A DNA stretch of 64,000 bases, from positions 1 through 64,000 of IMG/VR virus record IMGVR_UViG_3300010429_000303; one strand, 5' to 3'. Below are positions 1 to 64,000 of the stretch, in pieces; position 1 is the first letter of the stretch, and every line of letters begins with the position of its first letter. The position numbers and the translations under genes were made by a program. Below the pieces are notes generated by a model. It saw nothing but the letters and a program-made list of their open reading frames with translations. It was not told the DNA's origin and did no database searches. Source of the stretch: a virus (Duplodnaviria; Caudoviricetes).

Positions 1-1
1 G

Positions 2-1054
2 GAGGAAATTGAAACACTAGTACAACTATCCTCCGTTGAAGAATTCTTTAACCACAAAGAGTGTCCATACTGGTTGTATTGGTACTCATACAATGTTCTT
101 AAAAGCCGTTGGCCTGAAGCTGAAGAGTTCATTAAACAGTATCCTGAATGGGCTTATCGGTATAGTTTGAATGTCATTGAAGGTCGTTGGTCTGAAGCTG
201 AAGAGGTTATTAAACAGGATCCTAAATGGGCTTATCGGTATAGTTTCGATGTCATTGAAGGACGTTGGTCTGAAGCCGAAGAGTTCATTAAACAGGATCC
301 TGAATGGTCTTGTTGGTATAGTTTGAATGTCATTAAAGGTCGTTGGACTGAAGCTGAAGAGTTCATTAAACAGTATCCTGAATGGGCTTATCAGTATAGT
401 TTGAATGTTATTAAAGGTCGTTGGATAGAAGTTGAAGTAGTTATTATGCAAAATGCACAATGGGGCTTCCGTTATAGCCTAGATGTTATTAAAGAGCGTT
501 GGCCTGAAGCCGAAGTGTTCATTAAACAGGATCCTGAATGGGCTTATCAGTATAGTTTGAATGTTATTAAAGGTCGTTGGCATGAAGCCGAAGAGGTTAT
601 TAAACAGAATCCTGAATGGTCTTGTTGGTATAGCCTAGATGTTATTAAAGAGCGTTGGCCTGAAGCCGAAGAAGGTATTAAACGGGATCCTGAATGGGCT
701 TATTGGTATAGCTTGTATGTTATTAAAGAGCGTTGGCCTGAAGCTGAAGAGTTCATTAAACAGAATCCTAGATGGTCTTGTTGGTATAGCTTAAATGCCA
801 TTAAAGGTCGCTGGCCAGAAGCCGAAGTGTTCATTAAACAGGATCCTGAATGGGCTTATTGGTATAGTCTGGAGGTCATTAAAGGTCGTTGGCCCGAAGC
901 CGAAGAGGCTATTAAACAGAATCCTGGTTGGGCTTATTGGTATAGTCTGGAGGTCATTAAAGGTCGTTGGCCCGAAGCTGAAGAGGTAATCAGACAAGAT
1001 CCTAAATGGTCTTTAAACTATGATTCGAACGTTTTAAACAAACACTCCACCTAA
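2..1054 (+). CDS. 26-aa tandem repeat protein (WPEAEE..W.Y.YSL.VIKGR repeats), 5'-truncated
   Basis: Frame of ORF 74..1054 is open back to position 2; 11 full and one degenerate 26-aa repeats. Confidence 0.85.
   Translation, partial: EEIETLVQLSSVEEFFNHKECPYWLYWYSYNVLKSRWPEAEEFIKQYPEWAYRYSLNVIEGRWSEAEEVIKQDPKWAYRYSFDVIEGRWSEAEEFIKQDPEWSCWYSLNVIKGRWTEAEEFIKQYPEWAYQYSLNVIKGRWIEVEVVIMQNAQWGFRYSLDVIKERWPEAEVFIKQDPEWAYQYSLNVIKGRWHEAEEVIKQNPEWSCWYSLDVIKERWPEAEEGIKRDPEWAYWYSLYVIKERWPEAEEFIKQNPRWSCWYSLNAIKGRWPEAEVFIKQDPEWAYWYSLEVIKGRWPEAEEAIKQNPGWAYWYSLEVIKGRWPEAEEVIRQDPKWSLNYDSNVLNKHST
110..1045 (+). repeat. Coding tandem array of about 12 x 78-bp units
   Basis: Recurrent cgttggcctgaagc(c/t)gaagag..ttaaacaggatcctgaatgg at 78-nt period, no spacers. 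Confidence 0.95.
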
Positions 1055-1060
1055 GCAACC

Positions 1061-1086
1061 ACTCTACCTTATCTCTAAGGTAGAGT
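1061..1086 (+). terminator. Intergenic hairpin (terminator or RNA processing site)
   Basis: ACTCTACCTTA-tctc-TAAGGTAGAGT, perfect 11-bp stem; weak U tract. Confidence 0.5.
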
Positions 1087-1107
1087 TATTCCGAAGAGGA
1101 TTGATTC

Positions 1108-1551
1108 ATGTCTGAAACACCTGAAATTTACAAAAAGTCTAGAATTGTACCCAGTGAAAAGGTTCAGCACATTCTGCTTGAAGGGACTAACAGGGGTTAT
1201 GGATTGACCTTATATTCTGTGTTGGCCTATGATAAGAAATCTCTAACCTATTCCTACAGCGTCTTTAACCCCAAAGACGGACAATTCAAGAAAACTATTG
1301 GTTTAGCTGTAGCTCTAAGTCATTATATTAAAGAGAAACGTAGAACTTTAGATCTAACCAATGTTAATCCCAAGTTGTTCTCTGCACGGACTCTTAACTT
1401 CCTAATTCTTTGGGATATCCTCTCTGAAGTCACCGTAGAGAGTGAGAACAATCCAAAACGAAGGAGGTCTAAACGGTTTATTTATGATCTTCGAGATTAC
1501 TTGTTTATGACGTTTACCCACCTTAAGATTTTCACCCACACTTTGGACTGA
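1108..1551 (+). CDS. Hypothetical protein
   Basis: 147-aa ORF with GAGGA RBS. Confidence 0.75.
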   Translation: MSETPEIYKKSRIVPSEKVQHILLEGTNRGYGLTLYSVLAYDKKSLTYSYSVFNPKDGQFKKTIGLAVALSHYIKEKRRTLDLTNVNPKLFSARTLNFLILWDILSEVTVESENNPKRRRSKRFIYDLRDYLFMTFTHLKIFTHTLD

Positions 1552-1572
1552 GTCAGAAGGATTGTGTTTTCC

Positions 1573-1580
1573 ACTAAATA
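1573..1580 (+). promoter_or_regulatory. Putative gp55-dependent late promoter (ACTAAATA)
   Basis: Variant of T4 TATAAATA; the same octamer recurs upstream of structural operons. Confidence 0.6.
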
Positions 1581-1606
1581 AGGGAAAACACCATCCGAGG
1601 ATCAGC

Positions 1607-2146
1607 ATGAAACCATTTAAACTCTTTATCTTAGAAGAACTCCAGAAACAGATTATTCTGGAGATGCCCCATATCTATACCAAAAATTTTGCATTTGATT
1701 TAGAATTCGAACTCCGGTTCGAAAATCCTGCATCCCCATCCTATGAGGATCTTGTTGAGTACCTAAGACAATGGTATTGGGGCTATAGTTTTCTTCCAAA
1801 GGTTAAAGAGTGTTGGACAGGAAAGGGTGGGTTTGGTGGTAAAAGGGAAAAACTACTAAAAGAGTTAGGTACGTCTAAAAACATAACCTTCACCAGTGAT
1901 GAATTACTAGGAATTGGAAAGAAGGTGGCAATAACCTACCACTTTGACGGGGACACAGTTACTAAGGAAGTTCCTAATAAAGAGGCAGTAAAGGTCATCC
2001 CCTGGAAACTAGACCAAACTGAGTCAAAGGTTAAAAAAGAATTTATAGACAAGTTAAAGACACAACCCAATATTGTATCTCATCTTACCAAAATGGGAAT
2101 GATTGATAAATTAGACATCTTTGAAAAAGATGTCACTTCCCCATAA
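1607..2146 (+). CDS. Hypothetical protein, capsid-targeting-like N-terminus (MKPFKLFILEE)
   Basis: ATG at 1607 with GAGGA RBS, downstream of late-promoter motif. Confidence 0.7.
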   Translation: MKPFKLFILEELQKQIILEMPHIYTKNFAFDLEFELRFENPASPSYEDLVEYLRQWYWGYSFLPKVKECWTGKGGFGGKREKLLKELGTSKNITFTSDELLGIGKKVAITYHFDGDTVTKEVPNKEAVKVIPWKLDQTESKVKKEFIDKLKTQPNIVSHLTKMGMIDKLDIFEKDVTSP

Positions 2147-2185
2147 TGACCGTAACCTCCCCTTGAATTTTTCTTTTTGACTCCC

Positions 2186-2214
2186 TTGACATCAAGCTTA
2201 ATTCCTTGTAAACT
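2186..2214 (+). promoter_or_regulatory. Sigma70-type (early) promoter
   Basis: TTGACA-N17-TAAACT. Confidence 0.75.
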
Positions 2215-2233
2215 ATCTTCATGATAGGGTAAC

Positions 2234-3536
2234 ATATTTCATACCCCTAGAAATGATATAAATAGATAAAACTTCATCTAAAACGGTAAATTACACTTGA
2301 GCCATAAAGCTTTTAAACTCAGACTAGATCCAACACCCGAACAAACAGTCTTGTTGAACAAGACCTTTGGTTGTGTCCGGACCATCTGGAATCAAAGAGT
2401 AGATGGATTCAATAATTGGAGTCCAGGAACTGAAACAGTAGAACCTACCATCAAAGAATTGAAGGTCATCTATCCTTGGTTGGCTGAAGTCCCGTACAAC
2501 GCATTAGAACAGAAACTCAACGATTGGCGGTCATTTAAATCCCAATTCTTCAACAAGAAAAGGAAGAAGAAATTAGGAAAACCATCGTTTAGAAGTCGAA
2601 GAGGACGTCAATCCTTTAGGTTATCTGTGAATGGATTCTCCTTTAAAGATAATCAAGTGGTTTTAGCTAAGATAGGTAAACTAAATCTTGTTGGTTATGA
2701 TCTTTCAATCTTACCTTTAGACACCTGCAAGTCTATCACCATCTCTAAAGATCCCTCTGGAAAGTGTTTTTGTTCTATTCTGTTAGAAGTCAACATCCAA
2801 CCTAAACCCCTAACCGGTCAGATGGTTGGGATAGATTTAGGTATCAAAGATCTTTACATTCTTTCAGATGGTCAAGTTGTCGAGAACCCGAAGTGGTACC
2901 ATGAAAACCAAATGGTATTGAAGAAGGCTCAACAACGGTTAGATAGAAAAGTTAAAGACAGTCGTAGATATGAAAAGCAGCGAATCAAGGCAGCTAAGGT
3001 CTATGAGAAGATAAAGAATAGGAGAAACTACTTTCTTCACAACATCTCCTCCTCCTTAGTGACCAATTATGACCTCATCTGTCTTGAAGACTTGAATGTT
3101 TCTGGGATGGTCAAGAACCACTGTTTGGCCAAAGCCATTCAGAACGCTTCATGGTCTTCCTTTGTTCAGATGTTGACCTACAAGTGTGACTGGTACGGAA
3201 AGACCTTAGTGAAGGTTGATCGGTTCTTTCCTTCTTCTAAGACTTGTTCTTCCTGTGGCTTCAAGATGGAGAAGATGGGATTAAAGATTAGAGAATGGGT
3301 GTGTCCTTCCTGTGGCTCCAAACACCATAGAGATCATAACGCTGCAAAGAACATTCTCCAGGAAGGATTCAGAATCCTGACTGGTCAGGAGTTTGAGGGT
3401 TTCCCTAAACCCTCTTCGGCAGAGTATGTCGAATACAGACGTGGAGAGGCTATAAGTCTATTTGATGCTCGTCATCACTTAGCATCCTTCGTGAAACGTC
3501 TAGAAGTTATATGAATTTATATGATTTCGGTACTAC
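2234..3536 (+). mobile_element. TnpB-only element (IS200/IS605 or IS607 derived), copy 1
   Basis: Boundaries from by-eye alignment of three copies: AAC|AT(A/G)TTTCAT... to ...GATTTCGGTACTAC; no tnpA or terminal inverted repeats. Confidence 0.85.
2297..3514 (+). CDS. tnpB: RNA-guided endonuclease TnpB
   Basis: N-terminal KAFKLRL.PT.EQ, RuvC GIDLG / CLEDL / RDHNAAKNI, zinc finger CSSCG..CPSCG. Confidence 0.95.
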   Translation: MSHKAFKLRLDPTPEQTVLLNKTFGCVRTIWNQRVDGFNNWSPGTETVEPTIKELKVIYPWLAEVPYNALEQKLNDWRSFKSQFFNKKRKKKLGKPSFRSRRGRQSFRLSVNGFSFKDNQVVLAKIGKLNLVGYDLSILPLDTCKSITISKDPSGKCFCSILLEVNIQPKPLTGQMVGIDLGIKDLYILSDGQVVENPKWYHENQMVLKKAQQRLDRKVKDSRRYEKQRIKAAKVYEKIKNRRNYFLHNISSSLVTNYDLICLEDLNVSGMVKNHCLAKAIQNASWSSFVQMLTYKCDWYGKTLVKVDRFFPSSKTCSSCGFKMEKMGLKIREWVCPSCGSKHHRDHNAAKNILQEGFRILTGQEFEGFPKPSSAEYVEYRRGEAISLFDARHHLASFVKRLEVI

Positions 3537-3780
3537 TACAAGGTGGGATGAAATGGGACCTGATGTGACGTTTAAGGTAGAGTTGGTAGAGGGGACTCTG
3601 GTGGTGGTGTCCTCTTTGGGTGAAATCTTGCCACTGTCAGTCCTTGATGAGTTTCGGCTAACCACAAATCAGAATCAGATTGGTCGTAGATTCTGGGATG
3701 AAAAATGGGACTCTTGGTCCTATCAGATAAACACCATTGATTCTGGCTTAGATGTGACGTCGTTCATTCAAAATCTCTAA
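3511..3780 (+). CDS. Hypothetical protein (true start probably at MGPDV, outside the element)
   Basis: First codons of the ORF come from the TnpB element right end. Confidence 0.55.
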   Translation: MNLYDFGTTTRWDEMGPDVTFKVELVEGTLVVVSSLGEILPLSVLDEFRLTTNQNQIGRRFWDEKWDSWSYQINTIDSGLDVTSFIQNL

Positions 3781-3799
3781 CCTTGGACATGGAGGAATT

Positions 3800-4342
3800 G
3801 TGCTTAGTTCGATTACCTTTCTTACCGATCCTTTGCAAATTGCTAGTCTCACTGAGAAGTGGGTCGCTCAACAACATGAACATTCAGATCGCTTTGTTAC
3901 TACCCCTAGGACTGGAACCTTATTGAGGGCATTAGATCAAGAAGGTAATCGAGGCCCTATTACCAGTGTTCATTCAAAACTGGCCATGCTGTATGCCACA
4001 ATTCATCATGGACTAAAACGTAGGTGTGATGTGTGTTCAGTAAATCCTGTTTCCCACTTCTCTTTGAAGTGCTCATGCTATTGCCAGTTCTGTACTGACT
4101 ATATCCGGGCAGAATCAGAAACTTCGACGTTAAAGCACATGGGACCGGTTTACTCCCAGGTAAAGAATACTGTCTTTGGTGACTATGTAATCAGTTATCT
4201 TGAAGCTGAATATCAGAAACTTCTCAGTGAGATCCCTACCGTTTCCAGAAACGCCTATTCAGAACTTCAGGGGATGGCAACCCGAACAGATTTTCTTCTA
4301 CAAGAACTCAGAAAGAAACACAACAGTTTCATGGGGGAATGA
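3800..4342 (+). CDS. Hypothetical protein with Cys cluster (possible Zn finger)
   Basis: CDVC...CSCYCQFC; GGAGG RBS. Confidence 0.65.
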   Translation: MLSSITFLTDPLQIASLTEKWVAQQHEHSDRFVTTPRTGTLLRALDQEGNRGPITSVHSKLAMLYATIHHGLKRRCDVCSVNPVSHFSLKCSCYCQFCTDYIRAESETSTLKHMGPVYSQVKNTVFGDYVISYLEAEYQKLLSEIPTVSRNAYSELQGMATRTDFLLQELRKKHNSFMGE

Positions 4343-5782
4343 ATGAACATTTTTAACGTCCGGTTTGGTTTTGCTACTAACTCATCTTCTACCCACTCGT
4401 TAATTCAGCTTCATCCCGGAATTAAAGTTTCTGATAAAGACGCATGTGGTAGTGAGTTTGGCTGGAGTAATTTTACCTGTGCCAGTCTAGAAGCTAAGCA
4501 ACGGTATCTTTCCCAGACGTTGATGAGTCATTTTCGAGCACAAAATGACCTTGATTCTATAAATGCAGATTATTTCAAATTCCTACTGGGTATTTCGGAA
4601 GAAGAATTCCACTCAAGTGTTGGTGGTCATATTGACCACCAATCCCTGATTACCCTACCACGGAACTTTAATGGTCATGGCCTAGATGTTACATTTTTTA
4701 AAGAGTTGGCTGGTTTCATCCTAAAACCAGATGTAGCTATTCTTGGAGGTAATGATAACAATGACTATGATCACCCACTTTTAGCTGTCTATCAGAAAAT
4801 TAAGCGACCATTCTTCCTAGATGAACCAAATTCAGAAGTAGTAGCTCGATGGGACGAAACATCAAAATATTGGACTTTGTTCAATAGGACTAGTGGAACT
4901 AAAGTACGATTCTCATTTAGATCTGATGAAGAACCACCAAAAGCCTCTGAAGTTCCTGATTTGGTAGACATCAAGATTACTGACAAGTGCTTTTTTGCGT
5001 GCCCCTTCTGTTATCAAGGGTCAACTCCAGAAGGTGATGAAGCATCAACAACCTATCTGAGTTGCCTAGCAGATGAATTTGCGCGTAATAAAGTGTTTGA
5101 AGTGGCTTTGGGTGGAGGAGAACCTACACTTCACCCCAACTTTATTCAGATTTTGCAGTATTTTAAGGGCCAAGGGGTAATTCCTAACTTTACTACCAAG
5201 TCATTGGCTTGGTTCAAAGACATGTCATTTGTGTCTATCTTGCCAAAGATTGGCTCTTTTGCCTATTCAGCTCAAACTCCTGCACAAATTAGGCAGCTTC
5301 GAACCACCTTAGATTTTTATGCTGACACTATCTATGATATCAGACGACAACCACTAAGGCCAAACATTCACCTTGTCATGGGATTGCACCAGGATTATGA
5401 GTTCAGGTCGTTGATCAAAGAGTGTGTAGAGTGTCGTTTCACTCCAGTACTTCTGGGGTTTAAATCTACAGGTCGTGGTTCTCAGGTTAAAGCAAAACTA
5501 TATGAAACTTGGGTTGAAGATATCGTTAAAGTGTTTGATAATCTAGACAGGTCTTGTCAAGTAGGCATTGATACCGTACTGGCTTCAGAGTATAAGGAAA
5601 AACTTGAAGAGAAAGAAGTCCCATTCTATCTGTACCATACTAAGGAAGGGATGTTTTCTTGCTATGTAGATGCGGTAAAGAAGGAGTTGGTTGAATCTTC
5701 TTTTAGTGGAGAACCTGTAGAATTTTCCTACAATGAACTTGAAAATTTTAAAGAACTCTACCAAGGGGTGAAGAAAGATTAA
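4343..5782 (+). CDS. Radical SAM protein fused to an N-terminal RFGFATNSSS-motif domain
   Basis: CFFACPFC (CxxxCxxC), GGGEPTLHP, PNFTT. Confidence 0.85.
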   Translation: MNIFNVRFGFATNSSSTHSLIQLHPGIKVSDKDACGSEFGWSNFTCASLEAKQRYLSQTLMSHFRAQNDLDSINADYFKFLLGISEEEFHSSVGGHIDHQSLITLPRNFNGHGLDVTFFKELAGFILKPDVAILGGNDNNDYDHPLLAVYQKIKRPFFLDEPNSEVVARWDETSKYWTLFNRTSGTKVRFSFRSDEEPPKASEVPDLVDIKITDKCFFACPFCYQGSTPEGDEASTTYLSCLADEFARNKVFEVALGGGEPTLHPNFIQILQYFKGQGVIPNFTTKSLAWFKDMSFVSILPKIGSFAYSAQTPAQIRQLRTTLDFYADTIYDIRRQPLRPNIHLVMGLHQDYEFRSLIKECVECRFTPVLLGFKSTGRGSQVKAKLYETWVEDIVKVFDNLDRSCQVGIDTVLASEYKEKLEEKEVPFYLYHTKEGMFSCYVDAVKKELVESSFSGEPVEFSYNELENFKELYQGVKKD

Positions 5783-6025
5783 ATGAACACTTCTCTGAAG
5801 GTAGAAGGACGGCTAATTGGCTACCTCCCTTTCGAGGGAGTTTGTGAGATTAAAGATGACACTGGGCAAGTCCAGTGCTTTGGGTTTTCTGAGAAACTCA
5901 CCCAAAGGATTAGAGTCCATCCAGACACCCTCCATCATCTCCTTTACCGGTTTTTGATCTGTACCCTGTCAGACTATGATACCCAGGACATTGAACACTT
6001 TGAAATTCATCCAGGCAGAGAATAG
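5783..6025 (+). CDS. Hypothetical protein
   Basis: 80-aa ORF abutting the upstream stop. Confidence 0.6.
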   Translation: MNTSLKVEGRLIGYLPFEGVCEIKDDTGQVQCFGFSEKLTQRIRVHPDTLHHLLYRFLICTLSDYDTQDIEHFEIHPGRE

Positions 6026-6028
6026 ACC

Positions 6029-6262
6029 ATGTTCGATATCAATTCCTTATCTGATCATGATAGGTTGCTATTGGTCATGGCTCTTTCAGATTTACAACCC
6101 GAACTTATTGAGTCCCAGTTAGCAGATGTTCAAAAGATTCTCGATAAGCGGTCAACTTGTGGAGATGTGTCCCTAGAAACTTGGCAGTCATTGATGCAGG
6201 TGTTAGGGCAGAGTAGACAACAAAGTCCAACAGATCCGTTTGAGGTTGGTGAAGTGAATTAG
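6029..6262 (+). CDS. Hypothetical protein (overlaps antisense lipase 3' end)
   Basis: 77-aa ORF in operon-like spacing. Confidence 0.4.
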   Translation: MFDINSLSDHDRLLLVMALSDLQPELIESQLADVQKILDKRSTCGDVSLETWQSLMQVLGQSRQQSPTDPFEVGEVN

Positions 6263-6818
6263 GGAGGGTTGAAACCACATCCTGTTTTGATCCTTCCTTT
6301 AAGATAATGAAGTGTAATGCGTCAGAAGCAACTAACTGTGGAGAAGTCGAGAGGGCTTTTCCTATCTTTGTCTGTAGAAATTCAACACTTCCTACTTTAG
6401 GCATCCCAAAGCACACCAACATCTTTATTTTAGGTGCTAAATTAGGATCCAGTCTGAACTGAATGAAATTATAGAGGGCAACTGCCGCCCCTAACGAGTG
6501 GCCAGTAAGTACTACATTCGTTTTTTTCTCGATAAGTTCATTTAGTTTGCCGTGTTCTTTAACCTGGGTCGCCTTGGCTTTAAAGCCAGTGTGAAAATCA
6601 TCAGATTTTGAAAATTCAAGATCTTTAAGAAGGTCTTGAATTGAAGAGGTTCCTTTGAAACCTATGATATCAAACCCATTAAAGGATCCTTCAGAAACAT
6701 CTTTGTTCTTTTGGTATCCTTGGTCAATAACATCAATGCACGCCAGAAGTAACCCTGACTGTCCTGAAGAAATCAAACTTTTAATCTTCTCTTGAAGTTG
6801 AAATTTTTTAAAATTCAT
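6105..6818 (-). CDS. Class 3 lipase-like alpha/beta hydrolase
   Basis: GFKGT, FHTGF, TGHSLG nucleophile elbow, FGMPKVG, DVVSTLP, C-terminal H(KLTA)Y. Confidence 0.8.
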   Translation of the reverse strand: MNFKKFQLQEKIKSLISSGQSGLLLACIDVIDQGYQKNKDVSEGSFNGFDIIGFKGTSSIQDLLKDLEFSKSDDFHTGFKAKATQVKEHGKLNELIEKKTNVVLTGHSLGAAVALYNFIQFRLDPNLAPKIKMLVCFGMPKVGSVEFLQTKIGKALSTSPQLVASDALHFIILKEGSKQDVVSTLPNSLHQPQTDLLDFVVYSALTPASMTAKFLGTHLHKLTAYRESFEHLLTGTQ

Positions 6819-6857
6819 GCTATCCTTAAGTTCCTTAAGTCGGAGTGAGAATATCCT

Positions 6858-8234
6858 ATGACTGAATTAACTGAAACCTTGTGGAATGAACGGTTCCGCC
6901 CAAAGAAAATCGAAGACTGTATCTTACCAAAGCCACTCAAACATACCTTTGAGAACTTTGTAGTTGCAAGTGACTGTCCTAATATTATGATTCATTCATC
7001 TTCTGGGGGGACAGGCAAGACCACAGTGCTTCGTGCATTATGTTCTGAATTAGATCTTGAATATTTATTCATCAATGCTTCAGAACAACGTTCTGTTGAT
7101 GTGATTCGAAATGATGTAACCCAGTTTGTCTCGACTATGTCCCTTGAGGGAAGAAAGAAAGCCGTAATCTTTGATGAATGCCTGGCTGATTCTGAAGAGA
7201 TTGTAATTGGTCCATTAGACAATAAACAAACATTAAGGTTGTCTGAGTTTGAAGAGAACCGACTTTATTTGATGGTATCTTACAATCTAAGGACCCATGA
7301 GGAGGAAGAAGATGTAGGGGTTATTGTTTCGTCAAAAGACGCTGAAGTCTTTAAGATAACCTTTGAGGACGGCCGAGAGATCCTGGTAACTGATAATCAC
7401 CCTTTCTTTGTCTACTCAGATGTTGATACCTTTATAGAAAAGTCCTTAAAGGATGGACTAAACAAGGATGACTTTATTCTTTCTACCTATACTGTTGGAC
7501 ATTCATTAGTCAAACTTCAAAGTGTTAGCCCTGTAGGGGTGAGAAAGGTTCGTAATCTCCGGGTAATGAAGAATCATAACTTCTTTACTCGCTCTGGAAT
7601 TCTTACCCATAATTGCGATTCTCAGACTCCTATTGCTCAACAAGCCCTAAGATCTTTTATTGAGCAATTTTCACATATCAGGTTTTTCTTCTCCTGTAAC
7701 TTTGTAGATAAGGTTATCCAACCTCTTCAATCAAGGTGTACAGTCATTACCTTCGATTGGCCTGCGTCTGAACACAAGTATCTTAAGAACCAGTTTTATG
7801 CGAGGGTAAAAGACATCCTTAATCAGGAACATATCCCCTTTAACAAGGATGTGGTAGTTGAACTTATTAAACGGTTCTTTCCAGATTTTAGACGGATTAT
7901 CAATGAACTCCAGAAACAATCAATCACTGGAGTTATTGATGAAGGGGTATTGGTATATTCTAGGGAGTTTGATCTTACTGAACTTATGGATATTCTTAAA
8001 GCCAAGAAGTTTAACGAGCTAAGGAAGTGGGTAGAAACTAATGAAACCTTGAACTACGAACTTTTCTACCGAAACTTCTATAAAGAGATTGCCCAGATTG
8101 CAGCCCCTTCAGTTCTTCCCTCCATCATCCTTATTCTAGGACGATACATGTTTCAACATTCTTCTGTCTATGACAAACAGATCAATCTGCTTTGTTGCAT
8201 GATAGAAGTCATGGCAGAATTGGTGGTAAAATGA
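6858..8234 (+). CDS. 44: Clamp loader large subunit gp44 with intein
   Basis: WNERFRP, GTGKTT Walker A, IFDE Walker B, QSRC; intein after DE. Confidence 0.93.
   Translation: MTELTETLWNERFRPKKIEDCILPKPLKHTFENFVVASDCPNIMIHSSSGGTGKTTVLRALCSELDLEYLFINASEQRSVDVIRNDVTQFVSTMSLEGRKKAVIFDECLADSEEIVIGPLDNKQTLRLSEFEENRLYLMVSYNLRTHEEEEDVGVIVSSKDAEVFKITFEDGREILVTDNHPFFVYSDVDTFIEKSLKDGLNKDDFILSTYTVGHSLVKLQSVSPVGVRKVRNLRVMKNHNFFTRSGILTHNCDSQTPIAQQALRSFIEQFSHIRFFFSCNFVDKVIQPLQSRCTVITFDWPASEHKYLKNQFYARVKDILNQEHIPFNKDVVVELIKRFFPDFRRIINELQKQSITGVIDEGVLVYSREFDLTELMDILKAKKFNELRKWVETNETLNYELFYRNFYKEIAQIAAPSVLPSIILILGRYMFQHSSVYDKQINLLCCMIEVMAELVVK
7179..7613 (+). mobile_element. Mini-intein (145 aa) in gp44
   Basis: CLADSEE..., block B VTDNHPF, ends THN followed by C; no endonuclease domain. 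Confidence 0.92.
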
Positions 8235-8635
8235 AGGGATCTGAAGAGAAGGAACCCAAAGCCAGGAACCTGTTTGACATTTTTCTTTCTTTATCCAAGT
8301 CAAAACGGCTTGAAGAAGGAGATGTAGACAGGTATGAGCCTTATATGACCAATAAGATTTTCTCGCATACTGCAGATACCTTATTCCATGCCAATCTAAT
8401 GAATCAATACTACGATCTCCCTAAAGAGGCTCAAATGGATTTCTATCTTTATGGAACTCCAGGTAAAGGAAGGTATTCAGAATGGTATAAAGTTCCCACT
8501 CCGCCAGAGGAGTTAGCTCATATTAGACTTCAGACAGGTTGTTCAAATAAGGAGTCATTCATTTATTTCGATTTATTGGAGTCATTGCAGAAAAAGTCTT
8601 TGGCAAAGGTGAGAAAGGGAGGAACCACTAAATAG
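8231..8635 (+). CDS. 62: Clamp loader small subunit gp62
   Basis: YEPYMTNKIFS..DTLFHANLMNQ..QMDF; ATGA overlap with gp44. Confidence 0.85.
   Translation: MKGSEEKEPKARNLFDIFLSLSKSKRLEEGDVDRYEPYMTNKIFSHTADTLFHANLMNQYYDLPKEAQMDFYLYGTPGKGRYSEWYKVPTPPEELAHIRLQTGCSNKESFIYFDLLESLQKKSLAKVRKGGTTK
8627..8634 (+). promoter_or_regulatory. ACTAAATA late-promoter motif upstream of regA
   Basis: Octamer match, overlapping the end of gp62. Confidence 0.4.
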
Positions 8636-8657
8636 GATTTTTAAGTAAGGTGATCCT

Positions 8658-9092
8658 ATGAAACCAGTACATCAACATGATATCCCGGAGTTCTTTAATT
8701 CATTTATCGAGGTAGAGGTTCCTGAAGATAAATTTCTGATTATTAAAGAAACCTTAACTAGAATTGGCGTATGTCCAAAAGTTCAAAAGACAGAACCTAT
8801 TCTTTACCAATCCTGTCATATTTTGTCCTATAAAGGGCGATACTATATTGTTCATTTCAAGGAGTTATTTCTCCTGGATGGCAAAGAAGCCCTAATGGAT
8901 GAACTTGATTATTATCGAAGAAACCAAATTGCTAAACTTCTCCAAGATTGGGGACTCTTAACCATTAAGAACTTTGATAAACTATATCTTGAAGATAGGT
9001 TTATGAAGTTGGTAAAGATTATACCCTCATACGAAAAGGATGATTGGTGTTTAGTGTCTAAGTATCATCTGGGGAAGAAGCGGTTTTCCTAA
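8658..9092 (+). CDS. regA: Translational repressor RegA
   Basis: FLIIKETLTRIG, LYQSCHIL, YYIVHFKELFLLDG, RRNQIAKLLQDWGL. Confidence 0.95.
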   Translation: MKPVHQHDIPEFFNSFIEVEVPEDKFLIIKETLTRIGVCPKVQKTEPILYQSCHILSYKGRYYIVHFKELFLLDGKEALMDELDYYRRNQIAKLLQDWGLLTIKNFDKLYLEDRFMKLVKIIPSYEKDDWCLVSKYHLGKKRFS

Positions 9093-9113
9093 ACTCAGTG
9101 ACTCCAATGGAGT

Positions 9114-10655
9114 GTGACTATGAAGTTTTTTACTTCGGTAGAATACCGTAAAGGTCAGTTGTTTGTTAGGGGTTATGATGAGGTTGGAGAACAAGTAAAG
9201 TATAAGACTTTAGGAGACGATATAGATCTTAGATTATGGATTCACGATCCTAGTGGTCATTCAGACAAGATCGCCTTTGATGGGAGTCCATTACGTGAAA
9301 CCCGTTTTAACTCATTCAGTGAGATTGAAGACTTCAATAAGTCGTTTGGTAAAGAACATCTCGATATTCATGGAGTATTCCCTTTTGAAAATCAGTATAT
9401 AACCCAAAAAGGTCTTTATGAAAATCCTGATTTTTCAAAGATAAGAATAGCTGTTTGTGATATTGAAACCACTTCAAGTAATGGATTTCCCAGTACGACA
9501 GATCCTCAAGAGATGGTTCAGATTTGTTCTCTGTGGAACTCAAGAACCCAAAGAATTAGAGTATTCTGTTTAGATGTTCCAGACTTGGCTGAAACAGAGT
9601 TTGGCTCAGATGTAGATATTATTCCTTGTCAAACTGAATCTGAGTTGTTGCACAAGGTACTTGATTACTTTGCCCAAGAACAGTTTGATGTTATCTCTGC
9701 TTGGAATGGAGATTTGTTTGACTATCCATATCTATACTACCGAGCAAAAGCTATTCTTTCAAAGAAGGATGCCCAGAAGTTTTCTCCTTGGCGGGTTGTC
9801 GGGGAAAACACTATCAACGTAAATAACCGAACTCTCCCGGTAGTAAACTTTTTGGGTTCTACGTGTCTTGACTATCTTTCTCTCTATAAGAAGTTTATGT
9901 CGGTAAAGCAAGAATCGTATAAGCTTGATCATATAGCCGAAGTTGAACTTGGAGAGAGGAAGTTAGACTATTCCGAGTATGGTACTCTTCAAGAATTTTG
10001 GGAAAAAGATCCCATTAGCTATTTCAAATATAATATTCAAGACGTTAGATTGGTAGTAGCCCTAGACAAGAAACTTAAACTGTTTGAATTGATCTTTACC
10101 TTAGGCTACATTGCAAGAACTAATTTCTCCGATATCTATTCCCCAGTAAAAACATGGGAATCGTTGTGTTACAACTATCTTTGGGATAGGGGAATGGTAG
10201 TTCCTCCTTCAAAGGTTAACACCAAGCAACGTTCATTTGCAGGGGCTTATGTTAAAGAACCTATCCCTGGATTATACACCGACGTGGTATCTTTTGACGT
10301 TACTTCACTTTATCCCTCACTGATTAGAATGTTGAACATTTCTCCTGAGACTAGGATAACTCACTCTACGTTAGAACTTCCAAATACCGATCTCTTAGAA
10401 ACTTTATTGGATATAACTCTAGTCAAAGAACACGACCCGTTAAAGAACCTAATCAAAGAAGTATTACCAGAACAACAATTAACAATGTCTATCAATCAGC
10501 AATTCTACACCAAGACCGTAGAAGGGATGATTCCTAACATCATGAGTTCTTTGTTTAATAGACGTGTGCTAGCAAAGAAAGAAAAGATTAAACTTGAACA
10601 AGAATTAGAGACTTTAGAAGAGGAGTTGGCCTCCAATGCTGAGACCATGGACTGA
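9114..10655 (+). CDS. 43: DNA polymerase gp43, N-terminal subunit (exonuclease, motif A, first fingers helix)
   Basis: DIET, NGDLFDYPY, YNIQDV, SFDVTSLYPS; ends after RRVLAKK. Confidence 0.93.
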   Translation: MTMKFFTSVEYRKGQLFVRGYDEVGEQVKYKTLGDDIDLRLWIHDPSGHSDKIAFDGSPLRETRFNSFSEIEDFNKSFGKEHLDIHGVFPFENQYITQKGLYENPDFSKIRIAVCDIETTSSNGFPSTTDPQEMVQICSLWNSRTQRIRVFCLDVPDLAETEFGSDVDIIPCQTESELLHKVLDYFAQEQFDVISAWNGDLFDYPYLYYRAKAILSKKDAQKFSPWRVVGENTINVNNRTLPVVNFLGSTCLDYLSLYKKFMSVKQESYKLDHIAEVELGERKLDYSEYGTLQEFWEKDPISYFKYNIQDVRLVVALDKKLKLFELIFTLGYIARTNFSDIYSPVKTWESLCYNYLWDRGMVVPPSKVNTKQRSFAGAYVKEPIPGLYTDVVSFDVTSLYPSLIRMLNISPETRITHSTLELPNTDLLETLLDITLVKEHDPLKNLIKEVLPEQQLTMSINQQFYTKTVEGMIPNIMSSLFNRRVLAKKEKIKLEQELETLEEELASNAETMD

Positions 10656-10878
10656 GAAGAAATGGGTGTGGGACAATGAACTAAACTGTTTAGTTCAGAA
10701 AGTTGAAGTGACTGTTCAGGTGGTAGGTTCAGCTGGATCTATTTTTGTGGAGGAAGGCCCACTCCTGGTGAATAACGGCCAAGAAATCTTTGAGGTGGTC
10801 ACTATTCTTAAAGGACGATTGAAGGGTAAACTCGCCAAACTCCATTCTCAGTCTGAAGATGGATCCATCAACCCATAA
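10636..10878 (+). CDS. Hypothetical protein between gp43 halves
   Basis: 80-aa ORF with AGGAG upstream. Confidence 0.5.
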   Translation: MLRPWTEKKWVWDNELNCLVQKVEVTVQVVGSAGSIFVEEGPLLVNNGQEIFEVVTILKGRLKGKLAKLHSQSEDGSINP

Positions 10879-11492
10879 AGCATTTTCCGAGTATAGACAA
10901 ACATATCTCTAGTAGTGCAGGGTAATGTGATGTAGGTCTGACAACAGAAGAAAACCACATCTCCAGAAGCCAGTTCGGTTCTCCTAGCATTCATGAATCT
11001 ACCTACATCAACCTTTTTCTCTTTATGGAGTCTATCCAGTTCTTCCTCTCGCTCATCATCAGAATCAAAGTCTTTAAGATGATCGATGATATCAGAAACA
11101 CCAAAGGTAATCAGGTTATACTTCTGGCCTTGAGGAAAAACGGTTACTTCGAATCGTGGGTTGAATTTTTTGGGAATGGTACGTTCCCAATACACAGCAG
11201 GGAATGCAGATGTTGCAAACGGTAAATTGTAGGTATTTGCAAGCCAATTTGCTATCAGAGTTCTAATTTCATAGTCTAATCGATCCTCCTCAGGGGGATT
11301 GATTTTTTTCATCTTAGTAAAGTCTAAGGTATTGTTCTTTTCAGTCTGGGAGATATACTTTAAGAAGAGTGGCTTTCCTTGCATAGAAGGAGAAGTTATA
11401 TCCTTAGAGAAGAGAGCCATAGGACTGGACACAATACTCTGAAGCCCACGCTGGAGTTGTTCGTTTTGTAAGAATTCGAGATATGTGACCAT
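10848..11492 (-). CDS. Hypothetical protein, capsid-targeting-like N-terminus (MVTYLEFLQNE)
   Basis: 214-aa antisense ORF preceded by ACTAAATA on the minus strand. Confidence 0.75.
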   Translation of the reverse strand: MVTYLEFLQNEQLQRGLQSIVSSPMALFSKDITSPSMQGKPLFLKYISQTEKNNTLDFTKMKKINPPEEDRLDYEIRTLIANWLANTYNLPFATSAFPAVYWERTIPKKFNPRFEVTVFPQGQKYNLITFGVSDIIDHLKDFDSDDEREEELDRLHKEKKVDVGRFMNARRTELASGDVVFFCCQTYITLPCTTRDMFVYTRKMLYGLMDPSSD

Positions 11493-11508
11493 TGGGAATA
11501 TCCGGTAG

Positions 11509-11537
11509 TTGACTTTTGACTGAATCTATGTTACCCT
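11509..11537 (+). promoter_or_regulatory. Sigma70-type promoter for the gp43 C-terminal gene
   Basis: TTGACT-N17-TACCCT with extended TG. Confidence 0.55.
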
Positions 11538-11540
11538 AAC

Positions 11541-11548
11541 TATTTAGT
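11541..11548 (-). promoter_or_regulatory. Late-promoter motif ACTAAATA
   Basis: tatttagt on + strand, about 50 nt upstream of ORF 11492(-). Confidence 0.6.
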
Positions 11549-11559
11549 GGGAGTGGATA

Positions 11560-12627
11560 ATGCCATCCAGAAGTGAACTTAAAGAAAGAATAACGTTTCT
11601 ACACAACAAGATAGCCTCTTTAGACACAGAACAAAATGCGTTAAAGATCTTAGCTAACTCTGGCTATGGCTCTATTGGTAATCAGTATTTTAGATATTTT
11701 CAGTTAGAGAATGCAGAAGCCATTACCTTGACTGGACAATTCGTGATTAGATATATTGAGAACGAATTGAATGGATTTTTGAATAAACTTATTGGATTAG
11801 AGAAAGACAGAGTCATCATTCTCGATACAGATTCGGTAGTTTTAGAACTTTCTGATCTGTTTATAGACTCAGATATCCCAGTAGAGGATAGGATAGATAT
11901 TCTTGACAACTTTGCTAAACAGACTGTTCAGCCTCATATAGAGAAAACTATCAAAAGGATTGAAACAATCCTTAACTCATTTCCTAAACTCCTTTCAATG
12001 AAACGTGAGATTATAGCCAACAAAACTATTGTGTTGGCTAAGAAACGATATATCATGAATGTCTTTGATAAGGAAGGAGTACGGTTTAAAGAAGCCAAGA
12101 AGAAGATTATGGGCATTGAAGCAGTACGTTCTTCAACTCCCCCTCTCTGTAAGGACATGATCAAGAATACCTTGGATGTATTCTTTACTTCAGATAATGA
12201 ACATATTTTAAACTTCATAGAGGAATGTCGAAGAAGATTCTTTGCCGAAGAGGATCTAGCAAAAATATCATTTCCCCGAGGACTTCAGAGTCTTAGTGAT
12301 TATGAGAACAAGACTCAATCTATCCCTATTCATGTTTCAGCCGCGTTTGCGTTTAATAAGTTTATTAAAGAACAGAACTTAACCAAGAAGTATGAGATTA
12401 TCAAGTCAGGAGAAAAGATAAAGTTTTGTTATCTGACTATTCCAAATCCATTTCATTCTCATGTCATTGGCTGGACTACCACCTGGTGTCCAAAAGAACT
12501 TGAACTGGAAAAGTTTATTGATAAAAATAAACATTTTCAGGTAGGGTACCTCAATGGTATTGAGTCTATCATTACCGCTATTGGGTGGCAAACAGAGTTA
12601 TCTTCAGATTTAAATGACATGTTCTGA
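11560..12627 (+). CDS. 43: DNA polymerase gp43, C-terminal subunit (motifs B, C, thumb)
   Basis: KILANSGYG, ITLTGQ, DTDS, KKRY, GIEAVRSSTP, clamp-binding tail LNDMF. Confidence 0.95.
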   Translation: MPSRSELKERITFLHNKIASLDTEQNALKILANSGYGSIGNQYFRYFQLENAEAITLTGQFVIRYIENELNGFLNKLIGLEKDRVIILDTDSVVLELSDLFIDSDIPVEDRIDILDNFAKQTVQPHIEKTIKRIETILNSFPKLLSMKREIIANKTIVLAKKRYIMNVFDKEGVRFKEAKKKIMGIEAVRSSTPPLCKDMIKNTLDVFFTSDNEHILNFIEECRRRFFAEEDLAKISFPRGLQSLSDYENKTQSIPIHVSAAFAFNKFIKEQNLTKKYEIIKSGEKIKFCYLTIPNPFHSHVIGWTTTWCPKELELEKFIDKNKHFQVGYLNGIESIITAIGWQTELSSDLNDMF

Positions 12628-12644
12628 CCTAAAAGGAACCCCTT

Positions 12645-14114
12645 ATGTCCTCGTTTTTAAAATCAGTAATCAAGCGGATAGACAACAAGAATGCTACTAT
12701 TGCAGATTCTGGAATCTATTCAGATGTAACTGGCTTCATCAATACTGGAACTTTACTCCTTAATGCCTTGTTTTCTGGATCCATGTTCAAAGGAATCCCA
12801 GACAATAAGATTACTATGGTAGCTGGACCTGAAGGGGTAGGCAAGAGCTTTATGCTCCTGTCTATCATCTCATCCTTCTTAAAGGAATACCCGGAAGGGA
12901 ATGCAGTTATCTTTGAATCTGAGTCGGCTATTCAGTCTAAGACACTAACAGACTTCAATATAGACACAGAACGGGTGCTGTTTGTCCCGGTGTCAACTGT
13001 TCAAGAATTTAGGTCACAATCACTTCAGATCTTAGATGAGTATGAAAAGTTACCTGAGGCCCAACGAAAGAAGGAGAGAATGTTTATCTGTCTAGACTCC
13101 TTAGGCAATCTCTCTACCTCAAAGGAGATGGAAGATTCATTGGCAGGAAAAGAGACCATGGACATGACTAGGGCTAAGTTGATTAAGTCTGTTTTTAGGA
13201 CTATCTCCATTCGTCTAGGGTTATTGAAGGTTCCTTTCTTCTGTACCAATCATATCTATATGTCTCAATCTTTATTCCCCTCTGCCATAGCCTCTGGGGG
13301 GTGCCTTATGGTCGGGGAGAAGCTACGGATGTTTGATGGAACTCTTATTCCAATCGAGGAAGTTAAGGTTGGATACCAAGTAGCTACCCAAGCTGGGTCT
13401 GGAACAGTGGCTAAAGTTTGGACCCCTGAAACATTGGATGATGGATTCCCACAATGTTATCGTCTTTTCTTTATTGATGAAGAAAAGACGCTAAGTGTTG
13501 TGAATTGTTCAGAGAATCATAAATTCCTTCTTGATGAAAACTGGGTGCCAGCAAAAGATGTTCAGATTGAGGACAAATTAACGACTAAGGACGGCACGAT
13601 TGAAGTGTTCCATAAGTTTGATTTAGGGTTCAATAAGGTTTATGATATTGAAGTCTTTCCTGACTCAAACTATATTCTTGAAAATGGGTTAATCTGTCAT
13701 AACTCAGGCACTAAGTATGCAGCCTCTACCATTGTATTTCTCTCTAAGAAGAAGGAGAAAGAGGGTACCTTACATGCAGGGAACATCGTACACTGCAAAC
13801 TTGATAAGTCCAGGTTTACTAAAGAAGGCTCTCAGGTTGATCTGTTGATAAACTTCTCCAAGGGTCTAGATCCTTTTTGGGGAGTTTTAGATATGATGAT
13901 TGAAGCTGGTTTAGTGAAACAGAGTGGTACCCGGTATGAATTTCCTTCAGGGGAGAAGGTGTTCAGGAAGGTTGTCAATGCAAATCCAGAGACCTACTTC
14001 ACTCCAGAACTCTTAAATAAACTGGATGAGTTTCTTGGAAAGAAGTTTTTGTATGGTTGTGTTCTAGATAACCAAGATCTCTCTGAGGAGTCTGATGATT
14101 CAGACACCCTCTAA
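12645..14114 (+). CDS. uvsX: RecA-like recombinase UvsX with intein
   Basis: AGPEGVGKS, DSLGNL, DMTRAK, TNHIY, SGG|intein|SGTKYAAS. Confidence 0.93.
   Translation: MSSFLKSVIKRIDNKNATIADSGIYSDVTGFINTGTLLLNALFSGSMFKGIPDNKITMVAGPEGVGKSFMLLSIISSFLKEYPEGNAVIFESESAIQSKTLTDFNIDTERVLFVPVSTVQEFRSQSLQILDEYEKLPEAQRKKERMFICLDSLGNLSTSKEMEDSLAGKETMDMTRAKLIKSVFRTISIRLGLLKVPFFCTNHIYMSQSLFPSAIASGGCLMVGEKLRMFDGTLIPIEEVKVGYQVATQAGSGTVAKVWTPETLDDGFPQCYRLFFIDEEKTLSVVNCSENHKFLLDENWVPAKDVQIEDKLTTKDGTIEVFHKFDLGFNKVYDIEVFPDSNYILENGLICHNSGTKYAASTIVFLSKKKEKEGTLHAGNIVHCKLDKSRFTKEGSQVDLLINFSKGLDPFWGVLDMMIEAGLVKQSGTRYEFPSGEKVFRKVVNANPETYFTPELLNKLDEFLGKKFLYGCVLDNQDLSEESDDSDTL
13302..13703 (+). mobile_element. Mini-intein (134 aa) in UvsX
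   Basis: CLMVGEKL, CSENHKFL, VYDIEV, NGLICHN followed by S. Confidence 0.92.
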
Positions 14115-14142
14115 CTTTTAAGATCACTAAAAAGGATTTCTC

Positions 14143-14544
14143 ATGCTTCATTCAAGCACTTCAGTACTCACTCCTTCAGGGTTTAGCACGGTTGGGACAG
14201 TAAAAGTCAACGACATGCTTAAGACCTATTTTGGTTCTGCTAGAATTCAAAAGATAGATCAAGAGACTGTTGATCTTATGAAAGTCTCTGCTGGACAGAG
14301 CGAGGTTATGTGCTCTGTTGATCAAGAATTTCTGCTTAAGGATGATACTGGATATGTTTTTGATGTACCAGTTCTAGGAAGTGAATTGGTTAAGTATGCA
14401 GTAGATTCTAATTCAGAAGATATGTTAATGACTCTACAGGTAGTAGACTCAGTTACCTTCTGGGGAAAGGATACCCTCTACAGGATTCACCTAGATGATG
14501 ATTTTGTGGCCATCATAACGGATTATCTAGTGGTAAGGACTTGA
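14143..14544 (+). CDS. Free-standing Hint/intein-like protein lacking catalytic residues
   Basis: Intein blocks A, B, F, G recognisable but C1>M, block-B H>Q, HN>RT; AAGGA RBS. Confidence 0.7.
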   Translation: MLHSSTSVLTPSGFSTVGTVKVNDMLKTYFGSARIQKIDQETVDLMKVSAGQSEVMCSVDQEFLLKDDTGYVFDVPVLGSELVKYAVDSNSEDMLMTLQVVDSVTFWGKDTLYRIHLDDDFVAIITDYLVVRT

Positions 14545-14545
14545 T

Positions 14546-15970
14546 ATGGCCAAAGATCTTTTGATCTTAAACCAACTGATTGTCAATCAGGAGTTTCGAG
14601 GAAAAGTAGTTCCCTTCTTAAAGGAGGACTACTTTCAGAACCAGTACCATAAGCTATTGTTCGCAACTATCTATGACTATCTTACTAAGTATGGGGATGT
14701 TCCGTCCAAGGAAGCTTTGGTTATTTTGTTGAAACCAAAGACTATCAACTTCACCGATGAAAACTTTAAAGCCCTTTGTGATATCATAGAATCTGATCTT
14801 TACAATCACAGTGAAATCCACTCCTTACAGTGGCTCTTAGATACGACTGAGGAGTTCTGTCAATCAGAAGCGTTGTTTCTCGGTATTCAGAAGTCTATTG
14901 AGATCTATAAGGGATTAGAGCCTGTCCTGAAGAGGGATGCCATCCCAGACCTCCTTAAAGAAGCATTGGCAGTGAACTTTGACACTGAGATAGGCATAGA
15001 ATACTTTTCTGAATCCGACATAGAAAAACGCTTCAATTACTATCTAAATCCAGAAACTGGAGTTCCCATCAATCTAGAGAAGTTAAATACCATCACCAAT
15101 GGCATTGGAATTCCTAAGAAAGCATTGTCCATCATCTTAGGTTCAACAGGATGTGGTAAAACATTAGTTAAAAACCATCTAGCTGCAGACGCTATTAGAA
15201 ACAACAACAATGTCTTGTACCTAACCATGGAAATGACTGCAGAACGGATAGCTCAACGGATTGACGCAAACTTGTTGGATATGGATTTAAATATCATTCC
15301 AGGGTTACCTTTCCCGGAGTATCGAGATAAACTGATTAGGCTAAGAGAGACCTTCAAGGGTAAACTGTTTATCAAAGAGTTTCCAACGGCTTCGGCAAAT
15401 TCCCTTCACTTTAGACAGATTATAGATGAGTTGTATCAGAAGAAGGGGGTTAAACTAGATCTTGTAGTAATTGACTATCTAAATATCTGTCTCTCTTCTA
15501 GGTACAAAACTCACAGTGGAGTAAACTCATACACTCTCCTTAAAGCAGTGGCAGAGGAGTTACGGTCATTAGCGATGGAATACAACTGTGCATTTTTAAC
15601 TTCTTCACAAATAAATAGATCAGGGTATGATAACATGGATGCTGGACTAGAATCTATCTCAGAATCTATGGGCATTGTGCATACCGGAGACTTAGTCCTA
15701 TCCTTGTTCAGAAACGATACCTTAGACAGTCTCGATAGAATTATGGTAACCCAGCTTAAGAATAGGTTTAGTGATATCTCCAGTCTTAAACGTTTCTTAT
15801 TGGGAATAACTAGAAGTAAGATGAAGTTGTTTGATATCGTTGATTCAGAAGCATTAGACTTCTTAGGTCAAGCCCCCAAACCCACCAGTTCACCAGAAGC
15901 AACTACGGTATCCTCCAGTCACTTTAAAGGAAGAGGAACTAAGTCGTCATTTGATGGATTTCAATTCTAA
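14546..15970 (+). CDS. 41: Replicative helicase gp41 (DnaB-like)
   Basis: GSTGCGKT, YLTMEM, IKEFPT, IDYLNI, AEELR, QLKNRF. Confidence 0.95.
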   Translation: MAKDLLILNQLIVNQEFRGKVVPFLKEDYFQNQYHKLLFATIYDYLTKYGDVPSKEALVILLKPKTINFTDENFKALCDIIESDLYNHSEIHSLQWLLDTTEEFCQSEALFLGIQKSIEIYKGLEPVLKRDAIPDLLKEALAVNFDTEIGIEYFSESDIEKRFNYYLNPETGVPINLEKLNTITNGIGIPKKALSIILGSTGCGKTLVKNHLAADAIRNNNNVLYLTMEMTAERIAQRIDANLLDMDLNIIPGLPFPEYRDKLIRLRETFKGKLFIKEFPTASANSLHFRQIIDELYQKKGVKLDLVVIDYLNICLSSRYKTHSGVNSYTLLKAVAEELRSLAMEYNCAFLTSSQINRSGYDNMDAGLESISESMGIVHTGDLVLSLFRNDTLDSLDRIMVTQLKNRFSDISSLKRFLLGITRSKMKLFDIVDSEALDFLGQAPKPTSSPEATTVSSSHFKGRGTKSSFDGFQF

Positions 15971-15984
15971 AATCGAGGATCACC

Positions 15985-17217
15985 ATGGCTGTAACACAAG
16001 ACACTAAAAACAGGGTGAGCAATACCACCAAGAGTGCTGCTAAGGCAGCAAAAGGATTAGGGAGGTTTGCTGCTTATTTTGTTTTAGAAACTCTTCTTCC
16101 AGGGGAAGTAGGAAAGTTGGTTAGAGGGATTCTACCTAATAATAAAATAGTGTTTACTAGAAGTGAGAAAGAAAGAATCAGAAAGTCTCTGACAAAATAT
16201 GCTTCTCTATTTCGTTCGACTGACCTAGAACCTAAAGCCAATCATCTTCAGGTTGTTGCTGGAGATCCAACAGCATTGCTTATTCCAGTTGATACTACCA
16301 ATACTAATTTAATCGCTATGTTGAATAAGCTGTTAGCGAAAAAGATCAAAGATCGTAGATTACAGACTAATGAAGGAAATTTTGCAATTCTGTTAAAGAA
16401 GAAACCCCAGGGATCTAAAGATCGACAATCGGGGTTTGTTCCCGAAGTGTTGAAGGGAACAAACAAGTGGTTTGAAATTGTATCGTCTTTTGTGTATACT
16501 ACTGGATATGCTTCCTTGAAAGAGGCATTTACTCTAACTGAACTTCATACTAGTGAAGTTCTTAGAACGGATATGACAAGTGGTACAAAAGAGTTAGATG
16601 AAAATGTCAGAACCTTATATACGAATAATGGTTGGAAATATCTGAATGATAAGGTAGCCGATTCATTAGTAGAAGGTATAGCAAAGAAACTAGCTGAGTG
16701 GGCAGATAAACTTAATACCCCTAGTGCTTTTGAACAGATGATAATGGCTACTCAGATGGGTAATTACCTTGGCTTAAGCGATGTTGGGATAAAAGAAGCA
16801 AAGAAACGGTTAAGTAGATTTAAAGAACAGCTTAAATATACTCTTGGTAGTAACGACACCCGAACCAAAACTCCTATAGAAGTTACTTTAGAACTTCAGA
16901 TTGTAAATGAGTCATCACTTCTATACATCTTTGATATTGATCCAGATGTTCCAGCTTTTCGTGATTTTTCTATTCAAGTAAATTTGGCAGAAAAAGAAAT
17001 AACATTTACCTATAATAACCATGAAAACAATTTTGAAAAGAAGGTTAAGAAGGTTGCCGTTGGACGGGATCTAGATTTCACTAAAAGGATTCTAAGTAAT
17101 AGTAAAGACAACTCCTCATTATGGATTGAGTTTGAAAAGGTAATTATAGAGACTTTAATGGAACAAAAAGGAGAGGTGTTGGCATCGTTCATTAAGTTGT
17201 TCAAATCCATGAAATAG
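15985..17217 (+). CDS. Hypothetical protein
   Basis: 410-aa ORF, GAGGA RBS. Confidence 0.8.
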   Translation: MAVTQDTKNRVSNTTKSAAKAAKGLGRFAAYFVLETLLPGEVGKLVRGILPNNKIVFTRSEKERIRKSLTKYASLFRSTDLEPKANHLQVVAGDPTALLIPVDTTNTNLIAMLNKLLAKKIKDRRLQTNEGNFAILLKKKPQGSKDRQSGFVPEVLKGTNKWFEIVSSFVYTTGYASLKEAFTLTELHTSEVLRTDMTSGTKELDENVRTLYTNNGWKYLNDKVADSLVEGIAKKLAEWADKLNTPSAFEQMIMATQMGNYLGLSDVGIKEAKKRLSRFKEQLKYTLGSNDTRTKTPIEVTLELQIVNESSLLYIFDIDPDVPAFRDFSIQVNLAEKEITFTYNNHENNFEKKVKKVAVGRDLDFTKRILSNSKDNSSLWIEFEKVIIETLMEQKGEVLASFIKLFKSMK

Positions 17218-17220
17218 TCC

Positions 17221-17249
17221 TTGATATTTCCGCAAAAATCATATAAACT
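17221..17249 (+). promoter_or_regulatory. Sigma70-type promoter
   Basis: TTGATA-N17-TAAACT. Confidence 0.65.
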
Positions 17250-17284
17250 TAGGGGGTAGGGGTGGTGCTACCTGTCTAAGCACC

Positions 17285-18250
17285 GTGACACAAGGGCAAC
17301 CTGCAATGACCAATATAGATGATTCGATCAGTTCCCGAGTAAATCGTTCTTGGCATACTGCCGTTAGGAACCTTAACAACACCTTTGACAGTGGGCTAAC
17401 CTTTACTTCGAGATGGCTTTATCCGTTCACTAAGATCTTACGAGACAACCCAAATACCGAAGGGATGTTTATCTTTCTATCAGATCCGAGTTGGTTTAAG
17501 TGGTATCTTGACGATGTAGATTTTTCAGATTGTCTGAAACTGTACAATAATCCGGCATACCGACACCCGGAGTCTGGTCGTATTCGAATATTCTTCCCCC
17601 AGAAACTAAGAGCTATGCGAAGGGTCTTGGGGTTTAAGGGCTATCAGACCAATAAACAACTTAAAGAAAGCTTGGGTAAACTGTTCAGAAGTAGATCCTT
17701 CCTTAAGAATCTTTATGCTCACTGGGATGAGATAGCCTATACCGTACCCTACACCGAGTTGGATGTCTTTGTCAAGGTAGATAGAGTTCCCAAGTATCCT
17801 GGCCTAGTTCAAGTCTCCTTGGGAGGAATTCCTAGATTAAGCTCTTCTAAATTATCAATGCTAGCAACTCAGCTAAAGTTCTTTCATAAGAAGGAACTAA
17901 ACTTTCATTCAGACCCCTTTGTCAACTTCTATAAAGAACTGTATCTTGATAGAAAGGTAGTATTTAGACCTAGTGAACTTCCATGGATGTTATCCTGGAG
18001 TGGGATATTTCCGGAACCCATTCTTGCTGGAGTGGTAGATATCAATCGAGAACACTTTCTTCAAGAAACCTTGTTAGGGAAACTGATGTTCTTCTGGTAC
18101 AAATTTTGGAATCATAAGGGTTCTCTTATCACTCATCTTTATTCCAGGGCAGACATACCTAAATTGGAGACTAAGATGAATATCAGATTCCCAGAGTTCA
18201 TGCGAGGAATCCGAAACAACGACGTTTCCCTTGAGCCAGACCTCCTATGA
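17285..18250 (+). CDS. Hypothetical protein
   Basis: 321-aa ORF. Confidence 0.75.
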   Translation: MTQGQPAMTNIDDSISSRVNRSWHTAVRNLNNTFDSGLTFTSRWLYPFTKILRDNPNTEGMFIFLSDPSWFKWYLDDVDFSDCLKLYNNPAYRHPESGRIRIFFPQKLRAMRRVLGFKGYQTNKQLKESLGKLFRSRSFLKNLYAHWDEIAYTVPYTELDVFVKVDRVPKYPGLVQVSLGGIPRLSSSKLSMLATQLKFFHKKELNFHSDPFVNFYKELYLDRKVVFRPSELPWMLSWSGIFPEPILAGVVDINREHFLQETLLGKLMFFWYKFWNHKGSLITHLYSRADIPKLETKMNIRFPEFMRGIRNNDVSLEPDLL

Positions 18251-18972
18251 CCATTCCCTTCAACAAAGACGATCCTGAGTTTCAGAAGTTCTTAGGAAAG
18301 CTGAGAACCTCCTATACCAAAGAACTTCTGGAATCTATCTTGAAAGAATGTAAACCGTTTCTTAAGGCCACTAAGGCCTATAAACGACAGTTATTTCTAA
18401 TGGGAAATGGCTTTGCTTCAGTACCTCCTTTGATCAGGGATACCATTCTATATTGGCAACATCAGAAGTTTGGGTTTTGCCAACAACCCTACTTTACCGT
18501 ATTAAATAAGACCAAGTTAGGGAAGATTTTAGAACGAGTAGTCACTTTCACATCATTCACCACGTCTAAATCCCTTTCTGAAGAAACCATCTACGCTTTT
18601 CCAATTGGGGAGTTTGAAACATTTTGGTCACCACTAGTCCCATCAATCAACTTAATCTTTAAGAATCTCATCTTTAAGAAGCCAGAAAAAGAACAATTCT
18701 TGACTTCGATAAAGTGTTCCCCACACCTTCGAGAAGTTGTTCGGAAACATCAAGAAACCATCCAAGTCTTACAGACTTCTACCTCTAACGCAGAGATCGT
18801 AAAGGCTACCTTAGATATCTTAGCCGATCTTAGATATCAAAATACTGAGTTCTATTCGGGTTATAATTCAGGAAACGAGCTACAATTCAACTGTGTAGGA
18901 TTCTTCTTAGCCAAGAGTTCTGAACTGGATGAAGATTTGTTGAAAACCACCCTTAAAAATTTTAAATCTTGA
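18247..18972 (+). CDS. Hypothetical protein, probable paralogue of 23504..23995
   Basis: LKECKPFLK and AFPIGEF motifs. Confidence 0.7.
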   Translation: MTIPFNKDDPEFQKFLGKLRTSYTKELLESILKECKPFLKATKAYKRQLFLMGNGFASVPPLIRDTILYWQHQKFGFCQQPYFTVLNKTKLGKILERVVTFTSFTTSKSLSEETIYAFPIGEFETFWSPLVPSINLIFKNLIFKKPEKEQFLTSIKCSPHLREVVRKHQETIQVLQTSTSNAEIVKATLDILADLRYQNTEFYSGYNSGNELQFNCVGFFLAKSSELDEDLLKTTLKNFKS

Positions 18973-18984
18973 CGGAGAAACACT

Positions 18985-19473
18985 ATGCCATCATTCATTA
19001 AGACTATTCCTGTTGAAGAAGATCTAGATGATCAAGCAGAGACCACAGAGGAGGAAGAAGGGGAAGATGATGAAGAAGAGTTTGAGGAAGGAGGCCCGGT
19101 AATCATTGGTCTCTCGACAGGTGAGAAAATCATTGCTGAATTGTTAGAAGATGATCTAACCTATGGCTGTGTAACCGTTTATCGCCCACTCCGAATCATT
19201 GAGATTATTGATGGGGAACAGACCCAGATAAGGTTTGCTACCTACAATCCATTTCTGGATGAACAACTCTTACCTATTAGGATCGAACATGTCGTGTTTC
19301 TAACTGGTATTTCTGAAGATGCTGAAGAACTCTACCTAGATTACTGTGCTGAAATGGAACGGGAAGAACGGAAACAAGCTAGGAAGCTTCAGAAGGAAAA
19401 GAAAGAACAGAATGCTAAAGCTAAGAGTAATGTGATTACTGCCCCATTCAGAAAACTTCCTGAGAAACCTTAA
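18985..19473 (+). CDS. Acidic protein with possible Sm-like beta domain
   Basis: IIGLSTGEKIIAEL..VYRP..I..EHVVF pattern; GGAG RBS. Confidence 0.55.
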   Translation: MPSFIKTIPVEEDLDDQAETTEEEEGEDDEEEFEEGGPVIIGLSTGEKIIAELLEDDLTYGCVTVYRPLRIIEIIDGEQTQIRFATYNPFLDEQLLPIRIEHVVFLTGISEDAEELYLDYCAEMEREERKQARKLQKEKKEQNAKAKSNVITAPFRKLPEKP

Positions 19474-19694
19474 TGGCATTTTTTACCTACCCGGTAAACA
19501 GTCAGTGGTTAGTAGTAGAAGCAGACACTTCTTTAGAGTCTAAGCAGATGGCTAAGTCTAAGGGAGTTGACCTTTCTTCAATTTCCTGTATTCTCAGAAC
19601 ACCAGAACCTATACTGTGTGAGATTGAAGCTAGAATTCCCATGACTATAGTCTACCAGGATGGTAGTATAGAAAGGATAAACAATGCAGATTGA
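19473..19694 (+). CDS. Hypothetical protein
   Basis: 73-aa translationally coupled ORF. Confidence 0.6.
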   Translation: MAFFTYPVNSQWLVVEADTSLESKQMAKSKGVDLSSISCILRTPEPILCEIEARIPMTIVYQDGSIERINNAD

Positions 19695-20196
19695 AAAGTT
19701 TCAGACATGGCTACAAGAAAAATACAGTGATTCAAACGTTAAAGTTCATTACATTGAACTAAAAGTAGGAAGGAAGGTTAAAAAGATTCCTGTTTTTGAG
19801 GAGAATCCAAACTCTTCAATAGATTTAAAAGCTTTACTGAAGTCTTACATTTCTGCAAAGACTAAAGACACTGAATTTTCTGATCTATCTTTAGGAGTTA
19901 GATTTGTACTTATTCAACCGTTTACCCAAACTAAAATCTATATCTGGCCACAACAGTTTCTTCATGAGAAAGTTATTGCTAAAATAGATCCTATTTTAGC
20001 ACAGGCATACAGTAATACCATGAGTGATAGCCTACCTTCAAATATAGGTATTTTCACTGGAACATTGCTTGCCGATAATTCTAAGATTCAAACCAACATG
20101 TCAAAGGAAGCATTTACAGTGCTGACTAACAACAGAGTCGAAGAATTCTTAACCAAGTTTAGCCTAACCAGTAAAGATATTGAATTTTACAAATGA
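19684..20196 (+). CDS. Hypothetical protein (MQIEKFQTWLQE N-terminus)
   Basis: 170-aa ORF. Confidence 0.7.
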   Translation: MQIEKFQTWLQEKYSDSNVKVHYIELKVGRKVKKIPVFEENPNSSIDLKALLKSYISAKTKDTEFSDLSLGVRFVLIQPFTQTKIYIWPQQFLHEKVIAKIDPILAQAYSNTMSDSLPSNIGIFTGTLLADNSKIQTNMSKEAFTVLTNNRVEEFLTKFSLTSKDIEFYK

Positions 20197-20609
20197 ACTA
20201 TTCAGAACGGTGGATACAATACTTCTTTGATGTAGCTCAAAGAACTGCTAAACTTTCTTATGCAAAGAGGCTTCAGGTAGGAGCCGTAGCTGCTAAGGAT
20301 AAACGGATAATTGCATGTGGCTTTAATGGGACTCCTACCGGGTTCTCTAATGACTGTGAGACTGAATTTGGTCTCACAGATTCATGTGTCATTCATGCCG
20401 AAGAAAATCTCATTTTGTTTTCCGCCAAACATGGGATTAGTTTATTGGGCTGTGATATGTTTTGTACTCATTCCCCTTGTGTTCACTGCTCTAGAATGAT
20501 TATCTCCTGTGGTATCAAACAGTTTTTCTATATCAACGACTATAGATATGATGAAGGAATTGTGTTGCTAAAAACAGCTGGATTAAAAATAGAACAATTT
20601 AAGCTCTAG
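20193..20609 (+). CDS. cd: dCMP deaminase
   Basis: RLQVGA, GFNGTP, HAEEN, PCVHC. Confidence 0.93.
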   Translation: MNYSERWIQYFFDVAQRTAKLSYAKRLQVGAVAAKDKRIIACGFNGTPTGFSNDCETEFGLTDSCVIHAEENLILFSAKHGISLLGCDMFCTHSPCVHCSRMIISCGIKQFFYINDYRYDEGIVLLKTAGLKIEQFKL

Positions 20610-20621
20610 AAAGGGTTACCT

Positions 20622-23150
20622 ATGACCAACGTGTATTCAAGAGAGGAAGTATTCGGAAAGACTTTAGAGTATTTCAATGGAGATACTTTAGCTACCGATG
20701 TCTGGATCAATAAGTATTGTCTGAAGAGAAGTGCAGATGAGTTGTTGGAATTGACTCCTGTGGATATGCACCATAGGATTGCTAAAGAGTTTGCTAGTAT
20801 TGAACAGAAATATCCTAACCCCCTTTCTGAAGATGAAATTTTCAAACTCCTTGATAACTTTAGCTTTATAGTTCCTCAAGGATCACCAATGGCTGGGATT
20901 GGCAATACAGAACAGCTAACCTCTTTGAGTAATTGCTATCTTATCGGCAATGAATCTGATTCCTATGGGGGAATCATTCAAGCAGAAGAAGAAATGGTTC
21001 AGTTAATGAAACGTCGAGGTGGGGTAGGGTTAGATCTATCTCATATCAGACCTGAAGGATCCCCAGTTGATAATGCAGCAATATCATCAACCGGGGTAGT
21101 GCCTTTTATGGAACGGTATTCTAATGGTACTCGTGAAGTAGCCCAAGATGGACGGCGTGGGGCATTGATGCAGACATTGCACATCAAGCACCCATCCGCT
21201 GAATCCTTTATTGACGCCAAGTTAGATCTCAAGAAAGTCACTGGGGCTAATATATCTCTTCGAGTTACTGATGAGTTTATGCGAGCTGTTACTTCAGAAA
21301 CTGACCATACCTTTGTTCAGACCTTTCCGATAGACAGTCAACACCCTATTATCAAGAAACCCGTAGATGCAAAACACCTCTGGAAGAAGATTGTAGACAA
21401 CAACTGGAAGTCAGCGGAGCCAGGAGTCTTTTTCTGGGATACGGTCATTTCAGAATCCCCAGCAGATTGTTATTCAGATGTAGGCTTCAAGTCAGTAGGG
21501 ACCAATCCTTGTGGTGAGATTGTTCTGAATATAGGAGGCTCTTGTCTTCTCCTCGTGCTTAACCTATATTCCTTTGTTAAGAATCCTTTTCTGCCTACAG
21601 CCTTCTTTGACTTTGACCTCTTTAGACATCATGTAGGCATTGCGTATAGACTCCTAGATGATATTGTAGATTTAGAAATCGAGAAAGTAAATGCTATTAT
21701 TGGCAAGATTCAACGAGATAAAGAACCCATTGAAATTAAGGTAACTGAACTTAATCTTTGGGAAAACAAGATTAAACGGACATTGGTAAAAGGTAGGAGA
21801 ATTGGTCTAGGGGTAACCGCGGAGGCAGATATGTTAGCTGCCCTGGGTTATAGGTACGGGACAGAAGAAGCCACTCGGTTCTCTGTATCTATTCATAGTA
21901 TCTTAGCCCAAAAGGCATTTCAGACTTCGGTAACGTTAGCTGAAGAACGTGGACCATTCCCGGTATTCTCCTACGAAAAGGAAAAAAACAATCCATTTCT
22001 ATTAAGGTTATTAGACGAAGCTGACGACCCAGACCACCTACTTCACCAATGGAAAACGTTTGGTCGTAGAAACATTGGAATGCTTACCATTTCCCCAACT
22101 GGAAGTCTATCATGTCTAACCCAGACTTCTTCAGGAATTGAACCGGTGTATTCGTTATTCCATACCAGACGCCGGAAGATCAATCCCAATGATAGGTCAG
22201 CAAAATCTGACTTTATTGATGAACTTGGAGATCATTGGGAAGAGTATAACGTGGTTCACCCCAAATTTGTCACCTGGGCAAAGTCGGTTAATATTCAAGA
22301 TGACTTAGGCACCATGTCACCTGAACGGTTGAGGAAGCTTATTGCATCCTCCCCTTATGCTAAAGCCTCGTCTGGAGAGATAGATTGGAATGAAAAGGTC
22401 TCTATGATTGGTCAGATTCAGAAGTATGTTGACCATTCTATTTCAAATACCACCAACCTTCCCTCAAATATCACTAGGGAGGAAGTAGACTCCTTGTATG
22501 TCTCTGCCTGGAAGGCAGGCTGCAAAGGATGTACAATCTATCGAGATGGGTCTAGATCTGGAGTTCTAGTTTCTGCAGAAGAGAACAAGATCAATATTTT
22601 TAAAGAGAACCATGCCCCTAAACGACCTAAGAGCCTCCCTGCTGATATCATGAGGTTTGTCAATAAAGGGGAGAAGTGGATTGGAGTGTTGGGGTTGTTA
22701 GACAATAAACCCTATGAAGTCTTTACTGGCCCCAGTGAGTTATTGCCTATCCCTTCATACATTGAAACTGCTGAAATTATAAAAGAAAAGAATGGAGATG
22801 GTAATTCCCTTTACAATCTAAGGTGGGTTGATAGGGATGGATTTATTCAAGAGTTTAGGGGATTATCTAGAACTTTCAATCGAGAATTCTGGAACATAGG
22901 GAGACTGGTAAGTGCCATCCTTAGGCATGGTATGCCTATCCCTAATGTTATCTTACTTATTGATAAGTTAGAAATTGAAGGGGCTGAACATATCACTTCT
23001 TGGAAGAATGGAGTGAAACGAATGCTCAAGAAATATATTTCAGATGGAACCCAGGTAAAAGGTCAAACGTGTCCTGCATGTCACTCTACTAAGTTACTCT
23101 TTAAAGACGGGTGCCTTTCGTGTGGTGAATGCGGGTGGTCTAAATGTTGA
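20622..23150 (+). CDS. nrdJ: Class II adenosylcobalamin-dependent ribonucleotide reductase
   Basis: SLSNC, RRGGVG, TNPCGE, ISPTGS, SSGIEP, KGCTIYRDGSR, C-terminal CxxC..CxxCGWSKC; no NrdB in window. Confidence 0.92.
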   Translation: MTNVYSREEVFGKTLEYFNGDTLATDVWINKYCLKRSADELLELTPVDMHHRIAKEFASIEQKYPNPLSEDEIFKLLDNFSFIVPQGSPMAGIGNTEQLTSLSNCYLIGNESDSYGGIIQAEEEMVQLMKRRGGVGLDLSHIRPEGSPVDNAAISSTGVVPFMERYSNGTREVAQDGRRGALMQTLHIKHPSAESFIDAKLDLKKVTGANISLRVTDEFMRAVTSETDHTFVQTFPIDSQHPIIKKPVDAKHLWKKIVDNNWKSAEPGVFFWDTVISESPADCYSDVGFKSVGTNPCGEIVLNIGGSCLLLVLNLYSFVKNPFLPTAFFDFDLFRHHVGIAYRLLDDIVDLEIEKVNAIIGKIQRDKEPIEIKVTELNLWENKIKRTLVKGRRIGLGVTAEADMLAALGYRYGTEEATRFSVSIHSILAQKAFQTSVTLAEERGPFPVFSYEKEKNNPFLLRLLDEADDPDHLLHQWKTFGRRNIGMLTISPTGSLSCLTQTSSGIEPVYSLFHTRRRKINPNDRSAKSDFIDELGDHWEEYNVVHPKFVTWAKSVNIQDDLGTMSPERLRKLIASSPYAKASSGEIDWNEKVSMIGQIQKYVDHSISNTTNLPSNITREEVDSLYVSAWKAGCKGCTIYRDGSRSGVLVSAEENKINIFKENHAPKRPKSLPADIMRFVNKGEKWIGVLGLLDNKPYEVFTGPSELLPIPSYIETAEIIKEKNGDGNSLYNLRWVDRDGFIQEFRGLSRTFNREFWNIGRLVSAILRHGMPIPNVILLIDKLEIEGAEHITSWKNGVKRMLKKYISDGTQVKGQTCPACHSTKLLFKDGCLSCGECGWSKC

Positions 23151-23162
23151 AGGAGTATTAGA

Positions 23163-23516
23163 ATGAATTTTATTCAGTTTAAAGAATTATTGGAAGTTCC
23201 TGAAGTGGTAGTTTTAGATCCTACCACCTTAAATCAAGAGTATTTGGATGATGAATTGGCTAGTTTGCTGGCTTATGAAACTTCAGAAGAGGATTTAGAA
23301 ACTGAAGAAGATGAAGAAGAACCCGAGGAGGTCGTGACACCTCACGTTGAACCAGCCCCCCTGGACACTCAGGAAGAAGAGGTAATTCCTTCTGAACCTA
23401 GGGTAGAACCTGCACCCCCAGAAGAGTCTGAACCCAGGTTACCACTAGCTCAAACAGACTCTGAAGAGTTACCTGAAACTAACCAACCACAAGAAGAAAC
23501 CACATGTTCAAATTAA
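23163..23516 (+). CDS. Acidic Glu/Pro-rich hypothetical protein (MNFIQFKELLE)
   Basis: AAGGAG RBS; low-complexity tail. Confidence 0.7.
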   Translation: MNFIQFKELLEVPEVVVLDPTTLNQEYLDDELASLLAYETSEEDLETEEDEEEPEEVVTPHVEPAPLDTQEEEVIPSEPRVEPAPPEESEPRLPLAQTDSEELPETNQPQEETTCSN

Positions 23517-23995
23517 ATAAAGACCAGCTATTAAAACAACAAAGACAGGTTATCAACAATGCGTACACTCATGTATCATACCTTCTTAAAGAATGCAGAC
23601 CCTTCTTAAAAGGTTATATCAAAGGAGAGTATGGTCTCCTTAGAACAGATAAACGACTACTGTTTCAGACTCTTCCAAAGAAAAATGATGATGGTACGTT
23701 ACTGCCTATTCAATTAGACTTGTCTGCTTCCGGTCCTTGGTGTGTATTCCCAGCAGGGGAACTTGACATTGAGGATGACCGTGTTATACTGGATACAGAA
23801 CTTCCAGCTGGCCTATCCAAACCCCAGTTAATCAACATCATTCTAAATGATGCTATTGCCAATGAAAAGATGCTTAGTATCTACTGTATCAAAGCGTTTA
23901 CCTTGGAGTATAAGATGTTCAAGTCTATTGAGAGTTCCCTTAAGAACACCTTTAACAACATGTTTCATCCCTCTAGAAATGATATAAATAGATAA
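23504..23995 (+). CDS. Hypothetical protein, C-terminus altered by TnpB insertion
   Basis: LKECRPFLK and VFPAGEL; last 11 codons come from the element left end. Confidence 0.7.
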   Translation: MFKLNKDQLLKQQRQVINNAYTHVSYLLKECRPFLKGYIKGEYGLLRTDKRLLFQTLPKKNDDGTLLPIQLDLSASGPWCVFPAGELDIEDDRVILDTELPAGLSKPQLINIILNDAIANEKMLSIYCIKAFTLEYKMFKSIESSLKNTFNNMFHPSRNDINR

Positions 23996-25252
23996 AAATT
24001 CATCTAAAACGGTAAATTTCACGTGAGCCATAAAGCCTTTAAACTCAGACTAGATCCCACACCAGAACAGTCAGTCTTGTTGAACAAGACTTTTGGCTGT
24101 GTCAGGGCTATCTGGAATCAAAGAGTAGATGGCTTCAATAACTGGAAACCAGGAACTCAAACAGTAGAACCAACCATCAAGGAGTTGAAGGTCATCTATC
24201 CTTGGTTGGCTGAAGTTCCTTACAACGCATTAGAACAAAAACTCAACGATTGGCGATCATTTAAATCACAATTCTTCAACAAGAAAAGGAAGAAGAAGCT
24301 TGGAAGACCAACCTTTAAAAGTCGTAGGGCACGCCAATCCTTTAGGTTATCTGTGAATGGATTCTCCTTTAAAGATAATCAAGTGGTTTTAGCTAAGATA
24401 GGTAAACTAAATCTTGTTGGTTATGATCTTTCAACCTTACCTTTAGAGACCTGTAAGTCTATCACCATCTCTAAAGACCCTTCTGGTAAATGTTTTTGTT
24501 CTATTCTGCTAGAAGTCACTATCCAACCTAAACCCCTAACTGGTCAGCTGGTTGGCATAGATTTAGGCATCAAAGATCTTTACATTCTTTCAGATGGTCA
24601 AGTTGTTGAAAACCCCAAGTGGTACCATGAAAACCAAATGGTATTGAAGAAGGCTCAACAACGGTTAGATAGAAAGGTTAAAGGTAGTAAACGGTATGAA
24701 AAGCAGCGAATCAAGGCAGCTAAGGTCTATGAGAGGATAAAGAATAGGAGAAACTATTTTCTTCACAACATCTCTTCTTCCTTAGTGACCAACTACGATC
24801 TTATCTGTCTTGAAGATTTGAACGTCCTTGGGATGGTCAAGAACCACTGTTTGGCCAAAGCCATTCAGAATGCTTCATGGTCTTCCTTTGTAGCCATGTT
24901 GACCTACAAGTGTGACTGGTATGGAAAGACCTTAGTGAAGGTTGATCGGTTCTTCCCCTCCTCCAAGACCTGTTCTTCCTGTGGCTTCAAGATGGAGAAG
25001 ATGGGGTTAAAGATCAGGGAATGGACCTGTCCTTCTTGTGGTTCAAGACATCATAGAGATCATAACGCTGCAAAGAACATTCTCCAGGAGGGATTTAGAA
25101 TCCTGACTGGTCAGGAGTTTGAGGGTTTCCCTAAACCCTCTTCGGCAGAGTATGTCGAATACAGACGTGGAGAGGTTATAAGTCTATTTGATGCTCGCCA
25201 TCACTTAGCATCCTTCGTGAAACGTCTAGAAGTTATATGATTTCGGTACTAC
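23960..25252 (+). mobile_element. TnpB-only element, copy 2 (10-bp deletion near right end)
   Basis: Same ends as copies 1 and 3; 1293 bp versus 1303 bp. Confidence 0.85.
24023..25240 (+). CDS. tnpB: RNA-guided endonuclease TnpB
   Basis: Near-identical to 2297..3514; RuvC D/E/D intact. Confidence 0.95.
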   Translation: MSHKAFKLRLDPTPEQSVLLNKTFGCVRAIWNQRVDGFNNWKPGTQTVEPTIKELKVIYPWLAEVPYNALEQKLNDWRSFKSQFFNKKRKKKLGRPTFKSRRARQSFRLSVNGFSFKDNQVVLAKIGKLNLVGYDLSTLPLETCKSITISKDPSGKCFCSILLEVTIQPKPLTGQLVGIDLGIKDLYILSDGQVVENPKWYHENQMVLKKAQQRLDRKVKGSKRYEKQRIKAAKVYERIKNRRNYFLHNISSSLVTNYDLICLEDLNVLGMVKNHCLAKAIQNASWSSFVAMLTYKCDWYGKTLVKVDRFFPSSKTCSSCGFKMEKMGLKIREWTCPSCGSRHHRDHNAAKNILQEGFRILTGQEFEGFPKPSSAEYVEYRRGEVISLFDARHHLASFVKRLEVI

Positions 25253-25275
25253 AATCTACTAAAGCTTGAGAGCAC

Positions 25276-25728
25276 ATGATAGTCTATAAGGCTAAACGGT
25301 TTACTAAAACTTCAGATGTTAGTAAACATTACATCACCAATACTGAGTTGCTCCCGTTAATCACTGAATACCGGGAGACTCGAAAACTAACTCCTGAATT
25401 TGCTAAAGCATTGATGTTGATTGCCAAGAAGTTAAGTACATCCCCTAATTTTAGGGGATATGAGTTTATTGATGATTGCATTCAGGATGCGTTGTTATGT
25501 TGTGTTAAGTATGTTCATAACTTCGACCCAGAAAAATCTAAGAATCCTTTTGGCTATGTTACTGAGATAATGAAGTTTGCCTTTCTTGGGCGGATCAATA
25601 AGGAGAATGGGTGGAATAAGCTTAAGAGTAAAGCACGAATGTATGATGCAGAAGGATTCCTCATTATAGATGAGGACTTAGTTCAAAAAATGAATGATAC
25701 TTCTAACTTATGGTCTGATGAGGAATAA
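25276..25728 (+). CDS. 55: Late sigma factor gp55
   Basis: [14 protein letters not shown](CI)[25 protein letters not shown]. Confidence 0.92.
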
Positions 25729-26618
25729 TGATGAGAGAACAAACCTTAAGAGTTTCTGAGATATTTGGGGGTACTCTTCCAGGCCAGGATATTATTCCGG
25801 TAATTCAAGGGGAAGGAAGGTTTGTGGGTACTCCGTCAATCTTTGTGAGGTTGTTTGGGTGTAATCTTAGATGTCCTGGATTCGGGAATCCAAACTTTAA
25901 GATAGGGACTAAGAACCAAGAAGTTAAAGAGATTGTTGACAACTTAGTGTATTTTAAGACTCTTCAGGATCTTCCTAGAGTCAAGACGGGATGTGATACC
26001 TACTATGCGGTTTATCCTGAATTTAAATCATTTTCTAAAGACTATACCATTCATGAGTTGGTAAAGGCTATTCAGGTCAGACTTTATACCGAGTACAAGC
26101 CACCTCACCTGGTATTCACTGGGGGAGAACCACTTCTCTGGCAAACTCAGCTAAGTTCACTTCTTAAAGAACTAGAAAGTACTAGAATTAAGGACATAAC
26201 CTTTGAGACTAATGGTACCATAGAACTTTCGCAAAAATTTATTGATACGGTAAGGAATACTCCTTTTACTATCACCTGGTCTGTTTCCCCGAAACTTACA
26301 TGTTCTGGACATAATACGTGTGAAACTTTAGACCCTGCTGCTCTACGATCTTATAATAAGATTCCTAATTCAAAGTTGTATCTAAAGTTTGTAGTGGATA
26401 AGGGACAAAAAACCTTAGATGAACTTTTGATTTTTACAAAACGTTATGCCCTTGAAGGAGTAGAAGTAGACAATGTCTACCTCATGCCAGAAGGGGGGAA
26501 CTTCGATGAGTCCTATAAGGCTAATCGAACCTATGTGGTAGGACTGTGTTCTTATCTAGGATTCAACTATTCTCCAAGACTTCAAGTAGAGTTGTTTGAC
26601 AATGTAGTAGGTTCTTGA
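25728..26618 (+). CDS. queE: QueE-like 7-carboxy-7-deazaguanine synthase (radical SAM)
   Basis: [59 protein letters not shown]. Confidence 0.8.
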
Positions 26619-26621
26619 GCT

Positions 26622-27683
26622 ATGACTATTGCCTTAGTCACTGATACCCACATGGGGGCCAGAAATAACTGTACAGTTTTCAATGAGCATTTTCTTAAGT
26701 TCTTCAATGAAGTATTCTTTCCTACCTTAGAGAAGCATAATATAACCACCGTAATCCACCTAGGGGATCTTGGAGAGTACAAACGTACCATCAACACCTT
26801 GATACTTGATTCTTGGAACAAGGAAGTATTTAAGCCCTTGGAAAAGTATCAAGTATGGATGTTGATTGGTAACCACGATCTGTTTTACAAGCATAAAAAC
26901 ACTATCTCCTTACAAACCTCGTTGGAATTAGCAGAAAGGTTTGGGTTCAATGTAGTGACAGAGAGACCCCTGAAGTTGCCTATGGGCTCTAAAGTACTTG
27001 ATTTAGTTCCTTGGGTTTCTTCAGGTAACTATCAGGAAGTGGAAGAGTTTATTTCTAACTCGACCGCCGACTACCTCCTATGCCACATGGAGTTTGCTGG
27101 AGCTCCCCTCCTTCCAGGAATCCTTTGTTCAGAATCTCAGATAGAACCCACATTGACGAGTAGGTATAGGAAAATCCTTTCTGGTCATTTTCACCTCAGA
27201 TCTACTCATGGAAACGTGACCTATATTGGCAATCCTTACGAGATAAATTGGGCAGATGTGAACCAACTTAAAGGCTTTACTTTATTCGATCCAGAGACTG
27301 GACAGTTAGACTACATCAACAATCCACATACTCTTTTCTTTAAAGCCAGTATCAACACTGAGTCTGATCTTGCAAACTTTGATATATCTCAGTGTACTAA
27401 GAAGCATGTAAAGTTGTTTATTTCAAGTTATATAAAAACTAAAGATGTCGAGAACTTAGTTTCTAGGATAGATAAAGAAGGGGTTCTCTCCTTAGTAATC
27501 CAGGATACTAAAGTAGAATTAGATTCTGTTGACCAACTTCAATCTGAATTTCCAGACACGTTACACTATATTAAGAACTTTGTGCATAAACTGTATGATC
27601 ACCAGAATATTCAATTGAATAAAGATAGATTGATAGGTAAACTGGAACATATCTATTCCTTAGCCCAGACTCTGGAGATTTAG
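26622..27683 (+). CDS. 47: Recombination nuclease gp47 (Mre11/SbcD-like)
   Basis: TDTHMG, HLGD, GNHD, SGHFH. Confidence 0.93.
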   Translation: MTIALVTDTHMGARNNCTVFNEHFLKFFNEVFFPTLEKHNITTVIHLGDLGEYKRTINTLILDSWNKEVFKPLEKYQVWMLIGNHDLFYKHKNTISLQTSLELAERFGFNVVTERPLKLPMGSKVLDLVPWVSSGNYQEVEEFISNSTADYLLCHMEFAGAPLLPGILCSESQIEPTLTSRYRKILSGHFHLRSTHGNVTYIGNPYEINWADVNQLKGFTLFDPETGQLDYINNPHTLFFKASINTESDLANFDISQCTKKHVKLFISSYIKTKDVENLVSRIDKEGVLSLVIQDTKVELDSVDQLQSEFPDTLHYIKNFVHKLYDHQNIQLNKDRLIGKLEHIYSLAQTLEI

Positions 27684-29882
27684 ATGATAGTCTTTGAACG
27701 ACTCTCCATAAAGAACTTTCTTTCTTATGGCCAGATTCCCTCCATAATTGATCTTAATACCCATGCAAAGACTTTAATATGTTCTCCAAACGGGATGGGA
27801 AAATGTCTTAGGGGATCTACCACTATTCAAGTGAGGTCTGACCATAAAGGAGAGACTAAAACCATTCAACTTAAAGATCTGTTTTCTTCGTATTGGGGAA
27901 TATCATTACTGCTAAAGCAATTCAACTCAGAAAAACTTAAAGAATCACTCCTGGTAGGTGATCTTTTAGTTTTAACGGAGTCTGGGTGGACTAACATTCA
28001 AGCAGTTCATAAGACAGTATCATTGCCGGTTATGCAAGTAACTACTGAGAATGGCCATATTCTGGAAGGATCATTAGATCACCCAGTATTCTTAGCCTCA
28101 GGGGAAATAAGATTCTTAAAGGACCTAGTTCCGGGACATGATAACCTCAGTACCTTTGAAGGATCTTCTTTAGTAGTTAAACAGGAACTCTTGTCGGTAG
28201 AAGAAGAACTGTATGATATTTCGGTTGATTCCCCCAACAAGGCATATTTTGCAAATGGGATTCTTTCTCACAACACGGCAATACCAACTGCATTATTGTT
28301 TGGGTTGTTTGGCAAGACTCACCGAAAAGTAAATCTGCCTCAGTTGGTCAACAACATCAATGGGGCTGAATGTGAAGTTGAAGTCTGGTTCTCTTTGGGG
28401 CATAAAGACCACTATCATATCCATCGGGGAATCAAGCCTTCCTTCCTAAACATCACTAGGAATGGAGAACCCCTTCTAGGAACAACCACTTCAGATCTTC
28501 AAGATAGATTAGAGAAACAAATCTTAAAGACTGATTTCAAGACTTTTTCTTCTATTATTACTATAGGAGGAAAGAACCAGATTCCTTTTATGGCTCTTAG
28601 GAGACAGGATAGGCGGCAAATCATTGAAAGTCTCTTGGATATTGATATTTTCTCTTCAATGAATGGGATAGCCAAGAGTCAATCTTCAGAGTTACATGAA
28701 CAGTTAAAAGCAAAAAAGGATGAGATTAGGAAAAAGGAACATGAACTGGCTGTGTTGAAGGAGAGTATCAGGAAGGCAAAACATCTATTGGATGAAAGTG
28801 ACCACTCCAAACAGACCTCTATCAACAAGTATCAGGAACAATTGGCTGAGTTGGCCAAAGAGAAAGGTGAAATAGAGAATAGGTTGAATAACATTCATGA
28901 TACCTTTGGTCATATTCAGACATTAGATCAGACATTCAGTAATAAGCATAACACCTTGGAGTTTACCTATTCTTCTGAACAGAAGAAACTGATGCAGTTC
29001 AATAAACACATGGAGTTTTATGCCCAGAAGGATGAGTGCCCTACCTGTAATCAACCCCTGTCTGAAGAATACCGACAACGATCATTGGAATCCATTCAAG
29101 CAAAGATAACCAAATGTCAGTCGTGTATGGATCAGACTAAGATTATGCTTTCTGAACTTACTAACCTACACCAGGAAGTTAAACAGACCTTATTGCAGTA
29201 TAATGAACTCCTGTTTCAACGTTCACAGGTTCTTCAAAAAGAAGAGAAAATAATTTCAATAATTCAGGCTCTTGACAAACCCAAAAATTGTGTTATACTT
29301 AACTCAGTTAAGGAAGATGAAGAACGGTTATCCGGGTTGTATGAACAGCTAATAACTCTAAGAAAGGATCTCGAAGCCTTACAAGAACAACAAGAATATT
29401 TAGACTTTTGTCAGGTACTTCTTAAAGATGATGGAATCAAGACGTTGATCATAAAGGAATATCTACCAAAGTTGAATAGTATTCTTAATCAGTTTTTAGA
29501 TGATTTAGATCTCTTTATTGACTTCAATTTTGATGAATCCTTTAATGAAATAATCAAGTCAAGATTTCGTGAATTGTTCTCTTACGATTCATTTTCAGAT
29601 GGACAGAAGATGCGGATAGACATTGCCCTCCTGTTTACCTGGCGGGAAATCGCCAAACATAGGAACTCGTTAAATACTAATGTCCTGTTTTGTGATGAAT
29701 TGTTTGATTCGTCCTTAGATGCAAATGCTACTGAGTTAGCTATACGATTACTTGATTCCTCCTGTAAAGATACATGTTGCTATGTAATTTCACATAAATC
29801 GGACTTGTTTGAATCTAAGATGGATAGAATTATACAATGTTCTTTAGAGAACAACTTCACCCAACTTAAAGAGATAGTCTAA
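27684..29882 (+). CDS. 46: Recombination ATPase gp46 (Rad50/SbcC-like) with intein
   Basis: KNFLSYG, NGMGK|intein|T, CPTC hook, FSDGQ, DELFDSSLD. Confidence 0.93.
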   Translation: MIVFERLSIKNFLSYGQIPSIIDLNTHAKTLICSPNGMGKCLRGSTTIQVRSDHKGETKTIQLKDLFSSYWGISLLLKQFNSEKLKESLLVGDLLVLTESGWTNIQAVHKTVSLPVMQVTTENGHILEGSLDHPVFLASGEIRFLKDLVPGHDNLSTFEGSSLVVKQELLSVEEELYDISVDSPNKAYFANGILSHNTAIPTALLFGLFGKTHRKVNLPQLVNNINGAECEVEVWFSLGHKDHYHIHRGIKPSFLNITRNGEPLLGTTTSDLQDRLEKQILKTDFKTFSSIITIGGKNQIPFMALRRQDRRQIIESLLDIDIFSSMNGIAKSQSSELHEQLKAKKDEIRKKEHELAVLKESIRKAKHLLDESDHSKQTSINKYQEQLAELAKEKGEIENRLNNIHDTFGHIQTLDQTFSNKHNTLEFTYSSEQKKLMQFNKHMEFYAQKDECPTCNQPLSEEYRQRSLESIQAKITKCQSCMDQTKIMLSELTNLHQEVKQTLLQYNELLFQRSQVLQKEEKIISIIQALDKPKNCVILNSVKEDEERLSGLYEQLITLRKDLEALQEQQEYLDFCQVLLKDDGIKTLIIKEYLPKLNSILNQFLDDLDLFIDFNFDESFNEIIKSRFRELFSYDSFSDGQKMRIDIALLFTWREIAKHRNSLNTNVLFCDELFDSSLDANATELAIRLLDSSCKDTCCYVISHKSDLFESKMDRIIQCSLENNFTQLKEIV
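27804..28274 (+). mobile_element. Mini-intein (157 aa) in gp46 Walker A
   Basis: CLRGST, SLDHPVF, LYDISV, NGILSHN followed by T. Confidence 0.92.
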
Positions 29883-29893
29883 GGAGATTTGGC

Positions 29894-30418
29894 ATGACTA
29901 AAAAGGATATAATGGAACTGATCATTGAAAAATCTAAGGATTCAGATATAGATCCTGAGTTCTTACTGACAATGGCCAATATTGAATCTGCATTCAACCC
30001 CAATGCGAGAAACAAGTTTTCAGGGGCAGCAGGGTTGTACCAGTTTATTCCCTCAACAGCCAGGGCGTATGGGTTAAGAAATCCTTATGATCCCAATCAA
30101 GCTATAGCGGCGGTCATTAAGTTTACTAAAGCTAATGCAAAGATTCTTTCAGGGGCTGGCATCCAGGTTACTGGGGCAAACTTATATCTAGCCCACCAAC
30201 AAGGGGCGGGTGGGGCTATTGCCCTATACCGAAGTGCTACCAGAGGAACTCCATTAGATAGAACAATCAGGCGGAACATTTCTGCAAATGGGGGGAAAGG
30301 GATGTCTGCTCAACAGTTCATAGACTTCTGGAAGAAGAACTACCTCAGTAAACTTCTAAAAACTCGGGTGTTGCTGAAGGAACATGGGCTTACCTTAGAG
30401 GGATCTAATGATGAGTAG
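29894..30418 (+). CDS. Lytic transglycosylase (SLT-like)
   Basis: IESAFNPNA, AAGLYQF..ST, YLAHQQG. Confidence 0.88.
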   Translation: MTKKDIMELIIEKSKDSDIDPEFLLTMANIESAFNPNARNKFSGAAGLYQFIPSTARAYGLRNPYDPNQAIAAVIKFTKANAKILSGAGIQVTGANLYLAHQQGAGGAIALYRSATRGTPLDRTIRRNISANGGKGMSAQQFIDFWKKNYLSKLLKTRVLLKEHGLTLEGSNDE

Positions 30419-30923
30419 GATGACGTTTAAGGAGTTTCTTCAAAGCTTAGGGGTAGTTAACGGGTCGAGTGAAGAACTCCAAAGTGAAAGTCTTTCTATT
30501 CATGCAAAAGAAAGATCACTTGAAAGGAGAATCCCAGAAGGATTGCAAAAGTTATTGGGTAACGTGTTCGAACCGTTCCTATACTACTATCTAAAAAGTA
30601 ATAGTGAATTCAATGTCAATAAGTCAGGAGAAAAAGGTACTGAGTTTGTAGTAATGGTAACCTTTAACGATCAAGACTATTGTTTTGTAGGGACTTACAA
30701 GAAGGATAAACTCAAGAAAGAGGTTACCCCTTTCATTCTCTGGCTAACGATGTTTAAAGTTAATCCACCGTTGTTCATTAAATCAGGAACCGCCTACCGA
30801 TTTGATATCAAGGAGCTCAAGGAAAATGAAAAGGATGCTCAGATAACTATTAGGACCAACCGTCGAAGATTCTCGTTTACTATCGAGAAAAATCCTGTAA
30901 CCTTGTCCACTAAACGTAAATAA
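30408..30923 (+). CDS. Hypothetical protein (MTFKEFLQ N-terminus)
   Basis: 171-aa ORF. Confidence 0.7.
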   Translation: MMSRMTFKEFLQSLGVVNGSSEELQSESLSIHAKERSLERRIPEGLQKLLGNVFEPFLYYYLKSNSEFNVNKSGEKGTEFVVMVTFNDQDYCFVGTYKKDKLKKEVTPFILWLTMFKVNPPLFIKSGTAYRFDIKELKENEKDAQITIRTNRRRFSFTIEKNPVTLSTKRK

Positions 30924-30925
30924 TT

Positions 30926-31189
30926 TTGGAGAACTTCATGTTGAATATTAAGAATGATTTTGTTGACAATATCAATGTAGCCCTGTCCACAAATGAAGGT
31001 GACTTTCTTATCTGGGATGATTGTAATCGCTTTATCCCAATCTCATTGGATGATCTCTCCGAACTAACCACTAAACTCATGATGTTGGAGGAATATCTAG
31101 AACTTAAAGATGATATCCGGGTAGTAGATCCAATCACACTCATGCAAAATCAACCTGTCTTCGCTGAAGATGAAAAAGAGCAAGAGTAA
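30926..31189 (+). CDS. Hypothetical protein
   Basis: 87-aa ORF; likely start at internal ATG after GGAG. Confidence 0.6.
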   Translation: MENFMLNIKNDFVDNINVALSTNEGDFLIWDDCNRFIPISLDDLSELTTKLMMLEEYLELKDDIRVVDPITLMQNQPVFAEDEKEQE

Positions 31190-31246
31190 CCAACCCCACC
31201 CAAACACACCCAATTATAGTCTAATAGTACACTAAGGGAAACAACT

Positions 31247-32140
31247 ATGCCATCAGATATCTTTCAAAAGCTAAAAGCTAATCGTGGAACTTCAGACAAC
31301 GTTTCTTCATTACTTTCTCAAATCGATAAAGTTGAGACAAAGAGTTTTGACGATGAACGTCAATGGAAACTTACTGTAGATCAAGCAGGGAATGGCTCTG
31401 CTATCATTAGGTTCTTGCCTGGACCAAAAGACGAGAAGTTTGAGAAGTTGTATAACCATGCATTTAAGAATCCACTTTCAGGAAAGTGGTTTATTGAGAA
31501 TTGTCCGACTACTATCGGGTTAGATTGTCCGGTGTGCTCAGAAAATACGAAGCAATGGTCTACTGGTATTCCACAAAATCAGGAAATTGTTCGGGTTCGT
31601 AAACGGAATCTGAAATACATCTCTAATATCTATGTGGTTGCTGATCCTAAGAATAAGGAAGCAGAGGGCCGGGTATTCTTATTCAAGTATGGTCCTAAAA
31701 TCTTTGAGAAGATTAAGTTAGCAGCAAAACCACTCTTCCCAGGAGTTAAGCCTTGTAATGTCTTTGATATGTGGGAAGGGGCTAATTTTCAACTCCTCTG
31801 TACCATGGTAAAGAAACAACGAAATTACGATTCCTCTGTCTTCGAATCACGGAGTCAGTTGATTGAAGATGAAGAAGTGCTCCAAAAGATTTGGGAATCC
31901 CAATTTGCTCTCTCTGAGTTTGTTGATCCTGCTCAGTTCAAGAGTTATGTTGAAATTGAAAAGAAATTTAAAGATTTTTGTTCATCAGGAGAGACTAACT
32001 CTTCAGTTCGTGATCACATCCAGCCAGAGTCTTATGCTTCAGGGGCAGTGGATACTTCAGAGGATAAATCCTCCAAATATCAAAAGTTTCTGGATAAGTT
32101 CAGTTCTTCTTCGGAAGAGGATGACGACATCCCGTTCTAA
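31247..32140 (+). CDS. 32: ssDNA-binding protein gp32
   Basis: DERQWKL..D.AGNGSAIIRFLP, WFIENCPTTIG..CPVC, GANF, RNYD, acidic tail DDDIPF. Confidence 0.95.
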   Translation: MPSDIFQKLKANRGTSDNVSSLLSQIDKVETKSFDDERQWKLTVDQAGNGSAIIRFLPGPKDEKFEKLYNHAFKNPLSGKWFIENCPTTIGLDCPVCSENTKQWSTGIPQNQEIVRVRKRNLKYISNIYVVADPKNKEAEGRVFLFKYGPKIFEKIKLAAKPLFPGVKPCNVFDMWEGANFQLLCTMVKKQRNYDSSVFESRSQLIEDEEVLQKIWESQFALSEFVDPAQFKSYVEIEKKFKDFCSSGETNSSVRDHIQPESYASGAVDTSEDKSSKYQKFLDKFSSSSEEDDDIPF

Positions 32141-32173
32141 TATGGAAACTTAAAGCCACTTAAAGAAGTCAAC

Positions 32174-32202
32174 AAAAAGCCGGCATCTAGCCGGCTTTTT
32201 TT
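32174..32202. terminator. Bidirectional rho-independent terminator
   Basis: AAAAAGCCGGC-atcta-GCCGGCTTTTTTT. Confidence 0.9.
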
Positions 32203-32238
32203 GTGTCTGGAAGGTTAATTTTAGAACAATCGCCTAAC

Positions 32239-33541
32239 ATGTTTCATACCCCTAGAAATGATATAAATAGATAAAACTTCATCTAAAACGGTAAATTACA
32301 CTTGAGCCATAAAGCCTTTAAACTCAGACTACATCCCACACCAGAACAAACAGTCTTGTTGAACAAGACCTTTGGTTGTGTCCGATCTATCTGGAATCAA
32401 AGAGTAGATGGCTTCAATAACTGGAGTCCAGGAATTGAAACAGTAGAACCTACCATCAAAGAATTGAAGGTCATCTATCCTTGGTTGTCTGATGTTCCTT
32501 ACAACGCATTAGAACAAAAACTCAACGATTGGCGGTCATTTAAATCCCAATTCTTCAACAAGAAAAGGAAGAAGAAGCTTGGAAGACCAACCTTTAAAAG
32601 CCGAAGAGGACGTCAATCCTTTAGGTTATCCATAAATGGATTCTCCTTTAAGGATAATCAAGTGGTTTTAGCTAAGATAGGTAAACTAAATCTTGTTGGT
32701 TATGATCTTTCAATCTTACCTTTAGAGACTTGCAAGTCTATCACCATCTCTAAAGACCCTTCTGGAAAGTGTTTTTGTTCTATTCTGTTAGAGGTCAATA
32801 TCCAACCTAAACCCCTAACCGGTCAGATGATTGGCATAGATTTAGGCATCAAAGATCTTTACATCCTTTCAGATGGTCAAGTTGTCGAGAACCCCAAGTG
32901 GTACCATGAAAACCAAGTGGTATTGAAGAAGGCTCAACAACGGTTAGATAGAAAGGTTAAAGGTAGTGGACGGTTTGAAAAGCAGCGAATCAAGGCAGCT
33001 AAGGTCTACGAGAAGATAAAGAACAAACGGAACTACTTTCTTCACAACATCTCCTCTTCCTTAGTGACCAATTATGATCTTATCTGTCTTGAAGATCTGA
33101 ATGTCTCTGGAATGGTAAAAAATCACTGTTTGGCCAAAGCCATTCAAAACGCTTCATGGTCTTCTTTTGTTCAGATGCTGGCCTACAAGTGTGACTGGTA
33201 TGGAAAGACCTTAGTGAAGGTTGATCGGTTCTTTCCTTCCTCTAAGACTTGTTCTTCCTGTGGCTTCAAGATGGATAAGATGCCTTTATCTATTCGAGAA
33301 TGGATCTGTCCTTCTTGTGGTTCAAGACACCATAGAGATCATAACGCTGCAAAGAACATTCTCCAGGAGGGATTTAGAATCCTAACTGGTCAGGAGTTTG
33401 AGGGTTTCCCTAAACCCTCTTCGGCAGAGTATGTCGAATACAGACGTGGAGAGGTTATAAGTCTATTTGATGCTCGTCATCACTTAGCATCCTTCGTGAA
33501 ACGTCTAGAAATTATATGAATTTATATGATTTCGGTACTAC
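32239..33541 (+). mobile_element. TnpB-only element, copy 3
   Basis: Same ends; between the gp32 terminator and the tape-measure stop. Confidence 0.85.
32302..33519 (+). CDS. tnpB: RNA-guided endonuclease TnpB
   Basis: Near-identical to the other copies; RuvC D/E/D intact. Confidence 0.95.
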   Translation: MSHKAFKLRLHPTPEQTVLLNKTFGCVRSIWNQRVDGFNNWSPGIETVEPTIKELKVIYPWLSDVPYNALEQKLNDWRSFKSQFFNKKRKKKLGRPTFKSRRGRQSFRLSINGFSFKDNQVVLAKIGKLNLVGYDLSILPLETCKSITISKDPSGKCFCSILLEVNIQPKPLTGQMIGIDLGIKDLYILSDGQVVENPKWYHENQVVLKKAQQRLDRKVKGSGRFEKQRIKAAKVYEKIKNKRNYFLHNISSSLVTNYDLICLEDLNVSGMVKNHCLAKAIQNASWSSFVQMLAYKCDWYGKTLVKVDRFFPSSKTCSSCGFKMDKMPLSIREWICPSCGSRHHRDHNAAKNILQEGFRILTGQEFEGFPKPSSAEYVEYRRGEVISLFDARHHLASFVKRLEII

Positions 33542-33560
33542 TTTGGTCAATGTCCATAGA
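33400..33560 (+). ncRNA. Putative TnpB omegaRNA/reRNA (equivalents at about 3395-3555 and 25120-25270); limits approximate
   Basis: 3' end nearly invariant between copies; AGACGT..ACGTCT stem with nested hairpins; guide expected from the right flank. Confidence 0.6.
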
Positions 33561-36225
33561 ACGCCCCTGCAATAGAACCAGGATTATTAGGGGCTGGTGG
33601 TATTATAGAAGGTGGGTTCACTGCTTGCTGAACATGAACTGGAGTTGGGTTTACTTGTATAGGGGGAGATTGGGCTACAATAACCTTACTTTTAGCTTGT
33701 TGTCCAGTAATATCATTTAACCCATTAAAGAATTTATTATAATTAGATTCAAGAGATCCTGTGAATGAATCAATATTTGAGGATTCTAATTGAGAAATTT
33801 GGTTGACGTTCTGTCTCTGATTAAATGCTTGATAACTCACACTTCTCTGTGGAAAAAATGTAGTTGATCCCCCAGGTATTTCGGGTATTCCAGTTGCACG
33901 TGAAAGGGGTTCCTTGCTAAGTTCAGTATACCTCTTGGTTAAATCTAATGCAGACAGAGTATTAGTTACCGGTGACATATTAAGTAGTGAAAAATCTTTC
34001 TGATTAAATTCTGTAGTAAGTTGTCCTGTTTTTTGTGGATTAAGGTTGAAATCTTCTGCCTTAAAGTTTAACCTATTGATATCAGGGAGTGGTTCGATAT
34101 AGTTTGAAGAAGGAGTAAGTTTTCCATCCAATCCTAACTCCATAAACTTATTTACTTCTAACACTTCTGATTCTTTTGACTTAAACAACTCAGATGGGGG
34201 TTTTTTAGGTCCTCCAAACCCAGGAAATGTTGCTGGCAAATCCATCCTACTAAAATCTGGAGTTATATCAGCTAATCCATTTGGAAGCAACTGATTAACA
34301 ATATCTTTAGCTCGTTCTCCCCCAGGGAGTTCTGAAATTGCACCCTCAAGTGCAGTCAATCCTGCCTGGGCATTTTCTGTTATAACATCTCCCATCTTAG
34401 TCATTATATCTAAAGGATTTAATTCAGATAAATCAATCCCGGCAAATTCTAATGCTAATGCCCCAGCCCCTCCAACCCCTACCCCTGTTAAAATTGAGCC
34501 CAGAACAGAAGATCCACTTTTAGGTTTAGCAATATTAGCCCCACCACTTCCGCCGGGCAGTCCAGCAGTTTCGGTTATTGTCGAAGAGAGTGAAGAGACA
34601 TTCTTAGATAGACTACCCATAACCATAGGGAGAATGCCTATGGGAGCCAGTTTAAGCATTGAATCGAAAAAACTTTCCTCTTTTTCATCCTTTTTCTTTT
34701 CTTCAGCCTTAGTCATTCCTGGTACTTCAGGGGCAGACATAAGTGTTGAAATATTCTTACTGATCATTGATGGGATGGCCATCAAAGGATTTAGTTGGGC
34801 CAGACCAGGAATGACATCAAGAAGTGACTTTCCCTCATCTACCTTCTTAATCTCAGGAGAGTTAACCTTAGCATCCCTTTCTGCTTTAGGGGGAGTAGGG
34901 GCAGTTAAATCTGCTTCTTTAGGTCCAAATAAGGTTGTAAAGATATTGCTAAGTCCAGTTTTAGCAGAGTCGAAGGTATCAACTGCAATCTTCCCAGTAG
35001 TTTCTTTAAGGAATCCACCTATATTTGTACCCTCTATTCCTGCGGCAGAAAGACCCAGGTCAGCAATAGAGCCAAAGCTACCTACAAATCCCCCTGCTGC
35101 ATTTGCAATTCTATCAGTGGCTGCTATTTCTTCCTTCCCAGACATCTTCTTGATGGCTTCATCATCAAAAGCATCATAGATAGCAACACCTGCTGCTATG
35201 GCCTGACCCACCACAGGAACCGCTTTTAGGAGTTTACTGCCTGCCCCTAGTGCTTTAGCCCCAGCACCAAGTCCTGCTGCAGATGAAGCTACGGGTGCTG
35301 CTTTCGCTAATGCAGATACTTCAGGAATAACCGCTGCTGCAGGAGTAGCTAGTTTAAAAGCAGATGTCCCTTTAGAGCCTGCTGCAAGAATGTCTTTACT
35401 TCTTTGTAGACCTTGAGCTGCTATTTCGGATCCTTTAAGAACTTGGCCAACTGCTGGGGGAGGGGAGATAAAGGATTTTATCGGATTTAAAATTCTACTT
35501 ATTAACGAACCTTTCTTAGAGGCTTCTTCCACTCCTTTGGCAGCAGTGGCGGCCTTAGAGGCTTCTTCTATGCCTTTAGCAGCAGTGGCGGCCTTAGAGG
35601 CTGCTTCTATGCCTTTAGCAGCAGGGCCTAACCCTAACATTCTCCTCCCTAAATTCCATCCTCCCTTTGCAACTGCTGCACCCCCTCGTAATGCACCTGA
35701 AGTGGCTCCTTTAAGTAATTTCCATGCCCCATACCCACCCAGAAGTGAGCCTACAATTCCAGGTCCCCCTGAAGAACCCGGCTGAGAACCTCCTCCACCC
35801 GAAAGACCATTTCCTATCCCTCCCCCATTCCCAGCAAGATTCAAGAGATCTTTAAGATTACTGTCAATAGATTTCAAATACCCTAGAACACTGTCATTAA
35901 AGACATCTTGGTCTTGTTCTGCCTTAATCTCTTTAACATTTTTAACAGAAACATTTCGTTCAAAAGAAGGAGGGATTTTAATTCCACGTTCACGTCTCTG
36001 AATTTCCGGAACTCCTGGTTTATCGGGAGTTTTCTCTTCTGGAGGAATAGCCAACCCTGGCTTTACTGAACTAAGTTTGGACAGTTCTTTCTTAGGACCT
36101 AATGCAGTGTCAACTGTTTTTCTGGCAGGCTTAGACTCTTCATTAGTAAAGACCGTATTGATATCAGAAACTCTAGAAATTTCTTTACTGGGAGTGGGTA
36201 GTGGTTTACCTTGAGTTACAGCCAT
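33547..36225 (-). CDS. Tape measure / gp29-like protein
   Basis: 892 aa, Ala/Gly-rich helical, KLLKAVPVVGQAI motif, directly downstream of gp26/gp51-like genes. Confidence 0.7.
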   Translation of the reverse strand: MAVTQGKPLPTPSKEISRVSDINTVFTNEESKPARKTVDTALGPKKELSKLSSVKPGLAIPPEEKTPDKPGVPEIQRRERGIKIPPSFERNVSVKNVKEIKAEQDQDVFNDSVLGYLKSIDSNLKDLLNLAGNGGGIGNGLSGGGGSQPGSSGGPGIVGSLLGGYGAWKLLKGATSGALRGGAAVAKGGWNLGRRMLGLGPAAKGIEAASKAATAAKGIEEASKAATAAKGVEEASKKGSLISRILNPIKSFISPPPAVGQVLKGSEIAAQGLQRSKDILAAGSKGTSAFKLATPAAAVIPEVSALAKAAPVASSAAGLGAGAKALGAGSKLLKAVPVVGQAIAAGVAIYDAFDDEAIKKMSGKEEIAATDRIANAAGGFVGSFGSIADLGLSAAGIEGTNIGGFLKETTGKIAVDTFDSAKTGLSNIFTTLFGPKEADLTAPTPPKAERDAKVNSPEIKKVDEGKSLLDVIPGLAQLNPLMAIPSMISKNISTLMSAPEVPGMTKAEEKKKDEKEESFFDSMLKLAPIGILPMVMGSLSKNVSSLSSTITETAGLPGGSGGANIAKPKSGSSVLGSILTGVGVGGAGALALEFAGIDLSELNPLDIMTKMGDVITENAQAGLTALEGAISELPGGERAKDIVNQLLPNGLADITPDFSRMDLPATFPGFGGPKKPPSELFKSKESEVLEVNKFMELGLDGKLTPSSNYIEPLPDINRLNFKAEDFNLNPQKTGQLTTEFNQKDFSLLNMSPVTNTLSALDLTKRYTELSKEPLSRATGIPEIPGGSTTFFPQRSVSYQAFNQRQNVNQISQLESSNIDSFTGSLESNYNKFFNGLNDITGQQAKSKVIVAQSPPIQVNPTPVHVQQAVNPPSIIPPAPNNPGSIAGAFYGH

Positions 36226-36239
36226 GCCATTCGTCCTTG

Positions 36240-36425
36240 TCAGGTTCTCGCTTGCTTTCTAAGTTCATTTTCTCGCTTTATCTTCTCAATCAGAAGAGCC
36301 ATGTAGATTTCTTTCTCATAGGGAAAAAGTTCATTAAGGTCTGCCAAGGAGAAGTGACCATACTGGGTTAGGTTAAAATCTAGTCGGTAAAAGTCAAATA
36401 GGCTTTCCTCCTTATCAATTATAGA
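36240..36425 (-). CDS. 51: gp51-like ORF (61 codons, not in ORF track, no suitable start; likely reached by -1 frameshift)
   Basis: Manual translation SIIDKEESLFDFYRLDFNLTQYGHFSLADLNELFPYEKEIYMALLIEKIKRENELRKQART. Confidence 0.75.
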   Translation of the reverse strand, partial: SIIDKEESLFDFYRLDFNLTQYGHFSLADLNELFPYEKEIYMALLIEKIKRENELRKQART

Positions 36426-37117
36426 AAAAAATTGTTGAGTCCCCTTAGCTCAATAGTCTTTTTCTTTGGAGGGGTTCCTACTGAAAATTCTAAGGTCAAT
36501 TGGATTGTAGGTAGGTTATTAAAGAAGTCAATGATCTTTTGGATATCAAGATCAATAAGTCCTTTTAACCACTCTGCAATCTCATGAACAGTATACTCAT
36601 CTGAATGGTAGATATTGTCTTTATCAAAAATAAACTCTACCAACCGTGCCATTTTACCAAAATCATCTTCTTCATTATCTATCAGTTTAGCAAGGGCGAC
36701 GGTAGGGAACTTCATCTTGATCCCTAATCCCCCAGAAAGAAATAGTTCACGTTCAGGGAACTTAGTAGTTTGAACTTCGGTAAGGTCTAACTCCAGGGGA
36801 ATGATATCATCAGTTCCATCAACATCCATGGTGGCAGTGTAATTAAGATCTACCTTTTCACCTTTGGACTTAGCCTTAATGGAGATAAAGAGGAGTTCGA
36901 AGTCAACTACTGGTAGATTCTTAATATCAAGTAGATCGAAGGTACACCCATTTAGGATTTCAATAACGGCTTCTTGGATTTGGTTTTCATCTTTCAGCAT
37001 CAATGCTGTCAATAACTTCTTGTGTTCTACTGAAACCCAAGGACGATACTTTACGGTTTTTTCTGATCCTGGAAGGAAGAGTTCATAGGTAGGAAAACGA
37101 TGTTTTGGTAAGGGCAT
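36419..37117 (-). CDS. 26: Baseplate hub assembly protein gp26
   Basis: MPLPK..PTYEL.LP, KYRPW, DFELLF..IKAKSKGE, ends GLNNFFL. Confidence 0.9.
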   Translation of the reverse strand: MPLPKHRFPTYELFLPGSEKTVKYRPWVSVEHKKLLTALMLKDENQIQEAVIEILNGCTFDLLDIKNLPVVDFELLFISIKAKSKGEKVDLNYTATMDVDGTDDIIPLELDLTEVQTTKFPERELFLSGGLGIKMKFPTVALAKLIDNEEDDFGKMARLVEFIFDKDNIYHSDEYTVHEIAEWLKGLIDLDIQKIIDFFNNLPTIQLTLEFSVGTPPKKKTIELRGLNNFFL

Positions 37118-37133
37118 GAGTCACCTGAAAAGT

Positions 37134-37718
37134 TTAAATGAGGATGGCAGTTCTATTGTCTTCCTGGACAAAATAGGTCTCTTTCCTTTGAGTTATTTGG
37201 TTAACGATTACAATAATCACATTGTTGAATTCGTAAAATTTATCAGTGAACTTGGTAATGATATAATTTTTGTTCTGTCTTAAAGTACTCAAACGAGTTT
37301 CTAACACTGTGTTACTGATTATCTGTTTAGGTTTTCTGAAGTATCTATATACAACATTAAGATTTATTTCAGTTTGTCCAGGTACTTCAATCAAAGTAGA
37401 GATATCCTCTTGAGTATTGAAATACAGTGCAGATTTGTAGTTAACTTCAAGGAGTTGCCGGTTATTTATGGTAAAGGTGTCAGTCACTAAGGCCTGTGCT
37501 GAAGAGGCTAAAGAAAATACAGTTCGTCCTAGAAGAACTGACAAGTTCTGAAGTTCTGGTATGACGTCTATATACTCAACTCTTGACAAGGAGAAGTTAG
37601 GTCTATCTTTAAAATAATACTTAGAAGAGAATGTGTTGTTAAGCAACAACGTATGAATAAGATAATCTGTCTGATTCTGAATTACTGGAACAAAACATTC
37701 TACCTGTTCACGAATCAT
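37134..37718 (-). CDS. Hypothetical protein in tail cluster
   Basis: 194-aa ORF, GGAGG RBS. Confidence 0.75.
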   Translation of the reverse strand: MIREQVECFVPVIQNQTDYLIHTLLLNNTFSSKYYFKDRPNFSLSRVEYIDVIPELQNLSVLLGRTVFSLASSAQALVTDTFTINNRQLLEVNYKSALYFNTQEDISTLIEVPGQTEINLNVVYRYFRKPKQIISNTVLETRLSTLRQNKNYIITKFTDKFYEFNNVIIVIVNQITQRKETYFVQEDNRTAILI

Positions 37719-37730
37719 ATCTGCCCCTCC

Positions 37731-38342
37731 TTAGGTGGCGATAGGGATAGGGGAAGTTTCTTTGACTACAGAAGAACAGGTAAACGATGAGAATGAAAAG
37801 GTAGCATCTATAATAATAGGAGTATTGGTAGGCTGATAGTCATAGTTGAATGAAGAAACTTGAATGGGAAAGCACTCAGAGAGACGAATCTCATATCTCG
37901 GATTGTGTTTTTGGTCTAGTTGAGTTAGAACCATCTCAGTGGAATAATCACACTGAAACATCACAGTTCTTTCTTTGTGGTGAAGAATAAACTCCAACCA
38001 AAGATCGAAAAGATACTTCTCATACATATCTGAATGACAGATAAAGCCTAGTTGAATAGGAGGTCTTACTTCTCCAGCAATAACTACCCTCGATTCATGA
38101 GCAGAACTTTGAACATCTGAAGCTTCCAACCTTCGTTCTGGACTTGAAATTCTTGCACAGTTGAAATTTATGACTCTCTGTCTTTCTTCAGTTAATTTTC
38201 GATCAACAACCTTGATATACTTGGATAGTTTATCAGGGAGTGCAAATGTCACGGTATACTTATTGGGTCTAGCATAAGAATATTGTTTTATTCTACTTAG
38301 GATCTCAGTAGAGACTAATCTTTCTTTAGGTACTGTGTTCAT
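37731..38342 (-). CDS. Tail-tube-fold baseplate protein (gp54/gp19-like)
   Basis: ARPNKYTV, FDLW, QLD, ECFPIQVS, ATFSF. Confidence 0.75.
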   Translation of the reverse strand: MNTVPKERLVSTEILSRIKQYSYARPNKYTVTFALPDKLSKYIKVVDRKLTEERQRVINFNCARISSPERRLEASDVQSSAHESRVVIAGEVRPPIQLGFICHSDMYEKYLFDLWLEFILHHKERTVMFQCDYSTEMVLTQLDQKHNPRYEIRLSECFPIQVSSFNYDYQPTNTPIIIDATFSFSSFTCSSVVKETSPIPIAT

Positions 38343-38866
38343 GATCTACCTGAAACTAAGGGTTTAATGAATCGAGCAACAGAGTTTCCATAAGGACTGG
38401 TTTTCTCGTAGAGGAGTTTCTGTTTGGGTATAGTCGTAGAGGGCACTGGAACAGCCACTCCTAGTTTTCGTAGATCGTACTCATCAAATACTAAAAAGAT
38501 CATACCATGTTCCTTAGCAAAGGTGTCAGCAAACTGCCACTTAGTCTGGTTCTGAATAAACCTAAGTTGCTGGGATTTAGACACTCTAGGTCCTTCTTTG
38601 ATTACTCGTTGACTAAAAGGCTTTATCTCCAAGATAAACTTATCCCCAGTGGTAAATTCCACAAAGAAATCTGGAAAGTATCTATGCCACTTTCTATCAG
38701 TAGAAAGGAAGTAATGGATGATTACCTCTTCAGAGGCCCACTGTTTTATCCTAGGAGATTCTTCCAAAAACCTCATAAACTTCTTTTCCCAGGAAGATCT
38801 GTAGTATATCCTAGAAGGGTCTCCTAGATATTTACCTGGGTTTAATGGGCGATAAAGATGTTCCAT
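38339..38866 (-). CDS. 4: Head completion nuclease gp4
   Basis: NPGKYLGD, YRSSWE, WASEE, HRYFPDF, EIKP, NQTKW. Confidence 0.92.
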   Translation of the reverse strand: MEHLYRPLNPGKYLGDPSRIYYRSSWEKKFMRFLEESPRIKQWASEEVIIHYFLSTDRKWHRYFPDFFVEFTTGDKFILEIKPFSQRVIKEGPRVSKSQQLRFIQNQTKWQFADTFAKEHGMIFLVFDEYDLRKLGVAVPVPSTTIPKQKLLYEKTSPYGNSVARFIKPLVSGRS

Positions 38867-38876
38867 GGACTCCTTC

Positions 38877-38925
38877 TCATTTCAACTATTTAGTGGTAGT
38901 TCTCACAACTAAATAGTTGAAATGA
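38877..38925. promoter_or_regulatory. Divergent late promoters forming an 18-bp inverted repeat
   Basis: TCATTTCAACTATTTAGT-N13-ACTAAATAGTTGAAATGA. Confidence 0.75.
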
Positions 38926-38944
38926 TCTAGCATGGAGATTCGGA

Positions 38945-40051
38945 GTGGAAGAAAAACCTAAACATAATCGTCAGGTTTACTATAAGGGAAGGAATGTAAA
39001 AGCTGAAGTTTCTAGGAATGCTGAGTCTAAGAATTCTTCCTCCTTAGACCCATCTGAATTGATTGCTGATTCAAATTCACCTAAAGCCTATTATTTTCCA
39101 AATAACTTATCCTCTTATGCCGCGGGGAATATCTTACGTTTTAGTATCTATAAGTATCAAGGGGGTGGATATAAGGCTGGCTTAGAACGTCCAGGGGGGG
39201 CTGATCTAATTGCCGATCTTCCTAAAAGTGATAAGATGGCAGATATCTATCTTCCAGAACCACCTAGTGGGGGAGTTAGCTATAAACCTAGTTGGCTAAC
39301 AGAATCCGGCGCTATGGATTTAAGTAGACTCACTACCACTGCCATGTCACTGCTACATGAAACCAATAATAAGAGTCTTACTGATGAAATGCAAGCGGCA
39401 TTTATTGGACAAGGGATGTCTGAAGTCCTTAGAACTATGGGAAAGGCTGCTAATGCAGGAGCAGGAAGTGATTTAGCAAAAATAGTCGAACAGGGAGTTC
39501 AAGCTGGGCTTGGTTATTATATGCAAGAATACAAGGAAGAAGCCTTTAGGGGAATCTCACCAAGAACGTTTGGTTATAACTTCAACCTCATTCCTACCTC
39601 ACCTACCGATCTTATACTTATTTCTAATATAATTCAATTATTTAAATGGTCAGCAGTTCCTGGGCTAGTAGAAATCCCAACCAAGGGGGATGGAACTGGA
39701 ACTTCTTATGCGACCATCAGTATGACCAATAAGTTATTCGCATCCCCAGAAATTATTCAAATTCGCCATATGACCAAGGTTAAGGGAACCAGTGGGACTG
39801 CTACTGATGAGAATGATTCCTTGGAGATCAATCCCTGGATTAACAGACATCTTCCCTCTGTTTTAACTGGAGTGACTGTACGATATGGAAGTGATCGTGC
39901 TCAAAATCTACTAACCTATGTTCAAGAAAGATCACCTGATCCTAACTCTATAGAGGAAGTCTCTTTAGGAGCTCCCTTAATGTATAATTTGGATTTAAGT
40001 TTTAAAGAGTTAACCGTTCTTACCAAAGCCGCAATCAACAATGGTTACTAG
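38945..40051 (+). CDS. 48: Baseplate tail-tube cap gp48
   Basis: YFP..L, IYLPEP, FRGISPRTFGYNFNLIP, LSFKEL..LTK..I..GY. Confidence 0.85.
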   Translation: MEEKPKHNRQVYYKGRNVKAEVSRNAESKNSSSLDPSELIADSNSPKAYYFPNNLSSYAAGNILRFSIYKYQGGGYKAGLERPGGADLIADLPKSDKMADIYLPEPPSGGVSYKPSWLTESGAMDLSRLTTTAMSLLHETNNKSLTDEMQAAFIGQGMSEVLRTMGKAANAGAGSDLAKIVEQGVQAGLGYYMQEYKEEAFRGISPRTFGYNFNLIPTSPTDLILISNIIQLFKWSAVPGLVEIPTKGDGTGTSYATISMTNKLFASPEIIQIRHMTKVKGTSGTATDENDSLEINPWINRHLPSVLTGVTVRYGSDRAQNLLTYVQERSPDPNSIEEVSLGAPLMYNLDLSFKELTVLTKAAINNGY

Positions 40052-40053
40052 TC

Positions 40054-40590
40054 ATGTTCTACTTTGAAAACTTCCCTACCTCAAATTTTGGTACCTCTAC
40101 TGAATATACCGATCTAAAGTTTAGAGTCTCAATCTTACCCAGAATCTTAGAGAGAGATGATTGGTTTGATGAGATAGAATTGGTAGTAGGCGATACCATC
40201 GAAACCTTAGCATATCGTCTTTATGGTTCCCCCTCCTACTCATGGGTGGTTTTACTCTCTTCCCCGAATCATCCTCTCTTTGCTAACTTTAAACAAGAAC
40301 GAGAAGTCTTAGATTATTGTAAACAAAAGTATACTAATCAACTCTATGATATCCACCACTATGAAGATGAGAATGGTAATACCTTAGATGATGTTGATAG
40401 ATACTATAAAGAACAAGTATCGTATAATCTAAAGAATTCTAGAGTTATTCCAGTAACCAATTATGATTATGAGTCTAGGAAGAACTATGATAGAAGACTC
40501 ATTAGAGTTCTGAAACCCACCTATCTATACCAGTTAATTCGTGAATTGGAAGAGTATGTAGACCAAGCTAAACAGGGATTTACTAGATGA
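40054..40590 (+). CDS. 53: Baseplate wedge gp53
   Basis: YFENFP, ETLAYRLYGSP.YSWVVLL, HHYE, NYDYE, RLIRVLKP. Confidence 0.9.
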   Translation: MFYFENFPTSNFGTSTEYTDLKFRVSILPRILERDDWFDEIELVVGDTIETLAYRLYGSPSYSWVVLLSSPNHPLFANFKQEREVLDYCKQKYTNQLYDIHHYEDENGNTLDDVDRYYKEQVSYNLKNSRVIPVTNYDYESRKNYDRRLIRVLKPTYLYQLIRELEEYVDQAKQGFTR

Positions 40591-42158
40591 GTGAAGCTAC
40601 CCATCAAGACTTATCTTTAGTAGGGGGTTATACTCTAGATAATCTAGAAATAAAAACTCATTCAGGAAACTCGATATTTCTTCCTGGACGGTTCGCTGAA
40701 ATCAATATCTATGAGTCTATGCTTTCCCCGGTTATATTCGGCGATATCTTGGTTACTGAAATTTATAATTTTGTCTCATTTGGCCCTATTTTAGGAGGTG
40801 AAGAACTTCTCTTTGACTGTTCAAATATTCCTTCAAATGGACGGCCTACCACCAAGAGAAATTCTGTTTTTGTCATCTATACCGTAGAAGAGAAAGTTTT
40901 TACTGATGATAAGAAGGCTTCTTACTTAATTAGGTTCTGTTCTAAAGAAGCTATCTATAATCAGCAGATTCGGATTTGTTCTACTATCTATAAAAAGACT
41001 CCTTCAAGTATTGCTACAGATGTGTACAACGCTTTCTGGGAAGAAGTTAATCGCGAGTGGAATAGAATATTTTCAATGTTATCTCCACGTGAACAAATGA
41101 GTGCAACAAACAAATATTTTAAGTTTATCAGAACAGGTCATGTTGATAATGAAGAACCTATCTCAGTACACTTTCCTAATCTTCACCCTTTTGAATGTCT
41201 TTACACTCTAGCAGGAAGGGCATATCTTAAACCAGGAACAAAGTATGATCATGGAAACCCATTTTTCTTCTTTGAACAATTCGATGGTGGATTTTCTTTT
41301 ATGTCTTGGTCTGAGTTGTTGGAAACCTTTAACTATTCAAAAGATCTACCAGAATTTGGAATCCGAAAAGACCTGACTATGGAGTTAGCTAAAGAGGGTG
41401 ATACTAAAAGAAACAAACATATCTTTATGTCCTTACCTTCTATATGGGGAAGTGAAGATAAGAATGAACCAGGCGATCCTTCCTGGTTCAGAAAGCATGA
41501 AAACTTCGTTACAGTAGAACGACATAAATTCCAGAAAGACTTTGATTTCTTTGAAAATGTTAAGAGAGGAATGTATGCGTCTACTTTAGTCAGTTATGAT
41601 AATTGTTCTAAAAAGATAGTTCAGCATTCTTGGTCAAATAAACATCTCTATGATAAAGTGAGAAGGGTATATTTGGATAAAGAGAGTGCCTTAAATGTTT
41701 TTAATGATAAAGATGAGCCTATTGATCCCGAAGGAACAAAACCAGGCAAACGGAAGTCTGAGTATTTCTCCCAGATAAAATATGACGCCTATCTTAAAGC
41801 ATCACCTACTCATGATAAGTTATTGGTAAGTGGGAATGACTTCTGTCCTGAACTAACCAAGAATCAATATGCCATGAAACTCCAGGAACTTAACAATAAT
41901 ACTCTCTACGTCAACATCCCTGGGAACTTAAACTTTACCGTAGGAACCTTTACTGATGTCTTTATGCACTCTCATGAAATGGTCGCAGAAGGAGGCATCA
42001 AACGTGATCCTCATTTTGCAGGTACCTATGTGAATATTAGAGTCAGGCATACCTTTAAGAGTGATGGTATTTTCATCACTGCGCTGGAACTGGCTAAAGA
42101 TTCATTCATTGATAAGACTCTTCAAACCTTCCCTAAACCTAACACAGAGGGGACTTAG
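40587..42158 (+). CDS. Baseplate hub protein (gp27-like)
   Basis: INIYESM, GGEEL, FFFFE, IPGN..FTVG, GTY..IRVRH, ELAKDS; between gp53 and gp5. Confidence 0.75.
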   Translation: MSEATHQDLSLVGGYTLDNLEIKTHSGNSIFLPGRFAEINIYESMLSPVIFGDILVTEIYNFVSFGPILGGEELLFDCSNIPSNGRPTTKRNSVFVIYTVEEKVFTDDKKASYLIRFCSKEAIYNQQIRICSTIYKKTPSSIATDVYNAFWEEVNREWNRIFSMLSPREQMSATNKYFKFIRTGHVDNEEPISVHFPNLHPFECLYTLAGRAYLKPGTKYDHGNPFFFFEQFDGGFSFMSWSELLETFNYSKDLPEFGIRKDLTMELAKEGDTKRNKHIFMSLPSIWGSEDKNEPGDPSWFRKHENFVTVERHKFQKDFDFFENVKRGMYASTLVSYDNCSKKIVQHSWSNKHLYDKVRRVYLDKESALNVFNDKDEPIDPEGTKPGKRKSEYFSQIKYDAYLKASPTHDKLLVSGNDFCPELTKNQYAMKLQELNNNTLYVNIPGNLNFTVGTFTDVFMHSHEMVAEGGIKRDPHFAGTYVNIRVRHTFKSDGIFITALELAKDSFIDKTLQTFPKPNTEGT

Positions 42159-44222
42159 ATGATAGGTCCTGATAATCAGATTTTAGATGTTCAACCTACC
42201 TTCTTCATGGGCGTCTGTGAAGCCAGAAATGATCCATTAAAACTAGGACGGGTAAAGGTTAGAATTTTTGGTCTGCATACTGATGATCTTGATATCCTTT
42301 CGGCAGACGATCTTCCTTGGGCTTCATGTCTTATTCCTACCACCGAGGCAGGACCTGCTGGACTAGGAACTACCAGATCGGGTATTCCCCCTGGAACCTG
42401 GGTATTTGGTCTATTCTTAGATGGGGAAGAAAAACAACAACCTCTTATCTTAGGTTCTATTCAAGGTCTTTCAAAGAAGATGGAGAAGTCCCCGGACAAC
42501 TATCTGGAAGGGGAGAAAAGAAGAACTGAAAAACCACTAGAAAATGAAGATTTAAAATTTAAAGAGGATATAGAGTTAGGGGTTGATATTTCTAGGGGGT
42601 TCACTGATCCCCATGAAGAGAAGCTTTCTGGTAATCCCAAGTATTCTTATGCAGTTAATGAAGAACCTGAATCTCATAAGTTAGCTAGATCTACAAATAC
42701 CGAATATACCTTTGAAGAGAGAAAGAGACTAGATCGTACCTTTAACATTCATAAAGCTATAGACAGAAGCGAAGAACCTCCTTCCGAAGTTGCCTGGGAT
42801 GAAGAGGCATCTCCCAGGGCTACTGAATATCCCTATCTACATATTCATGAATCAGAATCAGGGATTGTAGATGAGGTAGACGATACTCCTTACCACGAAA
42901 GAGTTCAGACATATCTTTCCCCTTCGTTAAGTTATGATGAAGTAGGACATCACCACTATACCAAGACCTTAGGAAACCGAATAAATATTCAGCATTCCCC
43001 AAATCATAAAAGTTATATCTTGGGGAACTCAGATTCCTATATTGGCATAGACGTTACTGATCTTATCGGGGGAAATGAGGTCCGAGAAGTCTATGGTACT
43101 TCTTCTAAGATAGTCTATGGTAACTTCAAACTTTCATGTCTTGGTAATGAGTCTGCCCAGTTATTTGGTTCCAACTTAGAAACTACCGTAGGAAATGACT
43201 ACCACCTAAATGTTATCAATGAATTTAAGATTGAAGTAGGGTCAAATTCTAGAATTGTCTATAGGGGAACCTTAGATGAAATTCACTGGATGCGAGATAG
43301 AGTCTGGAATGAAGGTAATGTCCATAGACTCAGGAAGAGAGACCTCTACGAAAAGATCAATCAGAAAGCCCACTACATTATCAATGATGGTCGATACACC
43401 TTAATTTCCTTAGGCGATGAACATCTAACTATAGCTAAGGATTATAAGCTTCATGTCGGGGCAGATAGCAAAACTAAAGGTGAGCTTCATGAGATTGTCA
43501 AAGGTAAGAAGAAAGTTCATATCTTTGAAGATGTCAACTCTGTCTACGAACAAAATGAGTTCAAGCAGGTTATAAAAGATATGGATCTATCTGTAGGGGG
43601 ATCGGTATCAGATGTAGTCTTGGAAAACCGGCAGAGTAAGGTAGTTAAAGATAAGATTCTTCAAGTCAAAGAGTGGTTCTATAAGAAAATTTCAAATGCT
43701 TTGAATCATGTTGGTGTGTGGTGGATGAATGTGCAAGAACTGAAACAAGTTATTGTGAAAAATGACTCCTATATAAAAGCTAAACGAAGTCTAACCGAGA
43801 ATAGAGCTGACCACACTAAAGCAGATCATTCATTAAAAGTAGACGGAAACTATCATGTCAAAGTAGGGGGAAATCTAGTATTTGATGTAGGGGGAAGAGT
43901 TCTTATTAAAGCAGGGGCAGATTTTGTTGTTGGTGCACAGTCAGAGTCAATTATTGGATGTGGAGGGAAACTCCATGTAGGGGGTACTGCATGTATTATT
44001 TACGACCCCCCTGCAGATGAATATCATGTTGATGTTCCACATGCGACTACGGTAAAGTCTGCTATTCAAATTCCACAAATCACTGCTAACATTATCGATC
44101 TTTCCTCCTTAGCCTCATTAACTCCCCCAGAATGTCCTGATTTTGAAATAATTCAACCTGATTATCCGAAAGAAGCTGAGATGCCTACTAAACCTACACT
44201 GTCTGAGGAGGAATATGTATGA
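42159..44222 (+). CDS. 5: Baseplate central spike gp5 (OB fold and beta-helix, no lysozyme domain)
   Basis: GVCEARNDPLKLGRVKVRIFGLH, LPWA, GTWVFGLFLDG..QQP.ILG, YPY.H..ESESG..E.DDTP. Confidence 0.92.
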   Translation: MIGPDNQILDVQPTFFMGVCEARNDPLKLGRVKVRIFGLHTDDLDILSADDLPWASCLIPTTEAGPAGLGTTRSGIPPGTWVFGLFLDGEEKQQPLILGSIQGLSKKMEKSPDNYLEGEKRRTEKPLENEDLKFKEDIELGVDISRGFTDPHEEKLSGNPKYSYAVNEEPESHKLARSTNTEYTFEERKRLDRTFNIHKAIDRSEEPPSEVAWDEEASPRATEYPYLHIHESESGIVDEVDDTPYHERVQTYLSPSLSYDEVGHHHYTKTLGNRINIQHSPNHKSYILGNSDSYIGIDVTDLIGGNEVREVYGTSSKIVYGNFKLSCLGNESAQLFGSNLETTVGNDYHLNVINEFKIEVGSNSRIVYRGTLDEIHWMRDRVWNEGNVHRLRKRDLYEKINQKAHYIINDGRYTLISLGDEHLTIAKDYKLHVGADSKTKGELHEIVKGKKKVHIFEDVNSVYEQNEFKQVIKDMDLSVGGSVSDVVLENRQSKVVKDKILQVKEWFYKKISNALNHVGVWWMNVQELKQVIVKNDSYIKAKRSLTENRADHTKADHSLKVDGNYHVKVGGNLVFDVGGRVLIKAGADFVVGAQSESIIGCGGKLHVGGTACIIYDPPADEYHVDVPHATTVKSAIQIPQITANIIDLSSLASLTPPECPDFEIIQPDYPKEAEMPTKPTLSEEEYV

Positions 44223-45511
44223 GTGGATTGACTCCTTTTCCCTACTACAACGATCTACATGATACCCGGTTTGCTGGGTTAGGTCTAACCGAAGATGACT
44301 TTAAACTAGACTCAGCCTTTAAAGTCAAGAAGATAAAACCTATAGATAAACCCAGAAAGGGCAGTCCTCCCACCTATGATATTCCCCTACATAGGTTTAA
44401 CTTTCTCAATAAAAAGCTTAGGGAGTTTCCAGTAAAAGAGGAAAATATCAAACTGATAGATTTCAATGATGGGTTTGGTGAAGTATATGCCTACCGGTGG
44501 AAGAACGATCCCGGTCAGGGTATGGTTGGTTTTATGATGAAGTTTGATAATGATAAAAATATAGATATTACCAGTGGATCACGGGTAGGAACAGGATGTC
44601 AGTTGTTCAGTAAAAACGGAACTATATCTATAACAAAATCAACTCTAAAAAACTGTACAATTTTTGCAACAGGGGATGTCAAGATAGACAAGTGTGATCT
44701 GGAAAATTGTTATATCTTTGGAAAAGGTGATATTAGCAAAGTAAACTGTAAAGCAAGGATAAAACTTATCGGGTCGTTTTCAGTCAATGAATGTTCAATT
44801 TCTGAAAATGCACCGTTCCTGATTTATAACCCAGATGAACTTAACCAAAGTCCCACTACTCTCAATAAAACTTCGTTAAGCTCCCCATGTGAACTTATTG
44901 GTGGAGTATCATTAGATCTTTGTACAATAACCGGACCAGTCAGAATCCAAGGAAAATCTACGTTTAAACAAACCCAATTTTCTGGAAATGTCCAAGTAAA
45001 CTCCATAGACGTTTCTTGTACCCAGTCACAATTATCTGATAACTGTGTTCTCTCTCAGAGTTGTACCTTAAACCAATCTACGGTTTCAGGAACTGCATTG
45101 ATTGGAGGAAAGGCGACTGTTTCAAATGCAACCGTCTCTGGTACCGCAATCATTGTAGGGTCTGCTACACTGTCAAACGGCTCTGCTTCCGGGGGAATTC
45201 TAACTCAATCTGGAACACTTTCTGGGGGATCTATAAGTGACCATGGACTGATAACCGGCACGTCAACAGTTAGTGGTTCCGTCAGTGAGGATGGAATTGT
45301 CGGGGGAAGTGGTACTCAATGTTCGAGTGGAGTTATGGGATTAGTTGCCAATGGTGTTAGCTGTTCTCATGGGGTAGCAGCAGGGCAATCTCATTGGGAT
45401 AAACGGTCTTGTGAGGAGACTCAGAAGAACAAGCTAGAAGATGAACGTAGAGACAACACCTCTCCTGGACAATCTGATGCAGATCAATCTGCAGAACCTA
45501 CAACGGTTTAA
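44219..45511 (+). CDS. Cys/Ser/Thr/Gly-rich beta-helix protein
   Basis: Short periodic repeats (TVSGTALIGGKATVSNATVSGTAII); ATGA overlap with gp5. Confidence 0.7.
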   Translation: MSGLTPFPYYNDLHDTRFAGLGLTEDDFKLDSAFKVKKIKPIDKPRKGSPPTYDIPLHRFNFLNKKLREFPVKEENIKLIDFNDGFGEVYAYRWKNDPGQGMVGFMMKFDNDKNIDITSGSRVGTGCQLFSKNGTISITKSTLKNCTIFATGDVKIDKCDLENCYIFGKGDISKVNCKARIKLIGSFSVNECSISENAPFLIYNPDELNQSPTTLNKTSLSSPCELIGGVSLDLCTITGPVRIQGKSTFKQTQFSGNVQVNSIDVSCTQSQLSDNCVLSQSCTLNQSTVSGTALIGGKATVSNATVSGTAIIVGSATLSNGSASGGILTQSGTLSGGSISDHGLITGTSTVSGSVSEDGIVGGSGTQCSSGVMGLVANGVSCSHGVAAGQSHWDKRSCEETQKNKLEDERRDNTSPGQSDADQSAEPTTV

Positions 45512-45617
45512 GGACTCCTATGATCATTGATGAAATCAATGATCTATTCCCATTTTAGAACTGTGATGAGTCCACAACAGACCAAGAAGCCCCCTATCCT
45601 AACCTAGGAGAAGCCCC

Positions 45618-46589
45618 GTGATCATTGACCGGTTAAATCTTTCCTTTGATATTTCTTTAACTCCAAATGAGGAAGTACTTTCTGGGTTTACCATGAGAGT
45701 TCTGCCTATGGTTATTCCATATGATGGAGTAATCAAGGCATTCTATAAGGTAGGGGATATTGAAGTAGAACTCACAGAAGATACCTGGGATCTGGTAACT
45801 GCTGATGGAGGGTATGACTTAGTTCTAAATGGATCTGCTTTTCCTAACTCAGGTCAGATCATCTTAAGAATATACAGAGAAAATGACTATGGTTTCTATG
45901 GTGATTCAACCTATGAAGATGAAGACTATATCCAAATTCTTGGAGGTGATGGATTGCCACCAGAGTTTACCGACATTTCGTGTTCTTATGAACTCGATGG
46001 AGAATATATCCCTATAGATAAAGATAAGGTAACCCATAGTTTTTGTACCTACAATGAAGATCTGGGTCGGTATACCTTTAACTCCTTAGCCTTTCATCCT
46101 GGGATTGTTCCTGATCCTGAAGAGTATTATAATCTAAAGATTAATACCACCTGGGAATATCCTATAGAGTTTACCATTAACAACGATTCTACGGTGTCAT
46201 ACTCTCAGGAAGCTAGGGGAAACGTTTTTAACACAATTTGGGATCCTGTTGAACTAGGAGAGGTGATTGAAGCAGACTTTTCTTTGGAATATCTTTATGG
46301 GGAAGGAGATGTGGTCACTTCTAACTCGTTTGCCTATTACGATTTTGATATTGGTGTTTTTACTGTATTGGCAGAAGGATCTTATACCTTAACCAACTAC
46401 GATGAAACATTCCAGGTTACCTATGAATCGTTATTTTCACACCCTAATTCCTCTTCGGCAATCCCAACTCAAATAATCAGTCAACGAACTGGACCGGCAT
46501 CCTCTGTGGTCGTTTCTGGTTATCCCTCATTCACTTTAATCTCAGACATGCAATGGGGTTATGGAGAGTACTATTATGGAGACACCTAA
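45618..46589 (+). CDS. Acidic beta-rich hypothetical (probably structural) protein
   Basis: 323 aa, AGGAG RBS. Confidence 0.7.
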   Translation: MIIDRLNLSFDISLTPNEEVLSGFTMRVLPMVIPYDGVIKAFYKVGDIEVELTEDTWDLVTADGGYDLVLNGSAFPNSGQIILRIYRENDYGFYGDSTYEDEDYIQILGGDGLPPEFTDISCSYELDGEYIPIDKDKVTHSFCTYNEDLGRYTFNSLAFHPGIVPDPEEYYNLKINTTWEYPIEFTINNDSTVSYSQEARGNVFNTIWDPVELGEVIEADFSLEYLYGEGDVVTSNSFAYYDFDIGVFTVLAEGSYTLTNYDETFQVTYESLFSHPNSSSAIPTQIISQRTGPASSVVVSGYPSFTLISDMQWGYGEYYYGDT

Positions 46590-47481
46590 GGTTTCGGTAG
46601 TGACTATAGCCCATAATCGAGCACACCTAATTGGCCATACGATAGAAAGTGTTAGATCTCAGACACTAGACGATTTTGAATACATTCTGATTGATGATGC
46701 TTCTTCCGATGATACCTTAAAGATCATCGAACGTCATGCAAGTCAAGATTCTCGAATCAGAGTGTTTAAGAATGAAACTATTCTGGGCCAGGCTATAGGG
46801 ATAAACCGATACCTTTCAGAAATAAAAGGGAGCTATGTTGCCATGCTAGATTCGGATGATATTTCTAGACCAGAACGGTTGGCAAAACAAGTTGAATTTT
46901 TGGAATCTAATCCAGACTATGGGGCAGTTGGTTGTACGTTTCAACTTATCGATCAGCAAGGTTCAGACATCCGGATTGTCAGATACCCTACTTCCCCTAT
47001 TTTAGCCAAATGGAATCTATTTTTTAGTTGTTCAATAATGAATTCTGCTTTGATGGTACGAACAGAGCTTCTTAACCAAGTCGGGGGGTATCGCGATTCA
47101 TTTAGATTTATCTGTGATTATGAACTGGTAACTAGACTGGCTGAGATTACTAAGATTAGAAGTTTGTTAGACACCTTAGTTGAGTATCGGATTCACCCAA
47201 ATCAAATGACCCATGTCTTTAACCCACAACAAATCTTTCAGGCTTCTTTATTACGGTGTCAACTAAATTCTAGATGGTTGGGGTTGATTCCTAAACTGCA
47301 TGAACATCGAGATTTCATTGCTGCATTAGGAGAAAAGAAGAACACTGACCGAACTCTTATCCCACACCATAAAAGTTGGTTAAAGAAGATGGAAACCTCG
47401 TTTATAGAACGGTTTAAGGTAGATGGGGATGATCTAGAATTATTAACCCAAGATGTTGCCAAAAAATTTGCAAGACTCTAA
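46576..47481 (+). CDS. Family 2 glycosyltransferase
   Basis: PKVSVV, ESVRSQT, IDDASSD, LDSDD, RLAKQV, DYEL, YRIH. Confidence 0.92.
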   Translation: METPKVSVVTIAHNRAHLIGHTIESVRSQTLDDFEYILIDDASSDDTLKIIERHASQDSRIRVFKNETILGQAIGINRYLSEIKGSYVAMLDSDDISRPERLAKQVEFLESNPDYGAVGCTFQLIDQQGSDIRIVRYPTSPILAKWNLFFSCSIMNSALMVRTELLNQVGGYRDSFRFICDYELVTRLAEITKIRSLLDTLVEYRIHPNQMTHVFNPQQIFQASLLRCQLNSRWLGLIPKLHEHRDFIAALGEKKNTDRTLIPHHKSWLKKMETSFIERFKVDGDDLELLTQDVAKKFARL

Positions 47482-47495
47482 CTCAAGGAACTAAC

Positions 47496-48764
47496 ATGCT
47501 TTCGTTCAGGCAGTTCTTTAATAACCTCTCAGAAGCCATTCAACAACTGGTTAAAGATGACTTAGACCAGATTATCAAATCTCCAGGGGAGACATTAGTT
47601 CACTTTTCTAATTCAGAAGAGTTCCCTCCTACTTCAAAGAGTAGGGGAACAATGACGGCCTATAATGGTGAGTTTGCGGGCTCTAAGATTGGAAAGTCTA
47701 TAACCAAAGCTAAGGATGCCTTGTTCTTCTGGTTCTTAAAGGATATCTACATTCCCCAAACCAACACTAAAAAAATAGCTATTTCTGGATTGTTTAGCAA
47801 CCGAACTTACCTCTATCTTGCAGACCTACCAACAAACCAATCAGAAATTTTGAGAGTTTCTAGATATCAAGAATCTCAATTTGTCCGAGATATCACCAAC
47901 TTAAAGAACAAGGGTTACGATATCTTGGAAACAAATCTTCCCTTAGAGATTAAAGATAACCTTTTAGACATCTTAGAATTTGGTGATAACGATCAGTTAA
48001 GGTTTGAACGACCACAGAATAAGAGTCCTAATTTTAATGACTTAATGTCTAGTTTATTTCCTGAGTTTGGCCAGGTTACCTTAGGAGGGCCTAAAGTAAC
48101 ACAACTACCTTCTGCAGTGAACACCACTAAACAGGCTATCTTAATTCTTCTAGCTGCTAAACAAAATCCAGATATTCAAAAACAGTTGGTCTTCCAGAAT
48201 AATACTCCCTTTAGTGGAAATTTCATTGAACGATACTCTGAGGTAAAGCTAAAAGGGGGAGGTATTGATGAGGTAAAACTTTCAGAACTCTTATCTGGGT
48301 TCCAATTAGATATTCCTAAGACACTTAAGAATCTGGCTAAACTGTCAACAACCAAAAGAACTTCTGAAGGGACCAAGGTTTCCCCAGAAGACTACATCAA
48401 AGCCATGAATGCGTTTTTAGTTCACTACAATAAGAAGATAGGGGGACAGTTTGATATAGACAATCCAGCATGGAAACTATGGTTAACCGTACTATTCTTC
48501 TCCTTCGATCAAAATGAATCTTGGGTTTCACTCTGGAAAGAATTAGGTTATTCTGTCATCATAGATGATGATCCAAACACTCAAATAGTTCCTGGCTTGG
48601 AAAAGATGGTGGTAAACAAGTTAAGTCAATATGGCTCTGAAGCAGAGCGAATGCTCACCCGAATGGACAACGAAGGAACTCAGATTGTGGTGTTGGATCC
48701 TAAGGTGTTGACAAACATTAGAAGATTTAATCTTTCTGAACTACAACCCCCAGAAGATGATTAG
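47496..48764 (+). CDS. Hypothetical protein, capsid-targeting-like N-terminus, possible ART-like fold
   Basis: MLSFRQFFNNLSE; VHFS...LGYSVIIDD...QIVVLDP. Confidence 0.65.
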   Translation: MLSFRQFFNNLSEAIQQLVKDDLDQIIKSPGETLVHFSNSEEFPPTSKSRGTMTAYNGEFAGSKIGKSITKAKDALFFWFLKDIYIPQTNTKKIAISGLFSNRTYLYLADLPTNQSEILRVSRYQESQFVRDITNLKNKGYDILETNLPLEIKDNLLDILEFGDNDQLRFERPQNKSPNFNDLMSSLFPEFGQVTLGGPKVTQLPSAVNTTKQAILILLAAKQNPDIQKQLVFQNNTPFSGNFIERYSEVKLKGGGIDEVKLSELLSGFQLDIPKTLKNLAKLSTTKRTSEGTKVSPEDYIKAMNAFLVHYNKKIGGQFDIDNPAWKLWLTVLFFSFDQNESWVSLWKELGYSVIIDDDPNTQIVPGLEKMVVNKLSQYGSEAERMLTRMDNEGTQIVVLDPKVLTNIRRFNLSELQPPEDD

Positions 48765-49671
48765 GGAAGAAGAGATTGCAGACCTCTTTAATCTCTTGAT
48801 GGTAATCAGGATGAACAATCAGAGCAAATCCTATCCCACAATTCAGAACTGTCCTTAGTTCATCTTCCTCCAACTTTCCCTTTTCTTGAATAGTTATGAA
48901 TAGTGGGGGAAGTGTAGGGATGTCAAGATCTGAAGTAAGGTAAGGTGGAATGACTCTAGTCAAATTTCCCAGCAATCCTCCCCCAGTGATATTTGCCCCT
49001 ACTTTAATCACTGAGGAGAAAGTCTCTTTAAGTCTCTTAACCAAAGGGGCATAGAGGTGTGTGGGTCTGAGAAGATCATAAAGTTCATCCCTAGAGAATG
49101 GGTTCTGGTCATGAATTTTCCTTATCAAACTGAACCCATTGGCGTGGGGGCCAGAAGATTCAATCCCTAAAATCATATCGCCTTCTTGAACCCGGTCAGA
49201 GCACCAGAGTTCTGATTTAGCTACTTTTCCCACACCAAAGCCAGCAATGTCAAACACTCCTCTTTGAATCATGTCTGGAAGTTCTGCTGTTTCTCCCCCA
49301 ATCAGAGAACAACCACATTGTTCACATGCCGCCTTGACTCCTAAGATCAATTCAGAAAGATCAAGATCCCCTATCTTATGGACGGCCAGGTAGTCGAGGA
49401 GGAAAAGAGGAAGGGCCCCAGTAGTAATGATATCATTCACCACCATGGCTACTAAATCTTGTCCTAGTGTGAAAAGATGGTTAGGAAGGTGGTTCTCTAA
49501 AACTAGGATTAGTTTAGAGCCTACCCCATCAGTTGAACTCACCCAAACGTCGTCTCCTTCTTCAAACAGACTGGCAAACCCCCCATCAGTCACTCCATTC
49601 TTCTTAAGAGTTTCAACCCAGGTATCGTTCCTTCCCACAGAAACCCCACAGTCCTGGTAGCTTAGAGACAT
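48727..49671 (-). CDS. purM: AIR synthetase PurM
   Basis: GGFASLF, TDGVGSK, DLVAMVVND, FLLDYLA, GGETAELP, SSGPHANGFS, ITGGG, NCGIG. Confidence 0.93.
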   Translation of the reverse strand: MSLSYQDCGVSVGRNDTWVETLKKNGVTDGGFASLFEEGDDVWVSSTDGVGSKLILVLENHLPNHLFTLGQDLVAMVVNDIITTGALPLFLLDYLAVHKIGDLDLSELILGVKAACEQCGCSLIGGETAELPDMIQRGVFDIAGFGVGKVAKSELWCSDRVQEGDMILGIESSGPHANGFSLIRKIHDQNPFSRDELYDLLRPTHLYAPLVKRLKETFSSVIKVGANITGGGLLGNLTRVIPPYLTSDLDIPTLPPLFITIQEKGKLEEDELRTVLNCGIGFALIVHPDYHQEIKEVCNLFFPNHLLGVVVQKD

Positions 49672-51455
49672 TCAATCCTCTCTTCACTTGGATAGTGATG
49701 GAATCTATGATGTTCTACTGGAGAGGCTAACAAGACACCCCCTAAAATCTCTCCTCGAATCTGACGTTGGTAGGAATGAGACATGATGGTAGATTCATGG
49801 GGGAATCTAAATACGGGGTCTAAGTAAATCTTTCTGGACCCTTCTTGAGTAAGAAGAATAGGCCAGTTGCAGTAATGAACTAACCCTAGAGCATACGGGA
49901 GTTCTTCAAAGGTTCTAATGGATGAGAACCGGGTAAAGGGAATGAAGCTGGTATCTAACTTCTCGGGTTGTTCGGGAAACAACTCAGGAAGTAGTTCAGC
50001 GGGAACATTACACCAAGCCCAGGCCTTATCATTGTTACCAAAGAATTCAGAAAAGTTAAGTTTTAAGAAATCCAAGTTCTCTAAGGCTAGAATAGATAAA
50101 GATTTTCTAAGTAGACCAGGAATATACCGTTGAAATCCAGACCGACAAGGGGGAGTGTGTTTACCACAAAGGCCCATATCATCTTCAAAGAAGATCATAG
50201 TCTGAAACTCTGGGTGTTTAGCAAAATCTTCAGCTACCCACTGTCTTCCTGAACAAATCCCTAGATTACCATAAGATTCTACCCGGAAGCCAAACTCCTT
50301 AGCAATCTCTAAATTCTCCTTTTTAGCTTCTTCAGAAGTAGAGTTGTCTAACAGTGTCCATGAAGGTTTTCCAAAGAATTCTGGGTATGCAGATTTTATA
50401 GTTGTTAAAGTGTGTCGTAACTGTTCGGGAAAGTTAAATGTCATACAGTAGACCGCTAACGAAGAAATAGGATCTCTCCTGGCTAAAGGTCGTTGAATCT
50501 CCATTTTAGGTTCTGGGGGAGATTCAAGTACACTCGTTTCCTCCTTATGGCCCAATGTGGTGACTACGATATCCTGGGTAAACGGGATCTTAGGTCTGAT
50601 AGAACTGACATCCACGAATGACCCTACCCCTGTTTTTACTGCTTCACAGAAGTTAGAGATCATCCCGTATTCTTGAAGCATAAACAGATTGATATCCATG
50701 GGGTATCGGTAGCCCAATACAGTAAATAAAGACTCCTCTGTCCCTAAGAACCCAGCATGAAGCGTAGAGGCTAGTAGACTGTAATAGAGAGAATTAAACT
50801 TCTGAATGGTTTCTTTATTGCCCCCAAACATTCCTCCTCGACAGACAAATTCTACATTAGGAACTTCACAATACTTATTCAAGGCAGATCGATTAAAGCC
50901 GTGAATCTCAGGTCCAGTAGCATAAGGAAAAGCTAGGAACAAGAAAGGATCCAGGAATGTCTCTAACTTATGAAGAATCTTATCGTGGGAAAAGTAGCCT
51001 TTATGAACGGTGTTTGTGATCCCAGCGTCTAACCACAGGAAGTACTCAGTATTAAAAGGATTCGTGATAGAGGCATCTGACATCATGAACATCTTAGCCA
51101 AGACAAAAGGTAGATAAAGATCTAATTTAGCCTGGGGGGATTCTTCCAACCAGGAGGCCTGTTTAGCCCACTCAGGTCTCTCTCGAAGGTGCTTTACTAG
51201 AGTGGAGAACTCAAACCAGTCTCTAAATTGTTGAGAACTTCGTTCTAGGATCTGGGTGTTCTCTTCCTTCCTGGTTTCCTTGATTAGAGGAACTACTTTG
51301 TTCTCAGTAAAGATGATCATTGGAAGGTCAGCCGTACTTTCCAATAACTCCTTAAATTTATCTAGGTAGAATTGAAAGTCCCTACTGAAGGAGGAATCTA
51401 ATTTATCCCTCCCCATATCATACAACCCGGTAACTAAGGTAATGTTCGGTTTCAT
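49662..51455 (-). CDS. HtrL/YibB-like glycosyltransferase fused to a second GT-A domain
   Basis: TLVTGLYDMGR, NPFNTEYFLWLDAG, GGMFGG, GTEES; second domain MTFNFP, LLDNS, FFEDD. Confidence 0.75.
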   Translation of the reverse strand: MKPNITLVTGLYDMGRDKLDSSFSRDFQFYLDKFKELLESTADLPMIIFTENKVVPLIKETRKEENTQILERSSQQFRDWFEFSTLVKHLRERPEWAKQASWLEESPQAKLDLYLPFVLAKMFMMSDASITNPFNTEYFLWLDAGITNTVHKGYFSHDKILHKLETFLDPFLFLAFPYATGPEIHGFNRSALNKYCEVPNVEFVCRGGMFGGNKETIQKFNSLYYSLLASTLHAGFLGTEESLFTVLGYRYPMDINLFMLQEYGMISNFCEAVKTGVGSFVDVSSIRPKIPFTQDIVVTTLGHKEETSVLESPPEPKMEIQRPLARRDPISSLAVYCMTFNFPEQLRHTLTTIKSAYPEFFGKPSWTLLDNSTSEEAKKENLEIAKEFGFRVESYGNLGICSGRQWVAEDFAKHPEFQTMIFFEDDMGLCGKHTPPCRSGFQRYIPGLLRKSLSILALENLDFLKLNFSEFFGNNDKAWAWCNVPAELLPELFPEQPEKLDTSFIPFTRFSSIRTFEELPYALGLVHYCNWPILLTQEGSRKIYLDPVFRFPHESTIMSHSYQRQIRGEILGGVLLASPVEHHRFHHYPSEERIECL

Positions 51456-51464
51456 TCTGGACCT

Positions 51465-52754
51465 TTAAGAAATGGTGTCAATGAGTTTGCCTTCTAAAGG
51501 GGAAGGACTCCACCCTTGAGACCTGGAATGTGGCCAAACTACCCAAGTGGTAGGGAGACATGGCATGTGGAACTCCCTCCATAGGTTTATCCAATCCTTT
51601 GTTTCTAACGTTCGATAGAATGAAGAAATCTCAGAATCTACAGCATCCTTTCTGAATATTTCATTCCCCTGGGCATCCTTAAAGATAACGGCAAAGAAGT
51701 CGTAATCTCTTAGGGGAAGTTGAGATTTATGAATGTCAATACAGTGTCTAAAGATAGGCTCAAATGACTTGTTATATTCATCTTCAGAAGTCCACTGATC
51801 ATTTGGGTTTGGTGGAGGTTTATGGTCTAAAGTCCACCGTTGTACTGACCTATCCTTGAATCTAATTCCAGCAAACTTTTCATATTCGGCCAATGATCTT
51901 ACTGGACCAAGACCATACCTCCCGAAATCAATGTCATTTTTGATTCCATCCATACCAAACAACTTTCTATGACGTTCATGAGACTTCTTGTTCAACTCTA
52001 CCCAACGGTTATTGTTATCCCAAACCTTTAACCCCTTTCGATAATCCCGGGTATACTCATGGAATGCAATCTGTTTATTTGGGCAAAACAGGTCATATCC
52101 CCAAGTCCAAGACCTCACTGAAAGAGAACTTTCTTCCCCATGAAAGAAGAGATTAGGATCATAAGGGACTTCTTTGACATAGGAGCCAGGGGCAAAGACA
52201 AAGTGTCCGGAGAAGTACCTTGACAGGAGAGGAGATTTCATCTCTTCTTCAGTCATAGAGGAGGGGAGAATAAAGAAAGGGGATTCGGGGATGAACCTAT
52301 CCCAGTCTAACCGCCAACATTCTGGGGCTCGCCCTTCTGGATCATTGAATGGATTATAGGAGGGTAAATAGGTAGTCAATACTGGCTTGGAGTAACCAGA
52401 GGCTTGAAGTTCTTTTATCATCTCAATACAGAGACTATCCCAGTGTTTTACAAACCTGTGGTGGGAATCTAATTGGAGATACCAATCTTCATCAGTAAAC
52501 CTATCTTGAATAGTAGCCCTAGCCCAACACGTCCCTTTAGTTTGGTCATAGGGAATTTCTAAGATAGTAAATCTGGGATCACTTTTATACTCGTTAAGTT
52601 GATCAACCTCAAAAGGTTCTTCAGTTCCATTCTGAAGAAAGATAGTAAGATGAAGATTATCAGGATTCTTAGCATTGGTCAAAAGAGACTTTAAGGTAGG
52701 GATGAGTTCTGGGTCTCTGAAAGAAGCTATAGAGCAAAAGATTTTGTCAGACAT
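51465..52754 (-). CDS. GT60-like (Skp1/Gnt1-type) polypeptide GlcNAc transferase
   Basis: IFCSIASFRDPEL, GTCWAR, LQLDSHHRF..WD, LTTY, EVPYDP..FHGEE, WTWGYD, FHEY. Confidence 0.85.
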   Translation of the reverse strand: MSDKIFCSIASFRDPELIPTLKSLLTNAKNPDNLHLTIFLQNGTEEPFEVDQLNEYKSDPRFTILEIPYDQTKGTCWARATIQDRFTDEDWYLQLDSHHRFVKHWDSLCIEMIKELQASGYSKPVLTTYLPSYNPFNDPEGRAPECWRLDWDRFIPESPFFILPSSMTEEEMKSPLLSRYFSGHFVFAPGSYVKEVPYDPNLFFHGEESSLSVRSWTWGYDLFCPNKQIAFHEYTRDYRKGLKVWDNNNRWVELNKKSHERHRKLFGMDGIKNDIDFGRYGLGPVRSLAEYEKFAGIRFKDRSVQRWTLDHKPPPNPNDQWTSEDEYNKSFEPIFRHCIDIHKSQLPLRDYDFFAVIFKDAQGNEIFRKDAVDSEISSFYRTLETKDWINLWREFHMPCLPTTWVVWPHSRSQGWSPSPLEGKLIDTIS

Positions 52755-52781
52755 TTGGACTCCTAGGGGTTCAATTTTGAC

Positions 52782-52789
52782 TATTTAGT
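52782..52789 (-). promoter_or_regulatory. Late-promoter motif ACTAAATA for the GT60-HtrL-purM operon
   Basis: tatttagt on + strand, about 28 nt upstream of ATG 52754 with AGGAG RBS. Confidence 0.65.
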
Positions 52790-52834
52790 AGAGAAAGCAC
52801 GCTAATGCAAAAATTTGATCTCTTGCAGCTCAAC

Positions 52835-52860
52835 ACAGGGGTGTGACGTCGCACCCCTGT
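52835..52860. promoter_or_regulatory. 26-bp near-perfect palindrome
   Basis: ACAGGGGTGTGACGTCGCACCCCTGT, one mismatch. Confidence 0.6.
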
Positions 52861-52892
52861 TGAACTATTTTTCTAGGAACCCGAAAAATCAC

Positions 52893-52921
52893 TTGAACTT
52901 ATCCTCAAAATCCGTTATTAT
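52893..52921 (+). promoter_or_regulatory. Sigma70-type early promoter
   Basis: TTGAAC-N17-TATTAT, A-rich upstream, precedes three small ORFs. Confidence 0.65.
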
Positions 52922-52954
52922 TCTTTTTGTGAACTAAACAACGAGGATTTAAAG

Positions 52955-53152
52955 ATGACCAAAATCGAGCTCCTAGCCAAACTTCGGGACAATGTCGAAA
53001 GCACCGAAACCCGTCCAGATGGGTCTAAGTGGGGCGAAGTCTACCTCCCGAACGTGGGGAGTGGTCATAAGTTTGCTGGGTTGTTGTCCACGTTAGCCAA
53101 AGATGGGATGTACGAACAGCAGGATCAGACGTTTGGTCTAGTTAAGCTTTAA
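52955..53152 (+). CDS. Small hypothetical (early) protein
   Basis: 65 aa, GAGGA RBS. Confidence 0.75.
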   Translation: MTKIELLAKLRDNVESTETRPDGSKWGEVYLPNVGSGHKFAGLLSTLAKDGMYEQQDQTFGLVKL

Positions 53153-53164
53153 GGAGAGACTGAG

Positions 53165-53449
53165 ATGTCTACTCAGAAGAAAGTGATCTCCATGGCTAAT
53201 CGACTGTTTGCTGCCAATGAAGTCGTCTATCGAAACCTGTTCTCAATGATCATTACATCTGGTAGACGACGAACTCACACTTTTCATAACCTAACCCATC
53301 AAACTCCAGAACTTTTGCCTAAAATTTGTTCGGAATTGACTACGATGTTTCTGACAGAGAACATAGATTATAAGGTGTCAATGAGAATGAATGAAGTTGA
53401 TCGTAAATCTTTAAAGACTGTTCACTCCTTAGTCATCACTCCTAACTGA
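53165..53449 (+). CDS. Small hypothetical protein
   Basis: 94 aa, AAGGAG RBS. Confidence 0.75.
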   Translation: MSTQKKVISMANRLFAANEVVYRNLFSMIITSGRRRTHTFHNLTHQTPELLPKICSELTTMFLTENIDYKVSMRMNEVDRKSLKTVHSLVITPN

Positions 53450-53465
53450 TTGAAGGAAATTTAAA

Positions 53466-53729
53466 ATGGCTACGATTACTCAGATTGTTGAAGAATCCTT
53501 TAAGAACTCTTCATTGGCCCAGATCTCCACGACTAAATTGGTGGAGGGGATTAAGATTATTCACAAGGAACGTAGCATTTTCATTCCGATGGGACTGGCA
53601 AACAAATTGGAAAAGGTGCGTAAAATCAGCAACCATAAGGATAAGATTACCTTCTTTACCGATTCTGATAAGTTGGTTCTCCGGACTATTGATCTTAAGC
53701 ACCATGTAACCCTGTTTAAGATTCTTTAA
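53466..53729 (+). CDS. Small hypothetical protein
   Basis: 87 aa, AAGGA RBS. Confidence 0.7.
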   Translation: MATITQIVEESFKNSSLAQISTTKLVEGIKIIHKERSIFIPMGLANKLEKVRKISNHKDKITFFTDSDKLVLRTIDLKHHVTLFKIL

Positions 53730-53732
53730 GGA

Positions 53733-54323
53733 CTAGAAAATCTCCATGCTAGGTCTAAACTGCCTTAGTTGCATCAATAGTTTATAATCAGAAGAGTGAT
53801 CTATCCTGGAAGTATTTTCCTCTTGACCAAGGAGATCTAACCTTCGTTGAAATCTGATATGTTTCAATTGAATGTTAATGAACGGTTTCTTGGTATGCTC
53901 TAACCAGAGAGTTCTGAGTTGAGTACAGATAAGCTGACGGTAAGTAACCTTCTCCTTTTCTGAAAGACTCTTAGCAAAGAGTACCAGATTGGTAATCAGG
54001 GTAGTCTTAAACTTCTGGAGAAACTGGTTCTCCTTCATATCAGTGGTTACCAGGAGATTAAGATCCAAGCCAAACAGTCCAGGAATGTGGTTATTCCCAA
54101 GGGGAATTAGATACCTATACCCCATCTTGTCCACCAAGGAAATGGGGATTAAGATTGGGGTATGATCTATCAGTGTTCCCGGCTTTACTACTTCAGGGGC
54201 TTGAACTATTAGATAGAGACATTGAACTTCAAGAGATCCATTCTCCTGAAATACTAAAGGTTCTATAATGCCCAGTTGCTTCTTGATATGTTGAACAACT
54301 GGGCTAACAGTCCTAGAAGGCAA
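53733..54323 (-). CDS. Hypothetical protein
   Basis: 196-aa ORF. Confidence 0.6.
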   Translation of the reverse strand: MPSRTVSPVVQHIKKQLGIIEPLVFQENGSLEVQCLYLIVQAPEVVKPGTLIDHTPILIPISLVDKMGYRYLIPLGNNHIPGLFGLDLNLLVTTDMKENQFLQKFKTTLITNLVLFAKSLSEKEKVTYRQLICTQLRTLWLEHTKKPFINIQLKHIRFQRRLDLLGQEENTSRIDHSSDYKLLMQLRQFRPSMEIF

Positions 54324-54792
54324 CTACGGTCTCCACTTTTTTCTTCCGCCCACGCTTCTTGGGAACGGCTACTACTTTCTCTTCTACACCCACCTCTTCC
54401 TGCACCAACTCTTCCCCTGCTGATTCCTCTTTCTCTTCCACTTCAGCAACAACCGCTTCCTGAACCAGCTCTTCCCCTACTACTTCTTCAGGCACTTCTG
54501 CAACAACCTCCTCCTTGGGTTCAGTCTTAATCCCTTTAAGAGTTACCAACTGGGCTTCTGCTTCTGCCTTATCTTCAGATTCAAATACCAATTCCATTGT
54601 AAGTTCAGGAAACTCTTTCTGACTCTCTGTCAGATAACGAACCAGAGGGGAGTTTACTGGGATTTTACTTGGATTCTTAATAGAATTTTGAAATAAATAG
54701 TCTAGGTACTTAAGATTTTTCTTGATATCCTTAGACAAGATATAATGGACAAACTCTGAGGATGGGTCCGAAAACTTATAAATTTGATTCAT
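54313..54792 (-). CDS. Hypothetical protein with Glu/Val-rich tail and KKRGRKKK
   Basis: 159 aa, GGAG RBS, GEELVQE twice. Confidence 0.7.
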   Translation of the reverse strand: MNQIYKFSDPSSEFVHYILSKDIKKNLKYLDYLFQNSIKNPSKIPVNSPLVRYLTESQKEFPELTMELVFESEDKAEAEAQLVTLKGIKTEPKEEVVAEVPEEVVGEELVQEAVVAEVEEKEESAGEELVQEEVGVEEKVVAVPKKRGRKKKVETVVAF

Positions 54793-54813
54793 TGGGTTGA
54801 CTCCAAAAAAATA

Positions 54814-55377
54814 ATGACAACAATTTTAGGGATAGACTTCTCACTCACTTCCCCGGCGTATACGCTTCTGTCTGATACCCAGGCAACATGCTATTGTGTC
54901 TCTTCAGTGAAACAGACGATAGATGTTCTGGTTTCACCTAATATGCGTATAGTTATTTATCCCCTCGAAAAACACTTCACCTCCCACTTTGAAAGAATGG
55001 AGTATCTGGCTAGGCTGCCTTGCTCGTTAGCCCAAGAATGTAATGCAGTTGCCATTGAGGACTACTCGTTTGGGTCGGTTGGCATGGTATTCAGCATTGC
55101 AGAAATAACCGGGTTTGTGAAGTATAAGCTCTGGGAAATGGGTAAATCCCCATATCTGATATCCCCTACCGCAGTAAAGAAGTGGGCTACTGGCAAGGGA
55201 AATGCCAAGAAGGAAGCCATGATTTTAGCATTCCAAGAAAAGACAGGAATAAATCTTATGGAAAGTTTACCACTAAATAAACAGAAACCATTTACATCCC
55301 CCATTTCTGATATTGTAGATTCTTACCATATAGCGTGTTTTTACCGCCAAATCCTGTCAGAGACCACCTTAGGATAG
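54814..55377 (+). CDS. RuvC-like Holliday junction resolvase
   Basis: ILGIDFSLTSP, AIEDYSF, IAEITG.VK, KKWATGKGNAKK, DIVDSY. Confidence 0.88.
   Translation: MTTILGIDFSLTSPAYTLLSDTQATCYCVSSVKQTIDVLVSPNMRIVIYPLEKHFTSHFERMEYLARLPCSLAQECNAVAIEDYSFGSVGMVFSIAEITGFVKYKLWEMGKSPYLISPTAVKKWATGKGNAKKEAMILAFQEKTGINLMESLPLNKQKPFTSPISDIVDSYHIACFYRQILSETTLG
55272..55279 (+). promoter_or_regulatory. ACTAAATA late-promoter motif upstream of the wedge operon
   Basis: Octamer about 100 nt before ORF 55382. Confidence 0.5.
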
Positions 55378-55381
55378 AACT

Positions 55382-55867
55382 ATGTCACTTGAAGAATCCA
55401 TTTTAACACTTGAAACCAATGCCATAGCCTTTAATGGTATTATGGATGGAGACCCTGATGATATTTTCTATTCGGCAGAGGGGGTAGAATACAAGTCATT
55501 GAGTGGCTTCTATGCAGAGGTACTTTCTACCTGTCAGTCCCTGGCTAACCTTATGGTCTGTGATCTAGGAACTACTGGGGCATCGGAAAGTTTAGATCTT
55601 GAACCCTATCGAGTATTTACTGGAATCCTTGGGGCTGCAACAACTTTTGAGTTTACTGGATCAGTGGTAGCAGATGTTTTAGTTGAACTTACCTTAACGT
55701 TAACCCAGGATGGGGTAGGAAACAGAACCTTTACCTTTCCAGAATCAGTTACCTGGGAGAATGGAGAGTTACCAGATCTTCCTATGACACCGGGAACTAG
55801 ATACCTAATAAAACTTATCTCTACCGATAGGGCTACGTCTTTTCTCGGTAGGGTTTCTTGGTTCTAA
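55382..55867 (+). CDS. Tail/fibre-associated protein
   Basis: LTLTQDGVGNRTFTFP..VTW pattern seen at tail-fibre C-termini. Confidence 0.6.
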   Translation: MSLEESILTLETNAIAFNGIMDGDPDDIFYSAEGVEYKSLSGFYAEVLSTCQSLANLMVCDLGTTGASESLDLEPYRVFTGILGAATTFEFTGSVVADVLVELTLTLTQDGVGNRTFTFPESVTWENGELPDLPMTPGTRYLIKLISTDRATSFLGRVSWF

Positions 55868-55870
55868 ACC

Positions 55871-56248
55871 ATGGCCATTTATACTGATTTTGACTTAAAA
55901 ATGGTACAGAACCCCTATACCAAAGATGTTAGGCGGCTAGAGGATTCTGATACCATCAAAGCCTCTATCAGAAACATCATTATGACCAATAGATACGAAC
56001 GTAGGTTTAATCTGTTTTTTGGTGGAAATGTTCGAAACTATCTGTTTGAGACATTAGATCTCCTTGAGTTAGAAACCATCAAGGAAGATATCATCAGTAA
56101 GATTACTCGATATGAACCCAGACTTTCTAGTATTAAGATTCTCTCTGCTAAGAGTGGAGACAATGATATTTCTTTTAGAGTTGAATACATCATTAAGAAT
56201 GAGACCGTCCCTAATACTTTAGATGTAATTATCTACAGGAATAGATAA
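55871..56248 (+). CDS. 25: Baseplate wedge gp25
   Basis: YTDFDL..NP.TKDV, SIRNIIMT..YER.F..FG...YLFE, YEPR. Confidence 0.92.
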   Translation: MAIYTDFDLKMVQNPYTKDVRRLEDSDTIKASIRNIIMTNRYERRFNLFFGGNVRNYLFETLDLLELETIKEDIISKITRYEPRLSSIKILSAKSGDNDISFRVEYIIKNETVPNTLDVIIYRNR

Positions 56249-56253
56249 GATTT

Positions 56254-58071
56254 ATGACACAAACTAATAACCCCCTTGAAATAAAAAATCTTGATTTTCC
56301 TGAGATTAAACGGTCTTTAGTTAAGTTTCTGGAAACAACGACTGAATTTAAGAACTTCAATTTTGAAGGATCCAACATCAATGCTATGTTGGATATCTTA
56401 GCGTATAACACCTACTACATGTCCATGTATATGAATATGCTGTTTGGAGAAACCTTTATAGACTCAGCAACAGAACGGTCATCTTTGGTTTCTGCATTAA
56501 AGCCTATTGGGTTTGTGCCAAAGTCAGTAACTGCAGCAAAGATTTTAGTTGATATTTCGATTACTGCTAGAGTAGGTGATGAACAAACTCAACTTCTCCT
56601 CCCTCCACTGTCTAGTTTTGTCGGGGGTGGATTCAATTTTGTCAATTTAGATCCTTGTACCTTGGGACGTGATGGTAATGTCTTCTCTGCTACTAATGTT
56701 CTCCTTCACCAAGGAACTCCCTATTCACACAGATTTATCGTAGCTGATCCTGAAGACTTCTTTGTTATCCCTTACGCTAAGATTGATACCTCTACTATTA
56801 AGGTAAAGGTATTTCCGTCGTTATCTGACTATGAACGTAAGAAGAATGACAGTAACTTAGATCTGATCTATACCTTAGCTTCAGACCTCTTTGATAAAAA
56901 TGGGGAGTCCCAGGTCTTCTTTATTCAGGAAGATCATGTAACTGGATATTTTTCAGTGTTCTTTGGTGATAACACCATTGGTAAAGCAGTTTCTAATGGC
57001 AATGTTATTGAAACCACCTTCATAAGTTCTGAAGGAACTGATGCAAATGGGATCTATGGCGTTGAGTTCTACCGATCCGCCCTAGGAGACACTGTTCTTG
57101 GTGGCTACTCTACTTCAGAAATCCAAGTCACTACCCCTAGTTCTGAAGTACGGTCTTTTGATGGTTCTGATAGACAATCTAACAGTTTTCTCAGGAAGTT
57201 TGGTCCGTACCATTTTGAAGCTCAAGACAGACTTGTTACTCAGAGTGATTACGAGTATGCGTTGAACTCATTCTTTTCAAATGTTCAGTGTTGTAAGGTC
57301 TGGGGGGGTGAAGATAATGACCCCCCCTATTATGCAGCAGCTATGGCTATGGTAAAACTTACTGACCAAGAGTTATTATCACCACTTCAGAAAACGTTAG
57401 TGACTCAATACATCAAGTCAAAATCAGTAGTAGGTACGGATTTTATCTTAGTAGATCCTAATGTGGTCTACCCTATTGTGTCGTTAGTGATTAGACTACC
57501 TTCACGGTATGTTTCAGATCTTTATTATCTTGAAAACAGAATAGCCACGTTTATTAGAAGTTATTGTGAAGAATCATCCATTTCTGAGTATAGACCTTCA
57601 GACCTTTCGTATTATCTTAAAGATAAAGAATCCCTGCTTAAATCGGTAAATGTCACTACTAAACTGAAGAAGAATGTATTCTACACCTTAGGCTCCGTAG
57701 AAACTCATACTATCCAGTTCAGACAGGCATTAGTCACTGGTACTTTGAAGTCTTCTTTTGACTTCTCGTTATACCCTGAATTTCCATCTGGGTTCACTGA
57801 ACAATTTCTGGATGATGGTTCTGGTAAAGTTCTCTACCAAAAGGTTTATGTAGATACAGACATTCCTACTGAGTCTATTCAGGTAGGAAGTGTAGACTAC
57901 TTGACTGGTCAGGTTCTCTTTGATGATCTAACTATTAGTTCTAACTCTTCAGGATCTCCTTCATTTTCATTAACAGCTAGCCCATATGACTTAGATCTGT
58001 TTGCTGAACAACATAGCCTCCTGGTTCTAGAACCAGAAAATATTACCTTTAGTCTGAACTTAGACAGATGA
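56254..58071 (+). CDS. 6: Baseplate wedge gp6
   Basis: LDF.EIK, NFEGS, LDILAYNT, E.FIDSA..RSS, FGD..IGK, QDRLVT..DY, WGGEDNDPP. Confidence 0.95.
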   Translation: MTQTNNPLEIKNLDFPEIKRSLVKFLETTTEFKNFNFEGSNINAMLDILAYNTYYMSMYMNMLFGETFIDSATERSSLVSALKPIGFVPKSVTAAKILVDISITARVGDEQTQLLLPPLSSFVGGGFNFVNLDPCTLGRDGNVFSATNVLLHQGTPYSHRFIVADPEDFFVIPYAKIDTSTIKVKVFPSLSDYERKKNDSNLDLIYTLASDLFDKNGESQVFFIQEDHVTGYFSVFFGDNTIGKAVSNGNVIETTFISSEGTDANGIYGVEFYRSALGDTVLGGYSTSEIQVTTPSSEVRSFDGSDRQSNSFLRKFGPYHFEAQDRLVTQSDYEYALNSFFSNVQCCKVWGGEDNDPPYYAAAMAMVKLTDQELLSPLQKTLVTQYIKSKSVVGTDFILVDPNVVYPIVSLVIRLPSRYVSDLYYLENRIATFIRSYCEESSISEYRPSDLSYYLKDKESLLKSVNVTTKLKKNVFYTLGSVETHTIQFRQALVTGTLKSSFDFSLYPEFPSGFTEQFLDDGSGKVLYQKVYVDTDIPTESIQVGSVDYLTGQVLFDDLTISSNSSGSPSFSLTASPYDLDLFAEQHSLLVLEPENITFSLNLDR

Positions 58072-59675
58072 TTCTCACAGATAGATCGGTAAAGACCCAA
58101 ATAAAATATCAGGTTCCCTGGTTCTTTAACCAGGAATACCCCTTATTTGTAAAATTTCTAGAATACTACTACCAATGGGTAGAACTTCATGACGATCAAT
58201 TCAAGTATGGGGTTCTGGCTATCATTGATAACTTCAACCAACTTAAAGATATTGATCAGACAGTAGAAGAGCTTATTCCCTTCTTCAGAAATCCCTACTT
58301 TAGAAACATTCCAGAACAAACCGTAGTAGCTCGCCGTCTCTTTATTAAGAGAATGATTGACCTTTATCGGAGTAAAGGAAGTTTCAAGTCCTTAAATCTC
58401 CTGATAAAGATAATTCTAGGAGAGGAGATAGAGGTCTGGTATCCTAAGGATCTCCTAGCCAGGCCCTCAAATATTGAATCATCAAGTTATTACTACGGTT
58501 ATCTTAGAGTTACTAATCCTGTTTTGGATAACATTTTTGACCTACAAACCAACACTGTTGAAATAAATGGTATTCCAGTTCTGGTATCCGCTATAGGAAA
58601 GGTAGTAGACTTATATGAAGTGGTTCTAGATTTTGATCTACTGGAATATACTACTATAAAGGACACTAAAGAGGTTTACTTCCAAGGAGTCCAGATTGGC
58701 GAGTTGGTTCCTATTCTAGATAAAATAACCTTTGTTTCTGGAACTAGAATCAATAAACAGAATGAGTTGTTCTTAGTTTCCTCCCCCAACCAACAAACTC
58801 CTGCAGTTTGTAAGATATCTAGAGTAAAACCAGGACGAATAGATTCATATACCATTCTCAGGAGAGGGTCTAACTATATCCTTGGTGATAGATTTGTTGG
58901 GTATGTTGGATCATTAGAATTTTCAGCTATAGTAAGTAACATCACTCCTACTGGAGAAATTGGCAGACTTACTATCCAGAAGAATGCATCAGTAACTTCT
59001 AACATCCCTACGATAGTAGGGATATCTGAGACAGGGTTTGGTGCTAATATAGACTGGTATTCTTCAGAGTTTAAGACTATTCAGGAAGTAGAGATCGTAG
59101 ACGGGGGAATAGATCTTTCTGGGGAAAAAACTACCTCATTAGCCGGGTCACAGTTTTCCTTTCAGACCACCTTTATTGCTAAACGAACTCAGGTTAGTTC
59201 AACTAACAATCTAGGTAACTTTAACATTCTTCCTGATAATTTATTATGGCAAGATCATTCTTATGTCTTGAACTTTACGTCTACCTTTACTGAATTTCCT
59301 AAAGAGGAAGTCAATTATCTGTTTAAGCCACTAGGCTCTAAACTGTTTTACAACAAAACAGAATTGATTGAATGCCTTGGAAACTCAGTAGATTCCTTTG
59401 GAGTTGAGGGTACATTAGAGGTAGAACCTACCACAAAGATAGTTAATTTACTGATTTCTAATTTACAGACCTCATTCACGATCTCTTCAAGAAAATATAC
59501 CAATGACACTCCATTACTGTATGTAGGATCTACTCCAGTATTTTCGGTAGACAGTAGATATTGTTTTGAAGTAAAACCTGAAATAGGAACTCTAACTTTT
59601 GAAGATGTCTCTTCTTTAGAAAATCTAGAGAACGCACTAAATAACCTTAAGACTGCTTTAGCGTCTATCGTTTAA
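58068..59675 (+). CDS. Baseplate wedge subunit (gp7-like)
   Basis: QVP.F..EYPLFVKFLEYYY, DID.T, LYRSKGS, WQDHSYV..KPLGSKLF. Confidence 0.75.
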   Translation: MILTDRSVKTQIKYQVPWFFNQEYPLFVKFLEYYYQWVELHDDQFKYGVLAIIDNFNQLKDIDQTVEELIPFFRNPYFRNIPEQTVVARRLFIKRMIDLYRSKGSFKSLNLLIKIILGEEIEVWYPKDLLARPSNIESSSYYYGYLRVTNPVLDNIFDLQTNTVEINGIPVLVSAIGKVVDLYEVVLDFDLLEYTTIKDTKEVYFQGVQIGELVPILDKITFVSGTRINKQNELFLVSSPNQQTPAVCKISRVKPGRIDSYTILRRGSNYILGDRFVGYVGSLEFSAIVSNITPTGEIGRLTIQKNASVTSNIPTIVGISETGFGANIDWYSSEFKTIQEVEIVDGGIDLSGEKTTSLAGSQFSFQTTFIAKRTQVSSTNNLGNFNILPDNLLWQDHSYVLNFTSTFTEFPKEEVNYLFKPLGSKLFYNKTELIECLGNSVDSFGVEGTLEVEPTTKIVNLLISNLQTSFTISSRKYTNDTPLLYVGSTPVFSVDSRYCFEVKPEIGTLTFEDVSSLENLENALNNLKTALASIV

Positions 59676-59690
59676 CCAGAAGGTACGCCC

Positions 59691-60857
59691 ATGTCATCGT
59701 ATTCAACTCCCTTGGTAAAGATCTATAGAACTTTTGCGTTACAAACCTTAGCAAAAGAAGAACAACTGTATGCGTTTATCAGTAGAACTACACCATGGAA
59801 TAATTCAGAATTCCTTCCTGGTTTTGCCCCTGAAGAACCCTCTTTAGATCAAAGATCCTTAGATGGGTACTTGGACCAGATTATCGCCCTTAAGAAGGTA
59901 GCAGCCTCTGATGTCTCTATTGCAATAAAACGTTATGATTGGTATTCTGGACGAACTTATGATTCCTATGATTGTACTGATGCCAATATTCTGTTTAAAC
60001 ATAACTTCGAAGGTACTAATCCCTTCTATGTGCTTACCGACGAGTATAACGTTTATAAGTGTATAGACAATGTAGGGGGATCTGTTTCTACTGCAAAGCC
60101 TACCGGTCAGTTCGCTCAGGCTATAGAGCTGGAAGATGGATATGTCTGGAAGTTTATGTTTCATGTAGACGAAGCAGACAGGGCTAAGTTTCTTACCTCC
60201 ACGCATATTCCAGTTCGACACAATACTGAACTTCTTTATGCTTCTGCCCAAAAGACGGTAAAGGATGCTGCTATTGCAGGACAGGTCGAACGAGTAGACG
60301 TTGTTTCTGGGGGGAGTGGGTATACCGGAACTTCAGAACTTGTATCATCTGGTGACGGGGCTGGATTTGCGGCTACTCCTGTGATTACCAATGGGGTAGT
60401 GACCGGGATTACTGTGACCAATAAAGGAACTGGGTATACCACGTTAACCGTGAATGTAACCAATACCAATTCTTCTTATGTACCAGCAACCTTTAAGGCT
60501 CAGATTTCACCTCAAGGGGGACATGGGTTTAATGCTGCTAATGAACTCGGTGGATTCTATACCATTATCTCGGTAGATCTAATTGGGTATCAAGACACTA
60601 TCTTACCCGTTAATGTCTATTTCAGACAGTGTGGGTTAATTACCAATATTCAAGATATCAATTCAGGGTACTCCAATCAGACCTACTACTTCGGGCCAAA
60701 ACATCCCCAGTACAATGACTCTTCAATTAGGTCTACCTTTCCCCAGAGAGTGCTTAAACCTGATATTGGAGAAATTCTGTATATTAAGAATCATGCCCCT
60801 ATCCTAAGAAGTCTATACCAACTTGAACGGCTTAAATTTGTGGTAGAAACTCTATGA
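59691..60857 (+). CDS. 8: Baseplate wedge gp8
   Basis: RYDW.SG..YD, FYVLTDEYNVYKCIDN, STAKP, DGYVWKFM, PQGGHG. Confidence 0.9.
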   Translation: MSSYSTPLVKIYRTFALQTLAKEEQLYAFISRTTPWNNSEFLPGFAPEEPSLDQRSLDGYLDQIIALKKVAASDVSIAIKRYDWYSGRTYDSYDCTDANILFKHNFEGTNPFYVLTDEYNVYKCIDNVGGSVSTAKPTGQFAQAIELEDGYVWKFMFHVDEADRAKFLTSTHIPVRHNTELLYASAQKTVKDAAIAGQVERVDVVSGGSGYTGTSELVSSGDGAGFAATPVITNGVVTGITVTNKGTGYTTLTVNVTNTNSSYVPATFKAQISPQGGHGFNAANELGGFYTIISVDLIGYQDTILPVNVYFRQCGLITNIQDINSGYSNQTYYFGPKHPQYNDSSIRSTFPQRVLKPDIGEILYIKNHAPILRSLYQLERLKFVVETL

Positions 60858-63800
60858 CTAAACTATCTTTTAATCGTGCTCCCTATTTTGATGATTATGA
60901 TGCAGGAAAACATTACCACAAGATTCTGTTTAAGGAAGGAGTACCTCTTCAGGTCAGAGAACTCAATCAGCTTCAAACCATTCTGCAAGAACAGATTGCT
61001 CGATTTGGACGACATTTCTTTAAAGAAGGTTCCATAGTCTCTGGGTGTGAAAACAAGTTAAACTTTTCTTTGAAATCCTCAGACCTGGTAAACTCACCAG
61101 AAAACTTGTTGGTTTTAGCTAAGTTTGCTAAATCGTATGCCATAACGTTATCTGGGGCGTTGGTCTATATTCCCTTTGTGATTTTACCTTCAGAGAATAC
61201 TTGGAATCCAGGGGTACCCACCCTAGTCTTTGCCTCTATTTCCGGCCCTGAATTGGTCCCGGGAGATGTTCTTTACCTGTATGATTATGACACTAAAATA
61301 ACTTCAGACTCTATCTATATCACTACCTCTTCTTCAACTATTCAACAAGCTTCATCTATTTCATTTCAACCAGGAATCGTATTTTTTGATGGTTATTTTC
61401 TTTCTGTAGACAAACAAGCCATCATTGTTCATCCTTATACCTCGACTCCTACTGTTTCTATAGGATATAGGTTAGTAGACTCTATTGTAACCTGGAAGGA
61501 GGATTTCTCCTTACTGGATAATGCTTCCCCTACAGAAATACAGTCATACAATCAAGCTGCACCGGGGGCGGATAGATATAAGAAAGAGTTGTTTCTTACC
61601 GTAGTTCCCATTATTACTTCTGACTCTTATGCTGAACAAATCATTCAAGGAGAGTTCATAGAGTTTGTCAGAGTGATAAATGGAGAAATCACCAAAGATA
61701 TCAATACCACAGTTTATGCTGAGTTTGAGAAGAATCTAGCTAGACGGACGTATGATGAATCAGGAAACTTTACCGTTAAGCCCTTTAATATTTCTATTGT
61801 AGATCATATTGGTAAAAACCCAGAGCTATTCTCTATCGAGATATCTCCAGGAAAAGCCTATATCAGAGGTTATGAGTTTGAAACGAAGGGAAGAGTTTAT
61901 GTCGATCTTCCCAAAACTTCAACTTCAATAACCAAAGAAACCTTTGCCCTTTCTACTTATTACGGATCGTATATCAAGTTAGATACTCTTTCAGGATTGA
62001 TAGACGTTTCTAAGAATGATGTTATTGAATTACTGGATCAGCCCATTGGTGATTTCCAAGACATTAGTGATACTTCTGAACGAGCAGATCATAGATTAGG
62101 AACTGCCCGCAGTCGATTTCTTCAGAAGGTAGGCAGTGATTTTTGGTTGTTCATATATACACCTACTTTCACTTCTGGGACCTTTGAAGATGTAAAATCA
62201 ATATCTGCATTGTCCAACACTGGGTATGGAGATCTTAAAGAATCAAAAATTTTCGATCCTACCAATGATAAACTACTGTTTAAGTTTCCCGAACAGGTAA
62301 GTTCATTAGAATCATATTCTTACTTCGTTCAAAAGGTGTTTACTGGAGTTAGATTTAACTTTAATGAAGCTACTAATGCCTCTGAATTACTGTTAAAGTT
62401 GGATGGGACATTATCATTTGTAACCACTTCCAGCTACTTTATGGTATTCAGAAAGGATACCTTAGCGTATACTCCAGTTTCAACTGTTACCTCCTTGAAT
62501 GAAGATAATACTCAAGTAAGAGTATCCTTAGTAGAAACCACAGATGTTCCTGCTGATGTTTTTTGTTTGGTAGCTGTTTCTGGGGGGACCGACAGAGTTT
62601 TATCGGTAAAAACTGAAACGTTTACTGAGGATTCGATTCCTATTGGGTGGAGCAAGACCTTAGACAACAGAGTACTAGGAACTTCCTTAGTTTCAGTTTC
62701 AGATGGAAGTGTTGAAGATAAAATTGATTTATTTGTGGTTGACAAAAATGAAACACCTTTTAGATATGGGCGAGAAACTATTAGGTTTTTAGGAAAAGAG
62801 ATTATTGATGCTCCTGTAACGTTTACCTATACCTATCATGAACTATCTTCTTTTGGATTCTTTTCAGTTAGCTACTGGAGCCAGTTTAACTATGGCGATA
62901 TAAGCATAGATAAGAGTACTGTCCAGAAAAGGACCAATACTTTAGATTTTAGGCCATTAGAAACTACAAATGAAACTTTTAGTGATGTCCATTGTATCTC
63001 ACCTTTTAATGAATTTGAATGTAGTTATTCTTATAAAGTAGGCAGGATTGATAAACTGACCTGTACTCCAGATAAAAAGTTTTCTTTGATTTCAGGGGTT
63101 CCTGCCCTGAATCCGTCAGTTCCAAAGGATAGGCCTGACTGGATGACCTTATATACCATTATTTGTCCCCCTGGGGCAGAGACCCCAGAACTGGTAAAAA
63201 CAGTATACCATGAGAATAAACGGTATACAATGCGTGATATAGGTAAGTTAGAACAAAGAATTAAAAATCTTGAATATTATACCTCCTTGACCTTATTGGA
63301 AAAGGATACCGCCTCTTTTGAGATTGTAGATGAACAAGGAAATAACAGATTTAAAAATGGCTTTTTGGTTGATAACTTTAAGAACTATAAATCATTAGAT
63401 ACTTCCAATCCAGACATTAAATGTTCATTTGATTTGAAAGAAGGCCATCTAAGACCTTCCTTCGCTCTTAATAACAGAAAAGCCCAACTTTTACCTTCTT
63501 CAAGATTGGTTTGTTCCTCTAATGGTTTAGTGACTTTACCTTATAGTGAAACTGATTTTATTCAACAACCTTTAGCTTCAGATATTATCAACCTTCAACC
63601 CTATGAGGTGTTTACCTGGATTGGTACGTTGACCTTATCGCCTTCAGTGGATGATTGGGTAGATACCAATATTTCCCCAGATGTCACTGTAAATCAGTTT
63701 GGTGAAAAGGATGTATGGGCAGAAATAGGGGCAAACGGATTTCAAACTGAATGGAATTCATGGGAAACCCAGATTTCTAAAGCTGGAACAACTGATGCCT

Positions 63801-64000
63801 TTATAGGGGGGCAGAAAGGTGATTTTGCAAATCTAAGTTCAGAGACACAACTTAAGCTTTGGAATCCAGATGTGGATTCATCAGTACCATCGGAGTGGAT
63901 TTTTAACTACAATTCGTGGGTAGCAAATGGCTTTTCTGGGTGGTTTTCTCAGACATCTCCAGATGGCTATGTGAATGGAAAGCCTGCTCTACTACTACCC
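60854..64000 (+). CDS. Large VrlC/DUF4815-like structural protein, 3'-truncated (not in ORF track)
   Basis: Manual translation MTKLSFNRAPYFDDYD..YHKILF..LQVRELNQLQTILQEQI; APGADRY, ARRTYDESGNF, NKRYTMRDIGKLEQRIKNLEYYTSL, RFKNGFLVDNF. Confidence 0.88.
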   Translation, partial: MTKLSFNRAPYFDDYDAGKHYHKILFKEGVPLQVRELNQLQTILQEQIARFGRHFFKEGSIVSGCENKLNFSLKSSDLVNSPENLLVLAKFAKSYAITLSGALVYIPFVILPSENTWNPGVPTLVFASISGPELVPGDVLYLYDYDTKITSDSIYITTSSSTIQQASSISFQPGIVFFDGYFLSVDKQAIIVHPYTSTPTVSIGYRLVDSIVTWKEDFSLLDNASPTEIQSYNQAAPGADRYKKELFLTVVPIITSDSYAEQIIQGEFIEFVRVINGEITKDINTTVYAEFEKNLARRTYDESGNFTVKPFNISIVDHIGKNPELFSIEISPGKAYIRGYEFETKGRVYVDLPKTSTSITKETFALSTYYGSYIKLDTLSGLIDVSKNDVIELLDQPIGDFQDISDTSERADHRLGTARSRFLQKVGSDFWLFIYTPTFTSGTFEDVKSISALSNTGYGDLKESKIFDPTNDKLLFKFPEQVSSLESYSYFVQKVFTGVRFNFNEATNASELLLKLDGTLSFVTTSSYFMVFRKDTLAYTPVSTVTSLNEDNTQVRVSLVETTDVPADVFCLVAVSGGTDRVLSVKTETFTEDSIPIGWSKTLDNRVLGTSLVSVSDGSVEDKIDLFVVDKNETPFRYGRETIRFLGKEIIDAPVTFTYTYHELSSFGFFSVSYWSQFNYGDISIDKSTVQKRTNTLDFRPLETTNETFSDVHCISPFNEFECSYSYKVGRIDKLTCTPDKKFSLISGVPALNPSVPKDRPDWMTLYTIICPPGAETPELVKTVYHENKRYTMRDIGKLEQRIKNLEYYTSLTLLEKDTASFEIVDEQGNNRFKNGFLVDNFKNYKSLDTSNPDIKCSFDLKEGHLRPSFALNNRKAQLLPSSRLVCSSNGLVTLPYSETDFIQQPLASDIINLQPYEVFTWIGTLTLSPSVDDWVDTNISPDVTVNQFGEKDVWAEIGANGFQTEWNSWETQISKAGTTDAFIGGQKGDFANLSSETQLKLWNPDVDSSVPSEWIFNYNSWVANGFSGWFSQTSPDGYVNGKPALLLP

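Follow-up and report, generated by a model that had tools for sequence, protein, structure and literature searches.

TnpB, the ancestor of Cas12, is believed to be maintained through RNA-guided homing, a process for which, to our knowledge, demonstrations exist only from bacteria and plasmids, alongside a transposase. The stretch of DNA analysed here (64,000 nucleotides, hereafter the window) comes from an uncultured T4-like phage and carries three intact but old TnpB/omegaRNA elements of approximately 1.3 kb each, raising the question of how such elements are expressed and maintained in a lytic virus and how they could pass from one viral genome to another.

Anatomy of the three TnpB/omegaRNA elements

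All three elements lie on the forward strand. The bounds of copy 1 (positions 2234-3536, 1303 bp) were derived from the alignment of the three copies and related loci, those of copy 2 (23957-25252, 1296 bp) are fixed by an exact empty allele, and copy 3 spans positions 32239-33541 (1303 bp); no further element fragments were found in the contig. Insertion takes place directly 3' of a fixed 4-nt motif, TAAC, without target duplication. This target or TAM sequence occupies positions 2230-2233, 23953-23956 and 32235-32238, respectively, and precedes seven of the eight close copies. Each element consists of a left end of 63-66 nt that contains the box discussed below, a tnpB gene (2297-3514, 24023-25240 and 32302-33519) and a right end. 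Translation starts are weak in all copies, with TTG in copies 1 and 3, GTG in copy 2 and no Shine-Dalgarno sequence. Subterminal hairpins are unequally preserved: the right-end hairpin, located at 33508-33533 in copy 3, has 11 pairs, corresponds to the 3' terminal stem of the omegaRNA and ends 8 nt before the element does, and the left end retains only its decayed homologue. In copy 2, the left junction has three extra nucleotides (AAC), a 10-nt deletion truncates the right-end hairpin with loss of most of the terminal omegaRNA stem, and the element has replaced the last 8 codons of the open reading frame at 23504-23995.

A preliminary description of this DNA had claimed three diverged but intact TnpB proteins of 405 aa, which is borne out by our analysis: pairwise identity among the copies is 94-95%, the RuvC D/E/D residues are kept and the differences are mostly synonymous. 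All three proteins match the Pfam domains HTH_OrfB_IS605, OrfB_IS605 (RuvC) and Cas12f1-like_TNB (E 1e-12 to 1e-27). Residues D180, E264 and D346 and the zinc-finger cysteines C317, C320, C336 and C339 (CxxC...CxxC) show no variation across 26 homologues and line up with their counterparts in ISDra2 TnpB, which is also the closest solved structure (E 3e-66). The dN/dS ratio, whose comparison across copies had been suggested earlier, is 0.08-0.14 among the three copies (dS 0.27-0.34) and 0.07-0.17 across 21 pairs (dS 0.27-0.42); as judged from these substitution patterns, the TnpBs are under long-term purifying selection. Metagenomic homologues were found at 59-72% identity, and a search of the GenBank phage collection gave neither DNA matches nor proteins at ≥60% identity.

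The omegaRNA scaffold region (3322-3536 in copy 1) overlaps the 3' end of tnpB and the right end of the element. Its consensus structure, supported by 16 sequences from two clades, comprises 34 pairs, 8 of them compensatory. The fold z score of the omegaRNA is -2.84, and no matching family was found in Rfam. These features fit elements encoding a predicted RNA-guided DNA cutter, TnpB, together with its guide RNA. The predicted guides and targets are the right flanks, at 3537-3556, 25253-25272 and 33542-33561; the geometry was taken from the filled and empty alleles described in the next section. A 12-nt match to the guide of copy 1 elsewhere in the contig was taken to be due to chance, since no TAAC stands in front of it.

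Filled and empty alleles and the search for a transposase

In a related contig that is 98.6% identical to this phage, the copy 2 site is exactly empty, position 23956 being joined to 25253. The TAAC is also present in this empty allele (locus L125), and the target differs from the predicted guide at position 15 only. Two sites without an element in the present phage, termed A and B, are occupied in this related contig. At site A (18675-18698, forward strand), a full element is inserted in the related contig between the positions equivalent to 18678 and 18679; the target is identical here at 20 of 20 positions, with TAAG in place of TAAC, a change that converts Asn to Lys in the open reading frame at 18247-18972. 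Site B (30561-30588, forward strand) consists of TAAC followed by a 24-nt in-frame stretch built from the left end's initial 5 nt and the right end's final 6 nt, possibly the scar of a full element such as the one present in the related contig. Two natural pairs of filled and empty alleles, one for copy 2 and one for site A, thus support a TAM on the left flank and a guide equal to the right flank. For the empty alleles of copies 1 and 3, no exact match was found in IMG/VR.

Homing fits such alternating alleles between phages that are 98.6% identical. The element copies differ by about 8-10% in DNA and the phage backbones by 1.4%, so that presence and absence reflect exchange or loss between phages and not recent copying within a genome. 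A diverged block of 1.4 kb (72-84% identity) starts 200 nt to the right of site A and does not abut the element, and is therefore not counted as evidence of co-conversion. In this lineage, at least eight different sites are occupied, one copy disrupts an open reading frame in the related phage, and a guide-only mini element adjoins a full copy in contig G004. Homing alone cannot account for five or more different sites, hence a transposase in trans is needed.

The preliminary description had noted that the window lacks tnpA, and the absence extends much further. A Y1 transposase (PF01797) was found neither in the 100,851-bp contig (about 56% of the genome), nor in four related contigs, nor in five phage records from the sister clade, of which two are complete; a serine recombinase (PF00239) was likewise absent from the 100,851-bp contig and from G001-G004. 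Altogether, no transposase gene is present in 224 kb of the lineage or in the complete 243-kb genome G006, which harbours 4-5 copies. The nearest autonomous relative, L218, resides on a phage contig and is nested in the clade (54% TnpB identity); its Resolvase-domain tnpA (PF00239) overlaps tnpB and its right end is of the same kind. By gene content this relative is IS607-type (serine recombinase) and not IS605-type. We accordingly rejected IS605 (Y1 transposase) as the source family, because L218, the only autonomous member of the clade, carries a serine recombinase. Another IS607-type element was found in G008 and G009.

As an alternative, the elements could be ordinary non-autonomous IS elements that are moved and excised by an IS607-type TnpA acting in trans, with TnpB playing only its classical part of restoring the element after excision and with the polymorphism reflecting transposition and excision instead of homing from phage to phage. 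The number of different occupied sites, the autonomous serine-recombinase relative on a phage contig, the further IS607-type element of G008 and G009 and the published TnpB-only elements that occupy various sites in T4-like phages of Campylobacter (PMC2853527) are all in favour of this alternative. We nevertheless judge it unlikely: the 224 kb of the lineage and the complete G006 are devoid of a transposase gene, and no two copies are near-identical (dS ≥ 0.27), which gives no hint of recent bursts of transposition. Besides, a TnpA supplied in trans does not exclude homing.

The late-promoter-like box of the left end

The sequence TATAAATA followed by G stands in the left end of each copy (2257-2264, 23983-23990 and 32262-32269), where the preliminary description had placed it, in each case on the forward strand and 32 nt before the tnpB start. 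Its three occurrences in the window do not exceed chance (4.27 expected), and all three fall in the same column of the repeated 1.3-kb element; they are thus one inherited left-end feature and not three independent events. The independent evidence for the box is comparative and does not lie in its three occurrences in this genome.

TAAATA is the sole invariant block across diverged left ends. In other T4-like phages that encode gp55, four diverged variants of the left end retain [A/C]TAAATA at the same place; in the sister clade (53-58% identity), CTAAATA, TATAAATA and CATAAATA alternate at the box position while the rest of the left end is unalignable. The box is likewise found in the left-end variant of L009 and, in the autonomous relative L218, ahead of tnpA. 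The suggestion that the motif might be specific to phage-borne relatives gained support, as it was found in 17 of 19 relatives at ≥50% identity and, among the matches listed in the genome and metagenome contig scans (≤49% identity plus one close copy), in 5 of 75 bacterial relatives; bacterial relatives closer than 44% may exist. When genomes at least 72% complete are considered, all five box-bearing copies, but none of the nine box-less ones, reside in gp55-encoding genomes; this association is phylogenetically non-independent.

The phage itself encodes a gp55-like late sigma factor (25276-25728, forward strand; phrog_234, E 5.6e-31), located 23 nt after copy 2, and a clamp loader was found in the contig. 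Its top upstream-enriched word is ACTAAATAG, which precedes head-closure, baseplate and tail genes. Divergent late promoters with this word on both strands occupy positions 38887-38915, before the head-closure and baseplate tube-cap genes, and other such boxes are found at 1573, 8627, 55272 and 59636 on the forward strand and at 11541 and 52782 on the reverse strand. The inter-polymerase open reading frame also has a late box. The phage's own late boxes lie 21-49 nt before the starts, and all ten of the non-TnpB late boxes in the contig read AC, not TA, before TAAATA; the TnpB box differs from this consensus at two positions. T4-type late promoters have been described as TATAAATA, and as CTAAATA in Aeh1 (PMC1524935). 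The A-variant was found before a true late gene only in the related contig G004, obtained from another sample, where TATAAATAG stands ahead of the gene for the head scaffold. Enrichment upstream of open reading frames was seen for both box variants in G006; the gp55 proteins of G006 and of this phage are only 35% identical, and the argument from a shared gp55 specificity was dropped because the two are too diverged to be equated.

The right-end hairpin and the left-end stretch around the box are homologous (22 of 29 positions, 0 of 2000 shuffles), so that the box probably arose from an end repeat; given this homology, it may serve transposase binding. The box could then be a mere inherited left-end structure (a transposase-binding repeat or decayed hairpin) or else a host sigma-70 -10 element, with tnpB being expressed early or by read-through. 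Beyond the hairpin homology, this explanation can draw on the resemblance of TG-n-TATAAA to an extended -10 and on the AC found in all of the contig's own late boxes. We consider it improbable. The CTAAATA that the sister clade shows at the box position in an otherwise unalignable left end does not match a -10, the box is rare in the bacterial relatives among the matches listed (5/75), a head-scaffold gene in the lineage has this same box in front of it, and a sigma-70 consensus scan called no promoter in the left end. In addition, copy 3 sits behind the intrinsic terminator that follows gp32 (31247-32140); this terminator, whose strength had been pointed out before, lies on the forward strand at 32174-32200, has 11 pairs and a T tail, and ends 38 nt before the element.

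On the comparative evidence, the view that the box behaves in the manner of a late promoter of the gp55 type, in a lineage resident in phages, is well supported. The earlier proposal of a phage-adapted lineage with a late promoter is thereby upheld in what concerns the lineage, through the conserved block, the linkage to gp55 and the rarity of the box in bacteria; it needs amending in that TATAAATA is not this phage's own late box. Taken as a whole, the preliminary interpretation is partly supported.

Proposed homing and relation to known systems

From the observed anatomy, intactness, selection, RNA structure, exact alleles and box conservation, we infer late transcription, cleavage and homing: probably, these are non-autonomous, late-promoter TnpB/omegaRNA insertion elements of a phage-resident lineage that spreads by RNA-guided homing into empty co-infecting genomes. 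Late in infection, gp55-RNA polymerase would produce a single tnpB-omegaRNA transcript, which TnpB would process into its own guide RNA, an activity shown for other TnpBs (PMC10278001). The resulting RNP would cut TAAC and the adjoining target in co-infecting genomes without the element, and the phage repair machinery invoked by this model, namely UvsX (12645-14114, forward strand; phrog_97) and the SbcD/SbcC-like recombination nuclease gp47/gp46 (26622-29882, forward strand), would copy the element in, amounting to non-restorative homing. Insertion at new sites would depend on an IS607-type TnpA provided in trans by a co-infecting phage or by the host. A wider formulation, put forward as a tentative possibility, is that the lineage has turned into an RNA-guided homing system that serves T4-like phages without a transposase and is coupled to the gp55 late programme by a promoter derived from its own end repeat; it would persist over long periods as several diverged paralogues in each genome, together with guide-only mini elements, and would encounter in the population unoccupied alleles whose TAAC motif has changed.

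Alternatively, the cassettes might be kept as RNA-guided weapons that benefit the phage against relatives without the insertion (marker exclusion), and would not be purely selfish DNA. The lasting purifying selection that acts on multiple paralogues within a genome, the guide-only mini element beside a full copy in G004 and the unoccupied site A allele with its changed TAAC motif could be understood in this way; the guides, however, merely equal the flanks, as in any TnpB element, and one copy disrupts an open reading frame in the related phage, which makes this explanation quite improbable. That the elements are decaying relics without activity, as the missing transposase gene, the degenerate left-end hairpin and the right-end deletion of copy 2 might suggest, is highly improbable and contradicted by the selection data (dN/dS of about 0.1 at dS of about 0.3), the intact reading frames and catalytic residues and the RNA covariation pointing the same way.

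Homing by TnpB has been modelled previously (PMC10055086, PMC10690162), and non-restorative transposon homing has been discussed, with the phage case treated as theoretical (PMC13565253). The ISDra2 TnpB/omegaRNA of the IS200/IS605 group (PDB 8BF8, 8EXA, 8H1J) resembles the present elements in family, domain order, D/E/D residues and zinc finger, in the omegaRNA overlapping the 3' end, and in having its guide on the right flank and its motif on the left. Here, in contrast, TnpA is absent, the carrier is a lytic T4-like phage and a late-promoter box lies in the left end; TnpB is extended by 45 aa at its C terminus, an extra covarying stem is present in this clade, and the empty allele in a co-infecting genome takes the place of the sister chromosome after excision as the proposed target. 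The likeness to the IS607 family is carried by L218, with its overlapping Resolvase-domain tnpA and its right end of the same kind, whereas this contig and the four related ones lack a serine recombinase and their elements insert beside a 4-nt TAAC. With T4-type late promoters, the box shares its length of 8 bp, the lack of a -35, a position 20-50 nt before the start and a phage that encodes gp55, and both published variants occur in the TnpB lineage; it differs in belonging to a mobile element and in departing at two positions from the contig's consensus.

Similar in setting are ISCaje1-3, IS200/IS605 elements with TnpB only from the T4-like phages CP220 and CPt10 of Campylobacter (PMC2853527), which, likened here by description, also occupy different places in closely related genomes; that publication offers no promoter, guide RNA or homing reading. 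We found no publications on late-promoter TnpB elements in T4-like phages, in which a mobile element has apparently acquired the temporal promoter of its host virus. Because a near-identical phage has one site empty, RNA-guided homing between co-infecting phages is directly testable: natural filled and empty alleles in near-identical lytic phages, with TAAC and guide readable, constitute a concrete test system for homing from virus to virus, and the elements supply TnpB/omegaRNA pairs that are compact and have a predicted TAM of 4 nt. The free-standing seg and mob homing endonucleases of T4 are likewise selfish nuclease genes between conserved phage genes, probably expressed late and present or absent between close relatives, but they recognize their targets by protein, whereas recognition here is predicted to rely on an RNA guide and TAAC. 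Should homing be true, these elements would be the RNA-guided counterpart of the T4 seg and mob endonucleases.

The phage and its TnpB elements

At 64 kb, the window covers the start of a 100,851-bp IMG/VR contig that is estimated to represent 56% of its genome; the source is a distant T4-like phage. It encodes clamp loader gp44/62, regA, a split gp43 polymerase, UvsX, gp41 helicase, NrdA, dCMP deaminase, gp55, gp47/46 and gp32, together with baseplate and head-closure genes. No DNA match to the window was found among GenBank phages, and the best matches of UvsX are Methylophilales and Synechococcus myophages (~46% identity). Relatives of this 489-aa UvsX (12645-14114) align in two pieces, consistent with an intein. 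The gp43 DNA polymerase (9114-12627) comes in two pieces, ORFs 9114-10655 and 11560-12627, separated by a minus-strand ORF of 214 aa (10848-11492) that has no PHROG match and carries its own ACTAAATAG late box at 11541-11548.

Copies 1, 2 and 3 of the element occupy 2234-3536, 23957-25252 and 32239-33541 (+), borders that were set by aligning them and their flanks with six more copies from four IMG/VR contigs. All three 405-aa ORFs are TnpB by Pfam architecture, the closest solved structure is ISDra2 TnpB (E 3e-66), and D180, E264, D346 and four Cys do not vary across 26 homologues. TAAC stands immediately 5' of each element, the element terminus is GGTACTAC, and the borders show no target duplication. 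The left end is short (63-66 nt), and the right end has a hairpin of 11 pairs located 8 nt from the tip. Copy 2 differs in two respects: 3 additional nt stand at the left junction, and most of the terminal stem is lost to a 10-nt deletion. Its guide RNA may be impaired. Folding of the element's last ~215 nt beats every shuffle (z = -2.84), and the window clade and the 53-58% identity sister clade share a consensus structure of 34 pairs, eight of them compensatory; this structured 3' region is the predicted omegaRNA scaffold. The window clade has an additional stem, which covaries in the related loci L005 and L008.

Over 21 pairwise comparisons, dN/dS was 0.07-0.17 at dS 0.27-0.42, values that rule out recent duplicates or relics: the copies are old paralogues under purifying selection. 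These ratios and the invariant catalytic residues bear out the preliminary description of the TnpBs as diverged yet intact. Its statement that tnpA is missing extends beyond the window, as neither Y1 (PF01797) nor serine-recombinase (PF00239) models matched in the 100,851-bp contig and four related contigs, two of which (G002 and G004) appear to extend the same genome type past both contig ends. The complete 243-kb sister-clade genome G006, with four full copies plus fragments, also lacks a transposase of either type. The sole autonomous clade member, locus L218, has an overlapping tnpA with a Resolvase domain, and on this sequence evidence we class the lineage as IS607-related. The many different occupied sites need a transposase acting in trans.

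A late-promoter-like box in the left end

Each element had been described as carrying a phage late-promoter motif. The box TATAAATA indeed lies 32 nt upstream of all three tnpB starts, its only occurrences in the window, but the phage's own late box, identified de novo from words over-represented in front of ORFs, is ACTAAATAG. The two have TAAATAG in common, with TA in the TnpB box where the phage box has AC. The TATAAATA count is at chance level (3 vs 4.27 expected), and the three matches represent one feature within this genome because they fall in the same alignment column of a repeated element. All ten ACTAAATAG sites are gene-proximal (10/10), and the genes downstream include regA, head-closure, baseplate cap, baseplate wedge, a tail-fibre-like gene and a glycosyltransferase operon. 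This box is similar to the late box of phage Aeh1, reported as CTAAATA (PMC1524935). The left-end stretch with the TnpB box and the right-end hairpin are homologous (22/29 positions agree, a level reached by 0/2000 shuffles), and the right-end copy has no match to a late box; on this comparison, the promoter-like sequence appears to have evolved from an end repeat. A sigma-70 reading of the box fails in the sister clade, and a sigma-70 consensus scan called no promoter in the left end.

When [A/C]TAAATA was counted 15-50 nt upstream of the start, the box was present in 17/19 relatives of at least 50% identity, as compared to 5/75 relatives in bacterial genomes and 5/76 distant metagenomic ones (both among the matches listed) and 7/55 distant viral ones. 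Because of these counts, equal conservation in bacterial copies can be set aside, and the phage specificity envisaged for the motif holds in this comparison. Among records at least 72% complete, the genome was gp55-positive for 5/5 box-bearing copies versus 0/9 box-less ones, counts that are phylogenetically non-independent. The 53-58% identity relatives reside in gp55-encoding IMG/VR contigs of 127-250 kb; their left ends carry CTAAATA, TATAAATA or CATAAATA at an equal distance from the ATG and cannot be aligned with those of the window apart from TAAATA, the sole invariant block. Locus L009 (73% identity), with a third left-end variant, retains TATAAATA, and in L218 ACTAAATA lies 25 nt upstream of tnpA, that element's first gene. 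In G006, both box variants belong to the words most strongly over-represented ahead of ORFs. In G004, a contig of the window lineage, TATAAATAG precedes the head-scaffold gene and ACTAAATAG the major head gene. At the head-scaffold late box (L309:3843-3858 = G004 23843-23858), 16 consecutive nt match the TnpB left end exactly: either the element would have captured a phage promoter, or both would be constrained in the initially transcribed region.

About 40-130 nt upstream of the tnpB start, sister-clade left ends (loci L212-L224) have two late-type boxes ~95 nt apart that flank a GC hairpin inside a long stem. The stem arms covary between copies and the 3' arm extends to the ribosome-binding region, a structure that may be a 5'-UTR switch.

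Within the region 23957-25728, copy 2 lies 23 nt upstream of the start of gp55, the late sigma factor gene, and takes the place of the upstream ORF's terminal part, which is translationally coupled. Should the copy 2 box be a late promoter, transcription reading through from it would let the late sigma factor drive its own gene, a positive feedback.

Filled and empty alleles

Window 10803-30568 has a counterpart of 98.6% identity in contig IMGVR_UViG_3300027924_000119, which joins 23956 directly to 25253 at the copy 2 site. This empty allele consists of TAAC and then the predicted target, mismatched only at guide position 15, and its upstream ORF is 8 codons longer and overlaps the gp55 start. 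At site A, a full element is inserted in the contig between the positions that correspond to window 18678 and 18679; the window has the identical 20-nt target with TAAG as motif, a non-synonymous change in ORF 18247-18972. At site B, TAAC at 30561-30564 is followed in the contig by a full element, and window 30565-30745 is absent from it. The window there (30561-30588, in ORF 30408-30923) has TAAC and then a 24-nt in-frame stretch of element ends, composed of the outermost 5 nt of the left end and 6 nt of the right end. A deletion may have left this stretch as a scar, or it may stem from recombination between two nearby insertions. At the edge of the contig, a reversed TnpB 5' fragment adjoins the inter-polymerase ORF. 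The backbones are 1.4% apart and TnpB copies are never closer than ~8% in DNA; presence and absence therefore reflect exchange or loss among recombining phages rather than recent copying inside a single genome.

A 1.4-kb block (18879-20278) with 72-84% identity to the sister contig, otherwise 98-100%, begins 200 nt right of site A without abutting the element and is a swapped module spanning two small ORFs. Outside the window, contig position 88825 (minus) has a 12-nt exact match to the predicted guide seed of copy 1, but it is preceded by GGAGG, not TAAC, and is probably due to chance. Directly upstream of a full copy, L009:2885-3147 (IMGVR_UViG_3300010429_000657) is a ~255-nt mini element made up of a left end bearing TATAAATA, an omegaRNA scaffold and a right end; against the neighbouring copy, its left end is 93% and its scaffold 80% identical. 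It has no tnpB ORF and looks like a guide-only satellite that would rely on TnpB in trans.

Anatomy and population pattern together fit RNA-guided, non-restorative homing, in which late expression would bring cutting into the recombination-dependent phase of replication. Our literature search returned no paper that connects TnpB with T4-type late promoters or with homing from phage to phage, and PMC13565253 treats such homing in phages as theoretical only. The gene itself is common in phages, with 610 matching GenBank phage records, and TnpB-only elements at different sites were described in T4-like Campylobacter phages in 2010 (PMC2853527).
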